Source of the DNA: a bacterium
GTDB lineage: Bacteria > UBA8248
Length of the DNA stretch: 64,000 bases
NCBI GenBank assembly: GCA_965261085.1
Contig: OZ253442.1
Span: forward strand, 2,368,001-2,432,000
Direction: 5' to 3'
Shown here: in pieces, positions 1 through 64,000 of the stretch
Layout of the letters: each line of letters starts with the position of its first letter
Position numbering within the stretch: the first letter of the stretch is position 1
Program-made: the position numbers and the translations under genes
Notes under the pieces: generated by a model
Databases searched by the model: none
What the model was told of the DNA's origin: nothing
Seen by the model: the letters and a program-made list of their open reading frames with translations, nothing else

Positions 1-123
1 AGGGGCCGGTTCGGGATGCGGACGGGGTGCTGAGTTAGGAAAATATCGAGAACGCAAGCTCCGGGGGAACGGGTTAGGCTTCCTCCCGGGGAGGGCGGCG
101 CATGCCCGTGAGGGAGCCGCATC

Positions 124-1173
124 TTAGGGAGCGGATATCAAAACCCGCTCGTCTTGAACTTCCAGCTTTGTTCCAAAAGGTTCGTTGAGCGCATTCATCA
201 CGCCCAAAATTCTGCGGCCCTCTCCCCGCTTGGGGGAATGGCGTCTGGGTATGGAGAATACGCCGGCCGTCACGGGCATCAAATAGGGTTCTTTCACTCC
301 CGATTTAGTCAGGGTGCAGCCGAAGAGGAAGGTTTCGTGTGTCTCTTCGGTGAAGAAGGGAATCTTAAAATCGAATATCAGATTGCCCATGCTGTAGACG
401 ATGGGCGCACCCTTGTGGAATTCGATCCCCTGAAGAACGTGCGGGTGGCCTCCTAAAACCAGGTCCGCGCCTGCTTCGATGGTGGCGTGGGCGATTTCGC
501 GCTCAAAATCCATGACCTCATGCGTCATGCTCGTGCCCCAGTGGTGATTCACCACCACGAGGTCTGCTTTTTTCTTCAGATTTCTGACGTCGCGCTTCAT
601 GCGCGCGAGATGAGCGGGTTCCGCCCATGTGTCGATTCTAGGCGCGGTGCCGGGGTATTCGGAAAGGTCGCGCCAGGGGCGATAGGCCGTGTGGGCGCGA
701 ATAGGGTTCACGCCCGGCTCGGCGGTCGATGCCTCGAACCCTCTCGGGATGATGGAGCAATACGCCAAAAAGCCGATTTTAAGGCCTCCGCGCTCGATGA
801 GAACAGGCCTTCTCGCTTGCGTGAGGTTCATGCCGCCGCCTACGAGCGAAACCCCGAGGGAATCCATGAGGGACATGGTTTCCGCAAAGGCTTCTTCTCC
901 ATAATCGAGCACATGGTTGTTCGCAAAGGCCATGACGTCGAAGCCCGCCTCGGTGAGGGCGTGGGCCATATCCGGCGCGCCGCGCAGCAGAATTTTCTCG
1001 GGCGCAGGCTTTCCGTCGTGAGACAGTGGCAGTTCCAGATTGGCGAAGGAAACGTCCGCTTCCTGGAAGAGGGGAATCAGCCCGCCGAAAGCTCCTTTCG
1101 CCTCCGCGCGGTTGATGGCGATGTCCCCTCCGGCCAGAAGCCTGGGGCTATTTTTAGCGCGGCGGGAGGGCAT
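124..1173 (-). CDS. CapA/PgsA-family metallophosphoesterase (poly-gamma-glutamate synthesis protein family)
   Basis: Motifs GGD, NLE, ANNHVLDYG, HHWG, GGHPH, YSMGN; ATG at 1173 preferred over TTG at 1197, which overlaps the upstream gene. Confidence 0.85.
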   Translation of the reverse strand: MPSRRAKNSPRLLAGGDIAINRAEAKGAFGGLIPLFQEADVSFANLELPLSHDGKPAPEKILLRGAPDMAHALTEAGFDVMAFANNHVLDYGEEAFAETMSLMDSLGVSLVGGGMNLTQARRPVLIERGGLKIGFLAYCSIIPRGFEASTAEPGVNPIRAHTAYRPWRDLSEYPGTAPRIDTWAEPAHLARMKRDVRNLKKKADLVVVNHHWGTSMTHEVMDFEREIAHATIEAGADLVLGGHPHVLQGIEFHKGAPIVYSMGNLIFDFKIPFFTEETHETFLFGCTLTKSGVKEPYLMPVTAGVFSIPRRHSPKRGEGRRILGVMNALNEPFGTKLEVQDERVLISAP

Positions 1174-1181
1174 GGGGGTGT

Positions 1182-2279
1182 CTATTCGGTGAGGCAAAGG
1201 CCGTGGTGGGGAGTGAAGGAGAGATACACCTTCTGGCCGGGGTCGAGTTCCTCGAAGTGGTCGATTTGCACGCCCACCTCGTGCGGGCCGACTTGGACCT
1301 GGCAGTCGAGGAAGTTGCCCAGATATACAGTGTCGATCACCTCGCCTTCCATGAGGTTCATCGCGTCGGTCGGCTTTTCGAGGTGAAGCAGGATGTCCTC
1401 GGGGCGGATGCTCAGGATGATTTTGCTCCCAACGGGCGCGTTTTCCGTGCCGGTGGCCTGGAGGCGGATGGGGGCCTTCTCTTCACCGAGGGTAATTTCC
1501 ACATCCGTCAGGCTTCCGTCGTGGCCGAGCAGCTTGCCTTCCAGGAGGTTGGCCACGCCGATGAAGTTCGCCACGAATGCGTTTACGGGTTCGGCGTAGA
1601 TGGATTCCGGATCGCCGATTTGCTGGATCACGCCCTTGTCCATCACCACGACCCTGTCGCTCATGACGAGCGCCTCGGTCTGGTCGTGCGTGACGTAAAT
1701 CGAGGTGATTCCCACCTCGTGCTGCAAGCGGGTGAGTTCGATGCGCATCTGCTCGCGCAGTTTGGCGTCGAGATTGCTCAGGGGTTCGTCGAACAGCACC
1801 ACCTTGGGGTTGTATACGATGGCGCGGGCGAGGGCGACGCGCTGGCGCTGTCCGCCGGAGAGTTTGGTGGCGTAACGCTCGGCTAGATGGCCCAGGCCCA
1901 CGAGTTCGAGCGCTTTCGTCGTCTTCTCCTTGATGGCGGCCCTGGTTTCGCGCCGGATCCTTAGGCCGTAGGCCACGTTGTCGAAGACCGTCATGTGCGG
2001 CCAGACGGCGTAGCTCTGGAACACCATGCCCAAGTTTCTTTCTTCCGGCGACAGAAAAACGTCGTTTGTTGCGGAGGTGACGTATTCTCCCTCGATTTGG
2101 ATATCACCGCTGTCGGGATGCTCGAGGCCGGCGATGCACCTGAGGGTCGTGGTTTTTCCGCAGCCCGAAGGCCCCAGCAGGGTGACGAACTCGCCTTGCT
2201 CGACGGACAAATCAATGCCCGCCACGGCGACTTCGGGTCCAAACGATTTCACCAGCTTCGTTATTTCGACGAATGACAC
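1182..2279 (-). CDS. ABC transporter ATP-binding protein (PotA/FbpC-like, C-terminal TOBE)
   Basis: Walker A GPSGCGKT, LSGGQ signature, Walker B LFDEP, VTHDQ. Confidence 0.95.
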   Translation of the reverse strand: MSFVEITKLVKSFGPEVAVAGIDLSVEQGEFVTLLGPSGCGKTTTLRCIAGLEHPDSGDIQIEGEYVTSATNDVFLSPEERNLGMVFQSYAVWPHMTVFDNVAYGLRIRRETRAAIKEKTTKALELVGLGHLAERYATKLSGGQRQRVALARAIVYNPKVVLFDEPLSNLDAKLREQMRIELTRLQHEVGITSIYVTHDQTEALVMSDRVVVMDKGVIQQIGDPESIYAEPVNAFVANFIGVANLLEGKLLGHDGSLTDVEITLGEEKAPIRLQATGTENAPVGSKIILSIRPEDILLHLEKPTDAMNLMEGEVIDTVYLGNFLDCQVQVGPHEVGVQIDHFEELDPGQKVYLSFTPHHGLCLTE

Positions 2280-2292
2280 TTGAGGCTATCCT

Positions 2293-3390
2293 CTAGGGTT
2301 TAACGGCCAGCGTATGATCGGGGTCGAGGCGCATGTACACCTTCTCGCCCACGCGCAGGCGTTCTCTTGAGTGCGCCAGCACCTTCCACTCGAATTCTCC
2401 CCACTGCACCCGGCAATCGAGGCAGTTGCCCAAAAAGACGGATTGAATCACCTCACCCTCGATTCTGGGCCCGTCCATCGGCTCGCGCGATGCGTCCACG
2501 TTCTCGGGACGAACGGAGAGAAAGGCGGCGTCACCCTCCGAGAGGCCGTCGGCGAGCAGGCAGGGCAGTTGGACGCTCTCACCGCCCTGGGATATCTCGA
2601 TGGTGCCCGTTCCCTCGCCGCCGTTTCCGACGATACGGCCCTCGGTCAGGTTCGCCACGCCGATGAAATCGCTCACGAACTTGTTGACGGGCCGCGCGTA
2701 GATGGAATGGGGGCCGCCTGTTTGTTCGATGTTTCCCTTGCTCATCACGATAATCTCATCGCTCATCACGAGGGCTTCCGCCTGGTCGTGCGTCACGTAG
2801 ATCGAGGTGATGCCGATTTCGTGCTGAATCCGCTTGAGTTCGACGCGCATCTGCTCCCTGAGCTTCAGGTCCAGATTGCTCAGCGGCTCATCGAAGAGCA
2901 AGAGGCGCGGCTCGAAGACCATGGCGCGCGCGAGGGCCGCTCTTTGCTGCTGACCGCCCGAGAGCTGCGTGGCATTTTTGTCCGCCATGTCGGTGAGGCC
3001 GACGATTTTCAGCGCCTGGGCGACGCGGTCGTCGATTTCCGACTGCGCCATGTTGCGTATCTCGAGAGGGTAAGCCACGTTCTGGGTCACGTCCATGTGC
3101 GGCCAGATGGCGTAGCTCTGGAACACCATGCCGATGTTGCGCTTCTCGGGAGGGGTGTTGATACGGTTTTCTATCGAGGTGACCGGGTCCGAACCGATGC
3201 GAATCTCGCCCGCGTCCGGCTTGAGGAGGCCGGCGATGCACATGAGCGTCGTGGTTTTTCCGCAGCCCGAGGGGCCGAGCAGGGTGAGGAATTTCCCCTC
3301 CGGAATGCCGAAGGAAATACCGTCCACGGCGCGGTCGTCGCCGAAGTATTTTATGAGGGTGCCGACTTGGAGATAGTTGTTTTCGGTCAT
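2293..3390 (-). CDS. ABC transporter ATP-binding protein, second paralog
   Basis: GPSGCGKT, LSGGQ, LFDEP; clearly similar to 1182..2279. Confidence 0.95.
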   Translation of the reverse strand: MTENNYLQVGTLIKYFGDDRAVDGISFGIPEGKFLTLLGPSGCGKTTTLMCIAGLLKPDAGEIRIGSDPVTSIENRINTPPEKRNIGMVFQSYAIWPHMDVTQNVAYPLEIRNMAQSEIDDRVAQALKIVGLTDMADKNATQLSGGQQQRAALARAMVFEPRLLLFDEPLSNLDLKLREQMRVELKRIQHEIGITSIYVTHDQAEALVMSDEIIVMSKGNIEQTGGPHSIYARPVNKFVSDFIGVANLTEGRIVGNGGEGTGTIEISQGGESVQLPCLLADGLSEGDAAFLSVRPENVDASREPMDGPRIEGEVIQSVFLGNCLDCRVQWGEFEWKVLAHSRERLRVGEKVYMRLDPDHTLAVKP

Positions 3391-3394
3391 TGTC

Positions 3395-5143
3395 TTATGC
3401 GGTAAGCGCCTCTTTGCCGGCTACTTTTCGGAAAATGACGACGCAAATCAAAAGCGCAACCGTCTGCGCGATGGAAAGGGCCGCCGTCATGGGTTCGTTT
3501 TCGAAATTGGACAGATAATACACGCCGACGGATAGCGTCTCCGTGCCGACGGAATACAGTATGATGGAAATAGAGAGTTCTCTCAAGAATATGACGAACA
3601 GGAGAATCCACCCGGCGAAAATGCCCGGCTTGAGAAGCGGAATCGTGATTCTCCACAGCGTCGTGAGCCACGAAGCCCCCGCCATGCGCGAACTCTGGTC
3701 GAGTTCTTCCGATACGGCCATCATGATGGAGGAGATGTTCCTCTGCCCGTAGGGGAAAAAGCGCGTGATGTAGCCGAGCAGCAGAATCCAGAGCGTGGCG
3801 TAGATGGGCGTCCTGATGTAGGTGACGAGAACGCCCATGGCCAGCACGATGCCGGGGAACCCGATGGGGATGACGCTCAGGAATTCGAGCATTTTCGAAC
3901 CGAAGCCCTTGGTGCGGTGGATCATGTAGCTCACGATGATGGCCAGCACCATGGCGATCGTAGCGCCGCCGAACGCGAGTATGAAGCTGTTGATGATGCC
4001 GTTGGTGGCCGCCTGGATGCTCTCGGGCCACCAGAAGAAGAGCACCTTCTGGTAGTTCCAAAAGGTGAGTTCCGACCAGATGACGCTCCCCGACCAGATT
4101 TTGTGAAGACTCACGAAGAAAAGACAGACGATGGGAAGAATAACGGCGACGAACACGTAGAATACGTTGTAGCCGAAGGCGAGCCACTTCCAATTGCCCA
4201 GGTCGATGAGATTCGGCCGGAAGCCCTTGCCGGTCACCGTCGTATAGGCCCGAGGCGCGATGATTTTGTGCTGAATCCATATGAAGAACCCCGTCACCAC
4301 GCCCACCACCATGCTCATGGCGGCGCCCAGGTAGTGGTTCGCGTCATCACCCACCGCTTTTGTGAAAATCTGCGTGGTCAGCGTCTCCCAGCCGAATGGA
4401 GCGGAGAGCTTGAAGGGTACGCCGAACTCCCCGGCCGTCGTCACGAACACGATGATGGCGCCCGAGAGAATCGCGGGGGTCACGAGGGGCAGGGTGATTG
4501 TCATGGTGGTTCGGAGCAAGCCCGCTCCCGTCGTCCGCGCGCTGTCCTCGAGCGAGGGGTCCATGCGCCTGAGCGAACCCACCACGAACAGGTAGACGAG
4601 AGGGGCGAAGAAAATTCCCGTCACCCAGATGACGCCCCACAGATTATTCACGTTGAACAGCGAGAAGGAAATGCCGAAAAAGCTTTTCGCCATGTTGTTC
4701 AACATGCCGACTTTCGGGGAGGCCAGGTTGTGCCAGGCGATGGCGCCGACGAAAGGACTCAGGAAGAAGGGGACGAGGTTGAAGGGCTCGAGTTGTTCCC
4801 TGAACGGGCAGTTGGTTCTCGCGTTGACCCACGCGAGCGATACGCCCAGCAGCGTGGCCAGGATGGTGCAGCCCGTGCTGATGATGGCGGTATTGACGAG
4901 GGCTTTTCTGATGACGCGGCCCTGGAATACCTCCCTGTAGTTCTGGAGTCCCCATTCAGTGTCGAAGCCCAAGTCATCGAGCACCAAAAAACTGTTGATG
5001 ACGAGCGCGATTAGCGGCAGGAAGACCGCCACCGCCACGATGAGGCCGACGACGGTCGTAATGATGTTCTCCTGCGTGAACCATGTGCGCCAGCCGCTCG
5101 GGGGAGCGACGTCGAATTGGGGTCTCGCGGTGTCTGTGGCCAT
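3395..5143 (-). CDS. Fe3+/thiamine-type ABC transporter permease (FbpB-like, two fused BPD_transp domains)
   Basis: 582 aa, many hydrophobic segments, two EAA-type loops (LEDSARTTGA, LDQSSRMAGA). Confidence 0.9.
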   Translation of the reverse strand: MATDTARPQFDVAPPSGWRTWFTQENIITTVVGLIVAVAVFLPLIALVINSFLVLDDLGFDTEWGLQNYREVFQGRVIRKALVNTAIISTGCTILATLLGVSLAWVNARTNCPFREQLEPFNLVPFFLSPFVGAIAWHNLASPKVGMLNNMAKSFFGISFSLFNVNNLWGVIWVTGIFFAPLVYLFVVGSLRRMDPSLEDSARTTGAGLLRTTMTITLPLVTPAILSGAIIVFVTTAGEFGVPFKLSAPFGWETLTTQIFTKAVGDDANHYLGAAMSMVVGVVTGFFIWIQHKIIAPRAYTTVTGKGFRPNLIDLGNWKWLAFGYNVFYVFVAVILPIVCLFFVSLHKIWSGSVIWSELTFWNYQKVLFFWWPESIQAATNGIINSFILAFGGATIAMVLAIIVSYMIHRTKGFGSKMLEFLSVIPIGFPGIVLAMGVLVTYIRTPIYATLWILLLGYITRFFPYGQRNISSIMMAVSEELDQSSRMAGASWLTTLWRITIPLLKPGIFAGWILLFVIFLRELSISIILYSVGTETLSVGVYYLSNFENEPMTAALSIAQTVALLICVVIFRKVAGKEALTA

Positions 5144-5353
5144 AGCCTTATCGGATGAATTCTTTCCGGCGAATCATGCGCCGCCTTCAAAAGTTTCTCC
5201 CCACGATCCAGTGCGCCGGTTCGCGGGGGGAGTCAGTTTATAGAATTTCCTTATGACGCACTATATCGCGAAGGCTCTGCCCGTCTTGCGCCTGAGCGGC
5301 GTCTTCGGCTGAACCCTCGCGGCATGGCGCGGCCGCTCATTTCCCGCTTCATG

Positions 5354-5405
5354 ATAAAAACCGGAAGGCTGGGAGCCCCTATTGAGAGGCTCCCAGCCGT
5401 TCCGG
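5354..5405 (-). terminator. Probable intrinsic terminator/attenuator after the substrate-binding gene
   Basis: GGCTGGGAGCC...GGCTCCCAGCC inverted repeat followed by a T-run on the minus strand. Confidence 0.65.
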
Positions 5406-5424
5406 GCAACAAACGATAATCGTC

Positions 5425-6531
5425 CTACTTGTAGCGCTTGATGAATTCGGCGCGCGTCGCCTTGAACTTCTTCTGCGCGGCTACCCAGTCCTTCAGGCCC
5501 AGCAGCTTATGCTTGCTGAGGTCGAGGAGGTAGGGCTGCACAACCTTGGGCGGCTTGTAGCCCCCGCGGAAGCTGTAGACGGCCTCGCCTTCCACGTATA
5601 CGTCGGTGCCTTCTTTGGTGAGGAGGAATTCAACCAGCAGTTTGCCGGCGTTGGGGTTGGGCGCGCCATTTAAGACGGCCGCCTGGTTGCCAAGCATGAC
5701 CTGGCCTTCTTTGTAGTAGCCGATTTTGAGGACTTTAGCGAGGTCAGGTTTCTTGAGGACGTTCTGATACACACGGCCTGAGAGGTTCCAGGGGTCGAGG
5801 CCGCGCTCGCAGTTGATGAGCACCTGCATCTTCGGCTCGGTGCGGAACATGACGACGGGCTTCGTGGCTTTGAGGGCGTCCCAGTACTTGTTCATGTCCA
5901 TGCCGCTCTCGATGAGCGAGATGACGGTGTTGGTGTAGGTGAAGCTCTTCGTGATGTCGCCGGCGATGGTCTGGCCCATTAGGTTTTTAGTGATAGTGTC
6001 GGGATAAGAAGTGACGTTCAGGTCCTTCATGCCCGGGCAGGAGGTGTTCCACACCGGCTGGAAGGTATAGGCCAGAGGCGTCACGACGTAGGGGTAGTTC
6101 GCGTACTGACCGGCTTTCTTGATCACCGCCGCGAAATGTTTGTTCCACTCGGCGCTGTCGAGCTTGTGGTACGCGCCGCGTTTTTGGGCAGCGGCGAAGA
6201 AGCCGGGCGCGCTCACCACGTGGACGTCGACGGAGAACTTGTTGGCCCGCATCTCCTGACGCACCTGGGAGACGGTGGCGCCGGTGCCCTTGCGCAGGTT
6301 GCGGAATTTGAAGCCGCTCCCGAGGCCATAGTGCTTGGCGAACGCCGGGCCCATGCGCTTGGCCGTGCGATCGCCGAAAAGAGGGTTGATGATCGTGACG
6401 GCGCCCTCTTTTTTCGCCGCGCGCACGAGCTCTTTCTGGTTTTTCATCATCGCTTCGGATACGAGCGCGCCCGAGGCGAAGACAGCCAGTGCCGCCACCG
6501 CGGCAATTAAGAAACGGATACGGGGTTTCAT
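5425..6531 (-). CDS. ABC transporter periplasmic substrate-binding protein (FbpA/AfuA-like)
   Basis: Signal peptide, AAKKEGAVT and APNPNAGKLLVEFLL motifs, operon context; ATG 6531 has a GAGGAG SD. Confidence 0.85.
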   Translation of the reverse strand: MKPRIRFLIAAVAALAVFASGALVSEAMMKNQKELVRAAKKEGAVTIINPLFGDRTAKRMGPAFAKHYGLGSGFKFRNLRKGTGATVSQVRQEMRANKFSVDVHVVSAPGFFAAAQKRGAYHKLDSAEWNKHFAAVIKKAGQYANYPYVVTPLAYTFQPVWNTSCPGMKDLNVTSYPDTITKNLMGQTIAGDITKSFTYTNTVISLIESGMDMNKYWDALKATKPVVMFRTEPKMQVLINCERGLDPWNLSGRVYQNVLKKPDLAKVLKIGYYKEGQVMLGNQAAVLNGAPNPNAGKLLVEFLLTKEGTDVYVEGEAVYSFRGGYKPPKVVQPYLLDLSKHKLLGLKDWVAAQKKFKATRAEFIKRYK

Positions 6532-6902
6532 CGAGAATCTCCTCAATGCTGGAATAGAGTGGGGGACTACCCCCGGTTATATGTGTCCTATCTAATCACG
6601 TATGTGGCAACACCACTCGCGCAGACGAAGAAAACGATGCTCTTATTACTTGTTTTCTTTGCTGTCTGCAGAGTATTGTAGTAGTGAAAATAACAGATTT
6701 TTCATATCTGTCAATGCCGTAATTTCCGGCTGGTGAAAATCCAGGTCCGATGATTTTTCGCTTATTACTTCCGGGAAAGATGTTGAATAAATAAACATCT
6801 TTCTTTGAAATGAGCGAGCGAATGAAAACTCCGGCGATTCATCGAGCCGGCGCCATGGCGCGGATTTTCTCCAGCGGTTGAAATCGAAAGCGAGGGTTTT
6901 TC

Positions 6903-7733
6903 TTGAACGTGAAATCGACCGGTTCGCCTCTCATCCAGACTCACCGGCTGGAAGCCCCCCAGGGTTCGTTCATGGAACACGTTGAGGTGATCCTCATCGG
7001 GGATGGTCCCTACATCCTCTTCGACGCGGGCTACCGCGAGTGCATTCCCGATATGCTCTCCTGGGTGGAGGCGCGCGCCGGGGCCGTGCTGGAAAAACTC
7101 GTCTTGACCCACCACCATTTCGACCACTCCGGCGGCGCGAAGGCGGCGTGTGAGCGATTCGGCGTTTCGGCCTGCGCCCACCCCCTGGAGATGGGCTTCC
7201 TCGAGGAGGAAGAGCCGGATCTGCCGGTTTCTCCGATTAGAGAGGGGGAATTCGTCGAGTTGGGAGAAATGCGCTTCGAGGCCATCCTGACGCCGGGCCA
7301 TTCTCCCGGGCACCTTTCTTTCTGGTGGGAAGAGGAGAAGATTCTCCTGGGAGGCGACAACGTTCTTCTCCCTTCGACCACGGCGGTGGTCGCGCCCAAG
7401 GGGAATCTCGGCGATTATCTCGAATCGCTGGAGAAGGTGAAGAGCCTCGCGCCTCGTCTCATCTATCCGGGCCACGGTCCGGTGATCGAGGATCCGATCG
7501 GCAGAATCGACGAACTTATAGAACACCGCAAGATGCGCGATGCGCAGTATCTCGAGGCGCTGGGCGCAGGGCACGATACGCCAGCCAAGATAGCGGACCT
7601 CATATATCAGGATTTGCCCGAGCGCCAGAGAAACCTGGGCGCCCGCGTGATAGCGCTGCACCTGGAGAGGTTCGTGGAATCCGGAGAAGTCGCGTGCGCC
7701 GATGGGCGCTATTCATTGACGGGAGCGCTTTAG
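6903..7733 (+). CDS. MBL-fold metallo-hydrolase (LACTB2-like, C-terminal winged helix)
   Basis: THHHFDH, TPGHSPGH, GGD, YPGHG motifs. Confidence 0.88.
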   Translation: MNVKSTGSPLIQTHRLEAPQGSFMEHVEVILIGDGPYILFDAGYRECIPDMLSWVEARAGAVLEKLVLTHHHFDHSGGAKAACERFGVSACAHPLEMGFLEEEEPDLPVSPIREGEFVELGEMRFEAILTPGHSPGHLSFWWEEEKILLGGDNVLLPSTTAVVAPKGNLGDYLESLEKVKSLAPRLIYPGHGPVIEDPIGRIDELIEHRKMRDAQYLEALGAGHDTPAKIADLIYQDLPERQRNLGARVIALHLERFVESGEVACADGRYSLTGAL

Positions 7734-7746
7734 GGAGGCGAGGTTT

Positions 7747-8556
7747 TTGCTCACGAACTGCCACACGCTGGTTTTGCGGGAACTGTTGGAGCGTCACCCC
7801 GAGATGCCCCACCCCGGGGATGACGCCTACGTCTATAACGTGGCGCCCGATTCCTTGCCCCTCTCTGGGGAATTCAAGCCGAAGGAAACCCACCGGTTCG
7901 CTCCGCCTTCGGGGGTGATGGGCCGATTCCCGAAACTCTTGTGGGTGAAATGCCATCTGGTGGTCGACAACATCTGCCACTACGGGAGCATCGCCAAGGT
8001 GGGGAGCGGGCTGTCTCCCTCCCAAAAGCGGGGCTACACCTACCTCAAGGGGGTCGAACTCATTCCCCTGATGCGGGAATTCACGCAAGAAATGGGCGTA
8101 CCCACCGATGATGCGAGCCTCCATTATCTCGCGCACGTGCTGGTCGAAATCGCGGTGGATTACGCCATATATCTCGACGACAGAACGGTGGGGGAGCAAC
8201 TCCGAGACGCCCAGTCCGCCATGAGCGACGCCCAAAAACGCGAATATGCCGAGGGTCTGGGGGCCTTGTATGGTTGCGAGCCGGAGAAAGTCGCGCGCGC
8301 GCGCGGTGCGCCCCGGAAGTTTTATGGCGATATGCACGACGTCGACCACCTCTTTCTGGGCGGACGAACGAAAATCGTTTTGAGAAAGCTCAGGCTGCCC
8401 TTCAGCGAGGAGAACACGGAGAGGACGTGCCGCCTTATAGAAGATGGAGCGCGGCTGACGGGCGATTATATGGATTTCATCGACGATTCCGTGGATGCGC
8501 TTTCCGACTGGGAGGCATGGGCAGGAGAGGTCGCCATAGATGGCGCAATATCCTGA
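7747..8556 (+). CDS. Hypothetical protein, zinc-dependent phospholipase C/P1 nuclease-like metal ligands
   Basis: N-terminal His, HLVVDNICH and HVLVEIAVD patterns; AGGGAGG SD. Confidence 0.5.
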   Translation: MLTNCHTLVLRELLERHPEMPHPGDDAYVYNVAPDSLPLSGEFKPKETHRFAPPSGVMGRFPKLLWVKCHLVVDNICHYGSIAKVGSGLSPSQKRGYTYLKGVELIPLMREFTQEMGVPTDDASLHYLAHVLVEIAVDYAIYLDDRTVGEQLRDAQSAMSDAQKREYAEGLGALYGCEPEKVARARGAPRKFYGDMHDVDHLFLGGRTKIVLRKLRLPFSEENTERTCRLIEDGARLTGDYMDFIDDSVDALSDWEAWAGEVAIDGAIS

Positions 8557-8809
8557 TTCCGGTCTCTCGCCCCGAAATGAATCGGATCATCAAAAATATC
8601 GTTTCCACTGAAACCCGAAAGCTCGCGTTTCCATCTTTTCACGCCAACTGATACTTAAAAGACTATTTTCACGTCGACGTCTGAACGAACAAACTCCCAG
8701 ACTCCGACTTGCTCCATGTCCGAGTCGTTTCAGCGCAAACGAAGCGCGCAGTCTTTGGGAGTCTTTTTTCAGACGAGCCGGACTTTTCCGGCCGTCCATA
8801 TTGCAAGTT

Positions 8810-9082
8810 CTAGTTTACGGAGGCTTTCAGGCCCGCGCCCGCCTTGAACTTCGGCACGGTGGCCGCGGCCACCTGGATCTCCTCGCCCGTTCTCGGGTTG
8901 CGCGCCTTGCGGGCCGCCCGCTTGGAAGTGCTGAACGTGCCGAAACCCGTGAGCGTCACCTTGTCCCCGCTCTTGAGAGCCGAAGTTACGGCGCCTACGA
9001 ATGCGTCGACTACGCCCTGGGCGCTCGACTTGCTCAGGTTCGCCTGCGCGGCGATGAAATCTGCGAGTTCGCCTTTGTTCAT
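8810..9082 (-). CDS. hup: HU family DNA-binding protein
   Basis: MNKGEL, GFGTF, RNPRTGEEI, PKFKAG; 90 aa. Confidence 0.96.
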   Translation of the reverse strand: MNKGELADFIAAQANLSKSSAQGVVDAFVGAVTSALKSGDKVTLTGFGTFSTSKRAARKARNPRTGEEIQVAAATVPKFKAGAGLKASVN

Positions 9083-9307
9083 TTTCTTGTTCTCCTTTTT
9101 TCCTTGAGCGGTGCTCGGGCGGCGAGTGCGCGCTCATGCCTTTTCTGCTTGCTGAAACGACATTCAACAACAGAAATCTAAAAATATGGTTAGGCGGAAA
9201 TAAAATACAGGGGCGGGTGAGCACGTCACTTAAGGTAAATTATAGCTTTCGATGAAGTTCCACGCAAGTGCAAAACGCTTGTTTCCTCAGGGGTAGCGGC
9301 AGTAGAG

Positions 9308-10549
9308 TCACCGAACGGGGAATTCCCACATCGCATCGTTTTCGACCATCTGATCATAGGAGAAAAGGGCGACGCCATCGGCGCCCGCCTCCCGGGCGGA
9401 GCGCCATTCGCGCCACACGCCCGCAGGGTGTTTGGTGAACAAATAGACTCCCAGGCCGATGACGACCTTGGGTGCGCGCGGATTCGGGGTTTTCACCTTC
9501 CTGGCGGCGAGCGCGCTTCGGTTGATTTGAGCGGCCAGATGCTCATCCCTAGTATAGTTCATCACTACGGCCTTATCGAGAAACCCTTTTTCGAGCCAGC
9601 CGCGCCAGTCCTGAAAGGCGGAGAGGTAGGCCCGTTCCGCCCAAGGGAGAACGGCAGTAGAAACAATAATTTGTTTTCTTAAACCTTTAGTTGTTTCATA
9701 AACGCCGCGAACCGCCGCCGTGACTTGCGCGCGCCTCCACACATCCCACGCCGCCGCGTCCGCACGCTTGACGCTTAAGCCTGCGCGCGGCGCGGTATTC
9801 TGAGTCTTGCGCTCGAAACGGGCGACGGAAGCCTCGTTGTAGCCGAAATCAAGACGCGGAGAGAAGCGAGAACCCGGCGATATGGGAAGCGCGTAGGGAT
9901 AGCGGATGAAATCGAGATGTACGCCCGCGAGGCGCGGATAATTGCGCACCAACGCCGCCGCGATGTCGATAATGCGCCCCCGCACGCCCGGATGGCCCGG
10001 GTCGAGAAAAATGCCGGGTGTCCCCAGGCCGAACCCTTTCGCCCACGCGGGTTTTCCCGAGAGAGGATATTCGAGCAGGGAGCGCCCGTATTGATCCTTT
10101 AGCACGGCTTCTTTCCCAAGCTCGCGGATGATGGGCGCTTTTTTGTTTCTCGCCAGTGCGAATGCGTTTATCCACGCATGGACCTTGATGGCGCGGCCGC
10201 CTTCTTTCGGAGAAGCCAGGGCGAGCAGGAGCGCCAGTGGATCTTGCCCGGCTCGTTTTGCAGGAGAATCATCGGCCAGCTTCGTGGGGAACCACGCGCG
10301 GCCAGAGCGATAGACTTGCGCGTAGATGTCCGTGACGCCCGCAGCGCGCGCGCGCTTCACCAGAGCCTTGATTTTCCCGGCGCTGTCCAGGGTTCTATTC
10401 GCGCCTTCCGCTTGGACCCAAAGGCCGATTTCGAAGGATTTGGGCGCGAAGAGGCGCACGAGAAAATTCTGGTGAAACGAAGAGCACCCCGAAACCTGGA
10501 ACGCGATGAGCAAAAGACAGGGCGCGCCTATAAGTAGGAGCCGCTTCAT
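9308..10549 (-). CDS. GH10-like (YddW/GHL10 family) glycoside hydrolase, probable lipoprotein
   Basis: VHAWIN, FLDPGHP, GVHLDFIRYP, QDWRGW; signal peptide with SGC lipobox-like sequence. Confidence 0.8.
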   Translation of the reverse strand: MKRLLLIGAPCLLLIAFQVSGCSSFHQNFLVRLFAPKSFEIGLWVQAEGANRTLDSAGKIKALVKRARAAGVTDIYAQVYRSGRAWFPTKLADDSPAKRAGQDPLALLLALASPKEGGRAIKVHAWINAFALARNKKAPIIRELGKEAVLKDQYGRSLLEYPLSGKPAWAKGFGLGTPGIFLDPGHPGVRGRIIDIAAALVRNYPRLAGVHLDFIRYPYALPISPGSRFSPRLDFGYNEASVARFERKTQNTAPRAGLSVKRADAAAWDVWRRAQVTAAVRGVYETTKGLRKQIIVSTAVLPWAERAYLSAFQDWRGWLEKGFLDKAVVMNYTRDEHLAAQINRSALAARKVKTPNPRAPKVVIGLGVYLFTKHPAGVWREWRSAREAGADGVALFSYDQMVENDAMWEFPVR

Positions 10550-10719
10550 CCGGGTTTCCCGTGGGCGGGTTTGGACGGGGAGAGGCGCGGTCTTCTCGTC
10601 GCCGGGCGGAGACGACGCGCACAAACTACACGTTGCGCCGAGGGGAGGTCAACGGAAAACCCGAGGATTCGGGGAGAAAAGAATGAACGCTGCGTGAAAA
10701 GGCGCGCTCTTGCCGGGCG

Positions 10720-11280
10720 TTATCCGGCGCTCAGCGCAGCTTTCGTCGTCGAGGCGGCCTCGGCCAGGGCCTCCTTTTCCGCCTCGCGCATGGCCTCGCC
10801 CAGAATTTCGCGATACGCCTCGATGACTTTTTGGGCGGAAATGCCTCCTTCCAGCGCATTCCAGGCGGCCAGGGCAGCACCCAGATGCGCCGCCTCTGGC
10901 GCTGCGGCGTGTTTTGAGGCGATGGCGTCGATATCCACCGAGGCGATGCGGATCTCGTGGTTTTCTTTGGCGTTTTGCGTGTTCAAGACGAGAATGCCGC
11001 CTGGTTTGAGGGCGTTGCCCATCGGGGGTACGACGGTGAGGAGGGGGTCGCAGACGATTTCGAGATCATACGCCGCCGGGATGGCGAGGTCGGTGAACTG
11101 TTCTCGTGAAATTTTCACCACCGCCCTGTCGGGCGAGCCCGCCGGAGAGGGAAAGCCGGGCGTGCGCACCTGGGCGGAAAACCCCTCACTGGCGGCCGCC
11201 TCGCCGAAGATGCGCGCCGCGCTCAGGAAAAGGCCCTCTCCGCCGATTTCGCGTCTTCCGTGAAAACAAACTACGTGCAT
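10720..11280 (-). CDS. 2-oxoacid:acceptor oxidoreductase gamma-subunit-like protein (divergent)
   Basis: HGR..GG start, VKIS, DPLL, LKPGGILVLNT, HLGA patterns. Confidence 0.6.
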   Translation of the reverse strand: MHVVCFHGRREIGGEGLFLSAARIFGEAAASEGFSAQVRTPGFPSPAGSPDRAVVKISREQFTDLAIPAAYDLEIVCDPLLTVVPPMGNALKPGGILVLNTQNAKENHEIRIASVDIDAIASKHAAAPEAAHLGAALAAWNALEGGISAQKVIEAYREILGEAMREAEKEALAEAASTTKAALSAG

Positions 11281-11471
11281 GACGTATTCCCGTTTGAGAG
11301 AAGAAAAAAGCGCAACCCCTCGACATCCTTATCAAAGTCGGTGCTTCTTTTCCATCATTCAAGTTGACATCGAATACGCGCCCTCGCAATATGGCCCAAG
11401 GATTTCCCGGAAACCTGCGCCGCCCGAAAGCCTCGTCGCACGGGGGGTGGGCAAATAATGGAGAGTACGCT

Positions 11472-12863
11472 TTGAGCAAGAAGTTCAAGATATTCACATA
11501 CGGCTGCCAGATGAACCGCTACGATACGGAGACGATCACCGGGTATCTGGAGGCCGAAGGGTATGAGGAGACCGAATCGAACGAGACGGCCGACCTCATC
11601 CTGCTGAATACCTGCTCGATTCGCGACAAGGCGGAGCAGAAGGTTTATAGCCAGATTGGGCGTCTCGACAAGCTCAAGAAAGCAAACCCCGCCCTCAAAG
11701 TCGGCGTGTGCGGCTGTTTCGCAACGCGCGACGGAGAGGCGATCGCGAAGCGCGGCAAAGCAGTCGACCTCGTCTTCGGCACCCAGAACATCGCCAAGCT
11801 CCCGATGCTGCTGGAAGAGATGGAGGAGGGCCGGGTGATCGATACCGAGCCTATCGCGCCCGATTTCACCGAACTCGCCCCGATGGTGCGCGGCGGCGGC
11901 CTGAACGCCTTCGTGAGCATCGCGCGCGGGTGCGATAATTTCTGCACTTTCTGCGTCGTACCCTACACGCGCGGACCCGAGTGGAGCAAGCCGAGCGAAC
12001 TCATCGTGGACGAGGTCGAACGCGCGGTGGAGGAGGGTTTTCGCGAGGTGACGCTCCTCGGCCAGAATGTGAACTCCTATGGCCGTAAATCCCCGAACGA
12101 TCTTAGCTTCGGCGGGCTGCTCAGGCGCTTGAACGACGTGGACGGGCTCGAACGCATCCGCTTCATGACGTCCCATCCCAAGGATTGCGATGAGGAGATG
12201 GTCGACGCGATGGGGGAATCCCCAAAGGTGTGCGAGCATCTCCATCTCCCGGTTCAATCGGGAGCGGACGCGGTGCTCGCGCGAATGGAGCGCGGCTACA
12301 CGGCGGAGGAATATTTGGAAAAGGTCTCCCTGTTCAGGGAGCGCGTGAAGGACGGGGTGTTGACTTCTGACGTCATCATCGGCTTCCCCGGGGAGCGGGA
12401 TGAGGATTTCGAGGGCACGCTCCGCGTTTTGCGCGAGGCTCGCTACGACAATATCTACATGTTCAAATACTCCCCCCGGCCCGGAACGCCCGCATTCGAC
12501 ATGGAGGCCCTTCCCGAAGAGGTGCTCACCGAGCGCTTCGAGGAGGCGAGCCGGGTGCAGCGCGAGATGACGGAGAGTCTGCACGCGGAACTCGTCGGGA
12601 GTGTGCAGGAGGTGATGGTCGAGCGGGCGGTGAAGCCCAAGAGCGCGCCCGCCGGATGCGCGGGCTGCCCGGAGGTGGGGGATGAGTCGGCTCCGAACTG
12701 GTTTGCGGGTCGCAGCCGAGGCAATCACAGGGTACAATTATACGCGGAGGGTCTTACGCCTGCGCCTGGGGAGTTGGTCGAGGTGAAAATTATGAGGAGT
12801 GGCATTCACTCTTTGGCCGGAGTCTCGCCGCCAAGCGCCGTGGCGATGGAGGAAGACGAATGA
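11472..12863 (+). CDS. miaB: tRNA-2-methylthio-N6-dimethylallyladenosine synthase MiaB
   Basis: TYGCQMN, NTCSIR, radical SAM CDNFCTFC, HLPVQSG, YSPRPGT, TRAM domain; TTG start with GGAGAG SD. Confidence 0.93.
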   Translation: MSKKFKIFTYGCQMNRYDTETITGYLEAEGYEETESNETADLILLNTCSIRDKAEQKVYSQIGRLDKLKKANPALKVGVCGCFATRDGEAIAKRGKAVDLVFGTQNIAKLPMLLEEMEEGRVIDTEPIAPDFTELAPMVRGGGLNAFVSIARGCDNFCTFCVVPYTRGPEWSKPSELIVDEVERAVEEGFREVTLLGQNVNSYGRKSPNDLSFGGLLRRLNDVDGLERIRFMTSHPKDCDEEMVDAMGESPKVCEHLHLPVQSGADAVLARMERGYTAEEYLEKVSLFRERVKDGVLTSDVIIGFPGERDEDFEGTLRVLREARYDNIYMFKYSPRPGTPAFDMEALPEEVLTERFEEASRVQREMTESLHAELVGSVQEVMVERAVKPKSAPAGCAGCPEVGDESAPNWFAGRSRGNHRVQLYAEGLTPAPGELVEVKIMRSGIHSLAGVSPPSAVAMEEDE

Positions 12864-13423
12864 TGATCGAGATGAAAGTCAAGGGCCTCACGCTCGATCC
12901 GCACACCAATGTGCCGATTGTGGTTCTGCGCGAGACCGAGGGAGATCGCGCGCTGCCCATCTGGGTGGGTATTTTCGAGGCCCATGCCATCGCGCGCGAG
13001 ATCGAGAGTTTCGAGACGCCGCGTCCGATGACCCACGATTTGATCAAGAACCTGATCAACAACATCAAAGGCCGGGTGGACAAAATAATCATCAACGATT
13101 TGCGGGACAATACCTTTTTCGCCGAAATACATCTTTCCATGAACGGCTCGGAATTCGTCGTCGACTCGAGGCCCTCCGACGCCATCGCCGTGGCCCTCCG
13201 CATGGGCAGCCCGATTTTCGTCGAGGAGAAGGTGCTCGAGGAGGCGAAGAGCATCCAGTTCAACGAAGAGGAAGTGAAAGAGGGCGTCTCCGGTATGGAG
13301 GCGCGCAGAGGGGAAGACAAGCCCCCCGAGGCGGAAAAGCCGATCGAGGACGAGCCCGAGGACATCAAGGAATGGCTCAAGGACTTGAAGCCCGATGATT
13401 TTCTAAAAGAGGACAACAACTAA
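12860..13423 (+). CDS. Bifunctional nuclease family protein (DUF151)
   Basis: LPIWVG.FEA, RPMTHDL, DSRPSDAIA. Confidence 0.92.
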   Translation: MMIEMKVKGLTLDPHTNVPIVVLRETEGDRALPIWVGIFEAHAIAREIESFETPRPMTHDLIKNLINNIKGRVDKIIINDLRDNTFFAEIHLSMNGSEFVVDSRPSDAIAVALRMGSPIFVEEKVLEEAKSIQFNEEEVKEGVSGMEARRGEDKPPEAEKPIEDEPEDIKEWLKDLKPDDFLKEDNN

Positions 13424-13458
13424 GGCGACGCTCGCCCGGGCGTCACCCCCACCGGAGT

Positions 13459-14115
13459 TTGACCGCTTTGCTTCTCTATCTTTTGCGACACGGCGAGACG
13501 GACTGGAACGTCGAGCAGCGCATACAGGGTGTTTCCGACACCGAGCTCAACGACGTGGGCGTCGCCCAGGCCGAAGCGCTCGGCTGCACGCTGCGTGGGC
13601 GTCCGATCGCCTGCGTCTACGCGAGTCCACTGAGGCGCGCGAGGCGTACCGCCGAGATCGTCGCGCAAGCCGTGGGCGCGCCCTTGTACGAGGAGGCGGG
13701 CATCGCCGAGTTGAACCAGGGCGAACTCGAGGGAGAGCCCTTTCGCCGGCTTCCCGAGACGCATCCCGATTTCATACATGTGTGGCGAAACTATCCCGCC
13801 CGTGCGCGCATGCCGGGTGGTGAGACTCTCGCGGAATTACAGGAGAGGGCTTGGACCGCGATGGAGCGGTTTCTTGCGGCGCACGAAAACGAGACTATCG
13901 CCGCGGTGAGCCACAATCTGGCGATCATCATGATCCTGTGCAGGATTCTGGGCGTGGAGCTCAACGGCTTCAGACGGATACGTCAGCACAATGCCGCCAT
14001 GAACATCATCGAGCATTCGCCCGAGCGGGGCTGGAGCGTCGTGACGATGAATTCGCTGGCGCACCTTCAGGACGCGCCCGTCTCGGAGCGAAATTCGTAT
14101 CTGCCCTATATTTGA
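13459..14115 (+). CDS. Histidine phosphatase (phosphoglycerate mutase/CobC family)
   Basis: LRHGET, SPLRRA, PGGET, VSH. Confidence 0.9.
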   Translation: MTALLLYLLRHGETDWNVEQRIQGVSDTELNDVGVAQAEALGCTLRGRPIACVYASPLRRARRTAEIVAQAVGAPLYEEAGIAELNQGELEGEPFRRLPETHPDFIHVWRNYPARARMPGGETLAELQERAWTAMERFLAAHENETIAAVSHNLAIIMILCRILGVELNGFRRIRQHNAAMNIIEHSPERGWSVVTMNSLAHLQDAPVSERNSYLPYI

Positions 14116-14156
14116 GGTGGCGGCCGCGAGGCCGCGCTGCGGGGTGAGCGCGCGGC

Positions 14157-14387
14157 TCAGTCGTAGTCCTTGCCTTCGGAGTCGGAGACGTTCCGGTAGT
14201 AGTCCTGAATGTCGTCGACGAGGCGGTCGACCTCGGTTTTTGGTTTTTTCCGCTTGGACGCCATGTAGCGGTGCAGCAGGTAAAAAGCGATGAAACCCAG
14301 GAAAAAGCCCAGCGCCGCTCCGTCGAGGAATGTCTGGTATCCGCCCATCAGAACGCTCCAGCCTGTGATGTTTGTGTATGGACACAC
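14157..14387 (-). CDS. Small single-pass membrane hypothetical protein
   Basis: One hydrophobic helix followed by a charged tail; start uncertain (could be the M of MGGYQ). Confidence 0.45.
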   Translation of the reverse strand: MCPYTNITGWSVLMGGYQTFLDGAALGFFLGFIAFYLLHRYMASKRKKPKTEVDRLVDDIQDYYRNVSDSEGKDYD

Positions 14388-14612
14388 ATTATCTTTGGAG
14401 CCGTTCGCCTGTCAACCGAATGGGTAGTTGGGCCGTTTCGCCAAGAAGCGTTAAAGTGCTGAAATGAATGACAGGAGAGCTTCATCCGCGCATCGCCGGA
14501 GGATACCCGGCGTGAAGCCCCATGAGAGAGCATTCAAATGAGCGCGCACGAGTCCCAGACGCGCATTGTCGGGCGAGGACGCCGGGTTCGAACTCCATGA
14601 GAGAGTATTAAA

Positions 14613-16748
14613 ATGAGCCCAAGAGAGCACAGAACGTACACGCTGAAACGGCCCACGCCATCGCCCGCGCGGCGCAAGGCGTATGAAGAAAAGCTCAACC
14701 CCCAGCAACTGGAAGTCGTGATGGCGGGAGGGGGGCCGCTTCTCGTCATCGCGGGCGCGGGCAGCGGCAAGACGCACACCATCACCTACCGCCTCGCGCG
14801 CCTCGTGGAAGACGGCGTCGCGCCCGAATCCATCCTCCTCGTCACTTTTACGAACAAGGCGGCGCGCGAGATGCTCCACCGCACCGCCTCCCTCATCCAG
14901 ACGGACGCGCGGCGCGTGTGGGGCGGCACGTTCCACCACGTGGGGAATTTAATCCTGAGGCGTTATGGGGAACTCATCGGGTACGGGCCGAATTTCACTA
15001 TCCTGGACCGCGAGGATGCGGCCGATCTGGTGACCGAGTGCATCCGCCTCGCGGGGTTCGACCCGAAGGAGAAGTATTTCCCGAGGGGCCGCGTTCTGGA
15101 GTCGGTTTTCGCTCTCGCCGCCGATACCGACCGGAGCGTTTCGGAGACGGTTCTGGGTCGGTATTCATACCTGGCGGACCGCCTGGGCGAGATAGAACAG
15201 ATTGCCGCCCACTATGAGAAGCGCAAAAAAGAGATACAGGCGGTGGATTTCTCAGGTCTGCTCTCCCTCACGCGGAATCTGCTCGCCGAGCAGGAGGAGG
15301 TGCGTAAAGAACTCCAGGCGCGTTTTCGCTACATCCTCGTGGATGAATACCAGGACACCAACAAGGTGCAGGCCGACCTCGTGGACTTCCTGGCCGGAGA
15401 GCAAAAGAACGTCACCGTGGTGGGAGATGACGCGCAGAGCATCTACAGCTTCAGGGGCGCGCATTTTGAGAACATCATCACTTTTCCTGAGCGATACCCC
15501 GGCGCCAGGCTCTTCCGCCTCGAAGAAAACTACAGGAGCACGGCCTCCATCCTGGCGCTTGCCAACGCCTCCATCGCCCACAACAAGCGCCAGTTCAAGA
15601 AAAACCTCAAGACCTCCCGCGGCGAGGGGATGAAGCCCGCCCTCGTGGCCGCGCGCGACGCCATGCAGCAGGCCGACTTCGTGGTCGACCGCACGCTGGC
15701 GCTGCGCGATGAGGATGACGTGCCGCTCTCCCAGATCGCGGTGCTCTACCGGGCGCACTACCACTCCATGGAGCTTCAGATGGAGCTCACGCGCCGGGGG
15801 ATTCCCTTCGAGATCAGAAGCGGACTTCGCTTTTTCGAGCAGCGCCACATCAAGGACGTCACGGCGTTCCTGCGGCTGGTGAGCTCCCCTGCGGACGAGT
15901 TGGCCTGGAAGCGCGCGCTCAAGCTCCTGCCCGGCGTGGGGGATGTGACGGCGCACAGGGTCTGGGAGCAGGTAAGTGCGCAGGCGGAGCCCTTCTTATT
16001 CCTAGCGCGCGGCGGGGTGGGTTCCCTCCCCAGGAACGCGCGCGAGGGTTTTGATGTTTTCAGGAAGCTGGTCGTCGATCTGACGGGCGCGCCGCGCGCC
16101 GCTATGGGCGAGCAGCAATTCGCTCTCCCGCCGACGGAGATGATAAACCTCGTTCTGGATCGGTTCTATCAGGATTACGTCGAGAACACTTTCGAAGACG
16201 CCCCGACGCGCATAGAGGACGTGCGCCAACTCGCGGAATTCGCCATGCAATACGAGGCGGCGACGGCGTTTCTATCCGAACTGGCGCTCATGGGAACGGC
16301 CGCCGCCGCTGGACCCGCGACCCCGGGCGAGCGCGAGGAGCCGGATGAGTCGATGATCCTGACCTCGGTTCATCAGGCGAAGGGTCTCGAGTGGAAGGTG
16401 GTGTTCCTCCTCTGGCTCACCGATACCCGCTTTCCCTCGACGCGGTCGCTGGCCGATCCCGAGGGGGAAGAGGAAGAAAGGCGGCTTTTCTACGTCGCTC
16501 TCACGCGGGCGAAAGACGAACTCTACATGTGCCAGCCCATGCTCGAGAGCGAAGCGTGGAAGATGGGGGCGTTCTCCAGGCTTTCGAGATACGTGGAGGA
16601 ATTGCCCGAGGAACTCTATGAGCGTTGGCTGCTCGAAGAAGAGGCGATAGAGAGCCCGCAGGATGAAGACGCCCCGGAGCCCGCCTCGCGTCTCGCCGAT
16701 CCGGATGAGCCAGACGGCCTGCGCTATGAATACGACGAGGGTGCTTGA
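14613..16748 (+). CDS. UvrD/PcrA/Rep family ATP-dependent DNA helicase
   Basis: AGAGSGKT, TFTNKAA, VDEYQD, VGDDAQSIY, NYRS, HQAKGLEW, EERRLFYVALTRA. Confidence 0.95.
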   Translation: MSPREHRTYTLKRPTPSPARRKAYEEKLNPQQLEVVMAGGGPLLVIAGAGSGKTHTITYRLARLVEDGVAPESILLVTFTNKAAREMLHRTASLIQTDARRVWGGTFHHVGNLILRRYGELIGYGPNFTILDREDAADLVTECIRLAGFDPKEKYFPRGRVLESVFALAADTDRSVSETVLGRYSYLADRLGEIEQIAAHYEKRKKEIQAVDFSGLLSLTRNLLAEQEEVRKELQARFRYILVDEYQDTNKVQADLVDFLAGEQKNVTVVGDDAQSIYSFRGAHFENIITFPERYPGARLFRLEENYRSTASILALANASIAHNKRQFKKNLKTSRGEGMKPALVAARDAMQQADFVVDRTLALRDEDDVPLSQIAVLYRAHYHSMELQMELTRRGIPFEIRSGLRFFEQRHIKDVTAFLRLVSSPADELAWKRALKLLPGVGDVTAHRVWEQVSAQAEPFLFLARGGVGSLPRNAREGFDVFRKLVVDLTGAPRAAMGEQQFALPPTEMINLVLDRFYQDYVENTFEDAPTRIEDVRQLAEFAMQYEAATAFLSELALMGTAAAAGPATPGEREEPDESMILTSVHQAKGLEWKVVFLLWLTDTRFPSTRSLADPEGEEEERRLFYVALTRAKDELYMCQPMLESEAWKMGAFSRLSRYVEELPEELYERWLLEEEAIESPQDEDAPEPASRLADPDEPDGLRYEYDEGA

Positions 16749-16885
16749 GCGCTTGTTCGCCGCCGCCGCTTCGCGCTATGATTTTTCGCCGACTCCCAGG
16801 GGGATGCAGCAGTTTTCGAGCGGCCTTTCTCGTTAGGCTTCATACCGGGCCGTTGTTCGTCATTATAAGCTAAGGAATAAAATTC

Positions 16886-17737
16886 GTGTCATTCGCCGTC
16901 ATCAATGGAGGAATGAAATTCGTGTCCGAGGGAAAAGAATACGCGCCGGGCAGTTTCTGCTGGGCCGATCTGGTGGCGAAGGAGGTGGGCGTCGCCAAGG
17001 ATTTCTACACGTCCCTGTTTGGCTGGACCTTTGAGGATCGGCTCGTGATGGACGAGGCGGTCTACACCATGTTTTCCAAGGACGGAAAACAGGTCTGCGC
17101 CATGTTCGAGATGTTTCCGGGAATGCTCGAGAGCGGCCATCCCTCCTTCTGGCAGAGCTACGTGACTGTCGAGAGTGCGGATGAGGCCGTGAAGAAAGCG
17201 GTGGAACTCGGGGGCCACGCCGCCCAGGAGCCGTGCGACGTGCTCGACGTGGGCCGCATGGCGATGATTCGCGATCCGGGGGAGGCTTTCTTGCGCCTCT
17301 GGCAGCCGAAGGCGCACAAGGGGGCCGAGGTGATGAACGAGCCGGGTACCCTCAACTGGAACGAACTGCTCACCAAGGACGTCGAACGCGCCGGTTCTTT
17401 TTACGCCGAACTGTTCGGCTGGACGAGCACAGTGACGCCCAATCCCGCCGGCGGGGACTACATGGTTTTCATGAGCGGCGAGGAGCCGCGCGCGGGCATG
17501 CTCGAACTCCAGCCCGACATGGGCGAGATGCCCCCGCACTGGGGGGTGTATTTTCAGGTGGAGAGCCTGGACGCCGCGCTCGATAAGGCAAAAAGCCTGG
17601 GCGGCCAGGGCACGTTCCCCCCGATGGAGATTCCCGACGTGGGGAGAATCGGCGGAATCATGGACCCGCAGGGGGCGTGCTTCACGGCGATGGAATCGGC
17701 GATGGCGTCGGCGGACTCGTGCAAGTATATTTCATGA
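16886..17737 (+). CDS. VOC/glyoxalase family protein (two domains)
   Basis: PGSFCWADL, FY..LFGW twice, GR...DP.G twice; true start may be 16913 or 16922. Confidence 0.9.
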   Translation: MSFAVINGGMKFVSEGKEYAPGSFCWADLVAKEVGVAKDFYTSLFGWTFEDRLVMDEAVYTMFSKDGKQVCAMFEMFPGMLESGHPSFWQSYVTVESADEAVKKAVELGGHAAQEPCDVLDVGRMAMIRDPGEAFLRLWQPKAHKGAEVMNEPGTLNWNELLTKDVERAGSFYAELFGWTSTVTPNPAGGDYMVFMSGEEPRAGMLELQPDMGEMPPHWGVYFQVESLDAALDKAKSLGGQGTFPPMEIPDVGRIGGIMDPQGACFTAMESAMASADSCKYIS

Positions 17738-17810
17738 CCCCAAAACGTCCGCTATCGACTGCGCGCAAGGGGGCGCTTATCGGCTTACATTAACAGGAGT
17801 ATGAAAACGC

Positions 17811-18455
17811 ATGAAATACAAAACCATCGACCCCGCCGACAACCACTGGCGGCAGAACTACCGCCTGCTCGTCGGCTCCGTCGTGCCGAGGCCCATCGCC
17901 TGGGTGAGCACCATCAGCGCGGACGGCTACGCGAATCTCGCACCATTCAGCTTCTTCACCTGTGTGGGTCACGACCCGCCCCTCCTCTCGATTTCGGTGG
18001 GCGTGCGCGAGGAGGCCTACAAGGATACGGCGCGCAACATTATGGAGACGCAAGGCTACGTCATCCACACGGTGGTGGACGGCCTGGAAGAGCAGATGAA
18101 CATCTGCGCGGACGACTATCCCTTCGAGGTGAGCGAATTCGAGGAAGCGGGCCTCACGCCGCTCGATTCCGATCTGGTGAAGGCGCCTCGCATCGCCGAA
18201 GCGCCCGTGGCCATGGAGTGCCGGTTCCGCCACCTCATCACGAACGGGCGCGAACACCTGACGAACGTCATCATCGGCGAGGTGGTGCGCTGGCACGTGC
18301 GCGAAGACGTGATGATCGAGGAGGGGAAATACATCGACCCCGTTCTGCTCCGGCCGGTGGGCAGGCTTGCCGGGAACGGATACTGCCGCTCGCACGACGT
18401 GTTCGACATGCAGCGGCCAGACAGAAAAGCGACGCAGTTGAGCCCGAAGGGCTGA
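17811..18455 (+). CDS. Flavin reductase family protein
   Basis: VVPRPIAWVST, NLAPFSFF, KDTARNI, APRIAEAPVAMEC, VGRLAG. Confidence 0.92.
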   Translation: MKYKTIDPADNHWRQNYRLLVGSVVPRPIAWVSTISADGYANLAPFSFFTCVGHDPPLLSISVGVREEAYKDTARNIMETQGYVIHTVVDGLEEQMNICADDYPFEVSEFEEAGLTPLDSDLVKAPRIAEAPVAMECRFRHLITNGREHLTNVIIGEVVRWHVREDVMIEEGKYIDPVLLRPVGRLAGNGYCRSHDVFDMQRPDRKATQLSPKG

Positions 18456-18506
18456 GCCGGAATCCATGCACTATCAATATCCTCTTAAACGAAGGAGGGG
18501 AGTGAG

Positions 18507-19577
18507 ATGAGCGATATTCCAGGAACCATGAAAGCCGCCGTCACGCATGACGCGCACGAGGTGCGCATCGAGCAGATTCCCGTGCCCGATTACGAACCCG
18601 ACCAAGTGCTGGTGAAGGTCGCCGCCTGCGGCATCTGCGGCACCGACATCCACATCTACGAGGGGCACATGCGCCCCATGTGGCCGCCCTATTATCCCTT
18701 CATCCAGGGACACGAGTGGGCGGGGAAGGTGGCCGCTATCGGAAGCAGCGCGAAAACGACTCTTCAGGTGGGCGACCGCGTCATCATGGAGCCGACGGTC
18801 GGCTGCGGCAAATGCGCCACCTGCATCCGGGGCGACTACCACATCTGCGAGGACGCCGTGAAGCCGGACGGAGGCTACAAGCTCCTCGGCCATACGGCGA
18901 ACGGCGCTTTCAGCGAATACGGCGTAGCACCTCCGAACAACCTCCACGAGATGCCCGAATCCATGAAGTGGGAGGACGCGGTGATCGTGAACCAGGTCGT
19001 CATCGCGCTCCACGCCATCGAGCGCGGGGGTATCGAGCCGGCCGACACCGTGGCGATTTTAGGCCCCGGTCTGCTGGGTCTCTCCGTGCTCCAGCTCGTC
19101 AAGATGATGGGCGCGGCCAAGACCTTCATCACCGGGCGCGGCTATCGGCTGGGAATCGCGGAGGAACTCGGTGTGGACCGCACCATCGACATCACGAAAG
19201 AAGACCCCGTGGAGGTCGTCAAGCAGGAGACGGACGGCCGCGGGGTGGACCTCGTCATCGAGTGCGCCGGCCCGCCCGAGACGATGCGCCAGGCGGTGGA
19301 CATGGCCCGGCGCGGCGGGCGCGTGGTGTTAGAAGGCATCAACGGCGGCCAGGAGGTGTCCTTCAACACGGATCGCATCGTGCTCGACGAGATAGCCATA
19401 TTCGGCGGGCGCGGCTCGCCCAACTGCTACCCGAGGGCCATCCGGATCATCTCCGACGGCCACATCGCCACCGAGAAGATGCTCACGCACACGTTCGCGC
19501 TCGATGAGTTCAACGAGGCGATGCGCATGTTCAAGGCGAGAGAAGACGGCGTGATGCGCGTGATGCTCACGCCCTGA
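18507..19577 (+). CDS. Zinc-binding alcohol/polyol dehydrogenase (MDR family)
   Basis: GICGTD, GHEW, CGKCATC...C, GPGLLG. Confidence 0.93.
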   Translation: MSDIPGTMKAAVTHDAHEVRIEQIPVPDYEPDQVLVKVAACGICGTDIHIYEGHMRPMWPPYYPFIQGHEWAGKVAAIGSSAKTTLQVGDRVIMEPTVGCGKCATCIRGDYHICEDAVKPDGGYKLLGHTANGAFSEYGVAPPNNLHEMPESMKWEDAVIVNQVVIALHAIERGGIEPADTVAILGPGLLGLSVLQLVKMMGAAKTFITGRGYRLGIAEELGVDRTIDITKEDPVEVVKQETDGRGVDLVIECAGPPETMRQAVDMARRGGRVVLEGINGGQEVSFNTDRIVLDEIAIFGGRGSPNCYPRAIRIISDGHIATEKMLTHTFALDEFNEAMRMFKAREDGVMRVMLTP

Positions 19578-19664
19578 TATTTTTTTAGGGATACGCCACC
19601 GCGCAGCGGCGCTCGAGACGCACGGAGCCGGGGCCGGCTTCGGCGACATGAGGAGGAAGTCCCG

Positions 19665-20714
19665 ATGCCCGAAAAACTCCTGCCCACCACCGTCGTGGGC
19701 AGCTACACCCAGCCGGACTGGCTCATCGACCGCGAGAATCTCACCACGCGCCTCCCCCCCCGCGTGCGTGCGCAGGAGATATGGCGCATTCCTCCTAAGT
19801 TTCTGGAGGCCGCGCAGGACGACGCCACCCTCCTCGCGATACGCGACATGGAGCGCGCGGGAATCGACATCATCTCGGACGGCGAGGTGCGCCGCGAGAG
19901 CTATTCGAACCGCGTCGCCACGGCCCTGGGCGGCATCGACACCGAACGCCACGGCTATACGAAAGACCGCTCGGGCCGGGACAACCCCGTGCCCCGCGTG
20001 ATGGGGAAGATCCATCGTCCAAAACCCATCGAGGTGAGCGACGTCGAGTTTCTGCGCGCCAACACGGAGCGGCGGATCAAGATCACCCTTCCGGGTCCTT
20101 TCACCATGACGCAGCAGGCGCAGGATGATTACTACGGCGGCGATCAGCGGGCGATGGCGCTCGACTACGCCCGCGCGGTGAACGAGGAGGTGAAGGACAT
20201 GTTCGCCGCAGGCGCCGACGTGGTGCAGATAGACGAGCCTTACATGCAGGCGCGCGCGGAGATAGCCAAGGAATTCGCCCTGGAAGTGCTCGGCGAGGCG
20301 TTAAAGGGCGTGGAGGGCACTACGGCTCTTCATATGTGCTTCGGCTACGCGGCCATCCACGCCTGGCAGGGACTCGGCAAGCCCGACGCCTATTCCTTCC
20401 TTCCCGAGCTCAACGAGAGCGACATCGACCAGATATCCATCGAGGCGGCCCAGCCGGGCATCGACTTGGCCGTGCTGGAAAAGCTGCCGGACAAGACCAT
20501 CATCCTGGGCGTCATCGACAACGGCGATCCGAACGTCGAATCACCCGAAACGGTGGCGGCGCGCATCCGGGCGGCGCTCGAACACGTATCACCCGAGCGG
20601 CTCATCCTGGCTCCTGATTGCGGGATGAAATACATGGACCGCGACGTCGCCTTCGGCAAGCTCAAGTCCATGGCCGAGGGCGCCGCCATCGTGCGCGCGG
20701 AGATCGGGGGGTAG
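19665..20714 (+). CDS. Cobalamin-independent methionine synthase II-like (MetE catalytic domain only)
   Basis: TTVVGS, DGEVRR, QIDEP, HMC, APDCG. Confidence 0.9.
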   Translation: MPEKLLPTTVVGSYTQPDWLIDRENLTTRLPPRVRAQEIWRIPPKFLEAAQDDATLLAIRDMERAGIDIISDGEVRRESYSNRVATALGGIDTERHGYTKDRSGRDNPVPRVMGKIHRPKPIEVSDVEFLRANTERRIKITLPGPFTMTQQAQDDYYGGDQRAMALDYARAVNEEVKDMFAAGADVVQIDEPYMQARAEIAKEFALEVLGEALKGVEGTTALHMCFGYAAIHAWQGLGKPDAYSFLPELNESDIDQISIEAAQPGIDLAVLEKLPDKTIILGVIDNGDPNVESPETVAARIRAALEHVSPERLILAPDCGMKYMDRDVAFGKLKSMAEGAAIVRAEIGG

Positions 20715-20729
20715 GGGAGTCGTCTGAAA

Positions 20730-21041
20730 TCAATCCGCTTTTTTGCCGCCGAATGCAGTTTTTCGCAAGGCGGTGTTGATGCGGGACTGCCACCCCTTGC
20801 CGCTTTCTTTGAAGTGCGCCACCACGTCCGCGTCAAGCCGAATGGTGGTCTGCACCTTGGTGGGCTTTTTCTGCGCCCCGCGGAATCGGTGGGGGGCGTT
20901 GTTCGCCAGTTCTCCCCGGGCGTGGGCTTCGACGATCTCTGGCGCCACTTCCGATGCCGGACGCATCTTCTCCAGCATCTTCTCGCTTAAGGGTCGATCC
21001 TCCACTTCAAGCGGCGGCTTGCTATTTCGGTTGCCGGCCAT
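20730..21041 (-). CDS. brnA: BrnA family antitoxin
   Basis: RG.QKKPTKVQTTIRLDADVV..FK..GKGWQSRIN.ALR. Confidence 0.88.
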   Translation of the reverse strand: MAGNRNSKPPLEVEDRPLSEKMLEKMRPASEVAPEIVEAHARGELANNAPHRFRGAQKKPTKVQTTIRLDADVVAHFKESGKGWQSRINTALRKTAFGGKKAD

Positions 21042-21054
21042 TTTCTATCCTTCC

Positions 21055-21327
21055 TCATGCGCGTTGCTCCGCGTATCGCCTCGTCTCTCTTTTATTCGCC
21101 TTGCGCAGGCTGATGATTCGCATGAACGACTCACGGCAGGTGAATACCAGCACGTGGACCCGTTCCTGAATCAAGCCCAAAGCCCAGAAGCGGTGTTCTT
21201 CATACCCGGAGCGCGCATCCTCCTAGACTAAAGCCGTCCGCCAGTCGAATTCCAGGGCAGCGAGAAAATCGACATCGTGCTTGTCAAGATTAGCCTCCCG
21301 TTTATTCTCATCCCATTCGTATTGCAT
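21055..21327 (-). pseudogene. brnT: BrnT family toxin interrupted by an in-frame TAG (codon 35, 21223-21225)
   Basis: Manual translation: MQYEWDENKREANLDKHDVDF...TALV*EDARSGYEEHRF...RIISLRKANKRE; lies directly upstream of brnA; absent from the ORF track. Confidence 0.85.
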
Positions 21328-21480
21328 AGCAAATTGTAACAACAATTATCTGGTTAAGCAAATCGTTTCGCGTGGCGAGAGCGTCCATCATCATCCTGGG
21401 CAGGTGTATTGGTGGCTCAGGTTCTTGTTTGTGGTATGTTGTCCGCATCATCCGCCCACCAAAGCGTTTCGGATATCCGA

Positions 21481-22326
21481 ATGGCCATAAGTACGAAAGC
21501 GCAAGTTCGTAAATCAGGAGCCAAAGCCCGCGCCCGTGATGAGAAGCCGGGGCCCCCTCTCAAATGGGCAGGCGGCAAGCGGTGGCTCATCCCGCACATC
21601 CGGGCCTATTGGGAAAAGCACAGTGACCGCCGTCTCGTGGAGCCTTTCTGCGGGGGGCTGGCCGTAGCGCTCGGTCTCACCCCCGGGAAGGCGCTTTTGA
21701 ACGACATTAACGCCCCGCTCATGAATTTCTACGCCTGGCTGGAAAAGGGTCTCTCAAACGCCCGGCTCGATATGCGAAACGACGCGGATGCCTACTACGC
21801 CCACAGGGAGCGGTTCAACGCGCTTCTCATGAGCGGACGTGGGCGCAACAAGGAGGCGGCGGAGCTTTTCTATTACCTGAACCGCACCGGCTACAACGGC
21901 CTTTGCCGCTTCAACGGCAAGGGTGAGTTCAACGTCCCCTTCGGACGCTACAAGCGAATCAACTATGTGAGAAATTTTCTGGCTTACCGGGAGGTCTTCG
22001 AGAAATGGGAGTTTCGGAACGAAGACTTCGAGACGCTCCCCATTGATCCCGGTGATTTCATCTACGCGGACCCTCCCTATGACGTCCAGTTCACCAAGTA
22101 CGCCAAAGAGGATTTCTCATGGGCGGATCAGGTGCGTCTCGCGGAATTTCTGAGCATGCACGAAGGCCCCGTGGTGCTCTCGAATCAGGCGACGGAAAGA
22201 ATCGTCCGCTTATACGAAGAGACGGGATTCTCGCTTCGATTCCTCGAAGGCCCGCGCCGCATCAGTTGCACCGGGGATCGTTCCCCCGCGCGGGAGGTTT
22301 TGGCCGTGCGGGGAATTGAAATATGA
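21481..22326 (+). CDS. Dam/D12-class N6-adenine DNA methyltransferase
   Basis: LKWAGGK, EPFCGG, NDIN, YADPPY, FNVPFG. Confidence 0.92.
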   Translation: MAISTKAQVRKSGAKARARDEKPGPPLKWAGGKRWLIPHIRAYWEKHSDRRLVEPFCGGLAVALGLTPGKALLNDINAPLMNFYAWLEKGLSNARLDMRNDADAYYAHRERFNALLMSGRGRNKEAAELFYYLNRTGYNGLCRFNGKGEFNVPFGRYKRINYVRNFLAYREVFEKWEFRNEDFETLPIDPGDFIYADPPYDVQFTKYAKEDFSWADQVRLAEFLSMHEGPVVLSNQATERIVRLYEETGFSLRFLEGPRRISCTGDRSPAREVLAVRGIEI

Positions 22327-22745
22327 GTGCTGCGCGCAATACGCGAACAGGCGGCGTCTTGGAAGCGATGGTTCTGCCTGCTCTGGCGAATGGGGGATAC
22401 GGTTACGAAACCCAGGTGCTCATTGGGGAAAGACCTAATGGAAGACGCCACTTCCTGGATGTCTTGGCGAAAGATGATGATGACAATGAATATCTCGTCT
22501 CGCTCAAATGGCAGCAGGTCTCCGGCACCGCCGAGCAAAAAGTACCCTATGAAATTATATGTCTCGCTGAAGCGATACAAAAAGAACCGGACAGAAGAGC
22601 ATATCTTGTCCTGGGTGGTTCCGGGTGGAGTTTGCGTGATTATTTTCTGGCTGGTGGCCTGAACCGTCATTTGGTGCATGCCGATTTAGTCACCTTGATC
22701 GACTTGGAAAACTTTGTTGCTTTAGCTAATCAAGGCAAGTTATAA
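22323..22745 (+). CDS. PD-(D/E)XK nuclease, probable restriction endonuclease partner
   Basis: LDVL...VSLKWQQVSGTAEQK; ATGA overlap with the methylase. Confidence 0.7.
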   Translation: MSAARNTRTGGVLEAMVLPALANGGYGYETQVLIGERPNGRRHFLDVLAKDDDDNEYLVSLKWQQVSGTAEQKVPYEIICLAEAIQKEPDRRAYLVLGGSGWSLRDYFLAGGLNRHLVHADLVTLIDLENFVALANQGKL

Positions 22746-22792
22746 ATTGAGATTACCAACCCCTTGGTGCTCGCCGCCCGTGAGGAAATCGG

Positions 22793-23704
22793 ATGACCAA
22801 CGCCGCTTCGCATGTTGACACGGCGCGGCAGCCGTTGCAGGACATGCTCCCTCGATTGGAGCAGGAAAAATTAAAAAGCCAACCCATCCTCGCGTGCGCG
22901 GGCAACCTCGTTTTCATGAGCGAGCTTCCCGATGAGAGGATGAAGCTCATCGTCACCTCGCCTCCTTACAACTTGGGGAAGGAATACGAATCGAGAACTC
23001 CGCTCGATGCTTACGTCGAGGCGCAGGAGCGGGTGATTCGCGAGTGCGCGCGGTTGCTGCACCCCAAAGGCTCCATCTGCTGGCAGGTCGGCAATTACGT
23101 GAGAAACGGGGAGATTATTCCGCTCGACACCGTTCTCTATCCCGTCTTTCAGGCGCAGGGCCTTAAGCTCCGCAACCGAATCGTCTGGTGTTTCGGCCAC
23201 GGGCTCCACTGCACCAAGCGGCTCTCGGGCAGATACGAAACCATCAACTGGTGGACGAAGGGCGATGATTACACCTGGAACCTCGACCCGATACGGGTTC
23301 CGGCGAAATATCCGGGCAAGAAACACTTCAAGGGACCGAACATCGGCAAACTCTCGGGGAATCCCAAGGGAAAGAACCCGAGCGACGTGTGGGTTTTCCC
23401 GAACGTGAAGAGCAACCATCCGGAAAAAACGATTCACCCCTGCCAGTTCCCCGTCGAGTTAGTGGAGCGCCTTGTTCTCTCCATGACGGATGAGGGCGAT
23501 GCGGTGTTCGACCCCTACATGGGCGTCGGTTCCTCCATCATCGCCGCGCTCATGCACGAGAGATCGGCCTATGGCTGTGACGTTGTTTCGGAATATGTGG
23601 ACATCGCGCTAGACCGGGTGCGTCGGCTTTATTTGGGAACTCTCAAAACGCGCCCGATGGGAAAGCCAATCTACGACCCCGCCAAACCCAACGGTGGGCA
23701 TTAG
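22793..23704 (+). CDS. Beta-class N4-C/N6-A DNA methyltransferase (M.BglII-like)
   Basis: TSPPY precedes HPCQFP and DPYMGVGS. Confidence 0.9.
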   Translation: MTNAASHVDTARQPLQDMLPRLEQEKLKSQPILACAGNLVFMSELPDERMKLIVTSPPYNLGKEYESRTPLDAYVEAQERVIRECARLLHPKGSICWQVGNYVRNGEIIPLDTVLYPVFQAQGLKLRNRIVWCFGHGLHCTKRLSGRYETINWWTKGDDYTWNLDPIRVPAKYPGKKHFKGPNIGKLSGNPKGKNPSDVWVFPNVKSNHPEKTIHPCQFPVELVERLVLSMTDEGDAVFDPYMGVGSSIIAALMHERSAYGCDVVSEYVDIALDRVRRLYLGTLKTRPMGKPIYDPAKPNGGH

Positions 23705-24315
23705 TGCGCATCGAAGCCAGTTATTCGCATCTGAACGGCGAGGAATACCTGCTCGTCCACCGCAAACATCTTTGGGAAGAAGTGAAGGACGTCATTGCGG
23801 AAGTCGACGCTATGGCTTGCCGGACAAAGATATCCAAAGAGAAGACGATGCCTGGCAAGGTGCTGTTCTCGCCGGCCGACATGAATCGCGCGTTCAAGGA
23901 CGGCCTCAAGGATCGCGGCTGGAGCGAGCGCAGAAGCACTTTCTGGCTTACGGCGGATGAAAAGCTCATGCGCGGCATTTATGGTTTGTCAGAAAGTGAG
24001 CAGAAACGAGCGATCGAGAAAGCCGGATACGAACCCATCATGTCTTACAACCAGACTGATTTCGTAAAAGAGCGCGTTGCGGTGGAGGTTCAGTTCGGCA
24101 AGTACGCTTTCGTCGCGCACGATCTGTTCGTAAAGCATCTCAGTTTTTATGTTTCCGACATCATCGACGTGGGAGTGGAGATACTCCCCATGAAGGAACT
24201 GGAGCGGGAGATGTCCTCCGGCGTCGCCTACTATGAGCGGGATTTGCTGAATGTTTTGCGGCAAGGACGTGGGGTTCCCGCAGTTCCTCTGGTGCTTGTG
24301 GGCGTCGCTCCATAA
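23704..24315 (+). CDS. BglII/BstYI family type II restriction endonuclease
   Basis: YSHLNGEE, SKEKT, NQTDFVKERVAVEVQFGKY; coupled to the methylase. Confidence 0.88.
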   Translation: MRIEASYSHLNGEEYLLVHRKHLWEEVKDVIAEVDAMACRTKISKEKTMPGKVLFSPADMNRAFKDGLKDRGWSERRSTFWLTADEKLMRGIYGLSESEQKRAIEKAGYEPIMSYNQTDFVKERVAVEVQFGKYAFVAHDLFVKHLSFYVSDIIDVGVEILPMKELEREMSSGVAYYERDLLNVLRQGRGVPAVPLVLVGVAP

Positions 24316-24330
24316 CCCGACAAACGCCCC

Positions 24331-24993
24331 CTACTCACTCCCTTCCTGAAACGCGATGCGCTCGCCGGGGGGTTCCACCACGAGATGAAGAGCCTCGGCC
24401 ACGCGCCCCGTCAGGTTCCAAAGCCCGCAGATGAGGGTCAGGGATACGAGTTGCTCGGTGGAAAAATGTTTCTTCATCGCCCCAAACGCCGCGTCGTTCC
24501 CCTTGGCCGTCAGGTTCGTTACTTCCTCCGCCCAGCAGATGGCGGCTTTTTCCTTCTCGTTGAACAGCTCGCTGTCCCGCCAGCCGTCGCCCTCCAATAG
24601 ATTGATTTTCTCCTGCGCGATACCCTGAGCCCGACCGAGCTCGACGTTGTGCCCGAGTCAGTTATTGCATTCGGTGAGAATGGCCGTCTTGATGATGACG
24701 AGCTGGGCCATGTGGAGGTATTCAGGGTCGGTTTTCTGGTGCTGTACCCGGAGTTTGCCGTCCATGATCTGCCAGCCCTCGACGAAGCCGGGCGCCCAGC
24801 CGAGCAGGCGCAAAAAGCGCGACACCTTGCCCCAGCGCTTCACGCCGCGCTCATAGAGGGGGGCGAGTTCCGCGGCCAGGTGTTCGGGAATGTCGTCGGG
24901 GTCGATGAGCGGGACCCGGGGAAGGGGGCAGGCCATCATCTCCTCGGTGACGCCCATGTCCTGCGCAAGGCCGGTGGCTTCGTTTATCGGCAT
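24331..24993 (-). CDS. AhpD/carboxymuconolactone decarboxylase-family protein with in-frame UGA (probable selenocysteine, CxxU)
   Basis: Track ORFs 24658..25185 and 24331..24597 are in the same frame; read-through gives ECNN-U-LGHN...FNEKEKAAICWAEEVT; GAGCUC-GGUC-GGGCUC hairpin just 3' of the UGA; AAGGA SD before ATG 24993. Confidence 0.8.
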
Positions 24994-25130
24994 GATGAGA
25001 TTCCTTTTCTGGTGAAACGTGAACAGATGAGAGTGAGGGCGCATTTTCGCGTAAGGGGGAGAGGGGATCAATGGGGGAGGGGGAGCGTCGCGTTTTTGAA
25101 AGTACGTTTTAATTGAGTGTTCCATTTCAA

Positions 25131-25364
25131 AATCACTCCCCCCTTGAGGATCAATCCCGATTGAAGAATGAGGGATTGTCGGCAAGGCGAGGACGGAAAG
25201 TCCGCAGCCGAGCCGGTGGGGGGTCTATTCCGAACGAGGAGCGAGAATTTCCGACCGAAGCTTTCTTCATCCGCAAGCAATCGCTCCTTCATCAGACCCC
25301 CCACGCATCAGCCTTCGCACAAACCGCTCGGCTTCTGCTACTCCCCCTCAAGGGGGGAGTGATT
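25131..25364. mobile_element. MITE-like non-autonomous repeat with 19-bp terminal inverted repeats
   Basis: AATCACTCCCCCCTTGAGG (25131-25149) and CCTCAAGGGGGGAGTGATT (25346-25364), plus an inner GTGGGGGGTCT/AGACCCCCCAC pair. Confidence 0.65.
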
Positions 25365-25413
25365 AAATCCTAAGGAGGAGAATCTCTAGCTAGCGATGAT
25401 TTGAGTTTTCTGT

Positions 25414-25758
25414 TCAGCCATTGCCGTCCGGGAATGCCACGCCGGCGTAGGGGAGGTAGTGGCAGGAAATGCAGCCGTTGGCGTTCGCGGCCGGAATGCG
25501 CTTGAAATGCTCGGGCGTCATCCGCCGCTTGCGCGGGCTGTCTTTCCCGGTCTGCCCCGGCCTGCCGACCACATCGAGAGAGTTGAAGCTTGCGGTGAGG
25601 ACCTCGCGGCGGTGCGCCATGGGCTCTTTCATCGTGAACCTACCGTCCTCGATGATGGGCGTGGGAGCATCCCCGGCGAGGATGTCGGCTCCGGGGAAAA
25701 GGGCGCCCGCGAGCCACGTGAGGAAGAGGAAGCATCCGAGAAGCAAGATTTTTTTCAT
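25414..25758 (-). CDS. Small exported protein with one CxxCH; possibly a truncated di-heme oxidoreductase
   Basis: Signal peptide MKKILLLG, ANANGCISCH; GGAGG SD. Confidence 0.5.
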   Translation of the reverse strand: MKKILLLGCFLFLTWLAGALFPGADILAGDAPTPIIEDGRFTMKEPMAHRREVLTASFNSLDVVGRPGQTGKDSPRKRRMTPEHFKRIPAANANGCISCHYLPYAGVAFPDGNG

Positions 25759-25916
25759 GGCGTATCCTCCCGTGTTGCGGCCCTCCACGCCATGATTAGG
25801 CAGCGGCCTGGAGATAATGGCCGCCTATGCTTCCAATATCGTCCTCCCCACTGCTCCGCGCAAGGGGGGTATGTACGATTCAAATCGTTTTCAGGGGGAG
25901 TTTGTTTGCTTTTGGT

Positions 25917-25999
25917 CGTCATTCCGCAGTGCTTGAATGCGGAATCCAAAACCGATGCATTTTTCATCAGCCTGGATTCCGGCATGCGCCGGAATGACG
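25917..25999. repeat. REP-like palindromic element
   Basis: CGTCATTCCG...CGGAATCCA...TGGATTCCGGC..GCCGGAATGACG double hairpin. Confidence 0.6.
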
Positions 26000-26198
26000 G
26001 GCAAAGACATAAATCAAATAAATCAATCCGACATCGATGCGCCTGAATGCGCTATTGTATTATAACTATATGTTTTATTTGCTTATATTTCTTATTTTCG
26101 ATTTAAGACCTCTTGCATTTTCGCCACATTCATGCTTGAATGCGCTCCTGTTTGATACCGCTCGTATGCGTTTTGATTACGAATATTCAGGAGGGCGC

Positions 26199-27374
26199 AT
26201 GCCGAAAAGAAGCGAGTTCAAGCTCCTCAAGCGAGCCGTCGACGCGCTCGAAGTCGAAGGGAAGGATGCGGTCTTCTGGGACCGGGACTTGGCCGGCTTC
26301 GGGGTGCGGGTCCACCCCACGGGCAAGAAGGTCTACGTGGTGCAGTCCCGGGGGCCCGGAGGTCCCAAACGCGTGACGCTCGGCCGGCACGGGGATATCT
26401 CGACCGATGAGGCGAGGAAGCAGGCGGCCTCCGTCATCGACCGCATCAAGCGAGGCGAGGAGCCGAAGCCCGGACCGCCCGAGGCGGAACTCACCGTGGC
26501 CGGACTGGCCGAGCGCTTCATGCGCGTTTATGCCGGGGCGCACTGCAAGCCGGGCACAGTCGCGACGTATCGCTCCATACTGGAGAACCACGTCCTGCGG
26601 GCTCTGGGCTCGATGACGGTAGGCCAGGTCGGAGCAGCCGAGATATCGGCATTGCACCACCGGCTTCGCGAAACGCCGAGGATGGCGAACTCCGTGGTCG
26701 ACGTGCTCTCGCGGATGTTCACGCTGGCGGAAGCGTGGGAACTGACTCCGCCCGGGAGCAACCCGTGCCGGGGGTTGCGCCGCTACAGGATGCGCCCTTG
26801 TGAGCGGTTCCTCACGCCTGAGGAATACCGGCGCCTGGGCCGGGTCTTGGGGGAAACGGAGGGAACGACCTGGCCGCCTGCGGTCACGGCTATCCGGTTG
26901 TTGATGCTGACCGGATGCAGGAGTAGCGAGATACTGAACCTGCGCTGGGACGACGTGGACCGTACGGCGGGCGAGTTGAGGTTGAGGGACACCAAGACGG
27001 GCCCGCGCATGGTTCCCGTGACGGCGGCCGCCCTTGACGTGCTCGACGCGATCCCCCGTTCTCCGGGAATCCCCTGGGTGATCCCCGCACAGAAGGGAAG
27101 GGGCCGCCTCTCGGACCTCTATCACTACTGGCGGCCCATCCGGGCGCAGGCCGGTCTCCACGACGTACGCATCCACGATTTGCGGCATTCCTACGCCAGC
27201 AGGGCGCTGGCGCTGGGCGAGGGCTTACCCGTGATCGGGAGGTTGCTCGGACACAAGGAGGTCGCGACGACGGCGCGCTACGCGCACCTGATTCGCGACG
27301 CCGAGAAGGCCGCGGCGGTCCGGGTGGGCGAGAGCATCGGGGCCCACGTCGCGCGGAACGAAGATGAGGCATGA
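26199..27374 (+). CDS. Tyrosine recombinase/integrase 1 (N-terminal arm-binding domain)
   Basis: FWDRDLAGFGVRV, TGCRSSE, KTG, HDLRH, LGH, TARY; AGGAGG SD. Confidence 0.93.
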   Translation: MPKRSEFKLLKRAVDALEVEGKDAVFWDRDLAGFGVRVHPTGKKVYVVQSRGPGGPKRVTLGRHGDISTDEARKQAASVIDRIKRGEEPKPGPPEAELTVAGLAERFMRVYAGAHCKPGTVATYRSILENHVLRALGSMTVGQVGAAEISALHHRLRETPRMANSVVDVLSRMFTLAEAWELTPPGSNPCRGLRRYRMRPCERFLTPEEYRRLGRVLGETEGTTWPPAVTAIRLLMLTGCRSSEILNLRWDDVDRTAGELRLRDTKTGPRMVPVTAAALDVLDAIPRSPGIPWVIPAQKGRGRLSDLYHYWRPIRAQAGLHDVRIHDLRHSYASRALALGEGLPVIGRLLGHKEVATTARYAHLIRDAEKAAAVRVGESIGAHVARNEDEA

Positions 27375-27387
27375 GGGAGGAATGGAC

Positions 27388-28584
27388 ATGACGAAGCTCG
27401 CATACAGGACGCTCTCGAACCGGATGGTAGGGAAGCTTACGGTCGAAAAAGATACCGTATTCTGGGACAGGGAGCTCACCGGCTTCGGTGTGAGGGTCTA
27501 TCCCACGGGGAGTAAGGTGTACATCGCGCAGGCGCGGGGACCGGAGGGTCCCAAACGTGTGGCGGTTGGCCGCCAGGGGGTGATCCATGCGGAGGAGGCG
27601 CGCAAGCGGGCCGCCCTCATCATCTCCCGGATCAAGGCGGGTGAGGCGCCCGTGCCCGAACCATTGATACCCGCCGGCGGGCCGAGCGTGGCCGAATTCG
27701 CTGCGCGGTATCTCACGGAATACGTCTCGGTGCGGTGTAAACCGCGCACCGTAAAACTGGCCCGCTCCGTGGTCCACAGGCACATCGCGCCGGCCCTGGG
27801 CAGGATGCCTCTCGCGGCGGTCGAACGCGCGCAGGTGGCGGAGCTCCACCAGAAACTGTACGAGACGCCTGCGATTGCGAACGCCGTGGTCGGCGCTCTG
27901 TCTTCGATGTACAAACTGGCCGAGGGCTGGGGACTGGTCCCCGAGGGAGTGAACCCCTGCCGCTCCCTCGTCAAATACCCCGGACGCAGGCGGGAGCGGT
28001 TCCTGACGGAGGCGGAGTTTATGCGCTTAGGGAGCGTACTGGACAACGTCGAAGCGAAGGGCGTCGCGTCGGCGCCAGCAGTGGCGGCGATCAGGCTCTT
28101 GATACTGACCGGGTGCCGGAAGTCGGAGATCCTCACCCTTCGCTGGGAAGACGTGGCGCCGGATGAGAACGAACTGAGACTGCCCGACACGAAGACGGGC
28201 GCGCGGGCGGTCTCGCTCTCGCCCCCAGCGGTCAAGCTCCTCGCCGGTCTCCCGCGCTTCCCCGGAAACCCCTGGGTCATACCCGGCAGGAAGCCGGGCG
28301 GGCGCCTGAGCAGCCTCGATTACGTCTGGCGAATCATCCGCGAGCAAGCGGGCCTGGAAGACGTCCGGATCCACGATTTGAGACACTCCTACGCCAGCCG
28401 CGCCCTGGCTCTGGGCGAGTCCCTCCCGATGATCGGGAAGTTGTTGGGCCACAGCCAGATACAGACCACGGCGCGCTATGCGCATCTGGCGCGCGACTCG
28501 GTGAAAGAGGCCGCAGAGCGCATCGCCGCGAGCATCGCGATTGACATTCTGGGTGAAGACTGGAGGCATGCTTCCGTTTCATGA
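27388..28584 (+). CDS. Tyrosine recombinase/integrase 2, tandem paralog
   Basis: Same motif set (TGCRKSE, HDLRH, LGH, TARY); start 27382 or 27388. Confidence 0.93.
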   Translation: MTKLAYRTLSNRMVGKLTVEKDTVFWDRELTGFGVRVYPTGSKVYIAQARGPEGPKRVAVGRQGVIHAEEARKRAALIISRIKAGEAPVPEPLIPAGGPSVAEFAARYLTEYVSVRCKPRTVKLARSVVHRHIAPALGRMPLAAVERAQVAELHQKLYETPAIANAVVGALSSMYKLAEGWGLVPEGVNPCRSLVKYPGRRRERFLTEAEFMRLGSVLDNVEAKGVASAPAVAAIRLLILTGCRKSEILTLRWEDVAPDENELRLPDTKTGARAVSLSPPAVKLLAGLPRFPGNPWVIPGRKPGGRLSSLDYVWRIIREQAGLEDVRIHDLRHSYASRALALGESLPMIGKLLGHSQIQTTARYAHLARDSVKEAAERIAASIAIDILGEDWRHASVS

Positions 28585-28762
28585 TCTTCGCCATTCCTAC
28601 GCCAGCCGCGCCCTGGCCCTGGGCGAGTCCCTTCCCATGATCGGACGTTTGCTGGGCCACAGACAGATCGAGACCACGGCGCGATACGCGCACCTGGCGC
28701 GGGATTCGGCGCAGGAGGCCGCGGAACGGGTCGCCGCGAGCATCGCGGTGGACTTGCTGTAG
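28580..28762 (+). pseudogene. Integrase 3'-end fragment starting at HDLRH
   Basis: [43 protein letters not shown]...DLL*; overlaps the integrase 2 stop. Confidence 0.9.
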
Positions 28763-28813
28763 GGCGCCGGGCGTAACTCCCGAGAAACCCGGTCGATGAT
28801 GAATGCGATTTTC

Positions 28814-29125
28814 CTATATCTCCATCCCTCGGGCCGATCGGATCTTCTCCATCGCCGACCGCCACCCTTCACCCGAATGTAGCGTTTCGGTCGGCTTCTC
28901 CGCCCCGAAGCTCCCGGCCTTGCCCGCTCCGAACGCCTCCAGTGCCGCTATACACTCCCCCGTCGCGGCTTCCAACCGCTCGCACAGGGTCTTCGCGTCG
29001 TCCGTCAAGAGTTCCGCCCGGTCCCGGGCGCGGCTGATCTCGACGTAGAGCGTCTTCTGGTTGGTGAGGTCGGGGTGGTTCGCCTCCATCGCTGCGATGA
29101 CGGTGTCGACCGTGCGGCCCATCAT
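28814..29125 (-). pseudogene. C-terminal remnant of a TrwC/TraI-type conjugative relaxase-helicase
   Basis: GRTVDTVIAAMEANHPDLTNQKTLYVEISRARDRAELLTDD (helicase motif V/VI region). Confidence 0.75.
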
Positions 29126-29236
29126 CTTCCACAAGCTCAATCGCGACCCCGCCGTCGCCGCCGGCCACCACCCTGACCTGGGTGGTGGGGACGGCAATAC
29201 AGGCTAAGAAGGGGTCGGGGGAAGTCGCTCAAGCCG

Positions 29237-30406
29237 CTACTGTAACGCGCAGCCTTTGCGCTCCCGGCGCAGGCAGCCGAGGTTGCGATGGAACACTTCT
29301 GCCTGCGCTCGCGCGAAGCCGGCCGGGCCGGAGCCGTTCTCCCGGCTGTTCTGATACCGCGCCCAGTCGCCCTCGTTCCCCTCGCGCCAGTAACCGTCGA
29401 GGATCTGCGCGGGCAGGGGCTTGAGCTCGGGCAGGGTGTTGTAGCGGGCCCCGGGTGGGCCGTCGCGGCCGGGCAACCGGCGGCGCTCGCCGAGGAAGCC
29501 GTGGAACGAGTAGAAGGCGTCGGAGCCGGGGAGGAAGGCGAGCTCGTAGTCGACGGTTCGGTCCGGGTCGGTGATGTCGTCCGCCGACATCATCGGGCGC
29601 TTGCCGAAACCCATCATGAAGGCCCTGGCGTCATGGTCCAGAAACCGCACCGCCCGGCGCACCGTCCGTCCCGGAACGTGGGGGTAAAGCTCGTTCGAGC
29701 GGATGGCCACGTCGATGTCGAAGCGTCCGTCGGGCCCGAGCTCCACCGACTCGCCGACCAGGTAGGTGCGCAGGTAGTTGTGCTGCTGCAGGGTCAAGGC
29801 GACGGGACGCCCATCCGCGGCCAGGACCACGAACGCGGCGGTGTAGTGGTCGAGCTGGTGCCAGTCGTCGAGGTCCGCCACCAGCCGAAGCGGGATGGCC
29901 GCGGCCAGGGACAACCCCGCCGGCAGGCCGCTCACCCGGAACGCCAGGTGGTAGGTGAGGACGGTGAATTCCTCGGCCGGCCGGTCCGGTTCCTCCGTCG
30001 CCCACAGGCCTGTGCGCTCCACCGTGCCGTAGACGACGGGCCGGGGCTCGACCCCGCCCGGCGCGTGCGTGAACTCGGCGCGGACGTCGTCGCGGTAGCG
30101 GTTCAGGTCACTGGCGGTGGGGCCGTCGATGCGAACGCCGTCGCCCGTTATCAGGTAACCGTGGGCGATGTAGTCGCGGTAGAAGTCGATGGGACCTTCG
30201 TGGCCGGCGGGCAGGTGGAAGCGCGGCGCGTGGCGGCGGGCCAGGGCCTGATCGGCCGGATCGGCGGCGTCGGCCGGAGGGTTGGCCGCGAAATACTCGG
30301 CGAACCCGGGGTGCTGCGAGAAGTTGCGGTCGGCGGCGGCAGAGCCGGCCCTCACGCAGATCAGCAGAAGCCCCGCGAGACAGCCGATCATGTACACGTA
30401 ACGCAT
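29237..30406 (-). CDS. Hypothetical exported protein
   Basis: Signal peptide MRYVYMIGCLAGLLLICVRAGSAAA; long open frame with GC-rich codon bias; no recognised family. Confidence 0.65.
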   Translation of the reverse strand: MRYVYMIGCLAGLLLICVRAGSAAADRNFSQHPGFAEYFAANPPADAADPADQALARRHAPRFHLPAGHEGPIDFYRDYIAHGYLITGDGVRIDGPTASDLNRYRDDVRAEFTHAPGGVEPRPVVYGTVERTGLWATEEPDRPAEEFTVLTYHLAFRVSGLPAGLSLAAAIPLRLVADLDDWHQLDHYTAAFVVLAADGRPVALTLQQHNYLRTYLVGESVELGPDGRFDIDVAIRSNELYPHVPGRTVRRAVRFLDHDARAFMMGFGKRPMMSADDITDPDRTVDYELAFLPGSDAFYSFHGFLGERRRLPGRDGPPGARYNTLPELKPLPAQILDGYWREGNEGDWARYQNSRENGSGPAGFARAQAEVFHRNLGCLRRERKGCALQ

Positions 30407-30599
30407 CACATCACCGCGGAATGCGTGTGAACCCTGGTTTTCGGCCTTCCTGTGCGCGTTTCCCAACTGGTCACTGCGGAATCTGGTGAAGGTCCGAGCC
30501 CAGGTACCGACGCTACAGGCCGCCGCTAAGGTTAACATGTAACGAACAAGCTCGCGTGTGTTTGACGAGCGACGTAAAGGACCGTCGTGATACGCCAAA

Positions 30600-30972
30600 C
30601 ACACGCGACCGTGTTCGGACGGCAGTTCACCCGGACGCGGGACTCCATGTAGTGCTTGGCCAAAGCAGCCACGGTGGGCTCGGGCTCAGGCGGCCACGGG
30701 AAGGGTTCCTCGCCCCGCTTGATGCGGTCGATGACCCCGGCCGCCGTTTTGCGCGACTGCTCGGCAGACGTCTCGCCGTGACGGCCGATGGAGATGCGCC
30801 TCGGCGCGCCGTCCGGCCCCCTCGTCTGGACGACGTATTCCTAGCGACCCGAGGCGTGGACCCTGACCCCGAATCCGGGCAGGTCGCGGTCCCAGAAGAC
30901 GGCGTCGCCTGAGGGGACCGACAGCGCGTAGACGGTCCCCTTGGTGAGTCTGTGTTTGTTCTCCCGGTTCAT
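30600..30972 (-). pseudogene. Integrase 5'-end (arm-binding domain) fragment with internal TAG
   Basis: MNRENKHRLTKGTV...AVFWDRDLPGFGVRVHASGR*EYVVQTRG...IDRIKRGEEP. Confidence 0.85.
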
Positions 30973-31087
30973 GGAGCCCACTTCGCATGTTCCGTAACCG
31001 CATCGCAACCGATCAGTATCGAATCAGGGGCCATTCTATGGTGTTTCTGTCGGGGTTGCAAGTGGAGGATATTTCCGAATTATCTTG

Positions 31088-31112
31088 TAACTATATGAAT
31101 AACATATGGTTA
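31088..31112. other. Candidate recombinase core site (10-bp inverted arms, 5-bp spacer)
   Basis: TAACTATATG-AATAA-CATATGGTTA; left arm identical to 26063-26072 upstream of integrase 1. Confidence 0.4.
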
Positions 31113-31129
31113 TCAATAATACGTCATGG

Positions 31130-31309
31130 CATTCCTACGCCAGCCGGGTGCTGGCTCTGGGCGAGGGACTGCCCATGATTGGGCGCCTGCTGGGCCACAG
31201 ACAGATCGAAACGACGGCGCGCTACGCGCATCTGGCGCGGGGTTCGGCGCAGGAGGCCGCGGAGAGGGTCGCCGCGAGCATCGCGGAGGACATCTTGGAC
31301 AAGGGCTGA
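31130..31309 (+). pseudogene. Integrase 3'-end fragment
   Basis: [39 protein letters not shown]...EDILDKG*. Confidence 0.9.
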
Positions 31310-31789
31310 AGGTTGGCTTGTTAAGGACGGTCATGAGAACCGCCTCCGCTTCCGATACGTTGCGAAATGCACGGATCACGCCGTCCGGCACGACCATCCC
31401 GTCGAAGGTCTCGAGAATTACCGAGTAAACACCGTCATCTCCCCAGTAGATTTTCCACCGTCCCGTGAGGGTTACGAATGTCTCCTCCGATCCGTGGCTG
31501 TGCAGGGCAGCACCGATCCCGGGTAGGCCTTCACGAAGTCGATGTGGTAATTCACCGCTTGTTCGACGGCAGTGCCTGCAAGCTGCTCTTCATCCGCCCT
31601 ACCTCCGAGCGCGCTATAGAGGGTTCTGACGCGCCCGGGCAGGGAGCAATCGAGGAAAGCGTGGCAAGAGGGAACCAGTTCGGCGAATCGCCAGACTCGG
31701 TTTTTCATCTCCGCCTGAGTAACCTGCTTCGACTTTCCGAACCAAGCTCCGATCTCCCTGTCGAATCTAGCATCACGTTCGTTTCTCAT
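31310..31789 (-). pseudogene. Cupin-domain protein, frameshifted near 31520 and 3'-truncated
   Basis: ...DFVKAYPG / IGAALHSHGSEETFVTLTGRW...VPDGVIRAFRN across a frame change. Confidence 0.65.
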
Positions 31790-31996
31790 CAGGTTGCTCC
31801 TTGCTCAATCGATTGCGAAATGGCAGGGTGCGAGGCGATATGGCCCCAAAGTTTAGTACAGGGCAAGATCAGTAAGGAATATCCGAACAACACCGGTTTC
31901 TGCGGATGCGTACATGGGCGCAAATCCCGCTATACCTGACCGCGCGGGTGAGCGGCGGGGGGATGTGCAACCGGACAGGTCTTCAGGGAGGCAGCC

Positions 31997-32791
31997 TTGG
32001 CGGGCTTCGATAAGGTTTCGATCGACACGCTGTTTCGCATCGACGGCGACAGCGCGCTGGTCACCGGGGCGGGCGGCGGGCTGGGACGAATCGCCGCGAT
32101 CGCGCTTGCCGGCGCGGGGGCGCATGTCGCGGTCACCGATATCGATGCGGAGGCGGCCGACCGGGTCACGGCGGAGATCCGGGAGGCCGGCGGGATCGCC
32201 GAGTCCTGGCGGCTCGACGTTGCCGACCGCAAGCGCATCGACACCGTGATCGACGAGGCGGCTGAGCAGTTCGGCGGACTTCACATCCTGATCAACAATG
32301 CCGGCATCGCGCGGCCCGGACCGGCCGAGTGGTTTCCCGACGAGGACTGGGACGAGGTGGTCGAGGTCAACATGACCGCCCCGTTCGTCTGCGCGCGCCG
32401 GGCGGCGAAGTACATGCTGGTCCAGGGGGAGGGGCGGATCGTCTCGATCGCCTCGATCATGGGGTTTAGGGCGAACGCGATGGTTCCCCACATCCCCTAT
32501 CAGGCGACCAAGGGGGCGATCGTCAACATGACCCGCTCGCTCGCCGTCGAATGGGCGGGCCGGGGCATCCGGGTGAACGCCATCGCGCCGACCTTCTTCT
32601 ACACCAATCTCGGCGCCGATCTGCGTCAGCGCCGGCCCGAGATCGTGCCCGAGATCAAGGCGCGCACGCCGCTCGGCCGGCTCGGCGAGCCCGAGGAAAT
32701 CGCCGGCGGCATCCTCTACCTCGCGAGCCCCGCCTCCTCGATGGTGACTGGCCACACGCTGGCGATCGACGGCGGCTGGCTCTCGATCTAG
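31997..32791 (+). CDS. Short-chain dehydrogenase/reductase
   Basis: TGAGGGLG, NNAG, YQATK, IDGG. Confidence 0.93.
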   Translation: MAGFDKVSIDTLFRIDGDSALVTGAGGGLGRIAAIALAGAGAHVAVTDIDAEAADRVTAEIREAGGIAESWRLDVADRKRIDTVIDEAAEQFGGLHILINNAGIARPGPAEWFPDEDWDEVVEVNMTAPFVCARRAAKYMLVQGEGRIVSIASIMGFRANAMVPHIPYQATKGAIVNMTRSLAVEWAGRGIRVNAIAPTFFYTNLGADLRQRRPEIVPEIKARTPLGRLGEPEEIAGGILYLASPASSMVTGHTLAIDGGWLSI

Positions 32792-33410
32792 TGTCCTGAT
32801 TCAGAAGATTTTATTCAACTTTCTCCTGGACGCTGAGCGTCCTTTGGCAGAAGCGTTCGATGGCGGCCACGAGGTCGGCGGTGGAGCGGTGTGCGCCACG
32901 CTTGATCTACCGCTCAGTGAGCAGCGCGAAGAAGCGCTCGACCTGGTTGAGCCATGAGGAGGATGTAGGCGTGAAGTGGCTGTGTCATCGCGGCCGCTTG
33001 GCGAACCAGTCATGGATCAGCCTGGTTTTGTGGCTGGATACGTTGTCCATGACGACATGGATGTCGAGGTCAGTCGGCACGTTGCGCTCCACCTCGTCGA
33101 GGAAGGCGCGGAACTCGTGCGCCCGATGCCGCCTCATGCAACTGCAGATGACCGCACCCGGCGCCACGTCGAGCGCGGCTAACAGCGTGGTCGTGCCGTG
33201 GCGCTTGTAGTCGTGGGTGCGCCGCTCCGCCTGTCCAGGCCACATGGGCAGCATCGGCTGGCTGCGGTCGAGCGCCTGGATCTGGCTCTTTTCGTCGACA
33301 CACAGCACCAGCGTGCGGTCCGGAGGGTCAGATAGAAGCCCATGATGTCGCTCACCTTGTCTATGAACAGCGGATCGCTCGACAGCTTGAAGGTCTCCGA
33401 GCGGTGCGGC
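32790..33410 (-). mobile_element. IS630-family transposase remnant (3' part, frameshifted)
   Basis: TFKLSSDP, CVDEKSQIQAL, THDYKRHGTT, VMDN, HFTPTSSSWLNQVE; ends GGACAC-TAG at the SDR stop codon. Confidence 0.85.
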
Positions 33411-33686
33411 CCTCGCCGCGCGCGAGGTGCGGCTCACCGATTCGTAGACCGGTGCGCGGAGCGTGTCGCTCTCGCCCGAGGCGGAGGAGGTGCCGGCGAA
33501 CGTCCCCTGGGTTGCGGGCAATCCATGGGTCATTTCGGGCAAGGTCGGGAGAGAGCATATGCGAAACCTGAACGACCCCTGGGGGATCGTCCGGGAGCGC
33601 GCGGGACTCGATGACGTGCGGCTCCACGATTTGCGTCATTCCTTCGCCTCTCGCGCCTTGGCGCTGGGAGAGAGTCTGCCCATGAT

Positions 33687-35219
33687 GGGGCTGTTGAAAA
33701 AGTTCTGGTTTTGTGATCGGATGCAGGTATACCCACTCGCCCGAGAGGGGAAGTCTCCGAGATGTTGGGACACAAGAATCGCGAGCAACTGGACTTATTC
33801 GTGGCGGGTTCTCTGGAGCAGTTGATCCCGAAGGATCACGTCCTGGTCCGCGTGGACCGCGTTCTGGACCTGGCTGGCTGCGCGAGGAAGTGGCGGATTG
33901 CTATTGCGCGGAGGACGGTCGTCCTGGGATCGACCCGGAAGTAGCGGTACGGCTGATGCTGGCGGGTCTTCTTCTGGGCTTCGTCCATGATCGCCGGCTG
34001 ATGCGCGAGGCGCAGGTGAACCTCGCGATTCGGTGGTTCATCGGGTATGGGCTGCACGAGCGTCTGCCGGATCATTCGAGTCTGACGCGTATCCGTCAGC
34101 GCTGGGGGGAGAAGCGATTCCGGGAGATATTCCGTCGGACGGTTCGTGCGTGCCTGGACGCGAAGGTGGCGAAGGGGGAAGTGGTGCACGTGGATGCCTC
34201 TCTGATCCGTGCGGACGTGAGTTGGGAGAGCCTGGTGGAGCGTCACGTGGACGAGGTGATGGCGGAGAACGCCGTGGAGGAGAAAGATGAAGGCGGGGGC
34301 GGAGGGGGCCTGGGCGGCAAGGGCAAGCCTGCGAAGGTGAGCCGCACGGACCCGGACGCGAGCATGGCGACCCTGGCGAGCAACCGGCGGCACGAGCCTT
34401 GTTACAAGCAGCACGCAGCGGTGGACGATGCGAGAGGGGTTGTGCTCGACGTATCGGTGACGACGGGCGCGGTGAGCGAGCGGAAGATGGTCGAGGCCCA
34501 GGTGGATTCGGTTTGTGAGATTACAGGGCGCGGGATTGCGACGGTGCCGGGGGATGCGGGTTACGCCTACGCCGGGGTCTATGGCGGTCTCGAGCGCCGC
34601 GGGGTCGAAGCGGTGATACCGGTGAGGAGAGACCCGCCGAGGAGCCGGGTTCCGTTGCGCCGGTTCCGCTACGACGCGCGCAACGATGTTGTGAAGTGCC
34701 CACGGGGAAAGACCTTGCGTCGCGTGCGCAAGAGCGGGCGCAAACGCTTTTTCCATTCGAGAACCCGTGACTGCGCGCGCTGTCCGCTGCGCAGCGCGTG
34801 CCTGCCGCCCTCGGGCACGAAGAAGGAGGTTGTGATTCCGCATGATTATCCGGCGCTGCTCCGGGCCCGTCGCCGGCACGCGCGATGGAGCGAGGAAGAG
34901 CGGCGAATGTACCAGCGTCACCGCTGGCGCTCGGAGGGCTTCCACGGCGAGGCGAAGACCTGGCGCGGGCTGGGACGCGCAGTGCGGCGCGGTCTGGACA
35001 ACGTGAAGATACAGTCCTACCTGACGGCGGCTGCGATCAACCTCAAGCGGCTCGCCGCCGCTGTAGTTGTCCGATTATGCGTCCCCTGGATGGCCTGCGT
35101 CGCTTGGAATCGCTGTCTGAAGGCCCATGATGCCCACAAACGGCAAAACGGCCTCGGGGTGACCCAAGCCGCCTGAACCTGAAACGAACCGTTCCGAAAC
35201 CCAGTTCTTCAACAGCCCC
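33687..35219 (+). mobile_element. IS1182-family insertion sequence
   Basis: TIRs GGGGCTGTTGAA / TTCAACAGCCCC; flanks ATGAT / ATGAC resemble a target duplication; interrupts an integrase frame. Confidence 0.88.
33762..35176 (+). pseudogene. IS1182-family transposase with a frameshift near 33870
   Basis: MLGHK...LIPKDHVLVRVD in one frame; GRPGIDP, PDHSSL, VDAS, DAGY, CPRG, EGFHGEAK in another. Confidence 0.8.
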
Positions 35220-35346
35220 ATGACAGGAAAACTGCTCGGTCACGCCCAGGTCGAGACCACGGCGCGCTACGCGCATCTCGCGCGCGATTCGGTGCATGAG
35301 ACCGCGGAACGGGTCGCCGCGAGCATCGCCGCCGACATCCTGGGCG

Positions 35347-35463
35347 AGGAGCCGGCCGGCGCGGATGGGACGAAACCCCCGAACGGGGGAGAGCGTCACC
35401 ATCGCCGCCTCGAAGACGCCGTCCTTCAAGGCCGGCAAGGCCCTGCGGGACGCGGTGCGCTAG
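35347..35463 (+). pseudogene. C-terminal half of an HU-family gene
   Basis: Manual translation [38 protein letters not shown]. Confidence 0.8.
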
Positions 35464-35599
35464 CGTTCGGCCGGCCTCAGGCCTCGCCTGGGTCACGGCG
35501 CGGCCCGTCCGGCGATGTCGATGCGTTTGCCCCAGGGTTCGCGGTTCCAGTCCTCTGGCAACTTGCCGTAGTTACGCCAGCAAACCGGGTAACCTAGCT

Positions 35600-36110
35600 A
35601 GGTCTCGGGGTAGCTCGAACACAGCATGTCGGTGAGGCAGCCGCCGGGGCGGATGTCCTACTCTTCCAGTCATGCGAAGCCCGGCCGGAAGTCGGTCCCT
35701 CCCCTGCCCTTGAATGCGGTCTCATCGGGAAGGTCGGCAGCGGCGTATTCGGCTGCGTCATGGAATGTGTCATCGACCTGGAGGACGATGACGTACTCCG
35801 GCTGAAGCTCGGTCGCAATCTCCAGCACTTCGGCCCAGAAGTCCGCCAGCATCCCGGCCGACAAAGAGCCAGAGGTGTCGATGATGACTGCGATCGTATC
35901 GATGCCCACTGAACGGATCGACGACAGATAGAGGCCGCTGTCGATGAAGCGCCGGTTGGGCAGGCTCCAGCTGTAGTCGCGCTTGCGGCGTCAGTTATCT
36001 AGCTACGGAGAAATGTCGCCAGTTGACGGTGCCTGCATGCGCGCCATGGACGGTCTCCTCGGCTGTGCCCGGCATCCTGCGCTGGGCTTTCGCGAGTCTG
36101 TCCGCTAGGG
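35600..36110 (-). pseudogene. VWA-like (DUF2201-type) protein remnant
   Basis: DYSWSLPNRRF, IDTSGS MIDAS motif, GRGGTDFRP; stops and frameshifts. Confidence 0.7.
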
Positions 36111-36544
36111 TGCATGGCCTCGTCTCAGGCCTGTTCTTCGGCAGCGATTGCCGAGAGCAGTGCACATGCAGCGGCAAATCAAGCAGGAACAGCGCCTTGG
36201 AAGTCCTAGAGCATTCGCGATACACGCTCCATCTTGAGCATGGACAGCGAGGACGCGGGCGAACACGCTGGTCGCGCATTTGCCGCTGACTTGCGCACCT
36301 GACCCGAACTCTAGCCCCTAACAACAGCTAATTTTTATAAGGTTACGCTATTCGGTGCCGGATGCAGCCGCTGAACAGAAGCCTACACTTTAGAATCAAG
36401 GCGAAGCTAGTATCTCGACTATGCGGGAAGCAAGGGTAGTCATCGAGGTCAAGCATGGTTCGTTTTTGGATGTTGAGCGAGCCGGTGTAACAGGATGGAA
36501 TGGGAAAGTAGGTTCAGGATAGCCTGCGAGAGAATGGCAAAAGA

Positions 36545-37468
36545 TCATTGGGCGCTAACGGGACCGATGACCAACGAGGCGTAGTCAGACTCATAGAGCT
36601 TCTGATGTTCGCTGACTGCCAGACGTTGGAGACAATGTATTCGCCAATAGTCCTGCCAGTCTTGGGAATGGTATTCGTGATATTCCACCACTAATCCGAT
36701 TTGAGGATCCCGAGCATCCTCCCATGAAATCATTTGGGCGTGTGACAACCACCGTTGCGTATCAAGCAGTTCGCTCACAGTCTTTGTCCAGTTTCCTCCA
36801 TTACGGAACATCCCATGTTTCAGTAATTTTTCGGCGGCTTGGCGGGCTCGCTTAATTGCCACTTCACACAATTTAAGGGTGGCGGGATCAAGTTTACCCA
36901 GCATGGTCTGAGCCGCAATATTATTGGGATCGGCCCTGAGCGTCTCGTCATGTTCTTTATACGCATCAAGGTAGTTCTGTACTGATTGCCATCTGCCAAA
37001 GAGAGGTATTTGCGGATCGATTGGTCCGAGTTCCGACATGTCGCTCATCACGACGCTGTCAGCTCCGAGGACCATGAGTGTCCCAGCACTCTTAGCGAAT
37101 TCCGGAACGACGATGCGGAGCTTGGCCGCACCGACAAGGCTCCTCAGCATTCCCATCAGCTTCTCAGCGGCATCGATGCTGCCCCCTTTGGTGTGAAGCA
37201 GCAAATCGACGTTATGGTTCGGTGGTACATTGTGAAGAAGATCGACGAATGGCATGATGTCGTCGTCATCAATGACACACTCGTTCCCGGATACGTAGCA
37301 GATTAATATATGCCCGGTGCGGTCTTGAATCTGTTTGATCACTGCCTGACGATGGTAGCGATCAGCGGTATTTGCTTGGTATAGTGGCGTCTTGGTGGGC
37401 GGTTTCGGACCATTTTTAGGGTCAGGTGGAAGATCAGCGCCGTTGTCTGATGAAGACTGTTCTGTCAT
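36545..37468 (-). CDS. SDH/S49 (ClpP/SppA-fold) serine protease
   Basis: LLLHTKGG, AKSAGT (Ser nucleophile), SELGPIDPQ, SHAQMI; AGGAG SD before ATG 37468. Confidence 0.85.
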   Translation of the reverse strand: MTEQSSSDNGADLPPDPKNGPKPPTKTPLYQANTADRYHRQAVIKQIQDRTGHILICYVSGNECVIDDDDIMPFVDLLHNVPPNHNVDLLLHTKGGSIDAAEKLMGMLRSLVGAAKLRIVVPEFAKSAGTLMVLGADSVVMSDMSELGPIDPQIPLFGRWQSVQNYLDAYKEHDETLRADPNNIAAQTMLGKLDPATLKLCEVAIKRARQAAEKLLKHGMFRNGGNWTKTVSELLDTQRWLSHAQMISWEDARDPQIGLVVEYHEYHSQDWQDYWRIHCLQRLAVSEHQKLYESDYASLVIGPVSAQ

Positions 37469-37472
37469 TTGG

Positions 37473-37823
37473 TCACTCCTTACTTGTATTGACCGCCCAG
37501 ATGGTCTTGCCCGCGCGTATAGTGAAGTGACAGCGCCGCTCCGGGGTGACGCTATCAATGCTGGGGCGGATCGACAGGGGAATTCTTGACTCGATCTTCC
37601 AGACTGGGCGTCGAGTTTTGTCCAGATTCACCATGAGTCGATGCCTCGTTCGGCATGGGCAATCCATCACGGCCCATGTCGCGTTCTTTGGCGGACCAAC
37701 GAGGACAATGCCGCGGTGGGGTAGCCGGTCAGACACCTCATCGCCGGCGAGGACTTGGCCGACAATCCGCCAATTGTGCCACGGCAGTGGCAGCGATTGC
37801 CACCAGGCAATCAGGCTCTTCAT
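37473..37823 (-). CDS. DUF6527 family protein
   Basis: WAVMDCPCRT, LMVNL, W...SIRPSI, CHFTIRAG..W; ATGA overlap with the E1 gene. Confidence 0.8.
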   Translation of the reverse strand: MKSLIAWWQSLPLPWHNWRIVGQVLAGDEVSDRLPHRGIVLVGPPKNATWAVMDCPCRTRHRLMVNLDKTRRPVWKIESRIPLSIRPSIDSVTPERRCHFTIRAGKTIWAVNTSKE

Positions 37824-39202
37824 CCCTGCCATGTCTGTTCGAGGTAAGGTTCGGTTACGCCAAGCCCAAGCTTGTGCGCCCCGGGATGGCAATAGTGACG
37901 CTCGCGAGGGTCTTGGTCGTTAGTGGACATCTCACGCTCATGGGATCTGAGCAGTATTTCTGTAGGCGCGGGCTCAGGGCCGTAGTGAATGAGTCGCTCG
38001 AGCAATTCGCTCACGGAAGTTGACGCGACCTGTGTCGTAAACGTTACGACTGCAGGTTGGGCGTCCAACAGCGCGGGTGCGTAGCCTTCTTGGACGAGCT
38101 GACTGTATTCACCCGACGCGAGCATTTCGGCGGCGGCTCGTTGTAGGTCAATGCGATCGCGGCAGACTAAACAGGCAGCACCAGGAGCGAGTACCGTCAC
38201 GCGACCGTCGATGCCAGTCAGTTGTCCGCTTGGGCCACTGCTCAGTAGCACACCACAGTCAATAACGGGCGTTAGCAGGTACGAAGCGACGCGGGACAAC
38301 ACGAGCCGGCCAGCGTTGTCATCTGTGCAGCCAAAGATGACATCAGCATCGAGCAGCTGCCTGGCCGCGGATTCCAGCGTTATTTTGGCTTGCGTGGTCA
38401 CAACTTCGGCATCGGGTGCAATCTGCAACACGTGAGCCGCAATCACATCCACTTTTGGTTTGCCAACCCGATTGAGGTAGGACCCGTATACGCGCGTGAC
38501 GTTGCCTGCTATCAACGTATCTGGATCAAAGAGGTGGAGATGACGTACGCCCAATCGCACGAGCTGCTCGATAACTGCCGACCCGGTACCACCGCAGCCG
38601 ACGACGGCGATGTTTAGGTTGCCGAGCACTTGTTGGATTTCGCCGCCAAATGCGCGAATGTTGCGATCAAATTGGTCGGAGGGTGGCACTATGTCGTGTA
38701 ACCAGTTCTGAATGAGCGTGAAACGCCGCCCGGTAACCCACAAGCGATCGATATCGGTTCGCTTATTGTCGGATTCGATGTGGCCGGTGAATTGGAGGCG
38801 ATGCCCCGTCGGAGCGAGGACAATTGCTCCATATAGGGGGCTTCCTGCACGAAGTCGGAAGAGGTCAGCAAGCTGTTCGTCGACGATCTCGTCATGCTTG
38901 CTTGGTCTGGGCGATGACTCCTTGCCAGGATGCGTGTGCAGCCAGATGGGAACAGACTGATCGGCCTCCGCCGCAGCGAGTGCGGGCACGTAACCGTGGG
39001 AAGCAATGCTGAGCCCCGTGGCATCGCGCCGAAGGTAGGCGTCATCCGGGACCCAATGCACCGCACGGGCGAGCAAGCGGACGTTTCCGCACGGCGTCTC
39101 TACTAGTCGTGCCAGCAGAACACAGGCTGTCTCGATGTCAATGGCGGTTGCCTCAAGGAGTTCATCTGCGATCTGAGTTGACAACACGAGGGTGACGGTC
39201 AT
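37820..39202 (-). CDS. JAB/MPN-like peptidase fused to a ThiF/E1 ubiquitin-activating domain
   Basis: N-terminal E...HTHP...PSKHD; C-terminal VGCGGTGS, DPD..NVTR, GCTD, ACLVC. Confidence 0.88.
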   Translation of the reverse strand: MTVTLVLSTQIADELLEATAIDIETACVLLARLVETPCGNVRLLARAVHWVPDDAYLRRDATGLSIASHGYVPALAAAEADQSVPIWLHTHPGKESSPRPSKHDEIVDEQLADLFRLRAGSPLYGAIVLAPTGHRLQFTGHIESDNKRTDIDRLWVTGRRFTLIQNWLHDIVPPSDQFDRNIRAFGGEIQQVLGNLNIAVVGCGGTGSAVIEQLVRLGVRHLHLFDPDTLIAGNVTRVYGSYLNRVGKPKVDVIAAHVLQIAPDAEVVTTQAKITLESAARQLLDADVIFGCTDDNAGRLVLSRVASYLLTPVIDCGVLLSSGPSGQLTGIDGRVTVLAPGAACLVCRDRIDLQRAAAEMLASGEYSQLVQEGYAPALLDAQPAVVTFTTQVASTSVSELLERLIHYGPEPAPTEILLRSHEREMSTNDQDPRERHYCHPGAHKLGLGVTEPYLEQTWQG

Positions 39203-39591
39203 CGGTGTATTTCCGGCACACTACGTACGAGGTCTTGCCGTATCAGGGCGAGAAAGCTCTCAAGACCATCGATTCCAGATTCCCATTGTCCGTTGTTGAA
39301 GTGTCTCGACCAGCGTTGCCAGCTGCGGCCGAGATACGATTCCACGACATTGGTGGCGGGCAACACTTGGCCATTCTTCAGGTTAACGTGGGGCGAGAAC
39401 CACCACATGTCGGGGGGAACATCTGGATAACCAGGACTGAGGCGTATCAGAAGATCTGATACATTTCGATCAAACCCTCTCGGGAGTGGCCACTGGAGCA
39501 TCACGACGCATGTCATGCCCGACTCAGAGGCGATCTGGTGGGCCAGACCCCGTTCGTTCAGGTAGTTCACGTCCGATTGTGGAAGAGCCAT
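39199..39591 (-). CDS. Prokaryotic E2/UBC-like protein (family E type)
   Basis: LPRGF, LLIRLSPGYPDVPPDMWW, WQRWSRH; ATGA overlap with JAB-E1. Confidence 0.85.
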   Translation of the reverse strand: MALPQSDVNYLNERGLAHQIASESGMTCVVMLQWPLPRGFDRNVSDLLIRLSPGYPDVPPDMWWFSPHVNLKNGQVLPATNVVESYLGRSWQRWSRHFNNGQWESGIDGLESFLALIRQDLVRSVPEIHR

Positions 39592-39896
39592 GGAAGATGT
39601 CCAGAAGTTCGGCGGCCAGGACGGTATGCGCCAGGATTGATGGTGTTGGGTGCGGTAAAAAAGCGCAAGCCGTCATGAACCTCGACCGTGTCGTCGTCCT
39701 TGATCTTGCGGTCAGGGTGGCCGGGAATGACTTGGAAGAGATCGCGCTCGGGCGGGATCGGATTCGGCGGGAGAAAACGAAGCTGAGCCCCGGTGATCTT
39801 CTCATCCGGCCAATCGTACTGGGTTCGATCAATCCGGATGGTAAATACCTTGTGCCCCGGTTTGTCCTTGTCGGGAATTGGATTCTCTGTGGCCAT
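39567..39896 (-). CDS. Ubiquitin-like (multiubiquitin-family) protein with C-terminal extension
   Basis: FTIRID...ITGAQL...DLF...D..I..DDTVEV.DG.RFFT..NTINPG plus 20 aa; AAGGAGG SD. Confidence 0.8.
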   Translation of the reverse strand: MATENPIPDKDKPGHKVFTIRIDRTQYDWPDEKITGAQLRFLPPNPIPPERDLFQVIPGHPDRKIKDDDTVEVHDGLRFFTAPNTINPGAYRPGRRTSGHLPWLFHNRT

Positions 39897-39917
39897 GGTG
39901 TTCCTCCTTAGTTTCTT

Positions 39918-39999
39918 GATACCATGATACCATAATGCTATGACGCCACGCAACCCCTATTGTATGCCAGTTGACAACCGCGCGCTCAAATTGGAGAAT
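39918..39999. promoter_or_regulatory. Divergent promoters with 8-bp tandem operator-like repeats
   Basis: Minus strand TTGCGT-18-TATCAT (TG-extended); plus strand TTGACA-17-GAGAAT; repeats GATACCAT GATACCAT AATGCTAT GACGCCAC. Confidence 0.55.
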
Positions 40000-40006
40000 C
40001 GAGAAC

Positions 40007-40219
40007 ATGAAACCTGTCAAAGCAATGACAATTCGCTTGTCTGCCGATCAGTCAGAGCAGTTGGGCACGATCGCGGCCGTCGTCGGTCAACCGGTTTCGC
40101 ATGTGATTCGTTCGGCGATCGCAGAGCATATCGAGGAACGCAAACGTGACACCGCGTTTCAGGACATGCTCCGCGAGCGCATTGAGCGGGCACGGTTGAT
40201 GCTGCCGAACGACAAGTAG
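40007..40219 (+). CDS. Ribbon-helix-helix (CopG-like) regulator
   Basis: KAMTIRLS...PVSHVIRSAIAEHI; 70 aa; divergent from the Ubl operon. Confidence 0.8.
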   Translation: MKPVKAMTIRLSADQSEQLGTIAAVVGQPVSHVIRSAIAEHIEERKRDTAFQDMLRERIERARLMLPNDK

Positions 40220-40712
40220 TAGGGCGGACAAGGTTCAGAACGGGTGCGGCCAGCAATCGCCAGTCTTCACCATGCCGCTGATTGTGTCGACAGGCGATCC
40301 CTTGAAAATGCGTGTCTTATCATCTGTAAATGTGTCTGTTGACCTCCGTAGTGGAGCGGTTGTGCGGGCGGATACGGATTTGATCGCTCCTCCCGGCCGC
40401 CTCCACGCGGTGGCGAGCGCGAGTGCTGCTGGCCTGTGGGTGTAGACTAAGAGACCTGATGACGGTTCCGCTCCAGCGAGGCGTCGCGCACGGCCTTTTC
40501 GAGTAACCGGAGCAGCGTCAGTACCTTCGCCGAGCGGTACACGATGAAGGCGGCCCGGTACCCGAACGGCCGAGACCGCTTGAGGGTTCGGTTCGCCGTG
40601 GGCGAATAGAGGAGAACTGAAGGGGCGCCCGCATCGGACGGAGGGAAGCGGACGGCCTGGCGACGTTCACGGGTAGGGGATCGGATGTGTGTAAGAAAGA
40701 AGGAGCACAACG

Positions 40713-41459
40713 GTGTGTGACAAAGGAACCGACGGCACCGTGAGCAGCGATCTATCGTGGTTCGAATCACTCCCAGACGACCGGTCTTGGGACTCATTGT
40801 GGAGTGGGTACATTCGTTGCGCTTGCGGCGGAATCCGCACTACAGAGGCGCATTGCCCCGTATGCGGCGAGGACCCAACAATTTCGGACTGGGTGATTGT
40901 GCACGATACTGACGGCAAGGAGTACCGTGTGCCGTCCGCCTTTATGGGCGCTGAGGGCAGGTATGAGGATTGGATCTACCTGCGAATGCTGGAACGGGAG
41001 TGGTCAAGGCCCGTCGAGGCGGACCTGTATGACTTGATCCCGGAGAACCATCGCCCTTCCGCGCGAGCGATAGTCGTGCTGGTGTTCTGGAGCTACTTCG
41101 AGACGCGAATCGAAAGGCTTTTTCGGGAAACGGGGAAGGGGGTGCCCGAGAAAGTGATGGACCACCTTCTGGATCGCCATTCCTTCGTCGGCACGCGGAT
41201 GGACAGGCTCTACAAGGTGGTTTTCTCAACGACGTACCGAGCCGATCTCAACGACCTCGGGTACAGCAAAGTGGCGGCGCTCCTAAAAAAGGTTGAAAAG
41301 TGTCGAAACAGGTTCACTCACGGCCAACCGGAAGCAATTGACGACGCACTGGTCGAAGAGCTTGTGGCGGGTCTGAAGGAAGAACATGAGGGTTGGATCG
41401 CCGTCTTCAACAGGCGGCTGAAGGAAGCGCTCAAGCGATCGGCAACACTGCAAGGCTGA
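40713..41459 (+). CDS. Zn-ribbon plus HEPN-like domain protein
   Basis: CACGG...CPVC; WSYFETRI; RNRFTH (RxxxxH). Confidence 0.65.
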   Translation: MCDKGTDGTVSSDLSWFESLPDDRSWDSLWSGYIRCACGGIRTTEAHCPVCGEDPTISDWVIVHDTDGKEYRVPSAFMGAEGRYEDWIYLRMLEREWSRPVEADLYDLIPENHRPSARAIVVLVFWSYFETRIERLFRETGKGVPEKVMDHLLDRHSFVGTRMDRLYKVVFSTTYRADLNDLGYSKVAALLKKVEKCRNRFTHGQPEAIDDALVEELVAGLKEEHEGWIAVFNRRLKEALKRSATLQG

Positions 41460-41464
41460 TTGTT

Positions 41465-41592
41465 ATTCGGCGCACCGATTCGAGCGCGAGATACGCATAG
41501 TGCGCCATGGTCTCGATTTGTCTGTGGCCCAGCAGACGCCCGATCATAGGCAGGCCCTCGTCCAGCGCCAGTGCGCGGCTGGCGTACGAATG
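41465..41592 (-). pseudogene. Integrase 3'-end fragment
   Basis: Manual translation HSYASRALALDEGLPMIGRLLGHRQIETMAHYAYLA. Confidence 0.85.
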
Positions 41593-42054
41593 GTACAAAT
41601 TCGCTTTTCAGGGCAGTATCATCCTGAATGGTACCGATAATATCAGAGTTCTGGGAAACTCTTCACTTGAATTTCCGGTGAAAGTAGTAACCAAGTGGGG
41701 AATTAGCCAGCGTTGGCCGATATTATCGGGGGTGCGATTGCCTTGTGTGGTTGCATCATTGCTCTCTTTTAAATTCGAATTATTGTTCGATGTCGCTGAA
41801 AGACGAAACAAACAGTTGAGAGGTTGGTAACTAGTGGCTTGTCAAAGTGAATTTGATGATTTGAAACGTTCTCATTTCAATGCGAAAAGGTTTTTTGGAT
41901 TGACGAGAACCCTGGTGTTTCGGGGGTTTCGGGGCAGGCGGTTGATGAGGAAGGAATATGCGAGGTCGAGGGCCATTTGGCGGACGGATGGCGCACAGTT
42001 GTCGAGGGCTGTATCTACACAAACTACGAACATCAATGTACGGAGCGTACCATA

Positions 42055-43155
42055 ATGGCATGCATTGATGATCATCTGCTCGCGCCGAATATCTCAATCG
42101 ATGAGTATGCGCGTCAGTCGCAGATTCAGCTTGGAAGGGATCTTTCAGAAAAACGCGCCGTATATTTGGATACCAAATATTGGATATTGCTCCGCGAAGC
42201 AAACCAGAAAGAGGAAATGGAAAAAGCCGCTATGTTGCTCAAATTACTTCGCGCTGGCGTTTCTAGGGATTTACTTTTCTGTCCGATCAGCGAAGCAGTA
42301 TTCATCGAATTGATGAAACAAAGCGATACGTCTTCGCGCCTTGCGACTGCGAAACTAATCGACGAACTCAGTTTGGGTGTCACCTTAATTAGAGAGGAAG
42401 AGAGAATTTTCACTGAGATAGAATATCTCATGCTTTCGTCACTGAAACGAAATAACCTCCAACCTTTGGATGACTTAATTTGGTGTAAGCTTAGCTATGT
42501 GCTCGGCTTTCAACACCCTACGAATCCCATGTTCGATGCTAGCACAGACTTGGCAATACAGAAGGCATTCTTCGACCACATGTGCACCATCCCGTTGCAC
42601 GAAATGGTCAGGCTAATCGGCGGTCACGAATTTCCGGGAACTAATCTTGGCAACATCGCTGCTGCCCTGAATAATGGCAATGACGCCCATTCCGATGAGT
42701 TGCGCAGTTTTAAGCAGGCTTATGATGCAGAAGCGAAAGGTCTAGTTGACCAGTTCGGATGCATGGCAGTCGACGTCATGATGTCGTTGGTCCGCGAACA
42801 AGACTCTGCCATCGCTCCATCTGCGATGGACGAACGGGGAGCATCCGAAAACTGGTGGAAGAACTTGCTATTTTTCGCCCTCGAAAGAAATAGGGCACGG
42901 GATGTGCTGCGGACGATAAATATCCTTGCGAGCCTCCATGCTTCGCTTCGCTGGAACAAGGGCCGGCGTTACCGTAACAACGACCTTTTAGATTTCCACC
43001 ATGCAGCCGCCGCGCTAGCTTATTGTGATGCTTTCTTAACTGAGCGTTCTTTATCTACAATGATAACGGAACGGGCCTTAGACAAAATTTACCAGTGCCA
43101 CGTGGCGTGGACAGAGGACGATGCAATAGCGTACTTATCACGCATCGTGCATTGA
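42055..43155 (+). CDS. Hypothetical protein with split PIN-like nuclease motifs
   Basis: VYLDTKYW, FIEL, NDLLDFHHAAAALAYCDAFLTER; visibly more AT-rich. Confidence 0.6.
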   Translation: MACIDDHLLAPNISIDEYARQSQIQLGRDLSEKRAVYLDTKYWILLREANQKEEMEKAAMLLKLLRAGVSRDLLFCPISEAVFIELMKQSDTSSRLATAKLIDELSLGVTLIREEERIFTEIEYLMLSSLKRNNLQPLDDLIWCKLSYVLGFQHPTNPMFDASTDLAIQKAFFDHMCTIPLHEMVRLIGGHEFPGTNLGNIAAALNNGNDAHSDELRSFKQAYDAEAKGLVDQFGCMAVDVMMSLVREQDSAIAPSAMDERGASENWWKNLLFFALERNRARDVLRTINILASLHASLRWNKGRRYRNNDLLDFHHAAAALAYCDAFLTERSLSTMITERALDKIYQCHVAWTEDDAIAYLSRIVH

Positions 43156-43231
43156 TCAACAGTAAGGGAACAGCAGGCCCCTATTAGGTTTGATTTGCCT
43201 GATCTTTTCCATGTAACCCATTCATGGAGAG

Positions 43232-43420
43232 ATGACGATAAAGAATTCCGTTTTGTCACTTCCGGGCGGTGATGTTCGCGGGGCCGGAGTTTCAGTCCGC
43301 CGCCTTTGGCCGGATGAAGTGAAGGCGCAGATTGTCTCGGAGAGTTATGCGCCCGGCGTGTTGGTACCAGAGGTTACGCGCCGCCAAGGACTTACGCCGT
43401 AGAACCTGTCAACGTGGCAC
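43232..43420 (+). pseudogene. IS66 TnpA-like HTH remnant
   Basis: RRLWPDEVKAQIVSESYAPG..V.EVTRRQGLTP*NLSTW. Confidence 0.6.
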
Positions 43421-43531
43421 TACCGGAATCGCTCGATTTCGGGAGGTAGTCGACAAGGGCGAAAGTGTCGCGCCAGAAGTTCGATTTATTCCGCCGGAAA
43501 ACCCAAGAACATTGTACAAGTGCAGTGAAGA

Positions 43532-44544
43532 TCATGAGCCGGAAGCATGCCTCCAGTCTTCGCCCAGAATGTGGGTTGCGATACTGTCCGAGATCCGCAC
43601 CGCCGCCTCGTGCACCGAATCCCGCGCGAGATGCGCATAGCGCGCCGTGGTCTCCACCTGGCTGTGGCCCAACAGTTTCCCTATCATGGGGAGAGACTCG
43701 CCGAGCGCCAGGGCCCACGACGCGTAGCTGTGCCTGCAGTCGTGGATTCGCATGTCCTTGATCCCCGCGCGCTCGCAGACGATCTCCCAGGGGTCGTTCA
43801 GGTTGCGCATGGGCCTGCCCTTGACCTTGCCCGGAATGAGGAAGGGATTCTCCGGAACGCGCGGGACGGCCGCCAGGACGCCGGCGGCTTCGGGCGAGAG
43901 CGATATCCTCCGCGGGCCGGTCTTGGTGTCAGGCAACCGGTGCTCTCCCGCCCCGAGGTCCACCTCGTCCCAGCGAAGGTTGAGTATCTCCCCCTTCCGG
44001 CATCCGGTCAGCAGGAGCAGGCGGATAGCCGCCACCGCGTGGACCGAAACCCCCTTGCGGGTCCCGGCCTCGTCGAGCACCCGGCCGAGGCGCCGGAACT
44101 CCTCCCCGGTCAGGAAGCGCTCGCGGGCGCGCTCACGGTACTTGACCACCAGCCGGCACGGGTTGACGGCCTCGGGGATCAGGCCCCGCTCCCCGGCGGC
44201 GTTGTATATCCGCGAGAGCGTGTCCACCACGCGGTTCGCCATGACCGGCGTAGCCCTGAGCTCGTGGTGCAACGCGCTCACATGGGCGTGTCCGACCGCG
44301 AGAGCGGACATTCTACCGAGCGCGGGCAGGATGTGTTTCCGGACGGCCTGTTCGTACATCTCAGCCGTTCTCGGCTTGCACCGCACCGCGACGTGTTCCT
44401 CGAGATACGCCCGGGCGAGTTCCGCCTCGCCCGGTCCCTCGACCGGCGGTTCGGGCACGGGCTCCTCGCCCGCCTTGATCCGCGCGATGAGGAGCGCCGC
44501 CCGCCTGCGCGCCTCGAGATCGTCTTCTTCTCAAACCTCGCCAT
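43532..44544 (-). pseudogene. Integrase 2-like paralog in inverted orientation with the arm domain deleted
   Basis: MARFEKKTISR jumps to ARRRAALLIARIKAG; TGCRKGE, HDCRH, TARY; C-terminus GEDWRHAS as in integrase 2. Confidence 0.85.
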
Positions 44545-44556
44545 ATCCCTTCTCCC

Positions 44557-44699
44557 TCACGCGGAGCCGTTCAGAACGTCCGCCCCGATGCTGCCGCCGA
44601 CCTTCTCGGCGGAGGCCTTCTCCGCATCTCGCGCGGGACTCGGTGCGCGAGACCACGGAGCGCATAGCCGTGAGCATCGCGGCCGACATTCTTGGCTAG
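44557..44699. pseudogene. Back-to-back integrase tails (minus ARDAEKASAEKVGGSIGADV; plus [24 protein letters not shown])
   Basis: The two readings overlap at GCATCTCGCGCG (44624-44635). Confidence 0.75.
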
Positions 44700-45167
44700 G
44701 GCCGGTCGCGTCTCAGGCCGGGGATCACCAGTCGAGGACGATGCCGTTCTACCCCGGGAACCCTTCCGCCGGCCTGGCGATTTGCGCCTCCTGAAACTCA
44801 CGGAAGGCATGCACGGCCCCCTCGTCGGCAACGGCTGTTCGGGAGCGCACATGTACGATCTCGGCGAATGCCGAAGGCGGCGCCGATATCCCTGGCCGCC
44901 GACAAGCATTCCCGACGAACGCCACGGTATTCAACCCGAAACATCCGGCGACGGCGGCTAAGGCCACAGACGGCTCGATGGCCGTCAGCGCGGCAACGAA
45001 AGCCGATATCACAATTCACTCTCCTCTCTGCGAACGTTCCCATTGCCGGCGTCCCGTCCGGATTTGGACGCCTCCGAGAGGCCGAGCCGGGCGGGTCCGG
45101 GGCGAATCCGGTAAGGCCCGAGAGGGTTCCCGCGACGTTCCCATCCCATCCACAGGAGGAGACACCC

Positions 45168-47477
45168 ATGACCCATCCTGAACCAACCATCCGTAACATC
45201 CCGCTGAGCCGGCTGGAACTCGCGCCGGAGAACGTCAGAAAGACGCCGGAAGACCCGGCCTCCTTCGCGGAGCTCAAGGCTTCCATCGCGGCCCACGATC
45301 TGCTGGAGAACTTGATCGTCAGGATAGAGGACCCCGTAGAAGATGGGGTTGAGCGCTGCGCCGTGGTCGCCGGCGGACGCCGCCTGGCCGCCATGAAGGC
45401 TCTTGCCGAAGAGGGCGCGCTCGACGCGGACCACCCCGTGCCCTGCCGTGTGATCGGCGCGGCGGAGAACGCCGGGGAACTCTCCCTCGCCGAGAACGTG
45501 GTGCGTGTCGCCATGCATCCCGCCGACCAGGTGGTAGCTTTCACAAAGCTCGCCGAAGCGGGAGTCGCCGTTTCCGCCATAGCGGCCCGCTTCGGCGTGG
45601 CGGAACGCCTGGTCGAACAGCGCCTGAGGCTCGGCGGCGTGGCGCCTGAACTGCTCGACGCCTACCGCGCGCAGGAGATGGACCTCGACACCCTGAAAGC
45701 CTTCACGGTTACGACCGACCACGCCCGCCAGAGGACGGCCTGGGAGCAGGTGAAGGAGCAGGGCTATCGCCCGAGCGGCTGGCAGGTGAGGCGCATGCTG
45801 ACCGAAGAGAGCGTGCCCGCCGTCTCGGCCGTTGCGCGGTTCGTGGGTGAAGAGGCCTATGAGGCGGCGGGCGGTACGCTCACGCGGGACCTGTTCGCCG
45901 GAGAGGACGGGAGCGGGACATGGTACGACGACCCCGCGCTCCTGAACGAGCTCGCGACGGAAAAGCTTCATGTGGCGGCGGACGAACTCAAAAAACGCTG
46001 GAAGTGGGCCGAGGCGGTCCTCGATACCGACTGGAGCGCTATCGCGGGCTTCGGGCGGATATCCCCCGAGCCGGCCGCGCCCACCGAGGAGGAGAAGGCC
46101 GAGCGGGAGAGCCTGCGCGTCCGCCAAGACGAACTCGCAGATCTGGATGACGACGAGTGGACCGAGGAACTCGCCTGCGAGGTCGAAGGGATCGAGTCGC
46201 GCCTCCGTACGATTGATGAGGCCGTGGAAGCGCGGGCCGCGTTCCGCGAGCAGGATTTCGCGATAGCGGGCTGCATCTCCACGGTCGGCCACGACGGCAG
46301 GCTCAAGGTCGTCGAGGGTCTCGTCAGACCCGAAGACATGCCGGAACGGACGGACGCAGGCGGCGAGGACGATGGAACGGACCCGGGCCGCGTGGACGCT
46401 TCGGCGATCACGGAACCCCTCGCGGCTCCCCCCGACCCGCGCGCGAAGGTCCGCGAGGAGACCGGGATCGGTATCGGACTCGCGGACGATTTGCGCGCCG
46501 TCCGCACGACGCTGGTCAAGGCGCACTTGTCCGGGGATTTCGAGGCGGCCTTCGACCTGGCGCTCTTCCAGATCGCACGCGCCGTCTTCAAGGTAGGCTA
46601 CCGGGCCGACGCGCTCGACATCGCCTTCAGGGAGACTGCAGAGCGGCCGCCGACTCGGGCTAGCGACGAGGAGTTCGCCGCCTGGAGTCCGGGCGAGGCC
46701 ATGCTCGCCGATCGTTCGGGACTCTCCCTGGACTGGATGGAACTCGAGGACGAGGGCGAGTCCTTCGCGAAGATGCGGGCGCTTACCCTTGAGGAGAAAC
46801 AGTCCCTGTTCGCGGCCGCAATCGCGCGCACGCTCAAGGGCCAGCTCGCCTTCGAACCCGGCGCCCGGCCCGAACTCGAGGCCACGGTCGCGCGCCTGGA
46901 TATCGATTTTGCGAAACACGTGCGTCCCGCCGCCGCGATGTTCTGGTCGCGCATCAGGAAAGACCGCATCCTCGCCGTCGCGCGCGCGACGCTTGGTCCC
47001 GTCTGGGCCTCGGCGCGCGCGAAGTACAAGAAGGCGGACTTGGCCCGCGCGATGGAGGAAGCCTTCGCCGCCGACCCGCCCGCAGGACTTAAGCCCAAGG
47101 CCCGGGCCGCCGCCCTCGCCTGGACGCCGCCCGGATTCGCGCCCTTCGACTCAGGATCCATGGAAGAGGCCGGAGGGGACGAGGGCATCCCGCCGGACGG
47201 TGAACCCGGACCGACCACGGCCACGGATGCCGTCGATGACGAGGCGTCCGATACTGTCAGTGGCGACGCTGCCACCGACGTGAAATCCGGTCCCTCCGCA
47301 GAAGATACCGCGGGAGGCGACGCTCAGGCTCCAACAGAACTCGCTCGCGCGGTCGATGCCCTGAACGCGGTCCCCACCGCTGACGGGAGTCCGAGGGTGA
47401 TCGTGCATGGGATCGATCTCGCAAACGGCCAGGGCGGCGAGGGAATCGACCTCCCCGAATTCCTGCGCGGCGACTGA
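45168..47477 (+). CDS. ParB/RepB/Spo0J family protein of ICE/plasmid type
   Basis: NVRK, LLENL, VVAGGRRL, SLAENVVR..MHPADQ, HTH, RDLF; AGGAG SD. Confidence 0.9.
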   Translation: MTHPEPTIRNIPLSRLELAPENVRKTPEDPASFAELKASIAAHDLLENLIVRIEDPVEDGVERCAVVAGGRRLAAMKALAEEGALDADHPVPCRVIGAAENAGELSLAENVVRVAMHPADQVVAFTKLAEAGVAVSAIAARFGVAERLVEQRLRLGGVAPELLDAYRAQEMDLDTLKAFTVTTDHARQRTAWEQVKEQGYRPSGWQVRRMLTEESVPAVSAVARFVGEEAYEAAGGTLTRDLFAGEDGSGTWYDDPALLNELATEKLHVAADELKKRWKWAEAVLDTDWSAIAGFGRISPEPAAPTEEEKAERESLRVRQDELADLDDDEWTEELACEVEGIESRLRTIDEAVEARAAFREQDFAIAGCISTVGHDGRLKVVEGLVRPEDMPERTDAGGEDDGTDPGRVDASAITEPLAAPPDPRAKVREETGIGIGLADDLRAVRTTLVKAHLSGDFEAAFDLALFQIARAVFKVGYRADALDIAFRETAERPPTRASDEEFAAWSPGEAMLADRSGLSLDWMELEDEGESFAKMRALTLEEKQSLFAAAIARTLKGQLAFEPGARPELEATVARLDIDFAKHVRPAAAMFWSRIRKDRILAVARATLGPVWASARAKYKKADLARAMEEAFAADPPAGLKPKARAAALAWTPPGFAPFDSGSMEEAGGDEGIPPDGEPGPTTATDAVDDEASDTVSGDAATDVKSGPSAEDTAGGDAQAPTELARAVDALNAVPTADGSPRVIVHGIDLANGQGGEGIDLPEFLRGD

Positions 47478-47498
47478 CCTGCAAACACCTCGGACACG

Positions 47499-47539
47499 GC
47501 GCCTCGCAGGCGACAGCCTGCGGGGCGCTTTTTCGTTTT
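47499..47539 (+). terminator. Intrinsic terminator after parB
   Basis: GCGCCTCGCAGG-loop-CCTGCGGGGCGC followed by TTTTTCGTTTT. Confidence 0.75.
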
Positions 47540-47561
47540 CACGCCAAAGGGAGTCCAAGAC

Positions 47562-49286
47562 ATGAACCACACAACAAATGTTTCGCCGCACCCTGAGCGG
47601 ATCCGCGCCCGGGTCTTCGAGGGCGCGCTCAGGCGCGTCACGAGGATGTACGCCGCAGGACTCGCCGATGTCTTCAACGAGACGCTCCAGAACAGCCGCA
47701 GGGCCTGCGCCACGCGTGTCCGCGTCACAATCGAGGACACGGAAGGCGCCCTGTCGGTCACCGTAACCGACGACGGGGCCGGGATCGCCGACCCCGCGGT
47801 GCTCCTCTCGTTCGGTGAGAACGGCTGGAGCGAGGACCTCGCGCGCCGCGAGGACGCGGCCGGGATGGGATTTTTGAGCCTTGCGCGCCGTGGCTGCACG
47901 GTTGTTTCCAGACCGCGTTCCGATGGTGGCGAGACGGCCCCGGCTTGGCGCGTCGATCTCACGCCCGCCCACTTCCTGGGAGAGGAAGAGGCGGACATCC
48001 TCTTAGGTGCTAACGCGCCCCGGCCCCACGGGACGGCGGTGCGCTTCCGTACGGAAGAGGCCCGCGAAGCGGTCCGGCGCACGCTCGAGAACGCGGCCCG
48101 GCATTACCCGCTCCCGGTCACGCTGGACGGCGAGGCCGTCCCGCGCAGGGCCTTTCTCGATAGCGCCGCGCACACCGAGTCCTGGCGCGGCCTCAAATTC
48201 GGCGTCTTCACAGGCCGTAGCCGCTACCGCGACGAGCCGGACCTCAACTTCCACGGCCTGATCGTCCCGGTCCGCCTGCCCACGGTCCATCCGGTCGACG
48301 GCCCCGCCTGGTCGGTACGCGCCGATGTCCAGGACTGTCCCGAACTCGAACTCGTGCTGCCGGCGAGAAAGGAGGCGGTCGAGACGCCCTTCCTGGAGGA
48401 GATGCGAGAAGCCGCGCGCACCGCGGTCTACCGGGCGATGGCCAAGACCGATCCCGCGCCGGTCGTCGCATTCGAGGAGTGGAAGCGCGCGCGGGCGGCC
48501 GGGGTCGAACTGCCGGTACCGGCGCCTGTACTCCGCCCCTGGCGACCTCCCGTCGCCGATATCGACAACTGGCTCGCAGGACCGTCGCCGGAACCCCTGC
48601 CCGAAGACGCACTCCTGATGGATTTGTCCCTCGAACCCCCCGAAGCACAGGAGCTCTGGCGCGCCTCAGAGCGCGGCGGCATGGCCGGGAGGCTCTTCGA
48701 GGCCGACCGCAGGTTCGAAGGATATGCCTGGTACGACGCGCTCCCCCGCATCACCGGTGTCGAGACCCGAATCGTGGGCAACGGGGAAACCCGTCCGCTC
48801 GAAGACTACCGGACGCCGCCCGATCGGTCAGGACCGTCCAATGAGCCTCTCCCAAGGCCGGACGCGATCCGCATGAGCCTGGGCGTCGAGTTCCCGGACG
48901 GCACGGGCGAGACACTGGCGCTCGATGCCGACATCGCCTTCGCCGGAGAGGCATGGGCCTGGCTCGCAGACGTCCGGCCGCTGGTCACGGCGGGCAGCGA
49001 CATCGAACCGGCCGAACTCGCCGACGTCCTGCGCGACGCCTTCTTCTCGCCCTCCGACGAGGCGGACGCGGACAGCTGGGAGACCCAGCGAACACGCTTC
49101 GAGGAGGAAGCCACCCACCTGGCTATCGGTCTCTTGTGCTCGGAAGAGGAGGCGCTCAGGCGCACGATCGCAGAGGCCGTGCGCCGCGAACTCTCCTGGC
49201 TCATGCCGCGGGACAGCGAGGTCACCATCACCGTTCGTCGTGGAGAGGTCTACGTCGGGTTCGCCGCCGGGGAGGCCTCGCGATGA
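47562..49286 (+). CDS. GHKL (HATPase)-domain protein
   Basis: ETLQNSRRA, DDGAGI, AAGMGF, HGT.V Bergerat-fold motifs. Confidence 0.8.
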   Translation: MNHTTNVSPHPERIRARVFEGALRRVTRMYAAGLADVFNETLQNSRRACATRVRVTIEDTEGALSVTVTDDGAGIADPAVLLSFGENGWSEDLARREDAAGMGFLSLARRGCTVVSRPRSDGGETAPAWRVDLTPAHFLGEEEADILLGANAPRPHGTAVRFRTEEAREAVRRTLENAARHYPLPVTLDGEAVPRRAFLDSAAHTESWRGLKFGVFTGRSRYRDEPDLNFHGLIVPVRLPTVHPVDGPAWSVRADVQDCPELELVLPARKEAVETPFLEEMREAARTAVYRAMAKTDPAPVVAFEEWKRARAAGVELPVPAPVLRPWRPPVADIDNWLAGPSPEPLPEDALLMDLSLEPPEAQELWRASERGGMAGRLFEADRRFEGYAWYDALPRITGVETRIVGNGETRPLEDYRTPPDRSGPSNEPLPRPDAIRMSLGVEFPDGTGETLALDADIAFAGEAWAWLADVRPLVTAGSDIEPAELADVLRDAFFSPSDEADADSWETQRTRFEEEATHLAIGLLCSEEEALRRTIAEAVRRELSWLMPRDSEVTITVRRGEVYVGFAAGEASR

Positions 49287-49768
49287 AAAAGTCCTGGACG
49301 GTCCGGTGCGGACATACGGCCCGCTTCGCCAAAACGCTCATCGTGGAAGCGGAGACGATCGAGGAGGCGCTCGAAAAGGCCGTCGAGACCGCCAACGCCG
49401 ATGATGACCGGCGTCCGCCCGGCGGTTGCAGCAGGATTTTCGTGGACGCCGTATGCGAGGGCGTCCACACCGATCCCGGCGATCCGGACGCGGCGTGCCC
49501 GGTTCCCGACCGGTTCACCGAGCGGGGCGAGCCGCCAGTCCTCACCCTGACAGACCCCGGCCGGCCGGGCGGAGGCGCAATCGAGGTTTCCGGGGGCCGG
49601 GTTCTCCTCCGCTTCCAGAACTCTGAGGCCACGATCACGAGTGAGCTTGCCGATCCGCCCCATCCGCCCGGCAACAAGCCGCTCGTGACGATCCGCCGCC
49701 GCGACGACGGCGCGCCCGACGTCACCGTGACCGGGGGCCGGGCGCGGGTGCGGGTTCTCGGCTTCTGA
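49283..49768 (+). CDS. Hypothetical protein
   Basis: MKKSWTV start, ATGA overlap with the GHKL gene, GGAGG SD. Confidence 0.6.
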   Translation: MKKSWTVRCGHTARFAKTLIVEAETIEEALEKAVETANADDDRRPPGGCSRIFVDAVCEGVHTDPGDPDAACPVPDRFTERGEPPVLTLTDPGRPGGGAIEVSGGRVLLRFQNSEATITSELADPPHPPGNKPLVTIRRRDDGAPDVTVTGGRARVRVLGF

Positions 49769-49823
49769 ACCCCGCGCAGACTCGTCGTTTCACATCCACC
49801 TCGCATCCAAGGAGAACCCACCG

Positions 49824-50210
49824 ATGGAACTCGTCACACCCGAGCAGCGCGAACAACTTATCGCAAACGGCGCCAAGCGGGGCGCCGACCACGTCCCCGT
49901 CCTCAAGCTGTTCAACCCCTGCGGCGCGGGCACCTGGCTCGTGACCGAACTCGACACCGAGGACACATCCATCGCCTTCGGACTCGCGGACTTAGGCTTC
50001 GGCACACCGGAAATCGGGAGCTTCAGTCTCGAAGAGTTGAATGCCTTCCAGGGGCCGTTCGGCCTCGGTATCGAGCGCGACCTTTATTTCGAGGGGAAGT
50101 TCACCCTCGCCGTCTACGCCGAGGCCGCACGCGCCGCCGGCCGCATCGTCGAATACGGCCCCGAACATGACGCCGCCGCCGGACGCCGGGGCCCGGCCGT
50201 CATCCGCTGA
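49824..50210 (+). CDS. DUF2958 domain protein
   Basis: PVLKLFNP.GAGTWLVTE, FGLADLG.G.PE.G, IERDLYF. Confidence 0.88.
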   Translation: MELVTPEQREQLIANGAKRGADHVPVLKLFNPCGAGTWLVTELDTEDTSIAFGLADLGFGTPEIGSFSLEELNAFQGPFGLGIERDLYFEGKFTLAVYAEAARAAGRIVEYGPEHDAAAGRRGPAVIR

Positions 50211-50244
50211 CCGACCCGTTTCCCCATTCATTCTGGAGAGAACC

Positions 50245-50544
50245 ATGCCCGACACCGAATCCCGGACTACGACCACACATCCCATGGACCCCCGGCGCGG
50301 GGAAAACCTCTCGCCGATGTTTCAGGCCTTTCTCTGTTGGCTGCTCGACCTTCCGCCCATGACGGAGCCCGCGATCACGGGCGTCGTAGTCACGGGGGAC
50401 AGCGTCCTCGCCGCCACCGATACAGATCCGTTCTTCAACGCGCACATAGGCAGTCTCACTGATTTCGAACGCAACATTCGAGGGTGGGGCGAGGCATGCG
50501 GCGCCGACCCCGCCACGATCGAGAGCCTCGTCACGAAGTTTTAA
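50245..50544 (+). CDS. Hypothetical protein
   Basis: GGAGAG SD, MPDTESR start, co-oriented with neighbours. Confidence 0.55.
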   Translation: MPDTESRTTTTHPMDPRRGENLSPMFQAFLCWLLDLPPMTEPAITGVVVTGDSVLAATDTDPFFNAHIGSLTDFERNIRGWGEACGADPATIESLVTKF

Positions 50545-50679
50545 AGCGCCCGACGGGCCTGATCCGCATTCACACCGGGTAGAGGCCGAGTCCGGCCCGG
50601 CCGGGACGAATCGAGAGGCCCCGGGGGAGCGATCCCCGGGACGACCGCCCCCATTCCCACGACAACCGAGGAGACCGCA

Positions 50680-53600
50680 ATGTCGCAAGTCCTGACGGCG
50701 GACGCCCGTCCGCACGCCCCCCGTTCCACCGCGCCCACCAAAGAGGCCGCGCTCTTCGAAGCGGCCAAGGCTCTGCTCCCCGTCCTGGCGGCCGGACGTC
50801 CGCTCGATAAGAACGCGCTCAGGGACGCCATGACGCGCGCATTCGGAGCGAGCGATGCCGAGGGCGCCTGGCTCTGGAAGGACGCCTACGAGGCGGCGGA
50901 AGCGGCGGTCGTTCTGTTCTTAAAGCGCTACGGGCGGGCCATGCGCCGCCGGGCCGGAGCCGGACCAGAAGGCCCCGCCGCCATGCTGGCCATGCTGCAA
51001 AAACTCTCCGCTCTCGAACCATCGCACACGAAACGCTCTGAGACCCAGGTGCGCCTGCAGCAGTTCTCGACCCCGCTCGGCATCGCCTACGCCGCGCTCA
51101 GGGCCGCCGCTATCCGGCCCGGCGACGTCGTTCTGGAGCCGAGCGCTGGCACCGGGATGCTGGCCGTGATGGGCTGGTGCGCTCTCGGGGGCGAGAGCGC
51201 GCTCCACCTGAACGAGATAGCGAGCACCCGCGCCGGCCTTCTCGCCGGGCTCTTCCCCGAGGCGAGCGTCACGCGCCACAACGCGGAGGCCATCGCCGAC
51301 CGCCTCCCGGGGGTCAGGCCGGACATCGTGCTCATGAACCCGCCGTTCTCGGCGACGCCGGGCGTCGCCCGGGTGCGTCATGACGCGGACCTCCGGCACA
51401 TTCGCTCTGCGTTTTGCGCGCTGGCGCCGGGCGGACGCCTGGTCGCCGTCACCTCGGCGGGCTGCGTCCCGGGCGATGCGGCCTGGAACTCTGTCTTCTC
51501 ATCTTTCGATCCGCCCGCGCGCCTCGTCTTCACGATGGCGATCGACGGGCGCGCCTACGCTAGGCGCGGCACTACGTTCGACACGCGCCTCACCGTGATC
51601 GACAAGAGCGACGAGCCCGGGGTCGACCTTGACCCGGGAAGCCGCGCGATGGACGCCGCCGAACTGCTCGACGCGCTTACGGCGAGCGTTCCGCCGCGCA
51701 TGGAGCCCGAGCCCGCCGCCGATCTCTTTGGAAACACGACCGCGCCGCGGCCCGTGAGACCGAAGACGATGCGGAAGACGGACGCGCGGCCGACGTCCAA
51801 GGCAGCCCACGATTGGGGCCCCGTCTCTGAACTCGCATACGAGGCGGCGCCGCCCTACGGAGATGCAGCGGTAGTCGGCCCCTACGCGCCCTGGAAGCCG
51901 AGCGTCGTGAGCGTCGCAGGCGCGGTGGCGCATCCCACGCCGCTCGTCCAGTCGGCCGCCATGGCCGCCGTCGCGCATCCCACTCCCACGCACCGCCCGC
52001 TGCTGCCCGAGCGCATCGTCACCGAGGGCCTCTTGTCGGACGCCCAGATCGAGAGCGTCGTCCTCGCCGGCGAAGCCCACGACCGCCACCTCTCCGCCCG
52101 CTACCGGATCGGCGCCGGCTGGGAGACGGTCCGCCGCTGTACCGAAGAGAACGACGAGGTGGGCGTCGATGCAGCCACTACCGAGGACGGCGAAGTCCTC
52201 TCGGCCCAGGTCCGGTTCCGACGCGGCTGGATGCTGGGCGACGGAACGGGGTGCGGCAAGGGCCGCCAGGTCACGGCCGTCATCCTTGACAACAGGCTCC
52301 GCGGCAGGAGGCGGGCGCTCTGGCTCTCGGCCTCGGCCAACCTTCTGGAAGACGCCCGCCGGGACTGGGCGGCGCTCGGGGGACGCGCTGAGGACGTGAT
52401 CCCTCTTTCAAGTTACCGGCAGGGGGCGGATATATCGCAGGATGCAGGCATCCTGTTCGCGACCTACGCCACGCTGCGCGCGCCGGCCCGAGAGGGCAAG
52501 GCCTCGCGCCTCGACCAGGTGGTCGCCTGGCTCGCCGGTGGCTTGGGCGAGGAAGACCGCCACGGCTATGAGGGCGTGATCGTCTTCGACGAGTCCCACG
52601 CCATGGCGAACGCCGCAGGGTCCAGGGGATCGCGCGGCAAGGTGAAACCCTCCGCCCAGGGACGGGCGGGACTCAGGCTCCAGCACGCGCTCCCGGACGC
52701 ACGGGTCCTCTACGTCTCTGCCACAGGCGCCACCACCGTGACCGGCCTCGCCTACGCGGGACGACTCGGGCTTTGGGGCGCCGGTGAGACGCCCTTCGAG
52801 AGCCGGGGGGATTTCGTGTCGGCGATGGAGGCGGGCGGGGTCGCCGCCATGGAGGTCGTTGCCCGGGACTTGAAGGCCCTGGGCCTCTACCAGGCGCGGG
52901 CATTATCTTATGAGGGGATCGAGGTCGACATCCTGGAACACCCGCTGAGTCCCGAGCAGCGGCGCATCTACGACGCCTACGCAGGCGCCTTCAAGGTCAT
53001 CCACGCCAACCTGCAGGACGCGCTCGAGGCCACCGGGATCATGCAGGGCGAGGAAACGCTGAACAGGAACGCGAAGTCGGCGGCGCTCTCCGCCTTCGAG
53101 GGCGCCAAGCAGCGGTTCTTCGGTCATCTTCTGTGCGCCATGAAGTGTCCCTCTCTCATCCGCGCCGTCCAAGCCGATCTCGATGCCGGCCGCTCGGCCG
53201 TGATCCAGCTCGTCTCCACGGGAGAGGCCCTGATGGAGCGGAGGATTGCGGAGATCCCGCCATCCGAATGGGACGACCTGTCGATCGACCTGACGCCCAG
53301 GGAATACGTGCTCGACTTCCTGGCGCACGCCTTCCCGGTCCAGCTGCAGGAGCCCTTCACCGACGATGAGGGGAACCTCATGAGCCGGCCCGCCGTCGAT
53401 GAGGACGGGAACCCCGTGCTATCCCAGGAGGCCCTCGCCAAGCGCGAGGCGCTGATCGGGAAGCTGGCCTCCCTCCCGCCGGTGCCCACGGCGCTGGACC
53501 AGGTCGTGCACCGCTTCGGCCACGACGCCGTGGCCGAGGTCACCGGTCGCTCCCGGAGGGTGCTCCGGATGGAGGACGCGCAGGGCGCGCGGCTCGCGCT

Positions 53601-55098
53601 CCGCCCGCGTCCCGCATCCGCAGGCCTCGCCGAGACGGCGGCCTTCATGGAAGGTGAGAAGCGGATCCTAGTCTTCTCCATGGCCGGCGGCACGGGTAGG
53701 AGCTACCACGCCGACCTGGGCTGCGCCAACACGCAGCGAAGGGTCCACTACCTGCTGGAGCCCGGCTGGCGGGCGGATCAGGCGATCCAGGGACTCGGCC
53801 GTACCCACAGGACGCACCAGGCATCTGCGCCGCTGTTCCGGCCCGTGACCACCGACGTCAAGGGCGAGCGGCGCTTCATCGCCACCATCGCGCGGAGGCT
53901 CGACTCCCTGGGCGCCATCACCCGGGGGCAGCGCAACTCGCAGACCGCCATGTCCGGGAGCGAGGCGACGCTGTTCCGCGCGGGCGACAACCTCGAGAGC
54001 CCCTACGCGAGGGCGGCGCTCCGCCAGTTCTACGGTGCCCTGTGGCGTGGAGGTGTCCCCGGCTGGGCGCTCGCGCGCTTCGAGGAGGCGACCGGCCTCA
54101 AGCTCACTTACGAGGGAGCCCTCAAGGAAGACCTCCCGCCCATGCCGAAGTTCCTGAACCGCCTGCTCGCGCTTCCCATTGAGGAGCAGAACGCGCTGTT
54201 CGCAGAGCTCGAATCGCGCGTCGAGTCCAATATCGAACAAGCCGTCGAGGCGGGTACCTATGAGGTCGGCGTCGAGACCCTGCGAGCGGACTCGCTCGAC
54301 GCGACCGGGCACGAGACCCTCTACACCCACCCCGGTACCTGCGCGGAGACTGCCCTCGTCGAAATACTCCGCCGCGACCGGCTCGTGCCCGTGACGGCCG
54401 ACGCCGCACTCGATATGGCCGGGAAGGCCGGGGGGCCTGCGCTCGTCGTGAACGCGCGCTCGAAACGGGCCGCCGTCCTCCTGCCCGCGCCCTCGATGCT
54501 GTTCGACGACGGGGGCGTGCAGGAACGCGTACGCCTCCAGCGGCCCGCCGCCCGGGAGGGCATGGCGAGGGCAGAACTCGATGCCTCGAACTGGCGCGAG
54601 GCGGAAGAAGCCGAATGGCGCGTCCTCTGGGAGGAGGAGGTCGCCTCGCTGCCGACCCATACCGAATCGCGCTTCTGGCTCGTCACCGGACTCCTCCTTC
54701 CGGTCTGGGACCGGCTGGGCGCCGAGAACATGCGGGTGCGCCGCCTCGACACCGACGCGGGCGAAGCGATGATCGGGCGTGCTCTCGACGCCGGCGGCGT
54801 GCGGGCCGTTCGCGGCGCCTTCGGGCTTGACGGCGGGCCCTCCCTCAGTCCCGATGATGCCTTCGATGCCGTCATGGGACGCGGCGAGGTACTTGCCCTC
54901 GCGAACGGCTGGCGCCTCGCGCGCCGCCGCATCATGGGGAGCCTGCGCCTTGAGATCGAGGGCCCCGACGACCGCCACGTCACGGCCCTCAAGCGCGCAG
55001 GCTGTACGGTCGAGATCGTCTCCTGGAGCGCCCGGGTCTTCGCGCCCGACGCAGCCGTTCTCGCCCGCGTCCTCGAAAGCCGTCCCCTCGCGGGCTGA
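50680..55098 (+). CDS. Strawberry-notch family methyltransferase-helicase
   Basis: QQFSTP, EPSAGTG, NPPF (MTase); GDGTGCGKG, DESH, SATG, GRTHRT (SF2 helicase). Confidence 0.92.
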   Translation: MSQVLTADARPHAPRSTAPTKEAALFEAAKALLPVLAAGRPLDKNALRDAMTRAFGASDAEGAWLWKDAYEAAEAAVVLFLKRYGRAMRRRAGAGPEGPAAMLAMLQKLSALEPSHTKRSETQVRLQQFSTPLGIAYAALRAAAIRPGDVVLEPSAGTGMLAVMGWCALGGESALHLNEIASTRAGLLAGLFPEASVTRHNAEAIADRLPGVRPDIVLMNPPFSATPGVARVRHDADLRHIRSAFCALAPGGRLVAVTSAGCVPGDAAWNSVFSSFDPPARLVFTMAIDGRAYARRGTTFDTRLTVIDKSDEPGVDLDPGSRAMDAAELLDALTASVPPRMEPEPAADLFGNTTAPRPVRPKTMRKTDARPTSKAAHDWGPVSELAYEAAPPYGDAAVVGPYAPWKPSVVSVAGAVAHPTPLVQSAAMAAVAHPTPTHRPLLPERIVTEGLLSDAQIESVVLAGEAHDRHLSARYRIGAGWETVRRCTEENDEVGVDAATTEDGEVLSAQVRFRRGWMLGDGTGCGKGRQVTAVILDNRLRGRRRALWLSASANLLEDARRDWAALGGRAEDVIPLSSYRQGADISQDAGILFATYATLRAPAREGKASRLDQVVAWLAGGLGEEDRHGYEGVIVFDESHAMANAAGSRGSRGKVKPSAQGRAGLRLQHALPDARVLYVSATGATTVTGLAYAGRLGLWGAGETPFESRGDFVSAMEAGGVAAMEVVARDLKALGLYQARALSYEGIEVDILEHPLSPEQRRIYDAYAGAFKVIHANLQDALEATGIMQGEETLNRNAKSAALSAFEGAKQRFFGHLLCAMKCPSLIRAVQADLDAGRSAVIQLVSTGEALMERRIAEIPPSEWDDLSIDLTPREYVLDFLAHAFPVQLQEPFTDDEGNLMSRPAVDEDGNPVLSQEALAKREALIGKLASLPPVPTALDQVVHRFGHDAVAEVTGRSRRVLRMEDAQGARLALRPRPASAGLAETAAFMEGEKRILVFSMAGGTGRSYHADLGCANTQRRVHYLLEPGWRADQAIQGLGRTHRTHQASAPLFRPVTTDVKGERRFIATIARRLDSLGAITRGQRNSQTAMSGSEATLFRAGDNLESPYARAALRQFYGALWRGGVPGWALARFEEATGLKLTYEGALKEDLPPMPKFLNRLLALPIEEQNALFAELESRVESNIEQAVEAGTYEVGVETLRADSLDATGHETLYTHPGTCAETALVEILRRDRLVPVTADAALDMAGKAGGPALVVNARSKRAAVLLPAPSMLFDDGGVQERVRLQRPAAREGMARAELDASNWREAEEAEWRVLWEEEVASLPTHTESRFWLVTGLLLPVWDRLGAENMRVRRLDTDAGEAMIGRALDAGGVRAVRGAFGLDGGPSLSPDDAFDAVMGRGEVLALANGWRLARRRIMGSLRLEIEGPDDRHVTALKRAGCTVEIVSWSARVFAPDAAVLARVLESRPLAG

Positions 55099-55197
55099 AG
55101 CCCGCACTTGCGGCCGGCCCGCATACGTATGGCCGGCCCATCTCCGTCCGGCGGGGGGCGGCGACAAATTCCGCCATCATTCAAGGGAGTTCGTTCC

Positions 55198-55491
55198 ATG
55201 ACCTCACAGACACTGCCGAAAGTTACCGACTTCGCCTTCTGTCCCGCCTACGGTCCGGAGGACGCGCCGCAGGAGATACGACTCGTCATCGACGGAATGA
55301 CCGGGAGCATCCCCACCGCCCTGGTCGCCCTCACCCTCAATGACGCCGAGCGCTTCTGCGACAGGCTCAACGCCAGAGTCGGAAAGGACCGGGAGGCCTG
55401 GTCCGCTCTGGCCGCGCGAACAATGGGCACGGCGCAGGACGACGAGGCCGCCGGTCGAGCCGCCCTCATTGCAATGCAGCCGGCCTGGTGA
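55198..55491 (+). CDS. Hypothetical protein
   Basis: AAGGGAG SD before MTSQTLP; co-oriented. Confidence 0.55.
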   Translation: MTSQTLPKVTDFAFCPAYGPEDAPQEIRLVIDGMTGSIPTALVALTLNDAERFCDRLNARVGKDREAWSALAARTMGTAQDDEAAGRAALIAMQPAW

Positions 55492-55550
55492 TGTCGGAGG
55501 ACGCTCACGCGCCGGCTCTTTTTTTACCCGTTATCCAGAGGAGGTCCGCC

Positions 55551-56525
55551 ATGTCCCGAACACCATCTCCCGCGGCCGGGATCGCCGCCGTGCTCGCCTC
55601 GCGCGCCGAGGAAGTCTGCCGCCGCTATCTGCCCCGGGGCAAAAAGCAGGGCCGCTACTGGGTCGCAGGCGACGTCGACGGCTCGCCGGGACGCTCTCTC
55701 TTCGTTCGCCTGAAGCCTCCGGGCGCGCCGGGCAAGTGGAGCGACGCGGCCACCGGGGAGCACGGCGACCTGCTCGACCTGATCCGCCGCCGTTGCGCCG
55801 CGCCCACGCTCCGCGCGGCCATGGACGAGGCCCGCGCCTTCCTCGCCCTGCCTGCCCCACATTTACCGGGCGGGGGGCCGCCATACGACGCGAGGGAAGC
55901 GGCGCGGCGCATCTGGCGGAGTTGCCGCCCGATTGAGGGCGGCCCGGCCGAGGCCTACCTCCGCGCCCGGGGCATCACGCGGTTCCGCTTCCCCTCCCTG
56001 CGCTTCCACCCGGCGCTCTACCACCGCGAAGCCGACCGCCGCCTGCCCGCCCTGGTCGCCGCCGTGACCGACTCGGGAGGCGCGCTCCACGCCGTGCACC
56101 GCACCTGGATCGATCCCGATGCGCAGACGAAGGCCGGCGTCCTCCCCTCCCGCAAGGCGCTCGGCCGGGTCTTCGGACGCGCCGTGCGCTTCGGTGCACC
56201 CGGCGCCACCCTCCTGGTCGGGGAGGGCGTCGAGACCGTACTCTCGATCGTCACCGCGGCGCCCCGGGTCCCCGCCGCGGCCGCCCTCTCCGCTGGTAGC
56301 CTCGGCGCCTTCGTCCCGCCCGAGGGGGTCACTCGCCTCGTCATCGCTCGGGACAACGACGAGGAAGGCGAGATGGCGGCGGAACGCCTGGCCGCGCGCT
56401 GCGCCGGGGTTGGGGTCAGCGCCCGCGTCATCGTTCCGGAACGTGGCGACTTCAACGACGACCTCGCTGCGCTCGGCGCCGCTGTCCTCGCCGCACGGCT
56501 CGGGCCGCTCTTCCACTTCGCGTGA
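55551..56525 (+). CDS. Toprim-domain DNA primase-like protein (conjugative-element type)
   Basis: GKW.D.ATGEHGDLLDLI, AYLRARGI, HRTW, GEGVET, ARDND, DFND; GAGGAGG SD. Confidence 0.88.
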   Translation: MSRTPSPAAGIAAVLASRAEEVCRRYLPRGKKQGRYWVAGDVDGSPGRSLFVRLKPPGAPGKWSDAATGEHGDLLDLIRRRCAAPTLRAAMDEARAFLALPAPHLPGGGPPYDAREAARRIWRSCRPIEGGPAEAYLRARGITRFRFPSLRFHPALYHREADRRLPALVAAVTDSGGALHAVHRTWIDPDAQTKAGVLPSRKALGRVFGRAVRFGAPGATLLVGEGVETVLSIVTAAPRVPAAAALSAGSLGAFVPPEGVTRLVIARDNDEEGEMAAERLAARCAGVGVSARVIVPERGDFNDDLAALGAAVLAARLGPLFHFA

Positions 56526-56597
56526 GTCGGGGAGGAGCGGGCCTGAGCGGGGAGGGAGGGTTTGACAACCGCCGCCCTGCTGCGCCGCCGTACGGTT

Positions 56598-56957
56598 TCA
56601 GTCCGGCTCGGGGAGCCACCACCAAGCCAGCCAGGCCGGGAGGCTGAGAACGGCCGCCCAGGCGGCTATCGCGAGCGGGCCGGACAATCCCGCCACCAAG
56701 GGCGCCGTCACCGCTCCGAGCCCCGCCCACGTCGTCCAGGCCACGCGCCGCCAACCCAGCCGCCATATCTGCCGACACGCCAGGGCGAGCGGCAGACCGC
56801 ACGGTGCCAGGGACGCCGCCGATTCCCGCAACATCGGCGTCCAGGCCTCGGGCGCCGTCCAAAAGAGCACGGCGGCGGTCACGAACACCCCGAGCGGCAG
56901 CCACAGGAGCGCCGGCGCCCAGAAGCCGCACCGCCTGATGCGTCTGCGGTTGTCCAT
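56598..56957 (-). CDS. Small membrane hypothetical protein
   Basis: About four hydrophobic Trp-rich segments. Confidence 0.5.
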   Translation of the reverse strand: MDNRRRIRRCGFWAPALLWLPLGVFVTAAVLFWTAPEAWTPMLRESAASLAPCGLPLALACRQIWRLGWRRVAWTTWAGLGAVTAPLVAGLSGPLAIAAWAAVLSLPAWLAWWWLPEPD

Positions 56958-57143
56958 GTCCCATCTGACTCGAATTCCGGAGCGGGCGCAAGCTCCGGCC
57001 TATGGTCAGCGGGCGGTCCTCACCGGATGAGAACCTCCCCCCGAGAGTGAGAGTGAAGCGGGGAGTCGGGCAAATGCCCGGTAGGGAGAGGGAGACGGTC
57101 TCCAGCTCCCGCCGCCGGCGACAACCCGATAGGAGGCTTGGCC

Positions 57144-57275
57144 ATGTACGAGAACGACTACGACGTCGACGTTCCCACCGCAGACGAACTGCTCGCAGAA
57201 CTCGGACTCGACGCGTACACGATCCGCAGGCTCCGCGCCGAGGCGGACGGAGAAGTGGAGTTTTGTAGCGTGTAG
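57144..57275 (+). CDS. Small acidic protein (43 aa)
   Basis: AGGAGG SD; MYENDYDVDVPTADELLAELGLDAYTIRRLRAEADGEVEFCSV; below the ORF-track cutoff. Confidence 0.55.
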   Translation: MYENDYDVDVPTADELLAELGLDAYTIRRLRAEADGEVEFCSV

Positions 57276-57352
57276 GGCGAACTCGGGGGTGGAGAGAAAG
57301 ACTCTCTCCCTCCCATCACTTTTTCACACTCACACCACGAAGGAGTACTACC

Positions 57353-57799
57353 ATGGCATTCGGACTCAACAGAGCGGAACTGATCGGGCGTCTCGGCGCC
57401 GACGTCACCATCAACCATCTCGCGAGCGGCGGGCGTGTCGCGAATCTATCCATCGCCACCGACGAGGGCTACGTCGACAAGCAGTCCGGCGATCGGGTGG
57501 AGAAGACCGAGTGGCACCGGGTGGTCACCTTCCAGCCCGGCCTGGTGGATATGTTTGAGAAGCACGCGAAGAAGGGCCGCTTGGTCTACGTCGCGGGCAA
57601 GCTCCAGACCAGGCGCTGGAAGAAGGACGAGGAAGATTCCGATCGCTTCTCGACCGAGATCCTCATCGCACCCGGGGGGCGTGTGCAGTTCCTCGAGAAG
57701 ATGAACGGGAACGGCAATGGCAACGGAAACGGCGCGCACCCCGAGACGGCCGATGTGGCGGCCACAGCGGGCGTAGTGGGCGAAGATATTCCATTCTGA
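57353..57799 (+). CDS. ssb: Single-stranded DNA-binding protein
   Basis: LNRAELIGRLG, TEWHRV, KG..VYV.GKLQTR, DIPF tail. Confidence 0.95.
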   Translation: MAFGLNRAELIGRLGADVTINHLASGGRVANLSIATDEGYVDKQSGDRVEKTEWHRVVTFQPGLVDMFEKHAKKGRLVYVAGKLQTRRWKKDEEDSDRFSTEILIAPGGRVQFLEKMNGNGNGNGNGAHPETADVAATAGVVGEDIPF

Positions 57800-57806
57800 T
57801 CACGTC

Positions 57807-57840
57807 AGGGGTCGGCGTTACGGCGCCGGCCCCTTTTTTT
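57807..57840 (+). terminator. Intrinsic terminator after ssb
   Basis: AGGGGTCGGCG-loop-CGCCGGCCCCT followed by a T-run. Confidence 0.8.
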
Positions 57841-57843
57841 GCT

Positions 57844-57935
57844 CGTTATCCAGAGGAGGTCCGCCATGCCCCGAACACCCTCTCCAGCGGCCGGGATCGC
57901 CGCCGCCCTCGCCTTTCTCGCCCCGCCGGCCCCTC
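57844..57935 (+). repeat. Direct repeat of the primase RBS/5' end (copy of 55529-55590), internally deleted
   Basis: CGTTATCCAGAGGAGGTCCGCCATG identical at 55529 and 57844; MPRTPSPAAGIAA vs MSRTPSPAAGIAA. Confidence 0.85.
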
Positions 57936-58219
57936 TCATCTACCGGGAACACCCGGAAATCTCCGGTTCCGTGAACGATAAACCGTGTTCACGGAAGATC
58001 CGCATGCACCTGCAATCACTCCATACTCAAGATAGTGGCTCGGTCCACCCCCCGCTGCGGGAATTTCGGGCCGGAAAAGACGGCCCGAAATGACCCTCTC
58101 CGCAGCATGAGAGATTGTTTCACGACGAGCTTTGCTTTCATCGTGAAACAACCAGAAGCTCTTGTGTCCCGGTGGCGATACTACTGTCTCTCTCTTAGCG
58201 TCCTCATTTTAGCACGAAC

Positions 58220-58365
58220 GGCGAGCAATAAAGGGTGGCCGCAAGCGGCCATCATTTTCCGGTACCCCCCAAAAAACGTCGAGCGACAAAAAACGAAAGC
58301 GCCGCTCTATGAAGCGTGTTTTTCGGGAACCCCCCGGAAAATGACGAGCCCTTGATTCGCTCGCC
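58220..58365. promoter_or_regulatory. Long nested hairpin, candidate ssDNA promoter/ssi element
   Basis: Nested pairs GGCGAGC/GCTCGCC, AAGGG/CCCTT, TCATTTTCCGG/CCGGAAAATGA; side hairpin TGGCCGC-AA-GCGGCCA. Confidence 0.45.
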
Positions 58366-58457
58366 TACGGGCACCGGGAACACCACCCGTTGCCCTTACG
58401 TGCTGAAAATGGGGCGCTAAGAAGCGCATCCGTTAATCCTCTAGAAAGGAGAAAGGC

Positions 58458-58832
58458 ATGGAAACCACCGTGGTGAACCTGAACGACTATCGGCATGACA
58501 ACTTCGGAAGCGGCTGTCTCATCAAGATTGACAGGACGACGAAGTGGGGAAATCCCTTCCGGATCGGCCAGGATGGCGATCGCGCCGCCGTGATTGAAAA
58601 ATACCGGCAATGGCTCTGGAGAAAAATCCAGCAGGAGGAGATTAACCTCTACGAACTCGCCGACCTTCATGGCTGCGAGCTCGGTTGCCACTGCCATCCC
58701 CTTCCATGCCACGGCGACGTCCTCGCACGCGCCGCCGCGTGGGCAGCCGACTACCTCGGCGACATGCCCAAAGAAGTGAAGCGAGACGATCTCGGCTACG
58801 CGCTGCCCCAATACGACTATTCCCTCGCTTGA
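58458..58832 (+). CDS. DUF4326 domain protein
   Basis: IDRTTKWGNPF, LGCHCHPLPCHGDVL. Confidence 0.88.
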   Translation: METTVVNLNDYRHDNFGSGCLIKIDRTTKWGNPFRIGQDGDRAAVIEKYRQWLWRKIQQEEINLYELADLHGCELGCHCHPLPCHGDVLARAAAWAADYLGDMPKEVKRDDLGYALPQYDYSLA

Positions 58833-58853
58833 GGACAACGAAAGGAGTGAACG

Positions 58854-59813
58854 ATGACTGCCACCGCGACACACCACCACAAGGAGAGCATCATGCACGA
58901 GCACACAGAGCACGAAGCACAGAATGAATCCTTCACCGCCATGGTCTGCGAGCAGGCAGCGCTGTTCGGCGCAACCCCGGGACCCGATGAGTTCGACAAC
59001 CGCCCCGTATGGGACCAGAACGAATCCACAGACGCCGTCACTCAGGCCTTCCGCATCCTCGCGCAAGCCGCACCTGACGGCACACAGCTCGCCGACGAAC
59101 GAGCGAATCTCCTCTGGGGATTCGTCAACACCCTGGACGCCCAGACACAGAGACTCGACCGCGCCGCCGACAGGCTCATCCCCGGTATCCGTGAACTGCA
59201 GCGCGAGCAGGACGGCTCCGAGATACGCTCTCGTGAACTGGAACTCAAGACCGACCGGGCGCAAAATCTCTCCAACCGCCGAGACGCCTTCGAAGGGCTC
59301 CGTGACGCCGCCGCCGAGGCCTACCGCACAGAGACCGGCGAGGTCTGGCGGCCCCGGCGAGGCTCCCACGTCTCGCAGACCGGTAAGCTCACCTCGGCCA
59401 TGATCGACGCGCGCGACTTCCAGCGGGCGAGAAAGGACCGCGAGAACACCGCGCATCTTCCGCAGGGGACACTCGTGGCCGTCGCGGGCGGCAAGGAGGC
59501 GAACGACGCGAGCGCCATCATCGGCCACCTCGACAGGCTTAAAGCCAAGTACGCAGACGTCGTTCTCGTCCACGGCGGCGGTCCGGGCGCCGAGAAGATA
59601 GCGGCAGGCTGGGCCGAGCGGAACGGCGTCCACCAGGTCGTCTGCAAACCCGACTGGGACGCACACGGACGGGCCGCTCCCTTCAGACGGAACGACGACT
59701 TGCTCGCACTCCTGCCCAAGGGCGTCATCGCGTTCCCCGGCTCCGGCATCACAGACAACCTCGTCGACAAGGCCAACAGGCTCGGCATCCCCGTCCAGCG
59801 CGTTGCGGCATAG
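58854..59813 (+). CDS. DUF2493 / YspA-like SLOG domain protein
   Basis: VAVAGG, LVHGG..GAEKIA..WA, AAPFRRND, AFPGSGIT. Confidence 0.85.
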   Translation: MTATATHHHKESIMHEHTEHEAQNESFTAMVCEQAALFGATPGPDEFDNRPVWDQNESTDAVTQAFRILAQAAPDGTQLADERANLLWGFVNTLDAQTQRLDRAADRLIPGIRELQREQDGSEIRSRELELKTDRAQNLSNRRDAFEGLRDAAAEAYRTETGEVWRPRRGSHVSQTGKLTSAMIDARDFQRARKDRENTAHLPQGTLVAVAGGKEANDASAIIGHLDRLKAKYADVVLVHGGGPGAEKIAAGWAERNGVHQVVCKPDWDAHGRAAPFRRNDDLLALLPKGVIAFPGSGITDNLVDKANRLGIPVQRVAA

Positions 59814-60130
59814 GACGCTCGAATCGGCGGGTCGCGTCGTCACCCCCCGGCGGCGCGGCTCGTCGCCTTACCCGTCGTTCACCCCGGCGCAACTGCCGAC
59901 GCTGCCGTCGCCTGCTCCGTCGCTGGCTCGTACAGAGGCGACGACGCAAGTCCCGCGAGTAGCGTCGGCCCTCCTGTACAGTCTGCCGTACACACCTCCC
60001 CATATTACTCTGCTCACTTCCGTCCGCTCAGTCGCCGCGGCGGCTCCCGACCGCCTCTCTCATCGGCTTCGATTCCCCCATCGTTCGTCCCCCGGATTCG
60101 GTCCTTTTGACGCCCTTCGGCGGCTCCTGT

Positions 60131-60156
60131 TTTCACACCCGACGCAGCGGGCTGCA
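60131..60156 (-). other. Candidate MOBF-type oriT nic site (cut between 60135 and 60134)
   Basis: Minus strand TGCAG-CCCG-CTGCGTCGGGTGT|GAAA: short hairpin plus TGCGTnnGGTGT. Confidence 0.6.
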
Positions 60157-60248
60157 CCGGCTCCAGAGGCTGCGAATGACCGCGATCTCCTGCGCCTCGC
60201 AATTATGGTTCGCACCTCTGCGCCTTCCTGTCATGCCGGAAAAAGTGA

Positions 60249-60432
60249 TACCAAAATGGTTTTGCGCAGGCCTGCGCACACAGTTGAAAGCTACCATTCC
60301 GGTAGCACATAAACCTGCGCAGTCGTATGATTGATACCAATATGGTATTTCACCTTCGGCACCCGTCCGCGACGACTACCAAATTGGTATTGCGCAGACC
60401 TGCGCTGCGATATGACGGCTACCAGTTTGGTA
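60249..60432. repeat. Five palindromic TACCA-N3-TGGTA boxes at 42-43 bp period
   Basis: Starts at 60249, 60292, 60335, 60377, 60420; CCTGCGC sub-motif at 60271, 60314, 60399. Confidence 0.8.
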
Positions 60433-60529
60433 GTCCGGTCTCAGGGGTCATTCGGAAGGCCTTCGAGGTCCGGAACGAGTGTGTACGGTGTAAAAGAACC
60501 GGAGTATTTTGGTTTTTTCTTAGGCTAAA

Positions 60530-60907
60530 ATGGATGAAAATCTTCACGAAAGGATGACAAAACGAATGGTGCAGACGACACAGAAGAACATCCGTTTCAC
60601 GTCCGAACAGTGGAAGCGCGTCGAAAAAGAAGCCATGGAGCGGGGTGTTTCGCCGAACCGGCTCGTGGTCGAGCTCATGATGGAGGCCCTAGAACGCAGG
60701 GAATGGCCGCGCACCGAAGCGGATATCCACCTATTGCGCTCGGCCATGTTCGCTGCACAGGCCATCATCCGCGATATGGAGAGGGGTGGACGTGAAGAGG
60801 AGATCGAGCAAATCAGCAGAAATATCTCCGAAGTTGCGCCGGAATTGCCGGAAAAATCGCCGAAAGATAGACAAGGTCGGACAGATTCGGCAAACGACAA
60901 TGAGTGA
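60530..60907 (+). CDS. Ribbon-helix-helix protein, probable relaxosome accessory (TrwA-like position)
   Basis: KNIRFTSEQWKRV...GVSPNRLVVELM; adjacent to the candidate oriT; start may be 60554 or 60566. Confidence 0.65.
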   Translation: MDENLHERMTKRMVQTTQKNIRFTSEQWKRVEKEAMERGVSPNRLVVELMMEALERREWPRTEADIHLLRSAMFAAQAIIRDMERGGREEEIEQISRNISEVAPELPEKSPKDRQGRTDSANDNE

Positions 60908-61299
60908 ATAAAGCCACCAATATTATGGGGTTGTGAGCGATCACCGGTGGGAGGTTGGTAGGTTACTTATTCTAAGGCGTATTCTCGTTGCTTCATGCCG
61001 CCAGCACTCTGTAGCCACACGGAAATAATTGTGAATCCAGCTCGAAATAATTAAGAATGGCCTGGAAAAATCGCTAATTGTCCAAGCTATTTTACACTGG
61101 GAAATCCCCTGATTTACCAGCCATTTTTGCCCGGAAAATTTTGCCCGGTTTTGATCCGTTAATGTGAGATATCGACCCGATAATAAAAAACAATCAAGGC
61201 CAAACCATACGGCGAGCCCGGCATGCGGATGGAACATAAGGAGGTGTTTTGCCCCGTTTAAGGGCCGTTTTTCCGAGCATTTGCAATTATTATTGTTTG

Positions 61300-61812
61300 A
61301 CTACACCCGCATGTAACTCTTGAACCCATCCGCGTTTTCCACAACGCGTCCTTCCCAATGCGCATATCTTTCGTTGCCCGAGTATTGGACCTGTGAGTCG
61401 AGGGTCGGGACATTCGTCATCCTAAATCCTCATAATCGGACACCTTCCGCGTCCCTCGATCACAAGTCGACGAGAATTTGCCTGGACTGCGAAGATTTCC
61501 GACCGCCGCCACCTCCGCAACTTGAAACCGCTCGATCGCTCGTAAGGACGAGGGAAGCAGTTTTCTGACTCTCGTGAGCGCCTCGATCTGTTGGACCTCG
61601 ACACTAATCTCCTCATTGACGCGTTCACTCACCTGCTGACCAACCATAGATCCTTTCGGCACCACACCGAAAAGCACGTGCCTGCCGCGTTGGTTGAGCA
61701 TGGCGCACTCGGTAGTTTGGGCCGTCTTGAGGCGTGTACCCGTCGTGTGCTTGAACCCCAGCGATTCGGATTCGCCAGCTCCGGTCAGCGCTTTGATCTG
61801 TTCAGGCGTCAT
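61300..61812 (-). pseudogene. AlbA_2/Schlafen-like ATP-binding regulator remnant
   Basis: GESESLGFK.TTG...CAMLN..G..VLFGV...G.MVGQ, then degenerates. Confidence 0.65.
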
Positions 61813-64000
61813 AGGCGCACATCACTCTTGCGTTGGTCTTTACCGTTTCGAAACGCGCCGGGCCAGCCGCTATGCTGCTCGATGACCTCGTCGATCTCGG
61901 CCATCAGACACCGAGTTTCGGCAAGGACGGCGATGATTTTCCGGTAGTGGTCGATGTCGTCCTCGGAAAGCGTGCGACCTTTTCGGTCCTTAAGCCACTT
62001 GTGACAGACCTGATATCCGCCGATGTGGAAGTCCCAGATCTCCTCGGGTACGCCCTCAAAGCCGACATTGCCGGGCTTGATGGCGCGATGACCCTCGCGG
62101 GCGTTAGTCTTCCCGGCGTCCAGCCAGACTGTGCCGTTCGACCAGCCGACGTGGCCGACTTCCGGGTTTCTGGGACCGGTGTAGGCGGTGACGAAGACGT
62201 CGAGCTTGGGCGACTCCATCAAGTGTAGTGCGACAAGTTCACCTCCGAGCGAGGCCAGCGCGCGGAACAACTCCAAATCCAGGGCCAGCGGGAGGCGTGG
62301 GAAATCAATCTTCAGAAACTCTCTGTAGCGTTTCCGGTAGCCGGGGCTGTTAAACACCGCGTACGTGTAGTGGAAAATGTCTTCAGGGGACAGGGCTCCT
62401 GACTTCAATGGCGACAGCCGAGACGAAAGCTGCTTAAGGAACGCCTCGTAGAAATTGGGACGAGCCTCTTCAATTCCCAAGCTGCGTCGCGTGGGATCGA
62501 CATCCGGCAGAACGTAAAGAGGGAAAACATGATTTCCTTCCTTCGTCTTGTTGGACATCAAAAGCATCTCGACGATGGTGTTGGAACAAAAGACGTGATT
62601 CCACGGCGGAGTCGCAAGCTGCCGACTTGTAACTAACGCGAGATTACCCTTCTTGACTAGATTGCGATTTACCGGAGAGGCCAAGCTCCACACAAGCGAG
62701 CGATGAAAGAATAGGTGTTTGGAGTCGAATGGTCGATGAGTAAATCTAATGATGTGCTTCACAATATCACCGTCGCTCAGCTTACGAAGCTGGTCACGGC
62801 TGCGGCTCACATCCCAAGCTTTCTTGGCATTGATTTTGAACCGCTCGCACAGCTCCTTGTTCGTCAGAGACGAATCACGGAATGCTTTAGCGTTTGTAAT
62901 GAGATCTTGCGGCTCTCTCGAAATGACAAAATGATCTTTGCTGGTAAAGCAGCCAATACTGTGAAGCGGGAAGATGTCGCTTAAAGCAGTATATTGTTCA
63001 TACTCGGATCGAAGCTCGTAGTTAGTTGGAACAAAAAGATAGTAGGGTAGTGAGGGTGCCAACTCGAACCACTTGGTATCTTGTACGGACGATTGGCTGA
63101 GCAGCCTGTATTTGGCTTCACGGTCACCACCGAGCCGAGAATGACGGTAAGCCCGCCTCGCATTGTCGCTGATGTGAACGGCAACGCAGATTGCAACGCC
63201 CTGCTGAATGTCGAAAACATTCTCATCTATGGCACCGCCGACTTTCTTTGCACTGCCGCCGAGGTCATAGAAGAAAGCCTGCCTGAATGATGTCAACAAG
63301 CTATGCCTCAAACCGCGCATCGTGGGATTGTCGAGGCAAGCGTGGTTGATGATTAAACCAACGATCCCGGCTCCCGTCTCGGATGAACAATCCTGTGATT
63401 TCGCGATGAACTTCACATAGTCATCATTGAGGATCTTCTCTAGTTGGAGTGCGCCTCGTTCGCGCAGTCGTTCGCCTGCAATATACTTGTAGCGTTCCAC
63501 CAGCGAGCGGTGTACAGGATCCATATTCGCAGAGATGAGGGAATACGGTGGATTGCCGATGAGGACGGTGAAACGCTTGTTCTGTTTGATTTCGTTCACC
63601 GCCCGCGCCTCATGTGCCAACGCTGGGACCGCGAAGTCCATCAGTCCGGAGAAGTCATGAGGCGGCTCCAACGCGTTGGTCAAGTACACCTGCGCCCGCT
63701 CATCGCTGCCGAAGTGATAACCGGTCTCGTAGAGCTTTAGGCCGATCTTCAAATGCGCGATGGCGTAGGGCGCCATCAGAAGCTCGTAGCCGTGCAGGCG
63801 TGGAAGCAGATGCTTGGGGACGTATTCATTCCACAGCACTTCCATGTCGCTGGCATGTCGGCCTTGCGCTTGCCACTTCTCCACGAGCGTGCTGTGGATC
63901 ACATCGATGGCCTCGACCAGGAACGTGCCGGTGCCAGTGGCAGGGTCGAGGATCTGAACAAAATCCTGATCCAGTGAGACACCTTCGGGGATTGTAAGGT
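61809..64000 (-). CDS. Type ISP (LlaBIII-like) restriction-modification enzyme, 5' part outside the window
   Basis: QILDPATGTGTF, GYELL, LTNAL, IGNPPY, DDYVKF, IDFPRLP, IGGYQVCHKWLKDRK. Confidence 0.88.
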   Translation of the reverse strand, partial: LTIPEGVSLDQDFVQILDPATGTGTFLVEAIDVIHSTLVEKWQAQGRHASDMEVLWNEYVPKHLLPRLHGYELLMAPYAIAHLKIGLKLYETGYHFGSDERAQVYLTNALEPPHDFSGLMDFAVPALAHEARAVNEIKQNKRFTVLIGNPPYSLISANMDPVHRSLVERYKYIAGERLRERGALQLEKILNDDYVKFIAKSQDCSSETGAGIVGLIINHACLDNPTMRGLRHSLLTSFRQAFFYDLGGSAKKVGGAIDENVFDIQQGVAICVAVHISDNARRAYRHSRLGGDREAKYRLLSQSSVQDTKWFELAPSLPYYLFVPTNYELRSEYEQYTALSDIFPLHSIGCFTSKDHFVISREPQDLITNAKAFRDSSLTNKELCERFKINAKKAWDVSRSRDQLRKLSDGDIVKHIIRFTHRPFDSKHLFFHRSLVWSLASPVNRNLVKKGNLALVTSRQLATPPWNHVFCSNTIVEMLLMSNKTKEGNHVFPLYVLPDVDPTRRSLGIEEARPNFYEAFLKQLSSRLSPLKSGALSPEDIFHYTYAVFNSPGYRKRYREFLKIDFPRLPLALDLELFRALASLGGELVALHLMESPKLDVFVTAYTGPRNPEVGHVGWSNGTVWLDAGKTNAREGHRAIKPGNVGFEGVPEEIWDFHIGGYQVCHKWLKDRKGRTLSEDDIDHYRKIIAVLAETRCLMAEIDEVIEQHSGWPGAFRNGKDQRKSDVRL

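Follow-up and report, generated by a model that had tools for sequence, protein, structure and literature searches.

Integrase genes as probable insertion targets of related integrative elements in a bacterial genome

The window analysed here, a stretch of 64,000 nucleotides from a bacterial genome (UBA8248; contig OZ253442.1), is littered with severed integrase ends, and we propose, with a probability of roughly 0.7, that this is because related elements insert into one another's integrase genes, at the codons of the catalytic motif. A clade of one element family, here represented by element W, would insert site-specifically into the HDLRHS-coding DNA of resident relatives' integrase genes, and the array in the window would be the leavings of repeated events. 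Strand exchange would take place inside the His-Ser codons (CAYTC) and split the resident gene, its 5' part staying joined to one conserved element end and its 3' part (HDLRHS to stop) becoming joined, in the opposite orientation, to the AT-rich end that precedes int1 of the incoming element; the interrupted integrase would stay unrepaired. The same reaction would also occur at an HDLRHS mimic directly behind the conserved 10-residue tail of many int2 genes. The 16.2-kb stretch between int2 and the W backbone would then be the residue of repeated insertions, deletions and recombination mediated by insertion sequences (IS), made up of displaced 3' ends, which keep the DNA that followed them in the respective parent element, and of remnants of inverted elements. 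Literature searches turned up no description of such a target rule for integrase genes.

Findings

W is a large integrative element of at least 121 kb, probably conjugative, whose left end lies in the window at 25979 and which extends to at least genome position 2514993, with a coupling-protein gene at 2494235; its family always carries two adjacent P4-type tyrosine integrase genes. The left end (25979-26198, plus strand) is AT-rich, lies upstream of int1 and abuts a REP-type palindrome (CGT CATTCCGGCGCATGC, minus strand), a word with 28 copies in the genome. Homology at 97% with a second copy (genome 1091723) begins at 25979, and the flanks to the left differ. The first integrase, int1 (26037/26199-27374, plus), has Arm-DNA-bind_3, SAM-like and catalytic domains in Pfam, and HDLRH, LGH and RYAH can be read in its translation. 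By Pfam and translation int2 (27364/27385-28584, plus) is a second full-length P4-type integrase, 56% identical to int1, with a start (27385) 11 nt past the int1 end. The backbone of W (44814-64000, plus) encodes, according to Pfam, a ParB-like protein, a HATPase protein, a Strawberry-notch-type helicase, a DUF7146-Toprim protein, an SSB and others. In the second copy this backbone lies directly behind int2 (genome 1094343), and relative to that 97%-identical pair the array is an insertion.

A tblastn search of the window with the three long integrase ORFs recovered every integrase copy listed in an earlier reading of the sequence alone, and the alignments confirm these copies as homologues, chance matches being excluded. 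Three of them are displaced 3' ends. Fragment A (28577-28762, plus) runs from HDLRHS to stop, matches int2 residues 336-396 over 28577-28759 (85% identity, E 4e-28) and retains CATGATCTTCGC ahead of this, in overlap with the int2 stop codon. Fragment B (31130-31309, plus), present in the sister genome G021 too, starts at CATTCC and corresponds to residues 341-396 (31130-31297; 82%, E 1e-22), and fragment D (41601-41446, minus) starts at CATTCG and corresponds to residues 338-393 (E 2e-14). Nucleotide alignment places all three starts at the HDLRHS codons (A 28577/28592, B 31130, D 41601), as the sequence-only reading had claimed, and the homology between A and B begins exactly at CATTCC, the His-Ser codons of HDLRHS (87.7% over 162 nt).

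Among the remaining copies, int3 (44515-43532, minus) is an inverted int2-type gene with the conserved tail (Pfam; E 5e-114 over 44515-43535) in which about 175 nt present near the 5' end of the closest paralogue are missing and which is 90.6% identical in DNA to genome 3744053-3744990; the stub said to follow it is indeed present (CATGATCTTC, 43536-43527, minus). Fragment E (44635-44575, minus), the last ~60 nt of the int1-type gene preceding int3, is weak by protein (44631-44575; int1 residues 420-438, E 0.03), but at the DNA level 44509-44635 shares 93.7% identity with the int1 end of another pair in this genome (3743878-3743752). Fragment F (44625-44699, plus), a 3' end remnant followed by the backbone of W, corresponds to residues 374-397 (44625-44696; E 3e-6), and 44620-44792 matches genome 3745236-3745410 at 78.5%. 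Fragment C1 (33412-33696, plus; residues 270-360) has its 5' break away from HDLRHS, and its counterpart in G021 runs unbroken to residue 386. Fragment C2 (35217-35372, plus; residues 355-399) is ruled out as the orthologous continuation of C1, being 80% identical to that continuation in G021, versus 96-98% for C1 and its flank. One copy was missing from the sequence-only reading: an int1-like 5' fragment with its upstream region (31107-30604, minus; equivalent to residues 7-176, E 1e-34), which, including the upstream end (30604-31129), abuts fragment B. Its upstream region can be aligned with that of int1, and 30604-31129 is what remains of an inserted element of opposite orientation.

That an integrase gene serves as integration target, as had been suggested from the window alone, is upheld by an empty and an occupied site, by the same end at the same codon of different genes and by recurrent displaced 3' ends. 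About 69 kb sits inside an int2 gene of this genome, outside the window, and an intact paralogue provides the uninterrupted sequence. The intact pair (genome 217020-219711) matches 3814094-3811564 (91.8%) up to position 219546 and 3742420-3742251 (92.4%) from position 219542 onward; both matches are on the same strand, ~69 kb apart, and the junctions overlap by 5 nt at CAYTC. The intact site reads ..CGT CAT TCG TTC.., whereas the 5' part of the split gene reads ..CGC CAC TCT followed directly by TGTGCAAC.., and the 3' part reads ..ACTGTGC joined to CAT TCG TTT.. and adjoins the upstream region of another int1-int2 pair. At one end of the inserted DNA its own int pair is still whole, the DNA beside the junctions is non-coding, and both parts of the split gene match int2 of a different element. 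This is the only insertion resolved with both junctions and an uninterrupted homologue; in it the target is not restored and the interrupted integrase gains no new tail, and the proposed swapping of catalytic tails is not supported. In a second split gene of this genome, of int1 type (1423475-1424416), the break again follows this codon, and the DNA joined to it is the same end (95% over 685 nt).

The junction recurs elsewhere. The conserved element end could be aligned over at least 140 nt in seven places, each directly behind an 18-nt HDLRHS or HDLRHS-like word: three real integrase genes (two here and one in G024, hence two species), three tails with a mimic (L014, L017, L070) and one stub (G022). 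The integrase genes in which it occupies this one codon share only 56-75% identity. A fourth interrupted integrase gene, in G022, is suggested by a further end match, located outside the scripted alignment of the seven places, that coincides with a 5' part ending at residue 339 of 399. Among the C-terminal fragment matches from this genome and 80 fetched loci, 13 of 24 start at HDLRHS; one of the 13 is the G021 copy of fragment B and one further junction was added separately, giving 13 independent junctions (five here and eight in five other assemblies; six assemblies in all). Across each junction the DNA has no relation to integrase genes, so homologous recombination fails to account for the junctions. 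In five further whole genomes, 16 of 41 5'-truncated family fragments (identity at least 45%, counted by hand) begin at residues 315-347 of 399, where about four would be expected if starts were uniform. Many fragments break elsewhere, namely 11 of the 24 and 25 of the 41.

The int pairs beside displaced ends (that at genome 3742652, L068 and L070, with L073) share one eight-row clade of a quick int2 tree (SH-aLRT 97). W and its 97% twin adjoin the REP palindrome, where there is no integrase gene, and the left ends of two other family members differ, so the target rule is limited to part of the family.

A second kind of site lies behind int2. In 'tail-O' (28555-28594, plus), the conserved 10-residue int2 extension GEDWRHASVS with its stop runs into an 18-nt HDLRHS word, CATGATCTTCGCCATTCC, and an HDLRHS-like 18-nt word, CATGATCTTCACTGCACT (43519-43536, minus), overlaps the int3 stop. 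Tail and word, conserved in two int2 clades, also occur in L014, L015, L017, L018 and L070 and behind int3, and the DNA beyond them varies. In the window it is an int2-type 3' end; in L018 an int1-type 3' end precedes an intact int2; L014 has a tailed 3' end and, like L017 and L070, the conserved element end. The tail with its mimic does act as a recurrent recombination point. Judging from a comparison by eye, the tail may be degenerate integrase sequence from upstream of HDLRHS; HMMER alignments of tail-bearing fragments begin at about residue 317.

The array itself contains pieces of at least five elements in both orientations. That G021 shares its left part but has other DNA in place of the right counts in favour of the reading proposed here. 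Block 1 (28763-30603) follows int2 in other elements of this genome, and full elements have collinear DNA next to their integrases (81% between 28580-29120 and genome 219530-220061; 95% between 29024-30415 and 3742246-3740825); its 455-aa minus-strand ORF had no family match in Pfam, PADLOC or NCBIfam. Block 2 (31310-33411) holds a 153-aa ORF, a short-chain dehydrogenase gene (31997-32791) and a DDE_3 transposase fragment (32985-33542, minus) according to Pfam. The joint that follows is marked by an IS (33697-35216, plus) with a 487-aa DUF772/DDE_Tnp_1 transposase (Pfam) and ~25 related genome copies at 79% identity, absent from G021. Block 3 (35373-41445, minus) carries a DUF2201 fragment, genes for an SDH-type ClpP-like protease, a ThiF-type E1, Prok-E2_E and multiubiquitin, and a 248-aa ORF (Pfam, PADLOC E1-E2, NCBIfam); this ubiquitin-like operon block alone gave defence-type matches in the array with these three resources. 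A low-GC insert of 1.9 kb (41602-43518, plus) has one 392-aa ORF of no known family in Pfam, PADLOC or NCBIfam. Fragment D lies on one side of it and, on the other, the HDLRHS-like word behind int3, so that it possibly represents an integrase-less insertion; its ends have no clear homology to the conserved element ends. Two blocks retain integrase remnants of formerly autonomous elements, namely the int1 5' fragment (30604-31107) and int3.

Simple insertion alone is insufficient to account for the array, as this genome has fewer 5' parts cut at HDLRHS (two) than 3' ends (five), and additional deletions or another reaction must be assumed. In the arrangement of full-length int2, tail and fragment A, the fragment has the int2 orientation, which an insertion of the resolved type does not yield. 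No excised circle or junction read was seen in the public contigs. The target rule, the anatomy of the junctions and the mosaic nature of the array are shown by the data; the origin of this arrangement, the order of events and the identity of the acting integrase are inferred.

Alternative explanations

The tail and HDLRHS mimic could instead be a landing pad kept behind integrase genes, as in an integron-like platform, with Int1 and Int2 capturing DNA without harm to their own genes and the array consisting of captured units, some of them integrase-less. The retention of tail and mimic in two clades with varied DNA beyond would fit this, as would the 1.9-kb insert, a ~450-nt insert at the tail-mimic point of L015 between two copies of GGCTTC..ATGAT, the distances of 0, 16.2 and 23 kb from int2 to the ParB-like gene in three copies, and a right half of the array that differs between G000 and G021. 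However, the 23 kb of the third copy holds a coupling-protein gene and is therefore backbone, not cargo; full elements have DNA collinear with block 1 behind their int2, the far block ends show no recurring cassette-type site, and the 1.9-kb insert has ends unlike the conserved ones. With the integron-integrase subfamily model the integrases reach 41-47 bits (cut-off 265). We consider such a platform unlikely, and the row of defence cassettes envisaged by the sequence-only reading is not supported, given the array's mixed orientations, integrase remnants, collinear block, IS joint and single defence-like block. Integrons comprise IntI, attI and attC cassettes; the present arrays resemble them in having a recombination point beside an integrase gene with variable DNA behind it, and differ in lacking an IntI-type integrase, attC-like sites and a uniform cassette orientation, their units being pieces of large elements.

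Random deletions and RecA-dependent recombination among paralogous integrase genes would agree with the 36 integrase matches in the genome, the IS joint and the frequency of other break points (C1, C2, F and E here, besides those in the further genomes). For the HDLRHS junctions this explanation is already contradicted by 13 independent cases at one codon with unrelated DNA across, by the same non-integrase end at that codon in diverged genes, and by the 5-nt overlap at both junctions against the intact paralogue; as an account of the array we find it very improbable.

Mis-assembly of a repeat-rich metagenome-derived genome is equally improbable. Paralogous repeats abound in the region, no counterpart of the array's right half (33691-44813) was found in G021, where 4.7 kb of other DNA replaces 33691-45067, and short public contigs do not bridge it. 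Yet the independent G021 assembly reproduces the arrangement (int1, int2, A, block 1, inverted int1 fragment, B, block 2, C) and shares 25983-33690 at 97.6-98.1% identity, seven public runs contain ~60% of the words sampled from 27800-33600, and the same kinds of junction recur in other assemblies.

An archaeal-style 'suicidal' integration, in which an attachment site inside the element's own integrase gene is split, recalls the SSV-type layout of 5' and 3' parts at the two ends of an insert, as outlined in part of a review (PMC8371274), but is already contradicted, and barely conceivable, given the intact pair, non-coding ends and foreign split gene of the ~69-kb insertion.

Relation to known systems

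Insertion into relatives' integrase genes, the reading that we prefer, shares features with several known systems. Paired tyrosine recombinases include XerC/XerD and TnpA/TnpB of Tn554. As in those, two paralogous recombinase genes lie side by side, and int1 and int2 presumably act together; unlike those, both proteins here have a P4-type arm-binding N-terminus (Pfam).

Genomic islands in tRNA and tmRNA genes and their tandem arrays, with an Islander-type signature, likewise involve, as far as parts of one paper describe them (PMC4383910), a tyrosine integrase, a crossover inside a gene, a displaced 3' target fragment at the far end and, on repeated use of a site, several fragments with a common start. 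Here the target is a protein-coding motif in another element's integrase gene and is left unrestored at the resolved insertion, each element has two integrase genes, and no tRNA was found in the window. SSV-type elements of archaeal viruses and plasmids split their own integrase gene, with N and C parts at the insert ends, and use a chromosomal site as genomic target; their recombinases are found only in archaea, as stated in an excerpt of the review (PMC8371274). In the bacterial element described here the pair stays whole, and the gene that is split belongs to a resident element. Helper-embedded PICIs are satellites with integrases directed at prophage late genes; they also integrate site-specifically into a gene of another mobile element and form nested islands; their target, in a partial account (PMC10111431), is a helper phage structural gene that is restored on excision in a regulatory relationship, whereas here a related element has its recombinase gene cut at the catalytic motif.

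An integrase gene interrupted at its catalytic codons

The genome encodes at least five int1-int2 pairs, that is, paired P4-type tyrosine integrase genes, and has 36 integrase matches. Two integrase genes, one of int2 type at genome position 3811564 and one of int1 type at 1424416 (genome coordinates are those of the whole contig), are broken off straight after the catalytic motif HDLRHS, and both cuts are followed by a shared element end (TGTGCAACATACGGGGATTTCC..., 95% identical over 685 nt), referred to here as the conserved end. The uninterrupted version of the cut int2-type gene is found in an intact pair at 217020-219711, which matches 3814094-3811564 (91.8%) up to its position 219546 and 3742420-3742251 (92.4%) from 219542. 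The two matches share a strand and lie about 69 kb apart; on the intact pair they overlap by 5 nt at CAYTC, the His-Ser codons of the motif. The 3' part adjoins AT-rich DNA upstream of a different int1-int2 pair, itself intact (3742652-3745024) and pointing away from the 3' part, and CAYTC(K) alone is common to the intact site, the 5' part and the 3' part. As judged from these alignments, the matches, the junctions and the short block of identity are the signature of about 69 kb having been inserted site-specifically into the His-Ser codons.

Past HDLRHS, the cut gene reads on into the element end, where no integrase-like sequence is present, so that the interrupted integrase loses its downstream His and catalytic Tyr without restoration; no replacement of the target 3' end by the element was found at this resolved insertion. 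The gene that was split is an orthologue of another element's int2 and not the integrase of the insert itself.

Recurrence of the junction

The fragment junctions were surveyed in 80 loci around relatives of int2, nearly all with an integrase pair, together with this genome. C-terminal fragment matches numbered 24, and HDLRHS is the starting point of 13 of these, one being the sister-genome copy of fragment B, an integrase piece described below; with that copy left out and one further junction included, there are 13 independent HDLRHS junctions, five in this genome and eight in five other assemblies. The remaining 11 matches comprise one overlap artefact (L013), one ambiguous case (L023), four other starts and five starts at residues 353-356, which adjoin IS- or MITE-like ends. 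The conserved end could be aligned over at least 140 nt at seven places, each time immediately behind an HDLRHS or HDLRHS-like word of 18 nt. Three of the places are genuine integrase genes, of which two lie in this genome and one in genome G024 of the genus (there the cut integrase reads ...VRLHDLRRS up to the break); another three are mimics of the motif that follow an int2 tail (loci L014, L017 and L070), and the last is a stub (G022). In one more match, in G022, the conserved end falls where an integrase 5' part stops, at residue 339 of 399. A pattern search of 23 genomes of the genus recovered the conserved end at just five places in three genomes, so this type of end is rare. The proposal of the sequence-only reading that the integrase gene itself is an integration target is thus supported by the pair of intact and occupied sites, the conserved end at the same codon and the 13 independent junctions.

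A whole-genome tally, made by hand in five further genomes, yielded 51 family fragments (at least 45% identity, fewer than 300 residues). Sixteen of the 41 5'-truncated fragments start at residues 315-347 (two being sister copies of fragments A and B), compared with about four expected for uniform starts, and 5 of the 26 that are 3'-truncated end at residues 335-345. Since most of the tallied fragments break elsewhere, decay at other positions is also common.

Element W and its insert

The window opens with ordinary chromosome (1 to ~21000; ABC transporter, HU, MiaB-like enzyme, UvrD and others). Between this and the left end of W, a large integrative element, lies a stretch of lower GC content (21409-24315) with genes for two DNA methylases, of D12 class and N6_N4, and for a BglII-type restriction endonuclease, and REP-type repeats are found at 25129-25364. 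W starts at 25979, and its first genes are int1 (26199-27374) and int2 (27385-28584), both P4-type tyrosine integrases and 56% identical. Both match PF13356, PF14659 and PF00589 above the cut-offs (arm-binding N-terminal, SAM-like core-binding and Phage_integrase catalytic domains). The motifs TGCR, DTKTG, HDLRH, LGH and RYAH, present in the translations of int1, int2 and int3 (an inverted int2-type gene at 43532-44515, minus strand), would represent the catalytic R, K, HxxR, H/W and Y.

A second pair at genome 1091723-1094333, the twin, is 97% identical over window 25979-28590 and is followed directly after its int2 by a homologue of window 44814 onward. Because the twin has backbone straight after int2, the 16.2 kb at window 28591-44813 represent an insert that separates int2 from the W backbone. 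From 44814 onward this backbone encodes proteins of ParB-like and HATPase type, a Strawberry-notch-type helicase, a Toprim protein and SSB. W extends at least to genome 2514993 and is hence at least 121 kb long; homology with the twin runs on beyond that point. A coupling-protein gene (PF02534, with four matches genome-wide) lies inside W at genome 2494235, and the VirB4 model PF03135 has no match anywhere in the genome; from its gene content W is probably conjugative. The integrase modules of W and the twin are 97% identical although the backbones are only 85-88% identical, a contrast which suggests that the 2.6-kb module was recently exchanged or moved on its own. In a third family member (genome 219712-242731) the coupling-protein module comes straight after int2, whereas in W and the twin it is found at the far end, at a distance of about 100 kb. 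Within a shared backbone, then, the position of the integrase pair differs.

Composition of the array

All integrase copies listed in the sequence-only reading are present in the insert, along with an additional int1-type 5' fragment and its upstream region (30604-31129, minus strand). The common breakpoint that had been proposed at the catalytic codons applies to fragments A, B and D, which start at the motif, but not to C, which starts at residue 270, or F, at residue 374. Fragments A and B can be aligned with each other from CATTCC exactly, the His-Ser codons of HDLRHS, and D begins with CATTCG. Fragment A retains a whole 18-nt word, CATGATCTTCGCCATTCC, and the TGA within the first two codons of this word is the stop codon of int2.

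Fragment A and the block of DNA after it (block 1) are collinear with the DNA behind int2 of two other elements (81% to genome 219530-220061 and 95% to 3742246-3740825). A single event of the ~69-kb type is ruled out as the origin of A, as the orientation does not fit. Next comes the inverted int1 fragment with its element end, adjoining B in a junction of the first class described below, the rest of its element having been deleted, and then B itself with block 2, which contains an SDR gene and a transposase fragment. Fragments C1 and C2 flank an insertion sequence (33697-35216). They could be taken for one gene split by the IS, but this is ruled out: C is uninterrupted in the sister genome (G021) and C2 is just 80% identical to the continuation there, so the IS is the joint of two different integrase fragments. 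The minus-strand unit that follows comprises E (an int1 end), int3 with its tail and word, a low-GC insert of 1.9 kb (41602-43518), D and then block 3. The word and D border the 1.9-kb insert exactly, a position expected of an insertion into the mimic behind the tail, but it has no integrase and its ends are unlike the conserved ends. Fragment F, a 3' end remnant in plus orientation, closes the array and is followed by the W backbone.

Block 3, between C2 and D, carries on the same strand as the int3 unit an operon (36545-39953, minus strand) whose products are multiubiquitin, Prok-E2_E, ThiF-type E1 and SDH-type ClpP-like serine protease proteins. The operon amounts to a ubiquitin-like conjugation set of bacterial type, in which the serine protease takes the place of the more usual JAB peptidase. 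The array had been described as a collection of defence cassettes; only block 3 has defence-type matches, and none were found for blocks 1 and 2 or the 1.9-kb insert. Low-stringency Pfam searches with those ORFs of the array that had no assignment yielded no usable match, and the labels "relaxase remnant", "cupin", "HEPN" and "PIN" were left unconfirmed.

The sister genome shares window 25983-33690 (97.6-98.1%) and has 4.7 kb of different DNA in place of 33691-45067, which indicates that the left part of the array is old and was independently assembled and that the right part is variable. Among public contigs compared with 25500-45400 (Logan, four runs, mixed populations, a few hundred bases each), none bridges the array, and the joints they contain connect paralogous fragments over short sides. 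Coverage of 41436-43427 is close to nil in all four runs, with no contig joining across.

Two classes of junction

In class I, the reverse complement of the region upstream of int1 precedes the displaced end (B, D, genome 3742435, L068, L070 and L073). The resolved ~69-kb insertion gives rise to this arrangement; a search for its end in the 80 loci and this genome gave three true copies. In class II, a full-length int2 with the conserved extension GE[DG]WR.AS.S* (the tail of 10 residues) is followed by the 18-nt word (tail and word at 28555-28594 here) and then by a displaced end in the same orientation. Class II is seen at A, in L014 and L018, and in L015 with an insert of about 450 nt; G022 and G005 qualify by position.

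The conserved element end stands behind the same tail and word in L014, L017 and L070, so the word serves as a target in its own right. The sequence found behind it differs: here, an int2-type end and the DNA that follows int2 in other elements; in L018, an int1-type end and then an intact int2; in L014, a tailed end. Because the DNA behind it varies between copies, the word is a recurrent recombination point.

Class II may have arisen when an element with its attachment site behind int2 integrated or, alternatively, may result from site-specific deletion between two directly repeated words. The tail and mimic may be an old duplicated piece of integrase: compared by eye, the tail resembles ...RAGL..VRIHDLRHS with small deletions, and in HMMER, fragments of this kind align from about residue 317. 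We consider it unlikely that they are a purpose-built decoy and landing pad, which would divert integrase-hunting relatives from the carrier's catalytic codons and stack them, with small integrase-less units such as 41602-43518, behind integrase genes, an accretion platform run by the P4-type pair and built on the conflict of related elements.

The array would thus have grown through successive insertions into integrase genes or mimics of them, and then have been reshaped by deletion and IS-mediated recombination. Such repeated insertion and decay fits the make-up of the array better than a cassette array does. The integron-like platform suggested earlier is an unlikely reading, with blocks in both orientations, integrase remnants and no repeated far-end site; the recurrent recombination point behind the tail speaks in its favour.

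Comparison with known systems and implications

Islands in tRNA genes, insofar as they are represented by the Islander signature (PMC4383910), share the same tyrosine-integrase mechanics, with a displaced 3' end at the far end, but differ in the target, in lacking paired integrases and in the repair of the target, which is absent at the resolved site. ARAGORN detected no tRNA or tmRNA genes in the window; the split gene here is an integrase gene. The integron integrase IntI is absent, as TIGR02249 scores 46.6 and 40.7 bits against a cut-off of 265. Integron cassettes contain one or two ORFs in one orientation with attC, whereas the blocks here are 1.8-6 kb long, lie in both orientations and carry integrase remnants, and self-comparison of the window revealed no repeated attC-like far-end site. 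The suicidal integrases of archaea, which split the gene that encodes them, are said not to occur outside archaea (PMC8371274); unlike these SSV-type elements, the bacterial element splits the gene of another element and keeps its own integrase pair intact. Helper-embedded PICIs are a known case of islands whose targets are genes of other mobile elements (PMC10111431). The literature searched yielded no account of bacterial elements that use integrase genes as integration targets.

The supported rule that an integrase gene is the target, within known tyrosine-integrase island mechanics, is of high interest for mobile-element biology. With the catalytic-motif codons of a rival as target, a site would be available wherever relatives already reside, would be conserved by selection on the protein and could be used without harm to the host. 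Insertion would disarm the resident element through loss of the catalytic tyrosine, amounting to conflict between elements by site-specific recombination. Homing endonucleases and inteins occupy conserved catalytic motifs, and the targeting of HDLRHS resembles them in this respect. Integrase-gene targeting is also a possible mechanism for nested composite islands and the very high integrase gene numbers of the lineage. If the tail-mimic is a landing pad, integrase-linked gene accretion would have another route in addition to integrons. The short attB (CAYTC and flanks), set by a protein motif, makes the system a candidate for integrase tool development.

Distribution within and beyond the family

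A quick int2 tree comprised 77 rows, from 70 of the 80 loci and seven proteins of this genome; ten loci were left out as too short or without a long frame. The pairs adjoining displaced ends (the genome 3742652 pair, L068 and L070) fall, with L073, in one 8-row clade (SH-aLRT 97), with which int3 is grouped by its 90.6% DNA identity, and int2 of W falls in a different clade. W and the twin adjoin a REP palindrome containing CATTCC, present in 28 copies in the genome, and the left end differs in two other family members; integrase-gene targeting is therefore a property of only part of the family. The REP-type palindrome at the left ends of W and the twin (window 25964-26016) reads CGT CATTCCGGCGCATGC CGGAATCC, and a second variant exists. 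Its CATTCC is preceded by CTTTG.., a loose likeness to the HDLRHS-coding target, and the palindrome may be a secondary attachment site.

In each of five genomes of the genus, 31-38 integrase matches were counted. Related loci occur in records labelled as sponge-associated Nitrospinota MAGs, and an adjacent integrase pair with 58-68% identity (L053-L092) was found in MAGs labelled Alphaproteobacteria, Gammaproteobacteria, Binatia, Gemmatimonadota and Poriferihabitaceae, many with names in the style of sponge metagenomes. These pairs in other phyla suggest that the integrase pair is exchanged across phyla.

A second possible hot spot is formed by the integrase fragments at residues 353-356, in the LPMIGKLLGH region (window 33697-35216, L015 ~13184, L022 ~12465, L034 ~14038 and L068 ~11280). 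The IS in the window sits at CCCATGAT/../ATGAC, and an insertion sequence may prefer this conserved integrase motif.

Follow-up and report, generated by a model that had tools for sequence, protein, structure and literature searches.

The locus described here raises the question of why a serine protease should be encoded together with the components of a bacterial ubiquitination-like pathway, and whether such a protease belongs to the pathway or is only its neighbour. In the window, which is the whole 64,000-nucleotide stretch of DNA that was analyzed, positions 36545-40219 hold five minus-strand genes, encoding a ubiquitin-like protein (Ubl), an E2, a JAB-E1 fusion, a DUF6527 protein and an SDH-type protease, and a divergent plus-strand RHH gene, all of them found where a preliminary description of this DNA had placed them. 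The main text of the study that characterized the Bub pathways in 2024 (the Bub paper) presents them as true, chemically unusual ubiquitination-like systems, for which it reports neither a phage phenotype nor any known target or output. The main texts of the Bub literature treat the Bil systems as antiphage and the function of Bub as open, in agreement with the background on which the preliminary description relied.

The operon of the window is of Type I because its E1 and E2 both find their best matches among the solved Citrobacter proteins: the E1 matches BubCD over residues 24-408 (1.6e-26), and the E2 has BubB as its sole PDB match (6e-10). It is an intact Type I Bub conjugation operon (formerly '6E.1/DUF6527') of a distinct and widespread subtype, and the earlier identification as Bub-type is borne out by these matches, by the Pfam matches of its genes and by the retention of the catalytic residues. 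The gene bubA (39896-39567, minus strand; PF14452, Multi_ubiq, 1.5e-13) encodes a pro-Ubl of 109 amino acids with one beta-grasp domain and a predicted mature end ...INPG (G89), followed by a 20-amino acid tail. P88 and G89 do not vary among 32 sequences, in which they precede variable tails of 0-20 amino acids; G89 is present in 63 of 66 relatives, and in the relatives too the Ubl is a stand-alone ORF ending 0-20 amino acids past the glycine. The gene bubB (39591-39199, minus strand; PF14462, Prok-E2_E, 1.9e-36) encodes a cysteine-less E2 of 130 amino acids in which S95, H97 and D61 are conserved in all 73 relatives, a conservation which suggests that S95 is the counterpart of the catalytic serine of the Bub paper. 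The Ubl and the E2 are separate ORFs, with no fused BubAB pre-protein, so the operon is a variant of Type I and not its canonical form.

In the 460-amino acid JAB peptidase-E1 adenylase fusion encoded by bubCD (39202-37820, minus strand; PF00899, ThiF, 6.4e-36), E24, H89, S101, D104, Y374 and the GxGxxG motif are invariant among 58 sequences, and H91 is present in at least 90% of them. The JAB assignment is based on the motif and the match to BubCD, since no Pfam JAB model matched this protein at E<=0.01. The gene bubE (DUF6527; 37832/37823-37473, minus strand; PF20137, 2e-15) encodes a Ser-His peptidase with a zinc site, in which C58, C60, H64, C101, S91 and H102 are conserved in 64-66 of 66 relatives (S91 and H102 in all 66); C58, C60 and C101 of the zinc site are kept, and H64 stands where the Bub paper has a third cysteine. 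According to the main text of that paper BubE acts as a peptidase on BubA, and it is BubE itself that is the paper's 'novel serine protease', so the operon contains three peptidases (JAB, BubE and the SDH protease), and the preliminary description erred in treating the SDH protease as the only one.

The junctions between the genes are tight. The ATGA overlaps previously reported are present between the E2 and E1 genes and, provided that bubE starts at 37823, between the E1 gene and bubE; they do not extend to bubA and bubB, which overlap by 25 nt in different frames. The 4 nt between the bubE stop codon and the protease ATG can be read directly from the sequence, as had been stated. The RHH/DUF6290 gene (39971, with the ATG probably at 40007, to 40219, plus strand; PF19807, 3.4e-6; RHH_1, 0.0086) probably encodes the repressor of the operon, and the divergent intergenic region (39897-40006) contains a tandem TGATACCA x2 at 39917-39932 which may be an operator; scans of the locus for promoters and terminators gave signals only at chance level. 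The setting is a low-GC, IS-ridden integrative island, for which 'decaying island' had been a fair name: GC is 0.53-0.57 at 36-44 kb, compared with 0.65-0.70 in the flanking DNA, and a DDE transposase, a DDE_3 fragment and several integrases lie near the operon.

The fifth gene of the operon (37468-36545, minus strand; PF01972, 2.9e-16) encodes an SDH-type ClpP-fold serine protease of 307 amino acids, which scores 59.8 bits against PF01972 (cut-off 31.3) and 71 bits against the NCBIfam equivalog Clp_like_SDH (NF047768; cut-off 250), scores by which it is classed as a divergent member of the PF01972 family and not as the NCBI equivalog. S127, the serine of the 'AKSAGT' motif, is invariant together with D151 and H243 in 41 of 41 aligned sequences, and these residues are the predicted catalytic triad, in the order Ser, Asp, His that we take to be that of the SDH family as described in Pfam. 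The best Foldseek matches of the AF2 model of the protease (pLDDT 89.6) were SppA and ClpP (E about 1e-4, target TM 0.53-0.63), and among PDB sequences the family profile matched 1510-N/NfeD alone, the ASAGT of which aligned with AKSAGT; identity to solved enzymes of the SppA and 1510-N/NfeD type is 10-17%. No conserved lysine is found at the approximate place in the alignment where the catalytic lysine of 1510-N presumably lies; K103 and K126, which are likewise invariant in the 41 sequences, are elsewhere. Pyrococcus 1510-N/NfeD (STOPP) and SppA are membrane-bound, ATP-independent serine proteases with a Ser-Lys dyad, and 1510-N/NfeD performs limited proteolysis of one specific partner, not bulk degradation. 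The window protease shares their ClpP fold and the aligned nucleophile motif but, unlike them, keeps the invariant Asp151 and His243; inspection of its sequence by eye found no hydrophobic segment, and it is probably soluble. An ATP-dependent ClpP (S14) subunit was considered and rejected, because PF00574 gave no match to the protease at E<=0.01 and there is no AAA+ unfoldase or other ATPase gene within the operon. Relatives of the protease on plasmids carry the label 'ATP-dependent Clp protease proteolytic subunit', which is an annotation only.

The possibility, raised in the preliminary description, that the protease is rarely linked to such operons fails on counting. When genomes were searched starting from the protease, Bub genes adjoined it in 6 of 6 loci from six lineages, five of them with the full gene order of the window and the sixth a disrupted copy. 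The protease occurs at 43-46% identity in seven plasmid records, beside the E1 gene in 7 of 7, and these are the same seven plasmids that carry the E1 at 50-57% identity. In a metagenome set consisting of the best 80 E1 matches, of which 54 were informative and which is biased to close kin and non-independent, the window gene order was found in 45 of the 54; the protease directly follows bubE in 44 of the 47 loci with E1 identity of at least 47%, is present in one locus with E1 identity of 46.6%, and is present in none of the six with E1 identity of 38-44%. The bubE stop and protease start overlap or lie no more than 10 nt apart in 46 of 50 loci (25 of these show an overlap of 4 nt), and the pairwise identities of E1 and protease are correlated (r=0.71), with none of 2000 Mantel permutations giving a value as high. 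The five-gene arrangement is far beyond chance. Because of this near-constant linkage within the clade, translational coupling and co-divergence, the protease is to be regarded as a true member of the operon and not as a mere neighbour. Together with the RHH gene the five genes form a module that moves horizontally as one unit across at least five phyla; the protease is dispensable for Bub conjugation as such.

The position after bubE appears to behave like an effector slot, which can be occupied by the clade-A protease, by an unrelated SDH protease or by a dCTP deaminase. In keeping with this reading, stand-alone relatives of the protease occupy accessory sites in phages, plasmids and phage-plasmids. 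A second Bub clade, found on Rhizobium plasmids and having a fused BubAB and an E1 about 26% identical, carries an SDH protease at the same position, and this protease groups in the tree with stand-alone SDH proteases and not with clade A; the AU test rejects a joint clade of the Rhizobium-type and clade-A proteases (p=3.5e-5), for a group named after the tree had been seen and on a 'quick' tree with long branches. In 3 of the 47 clade-A loci an anti-phage dCTP deaminase takes the place of the protease after bubE (NF041025, 405 bits against a cut-off of 400; PADLOC dCTPase, 1e-136). NCBIfam and PADLOC name this deaminase a stand-alone defence protein, so its presence after bubE may reflect island neighbourhood and not coupling.

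The operon resembles Type II CBASS, in which Cap2 (E1-E2) and Cap3 (JAB) likewise supply a conjugation core and a reversing peptidase beside a variable output gene; the likeness is one of mode of working and not of family membership, and unlike Type II CBASS the operon has no cyclase or nucleotide signal, and the species conjugated is a true Ubl. The Pup-proteasome and ubiquitin-proteasome systems also link the conjugation of a tag to a compartment-fold protease, a likeness of concept only. The operon differs from them in encoding no AAA+ unfoldase, which makes it unlikely that tagged proteins are degraded in their folded state as by a proteasome. The companion paper to the Bub paper (Gong et al., 10.1101/2024.11.21.623966) considers, in its text, that Ubl tagging is unlikely to be a degradation signal in bacteria; the CBASS comparison draws on the discussion of the Bub paper. 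With published Type I Bub the operon shares a Multi_ubiq Ubl with a C-terminal Gly, a cysteine-less E2 with Ser plus His/Asp, a JAB-E1 with Tyr, a DUF6527 Ser-His peptidase and a mobile-element setting; it differs in the separation of Ubl and E2, in the single beta-grasp domain and short tail of the Ubl, in the His that replaces the third zinc Cys of BubE, in having a divergent RHH regulator and not CapH/CapP or CapW, and in the fifth gene. The '6e' polyUbl operons of Iyer, Burroughs & Aravind (2006; PMC1779556) are similar in their Ubl, 'inactive' E2-like protein, JAB-E1 and metal-binding protein and in their mobile, sporadic distribution; unlike the window operon, the '6e' row of Table 1 in that paper lists no protease, and its text calls degradation links 'less clear', with only a ClpS neighbourhood cited. 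The main text of the Bub paper contains no occurrence of ClpP, S49, SppA or SDH, and as far as the main texts of the Bub papers extend, the protease-bearing form of Bub, which is widespread, is apparently undescribed.

If the operon works as the Bub papers would imply, the JAB domain would trim the Ubl tail at G89, the E1 would adenylate the Ubl and then carry it on Y374, the E2 would take it on S95 and pass it to target lysines, and BubE would take it off again. The SDH protease would then be the output arm of the system, its action coupled to BubA conjugation either in that it cleaves tagged proteins or in that tagging switches it on, and under phage attack or stress it would carry out a limited proteolysis that needs no ATP. 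The best explanation, and the most likely role of the protease, is that it serves as the output or effector enzyme to which Ubl conjugation is coupled, a view held with a confidence that falls a little short of even. It is doubtful whether one can go as far as a self-contained 'tag-then-cleave' module, in which BubA tagging hands targets to, or activates, a dedicated ATP-independent ClpP-fold protease, and which would have arisen at least twice by the recruitment of SDH proteases to Bub operons.

The evidence for an output role must be weighed against the distribution of the RHH gene. Among loci informative for both genes, 30 have both, 1 has the protease alone, none has the RHH gene alone and 7 have neither; a divergent RHH homologue is thus found upstream in 30 of the 31 loci with the protease and in 0 of the 7 without it, which bears out the earlier assignment of this gene to the operon and means that a regulatory role fits as well. 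The protease might, on a stress or phage signal, inactivate the RHH repressor or another operon protein and so induce the Bub operon, an unlikely reading in which the two genes together would play the part of CapH+CapP or of a LexA-type repressor that cleaves itself. The two clade-A deaminase loci with enough upstream DNA (L011 and L023) are without the RHH gene, and L023 has in its place a divergent LexA-like HTH+S24 self-cleaving repressor; the Bub paper records, in its main text, CapH+CapP at 168 of 544 operons (31%) and CapW/BrxR at 43 of 544. The window locus resembles such control in that it combines a protease with a small DNA-binding protein whose gene diverges from a defence-like operon, but the regulator is an RHH and not an HTH protein, the protease is a serine enzyme of ClpP fold and not a metallopeptidase, and its gene lies at the far 3' end of the operon and not beside the repressor. 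Moreover, the Rhizobium clade pairs its protease with an HTH_3 regulator and lacks the RHH gene, no RHH gene is annotated next to the stand-alone protease relatives in L096 and L098, and the co-variation, being largely between clades, is non-independent.

It is also conceivable, and somewhat less probable than regulation, that the protease is a third Ubl-directed enzyme, which would trim the pro-Ubl tail, recycle conjugates or, as an E3-like transferase, accept BubA on S127 and hand it on to targets. The separate BubA pro-protein of this clade, with its variable tail after the invariant INPG, would suit such an enzyme, as would the coupling of its gene to that of a BubA-specific peptidase and the Tyr and Ser oxyesters which, in the Bub paper's main text, the E1 and E2 use; however, the JAB residues and S91 and H102 of BubE are conserved in the same protease-bearing operons, which leaves no processing or deconjugating step without an enzyme, and the Rhizobium clade has a protease alongside a BubAB fusion of the canonical type. 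The least probable reading, and a very unlikely one, takes the protease to be a single-gene accessory or defence function of its own, with no more than its transcription in common with the Bub genes; the dCTP deaminase could be a case of the same kind. Stand-alone SDH proteases of some 300 amino acids do exist: a P. aeruginosa phage-plasmid has one adjoining an integrase gene, an E. coli phage-plasmid has one that separates the Q antiterminator from the holin, one in Acidiphilium is close to a RES-Xre pair, and phages have them too. In the phylum of the window 13 of 14 above-cut-off PF01972 matches are not near DUF6527. Against this, all 13 clade-A proteases found by searching from the protease are Bub-linked, with nearest stand-alone relatives at no more than 32% identity, the protease co-diverges with E1, its start codon in most loci overlaps or closely follows the bubE stop, and the same slot has been filled a second time by another protease lineage.

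A large mobile subtype of Bub keeps a ClpP-fold protease with intact catalytic residues coupled to bubE; in a second clade of Bub that slot was independently filled by another member of the protease family, and a few loci hold a known anti-phage effector there. Together these slot contents offer a hypothesis, specific enough to be tested, on the means by which Bub systems act, and they single out the five genes plus the RHH gene as the form of the operon for phage and stress assays. The SDH proteases, a family little studied so far, also gain a first genomic context for one of their clades. If it is true, tag-then-cleave would give Bub systems the output that they have so far lacked and would set a prokaryotic precedent of a Ubl tag coupled to proteolysis without a proteasome.

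The five genes of the operon lie tightly packed on the minus strand between positions 36545 and 39896 of the window, and every one of them, together with the divergent RHH gene, was recovered from open reading frames and Pfam matches at 36545-40219, in agreement with the preliminary description. The order begins with bubA, a 109-residue Multi_ubiq ubiquitin-like (Ubl) protein (39896-39567; PF14452, 1.5e-13), and continues with bubB, a 130-residue E2 of the Prok-E2_E family (39591-39199; 1.9e-36), bubCD, a 460-residue E1 with an N-terminal JAB motif (39202-37820; ThiF, 6.4e-36), bubE, the DUF6527 gene (37832 or 37823 to 37473; 2e-15), and a 307-residue protease (37468-36545) which matches the “ClpP-like SDH-type serine proteinase” family PF01972 at 2.9e-16, with 59.8 bits, above the cut-off of 31.3. 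The small RHH/DUF6290 gene runs in the opposite direction from 39971, or more probably from an ATG at 40007, to 40219. The close junctions described earlier stand in part: ATGA overlaps are possible at the E2/E1 and E1/BubE boundaries, and the protease ATG lies 4 bases past the bubE stop, but the Ubl and E2 genes share a 25-nt overlap in differing frames instead. A frameshifted BubAB was considered as a reading of this overlap and was dropped, given that the relatives have separate Ubl reading frames, in various frames, that each end at a stop of their own. A promoter and terminator scan of 36300-40300 performed at chance (2 found against 2.3 expected, and 3 against 2.9) and placed nothing resembling a terminator between bubE and the protease gene. 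The divergent promoter region of the RHH gene and the operon contains two tandem copies of TGATACCA, a candidate operator for the RHH protein. Adjoining the RHH gene on the plus strand is a 248-residue reading frame (40713-41459) with CxxC pairs and no Pfam match, a homologue of which, 50% identical, directly follows the protease in the related locus L031 (6628-7308).

The best sequence match of the E1 among solved structures is Citrobacter BubCD (E 1.6e-26, over query residues 24-408), and the only such matches of the E2 are to Citrobacter BubB (6e-10). The catalytic residues named in the Bub paper (10.1101/2024.11.21.623953) served as the basis of a conservation check. Among 58 E1 relatives there is no variation at JAB residues E24, H89, S101 and D104 or at the E1 tyrosine Y374, and H91 is kept in at least 90%; S95, H97 and D61 of the E2 are kept in 73/73 relatives; and S91 and H102 of BubE are kept in 66/66, with C58, C60, H64 and C101 forming the metal site. 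In 32 relatives the INPG (G89) at the end of the Ubl is invariant, and a tail of 0-20 residues that differs between them comes after it. The operon is a variant of Type I Bub, because BubA and BubB each have a gene of their own, both in this operon and in its relatives, while a fused BubAB is a defining feature of the published type. As presented in the same preprint, the “novel serine protease” of published Bub operons is BubE itself; the present operon therefore carries three peptidases.

In the SDH protease, S127 (AKSAGT), D151 (GPIDPQ) and H243 are invariant across 41 sequences sharing 41-87% identity with that of the window, as are K103, K126, E146 and R207, among others. The AF2 model is confident (pLDDT 89.6, pTM 0.84) but disordered over its first 14 residues, and a Foldseek search with it returned SppA and many ClpPs (E about 1e-4, 10-17% identity, target TM 0.53-0.63). 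The only protein in the PDB that the family profile matched was Pyrococcus 1510-N/NfeD (3e-6), whose nucleophile motif aligns with that of the family. There is no unfoldase gene in the operon. Complex prediction for the protease with mature BubA (residues 1-89) scored 0.00 in both runs, with no folded controls for comparison, a score which speaks neither for binding nor against it.

The link between the protease and DUF6527 operons, which the preliminary description had marked for checking, was borne out by counting: it holds at 6/6 genome loci, 7/7 plasmids and 44/47 metagenome loci whose E1 is at least 47% identical to that of the window. The genome loci come from a protease-first search of one-genome-per-species contigs, which found proteases of 56-72% identity in Acidobacteriota, Acidimicrobiales, Anaerolineaceae, a gammaproteobacterium, Dehalococcoidia and “Candidatus Multivorans”. 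Five preserve the complete Ubl-E2-E1-BubE-protease order, while the sixth, on the “Candidatus Multivorans” chromosome (L006, 2371-7531), is a decayed copy which retains BubE, the C-terminal part of the E1 and a protease split by about 2.5 kb of inserted DNA (residues 14-146 at 4066-4464 and 130-305 at 7001-7531). On plasmids, the seven records with a protease of 43-46% identity are the same seven that have an E1 of 50-57%, the two genes adjoining, and the next protease matches are stand-alone and at most 32% identical. In one Microbacterium plasmid (NZ_CP027930.2, 6191-8820) the E1 and the protease were each matched in three pieces, which suggests that this copy of the module is frameshifted or decaying.

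The metagenome loci were retrieved starting from the E1, using an alignment of 18 sequences in place of the 58-sequence alignment, which was too diverse for the scan patterns, and the best 80 of 267 confirmed loci were analyzed, a sample that is biased towards close kin whose members are not independent. Enough DNA past bubE was present in 54 of these 80 loci to judge, and among them the protease also occurs at one locus with an E1 of 46.6% identity and at 0/6 with an E1 of 38-44%. At 46/50 loci the protease start overlaps the bubE stop or is no more than 10 nt away from it, with a 4-nt overlap at 25, although the choice of the candidate start nearest the stop favours short gaps. The E1 and the protease are co-inherited, because their pairwise identities correlate across 36 loci (r=0.71; 0/2000 permutations as high). 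The divergent RHH gene is part of the same module; among loci informative for both genes it is present in 30/31 with the protease and in 0/7 without it. Eight loci (L007, 7679-11035; L021, L027, L033, L040, L041, L046 and L099) have, next to the Bub-protease module, a protein of about 1100 residues (“TM0106 family RecB-like”) that combines a PD-(D/E)XK nuclease domain with RNase-H-like and SF1 helicase domains; it lies on either side, on either strand and with both protease clades, and is probably a separate defence gene which shares the island.

The protease is a subtype feature and no general Bub component, because it is missing from the other DUF6527 places of the phylum and from a second Bub operon in the same genome. 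Across 51 species genomes of the window's phylum, DUF6527 occurs at seven places in six genomes, of which only the window's copy adjoins a PF01972 gene, and 13 of the 14 PF01972 matches over the cut-off lie elsewhere. The second operon (G000:C1:2449691-2451592; L090, 4691-6592), about 46 kb beyond the high end of the window, is of Type II, with Multi_ubiq (95 residues), DUF6791-ThiF (398 residues) and DUF6527 (143 residues) genes and no SDH protease; a weak IrrE/M78-like reading frame lies upstream of it. In the literature covered on Bub and 6E operons, DUF6527, PF01972/SDH and prokaryotic Ubl proteins, supplementary operon tables aside, which may list neighbours, no ClpP, S49 or SDH protease was found in these operons. 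The main texts of both Bub preprints (10.1101/2024.11.21.623953 and 10.1101/2024.11.21.623966) contain no ClpP, S49, SppA or SDH protease, though their operon supplements, which include the catalogue of 544 operons in Table S1 of the former, may do so, and the 6e operon descriptions in Iyer et al. 2006 (PMC1779556) give none. No model in PADLOC v2 matches the protease, BubE, E2, Ubl or RHH, so that the module is no defence system catalogued there, which is no evidence against a defence role.

Proteases of this family also occupy the position after bubE in a separate lineage. On Rhizobium plasmids a Type I operon of canonical form combines a fused Multi_ubiq and Prok-E2_E BubAB of 372 residues with an HTH_3 regulator and an E1 about 26% identical to that of the window; directly after its DUF6527 gene comes a PF01972 protease whose annotation reads “ATP-dependent Clp protease proteolytic subunit”. 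In a quick tree of 58 SDH proteases, in which the stand-alone rows have long branches, the 41 rows of the window's kind (clade A) form one group (SH-aLRT 97), and the Rhizobium pair groups with stand-alone proteases from DUF6527-less genomes (100). A single Bub-linked clade is rejected by the AU test (p=3.5e-5), the tested group having been named after the tree was seen. Judged from this tree, SDH proteases would either have entered Bub operons twice, or one lineage would have left them. The stand-alone relatives (29-32% identity) occupy accessory positions: in a P. aeruginosa phage-plasmid the gene adjoins the integrase, in one from E. coli it is flanked by the Q antiterminator and holin genes, in Acidiphilium it neighbours a RES-Xre pair and an IS, and further copies lie in Shewanella, Porphyromonas and Gordonia phages. 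Further SDH proteases belong to unrelated clusters such as rhomboid-SDH-TrxC. Three exceptions within clade A (L011, 3356-4939; L023, 6764-8323; L037, 2464-4128) have a 519-554-residue protein with a deaminase domain after bubE, and no protease; that of L011 reaches 405 bits with the NCBIfam model “anti-phage dCTP deaminase”, whose cut-off is 400, and 1e-136 with the PADLOC dCTPase. L011 and L023 are without the RHH gene, in place of which L023 has a divergent LexA-like HTH and S24 repressor (3490-4134).

The view of the operon as intact within a decaying, horizontally acquired island is fair in light of the low GC, the integrases and the transposase. GC is 0.53-0.57 across 36-44 kb, against 0.65-0.70 in the flanks, and Pfam identifies a DDE transposase (33713-35176), a DDE_3 fragment and a DNA methylase near the operon. 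At 26037-28584 two tyrosine-integrase genes, both with Arm-DNA-binding domains, lie in tandem and share 11 nt; a third integrase gene is at 43532-44458, and the island may have been put together from several integrative elements. No tRNA gene that could mark an island border is present within the window. The reading frames at 33463-33825 and 35220-35597, which flank the transposase gene, resemble a tyrosine integrase in its C-terminal part, and the region looks like an integrase interrupted by an IS insertion, as read from translations of the flanking frames and from a Pfam match to the transposase alone.

Of 22 public sequencing runs listed as matching the window, two are metatranscriptomic, from one study, each with 0.09 of the words. 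Reads of runs X19, X20, X5 and X6 were examined; the RNA-library contigs (116-340 nt, 90-98% alike) cover parts of the protease (36444-36650 and 36729-36926), E1, E2, Ubl and RHH genes, and they represent relatives and not the strain of the window; an RNA library may, besides, contain DNA. No RNA contig among those listed bridges bubE and the protease. Contigs of run X5 are identical to the window solely over 37226-39250, and one departs from it at 37225, within the protease gene, perhaps at a breakpoint of recombination in a related strain.

The enzymology described in the Bub papers suggests how the module would operate. The JAB domain would trim BubA to G89, the E1 would adenylate BubA and then carry it on Y374, the E2 would hold it on S95 and transfer it to target lysines, and BubE would reverse the conjugation, while the RHH protein probably represses the divergent promoter. 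The preliminary description placed the protease in a candidate tag-and-degrade system; a degradation signal is argued to be unlikely in one Bub preprint (10.1101/2024.11.21.623966). The protease could serve the regulation of the operon by removing the RHH repressor. The RHH gene does co-vary with the protease, and protease-controlled repressors are prevalent at Bub operons, but the position of the protease gene and the presence of the protease without RHH in the Rhizobium clade make this role unlikely. The proposal that the protease is a third enzyme directed at BubA, with a Ser-based transferase as one form, is somewhat more doubtful.

It is improbable that the protease is an autonomous hitch-hiker. 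Two entries of SDH proteases into Bub operons, or one exit, both argue that the link is functional and not accidental, so a functional link is favoured under either reading of the tree. The account we prefer, tentatively and as one that is quite possible while short of probable, is that the fifth gene encodes an output-arm protease coupled to BubA conjugation, because its coupling to the operon is nearly constant, its recruitment would be convergent, its slot has an alternative occupant and its relatives are autonomous. Such a protease would act on, or be licensed by, BubA conjugation, and would carry out limited, ATP-independent cleavage.
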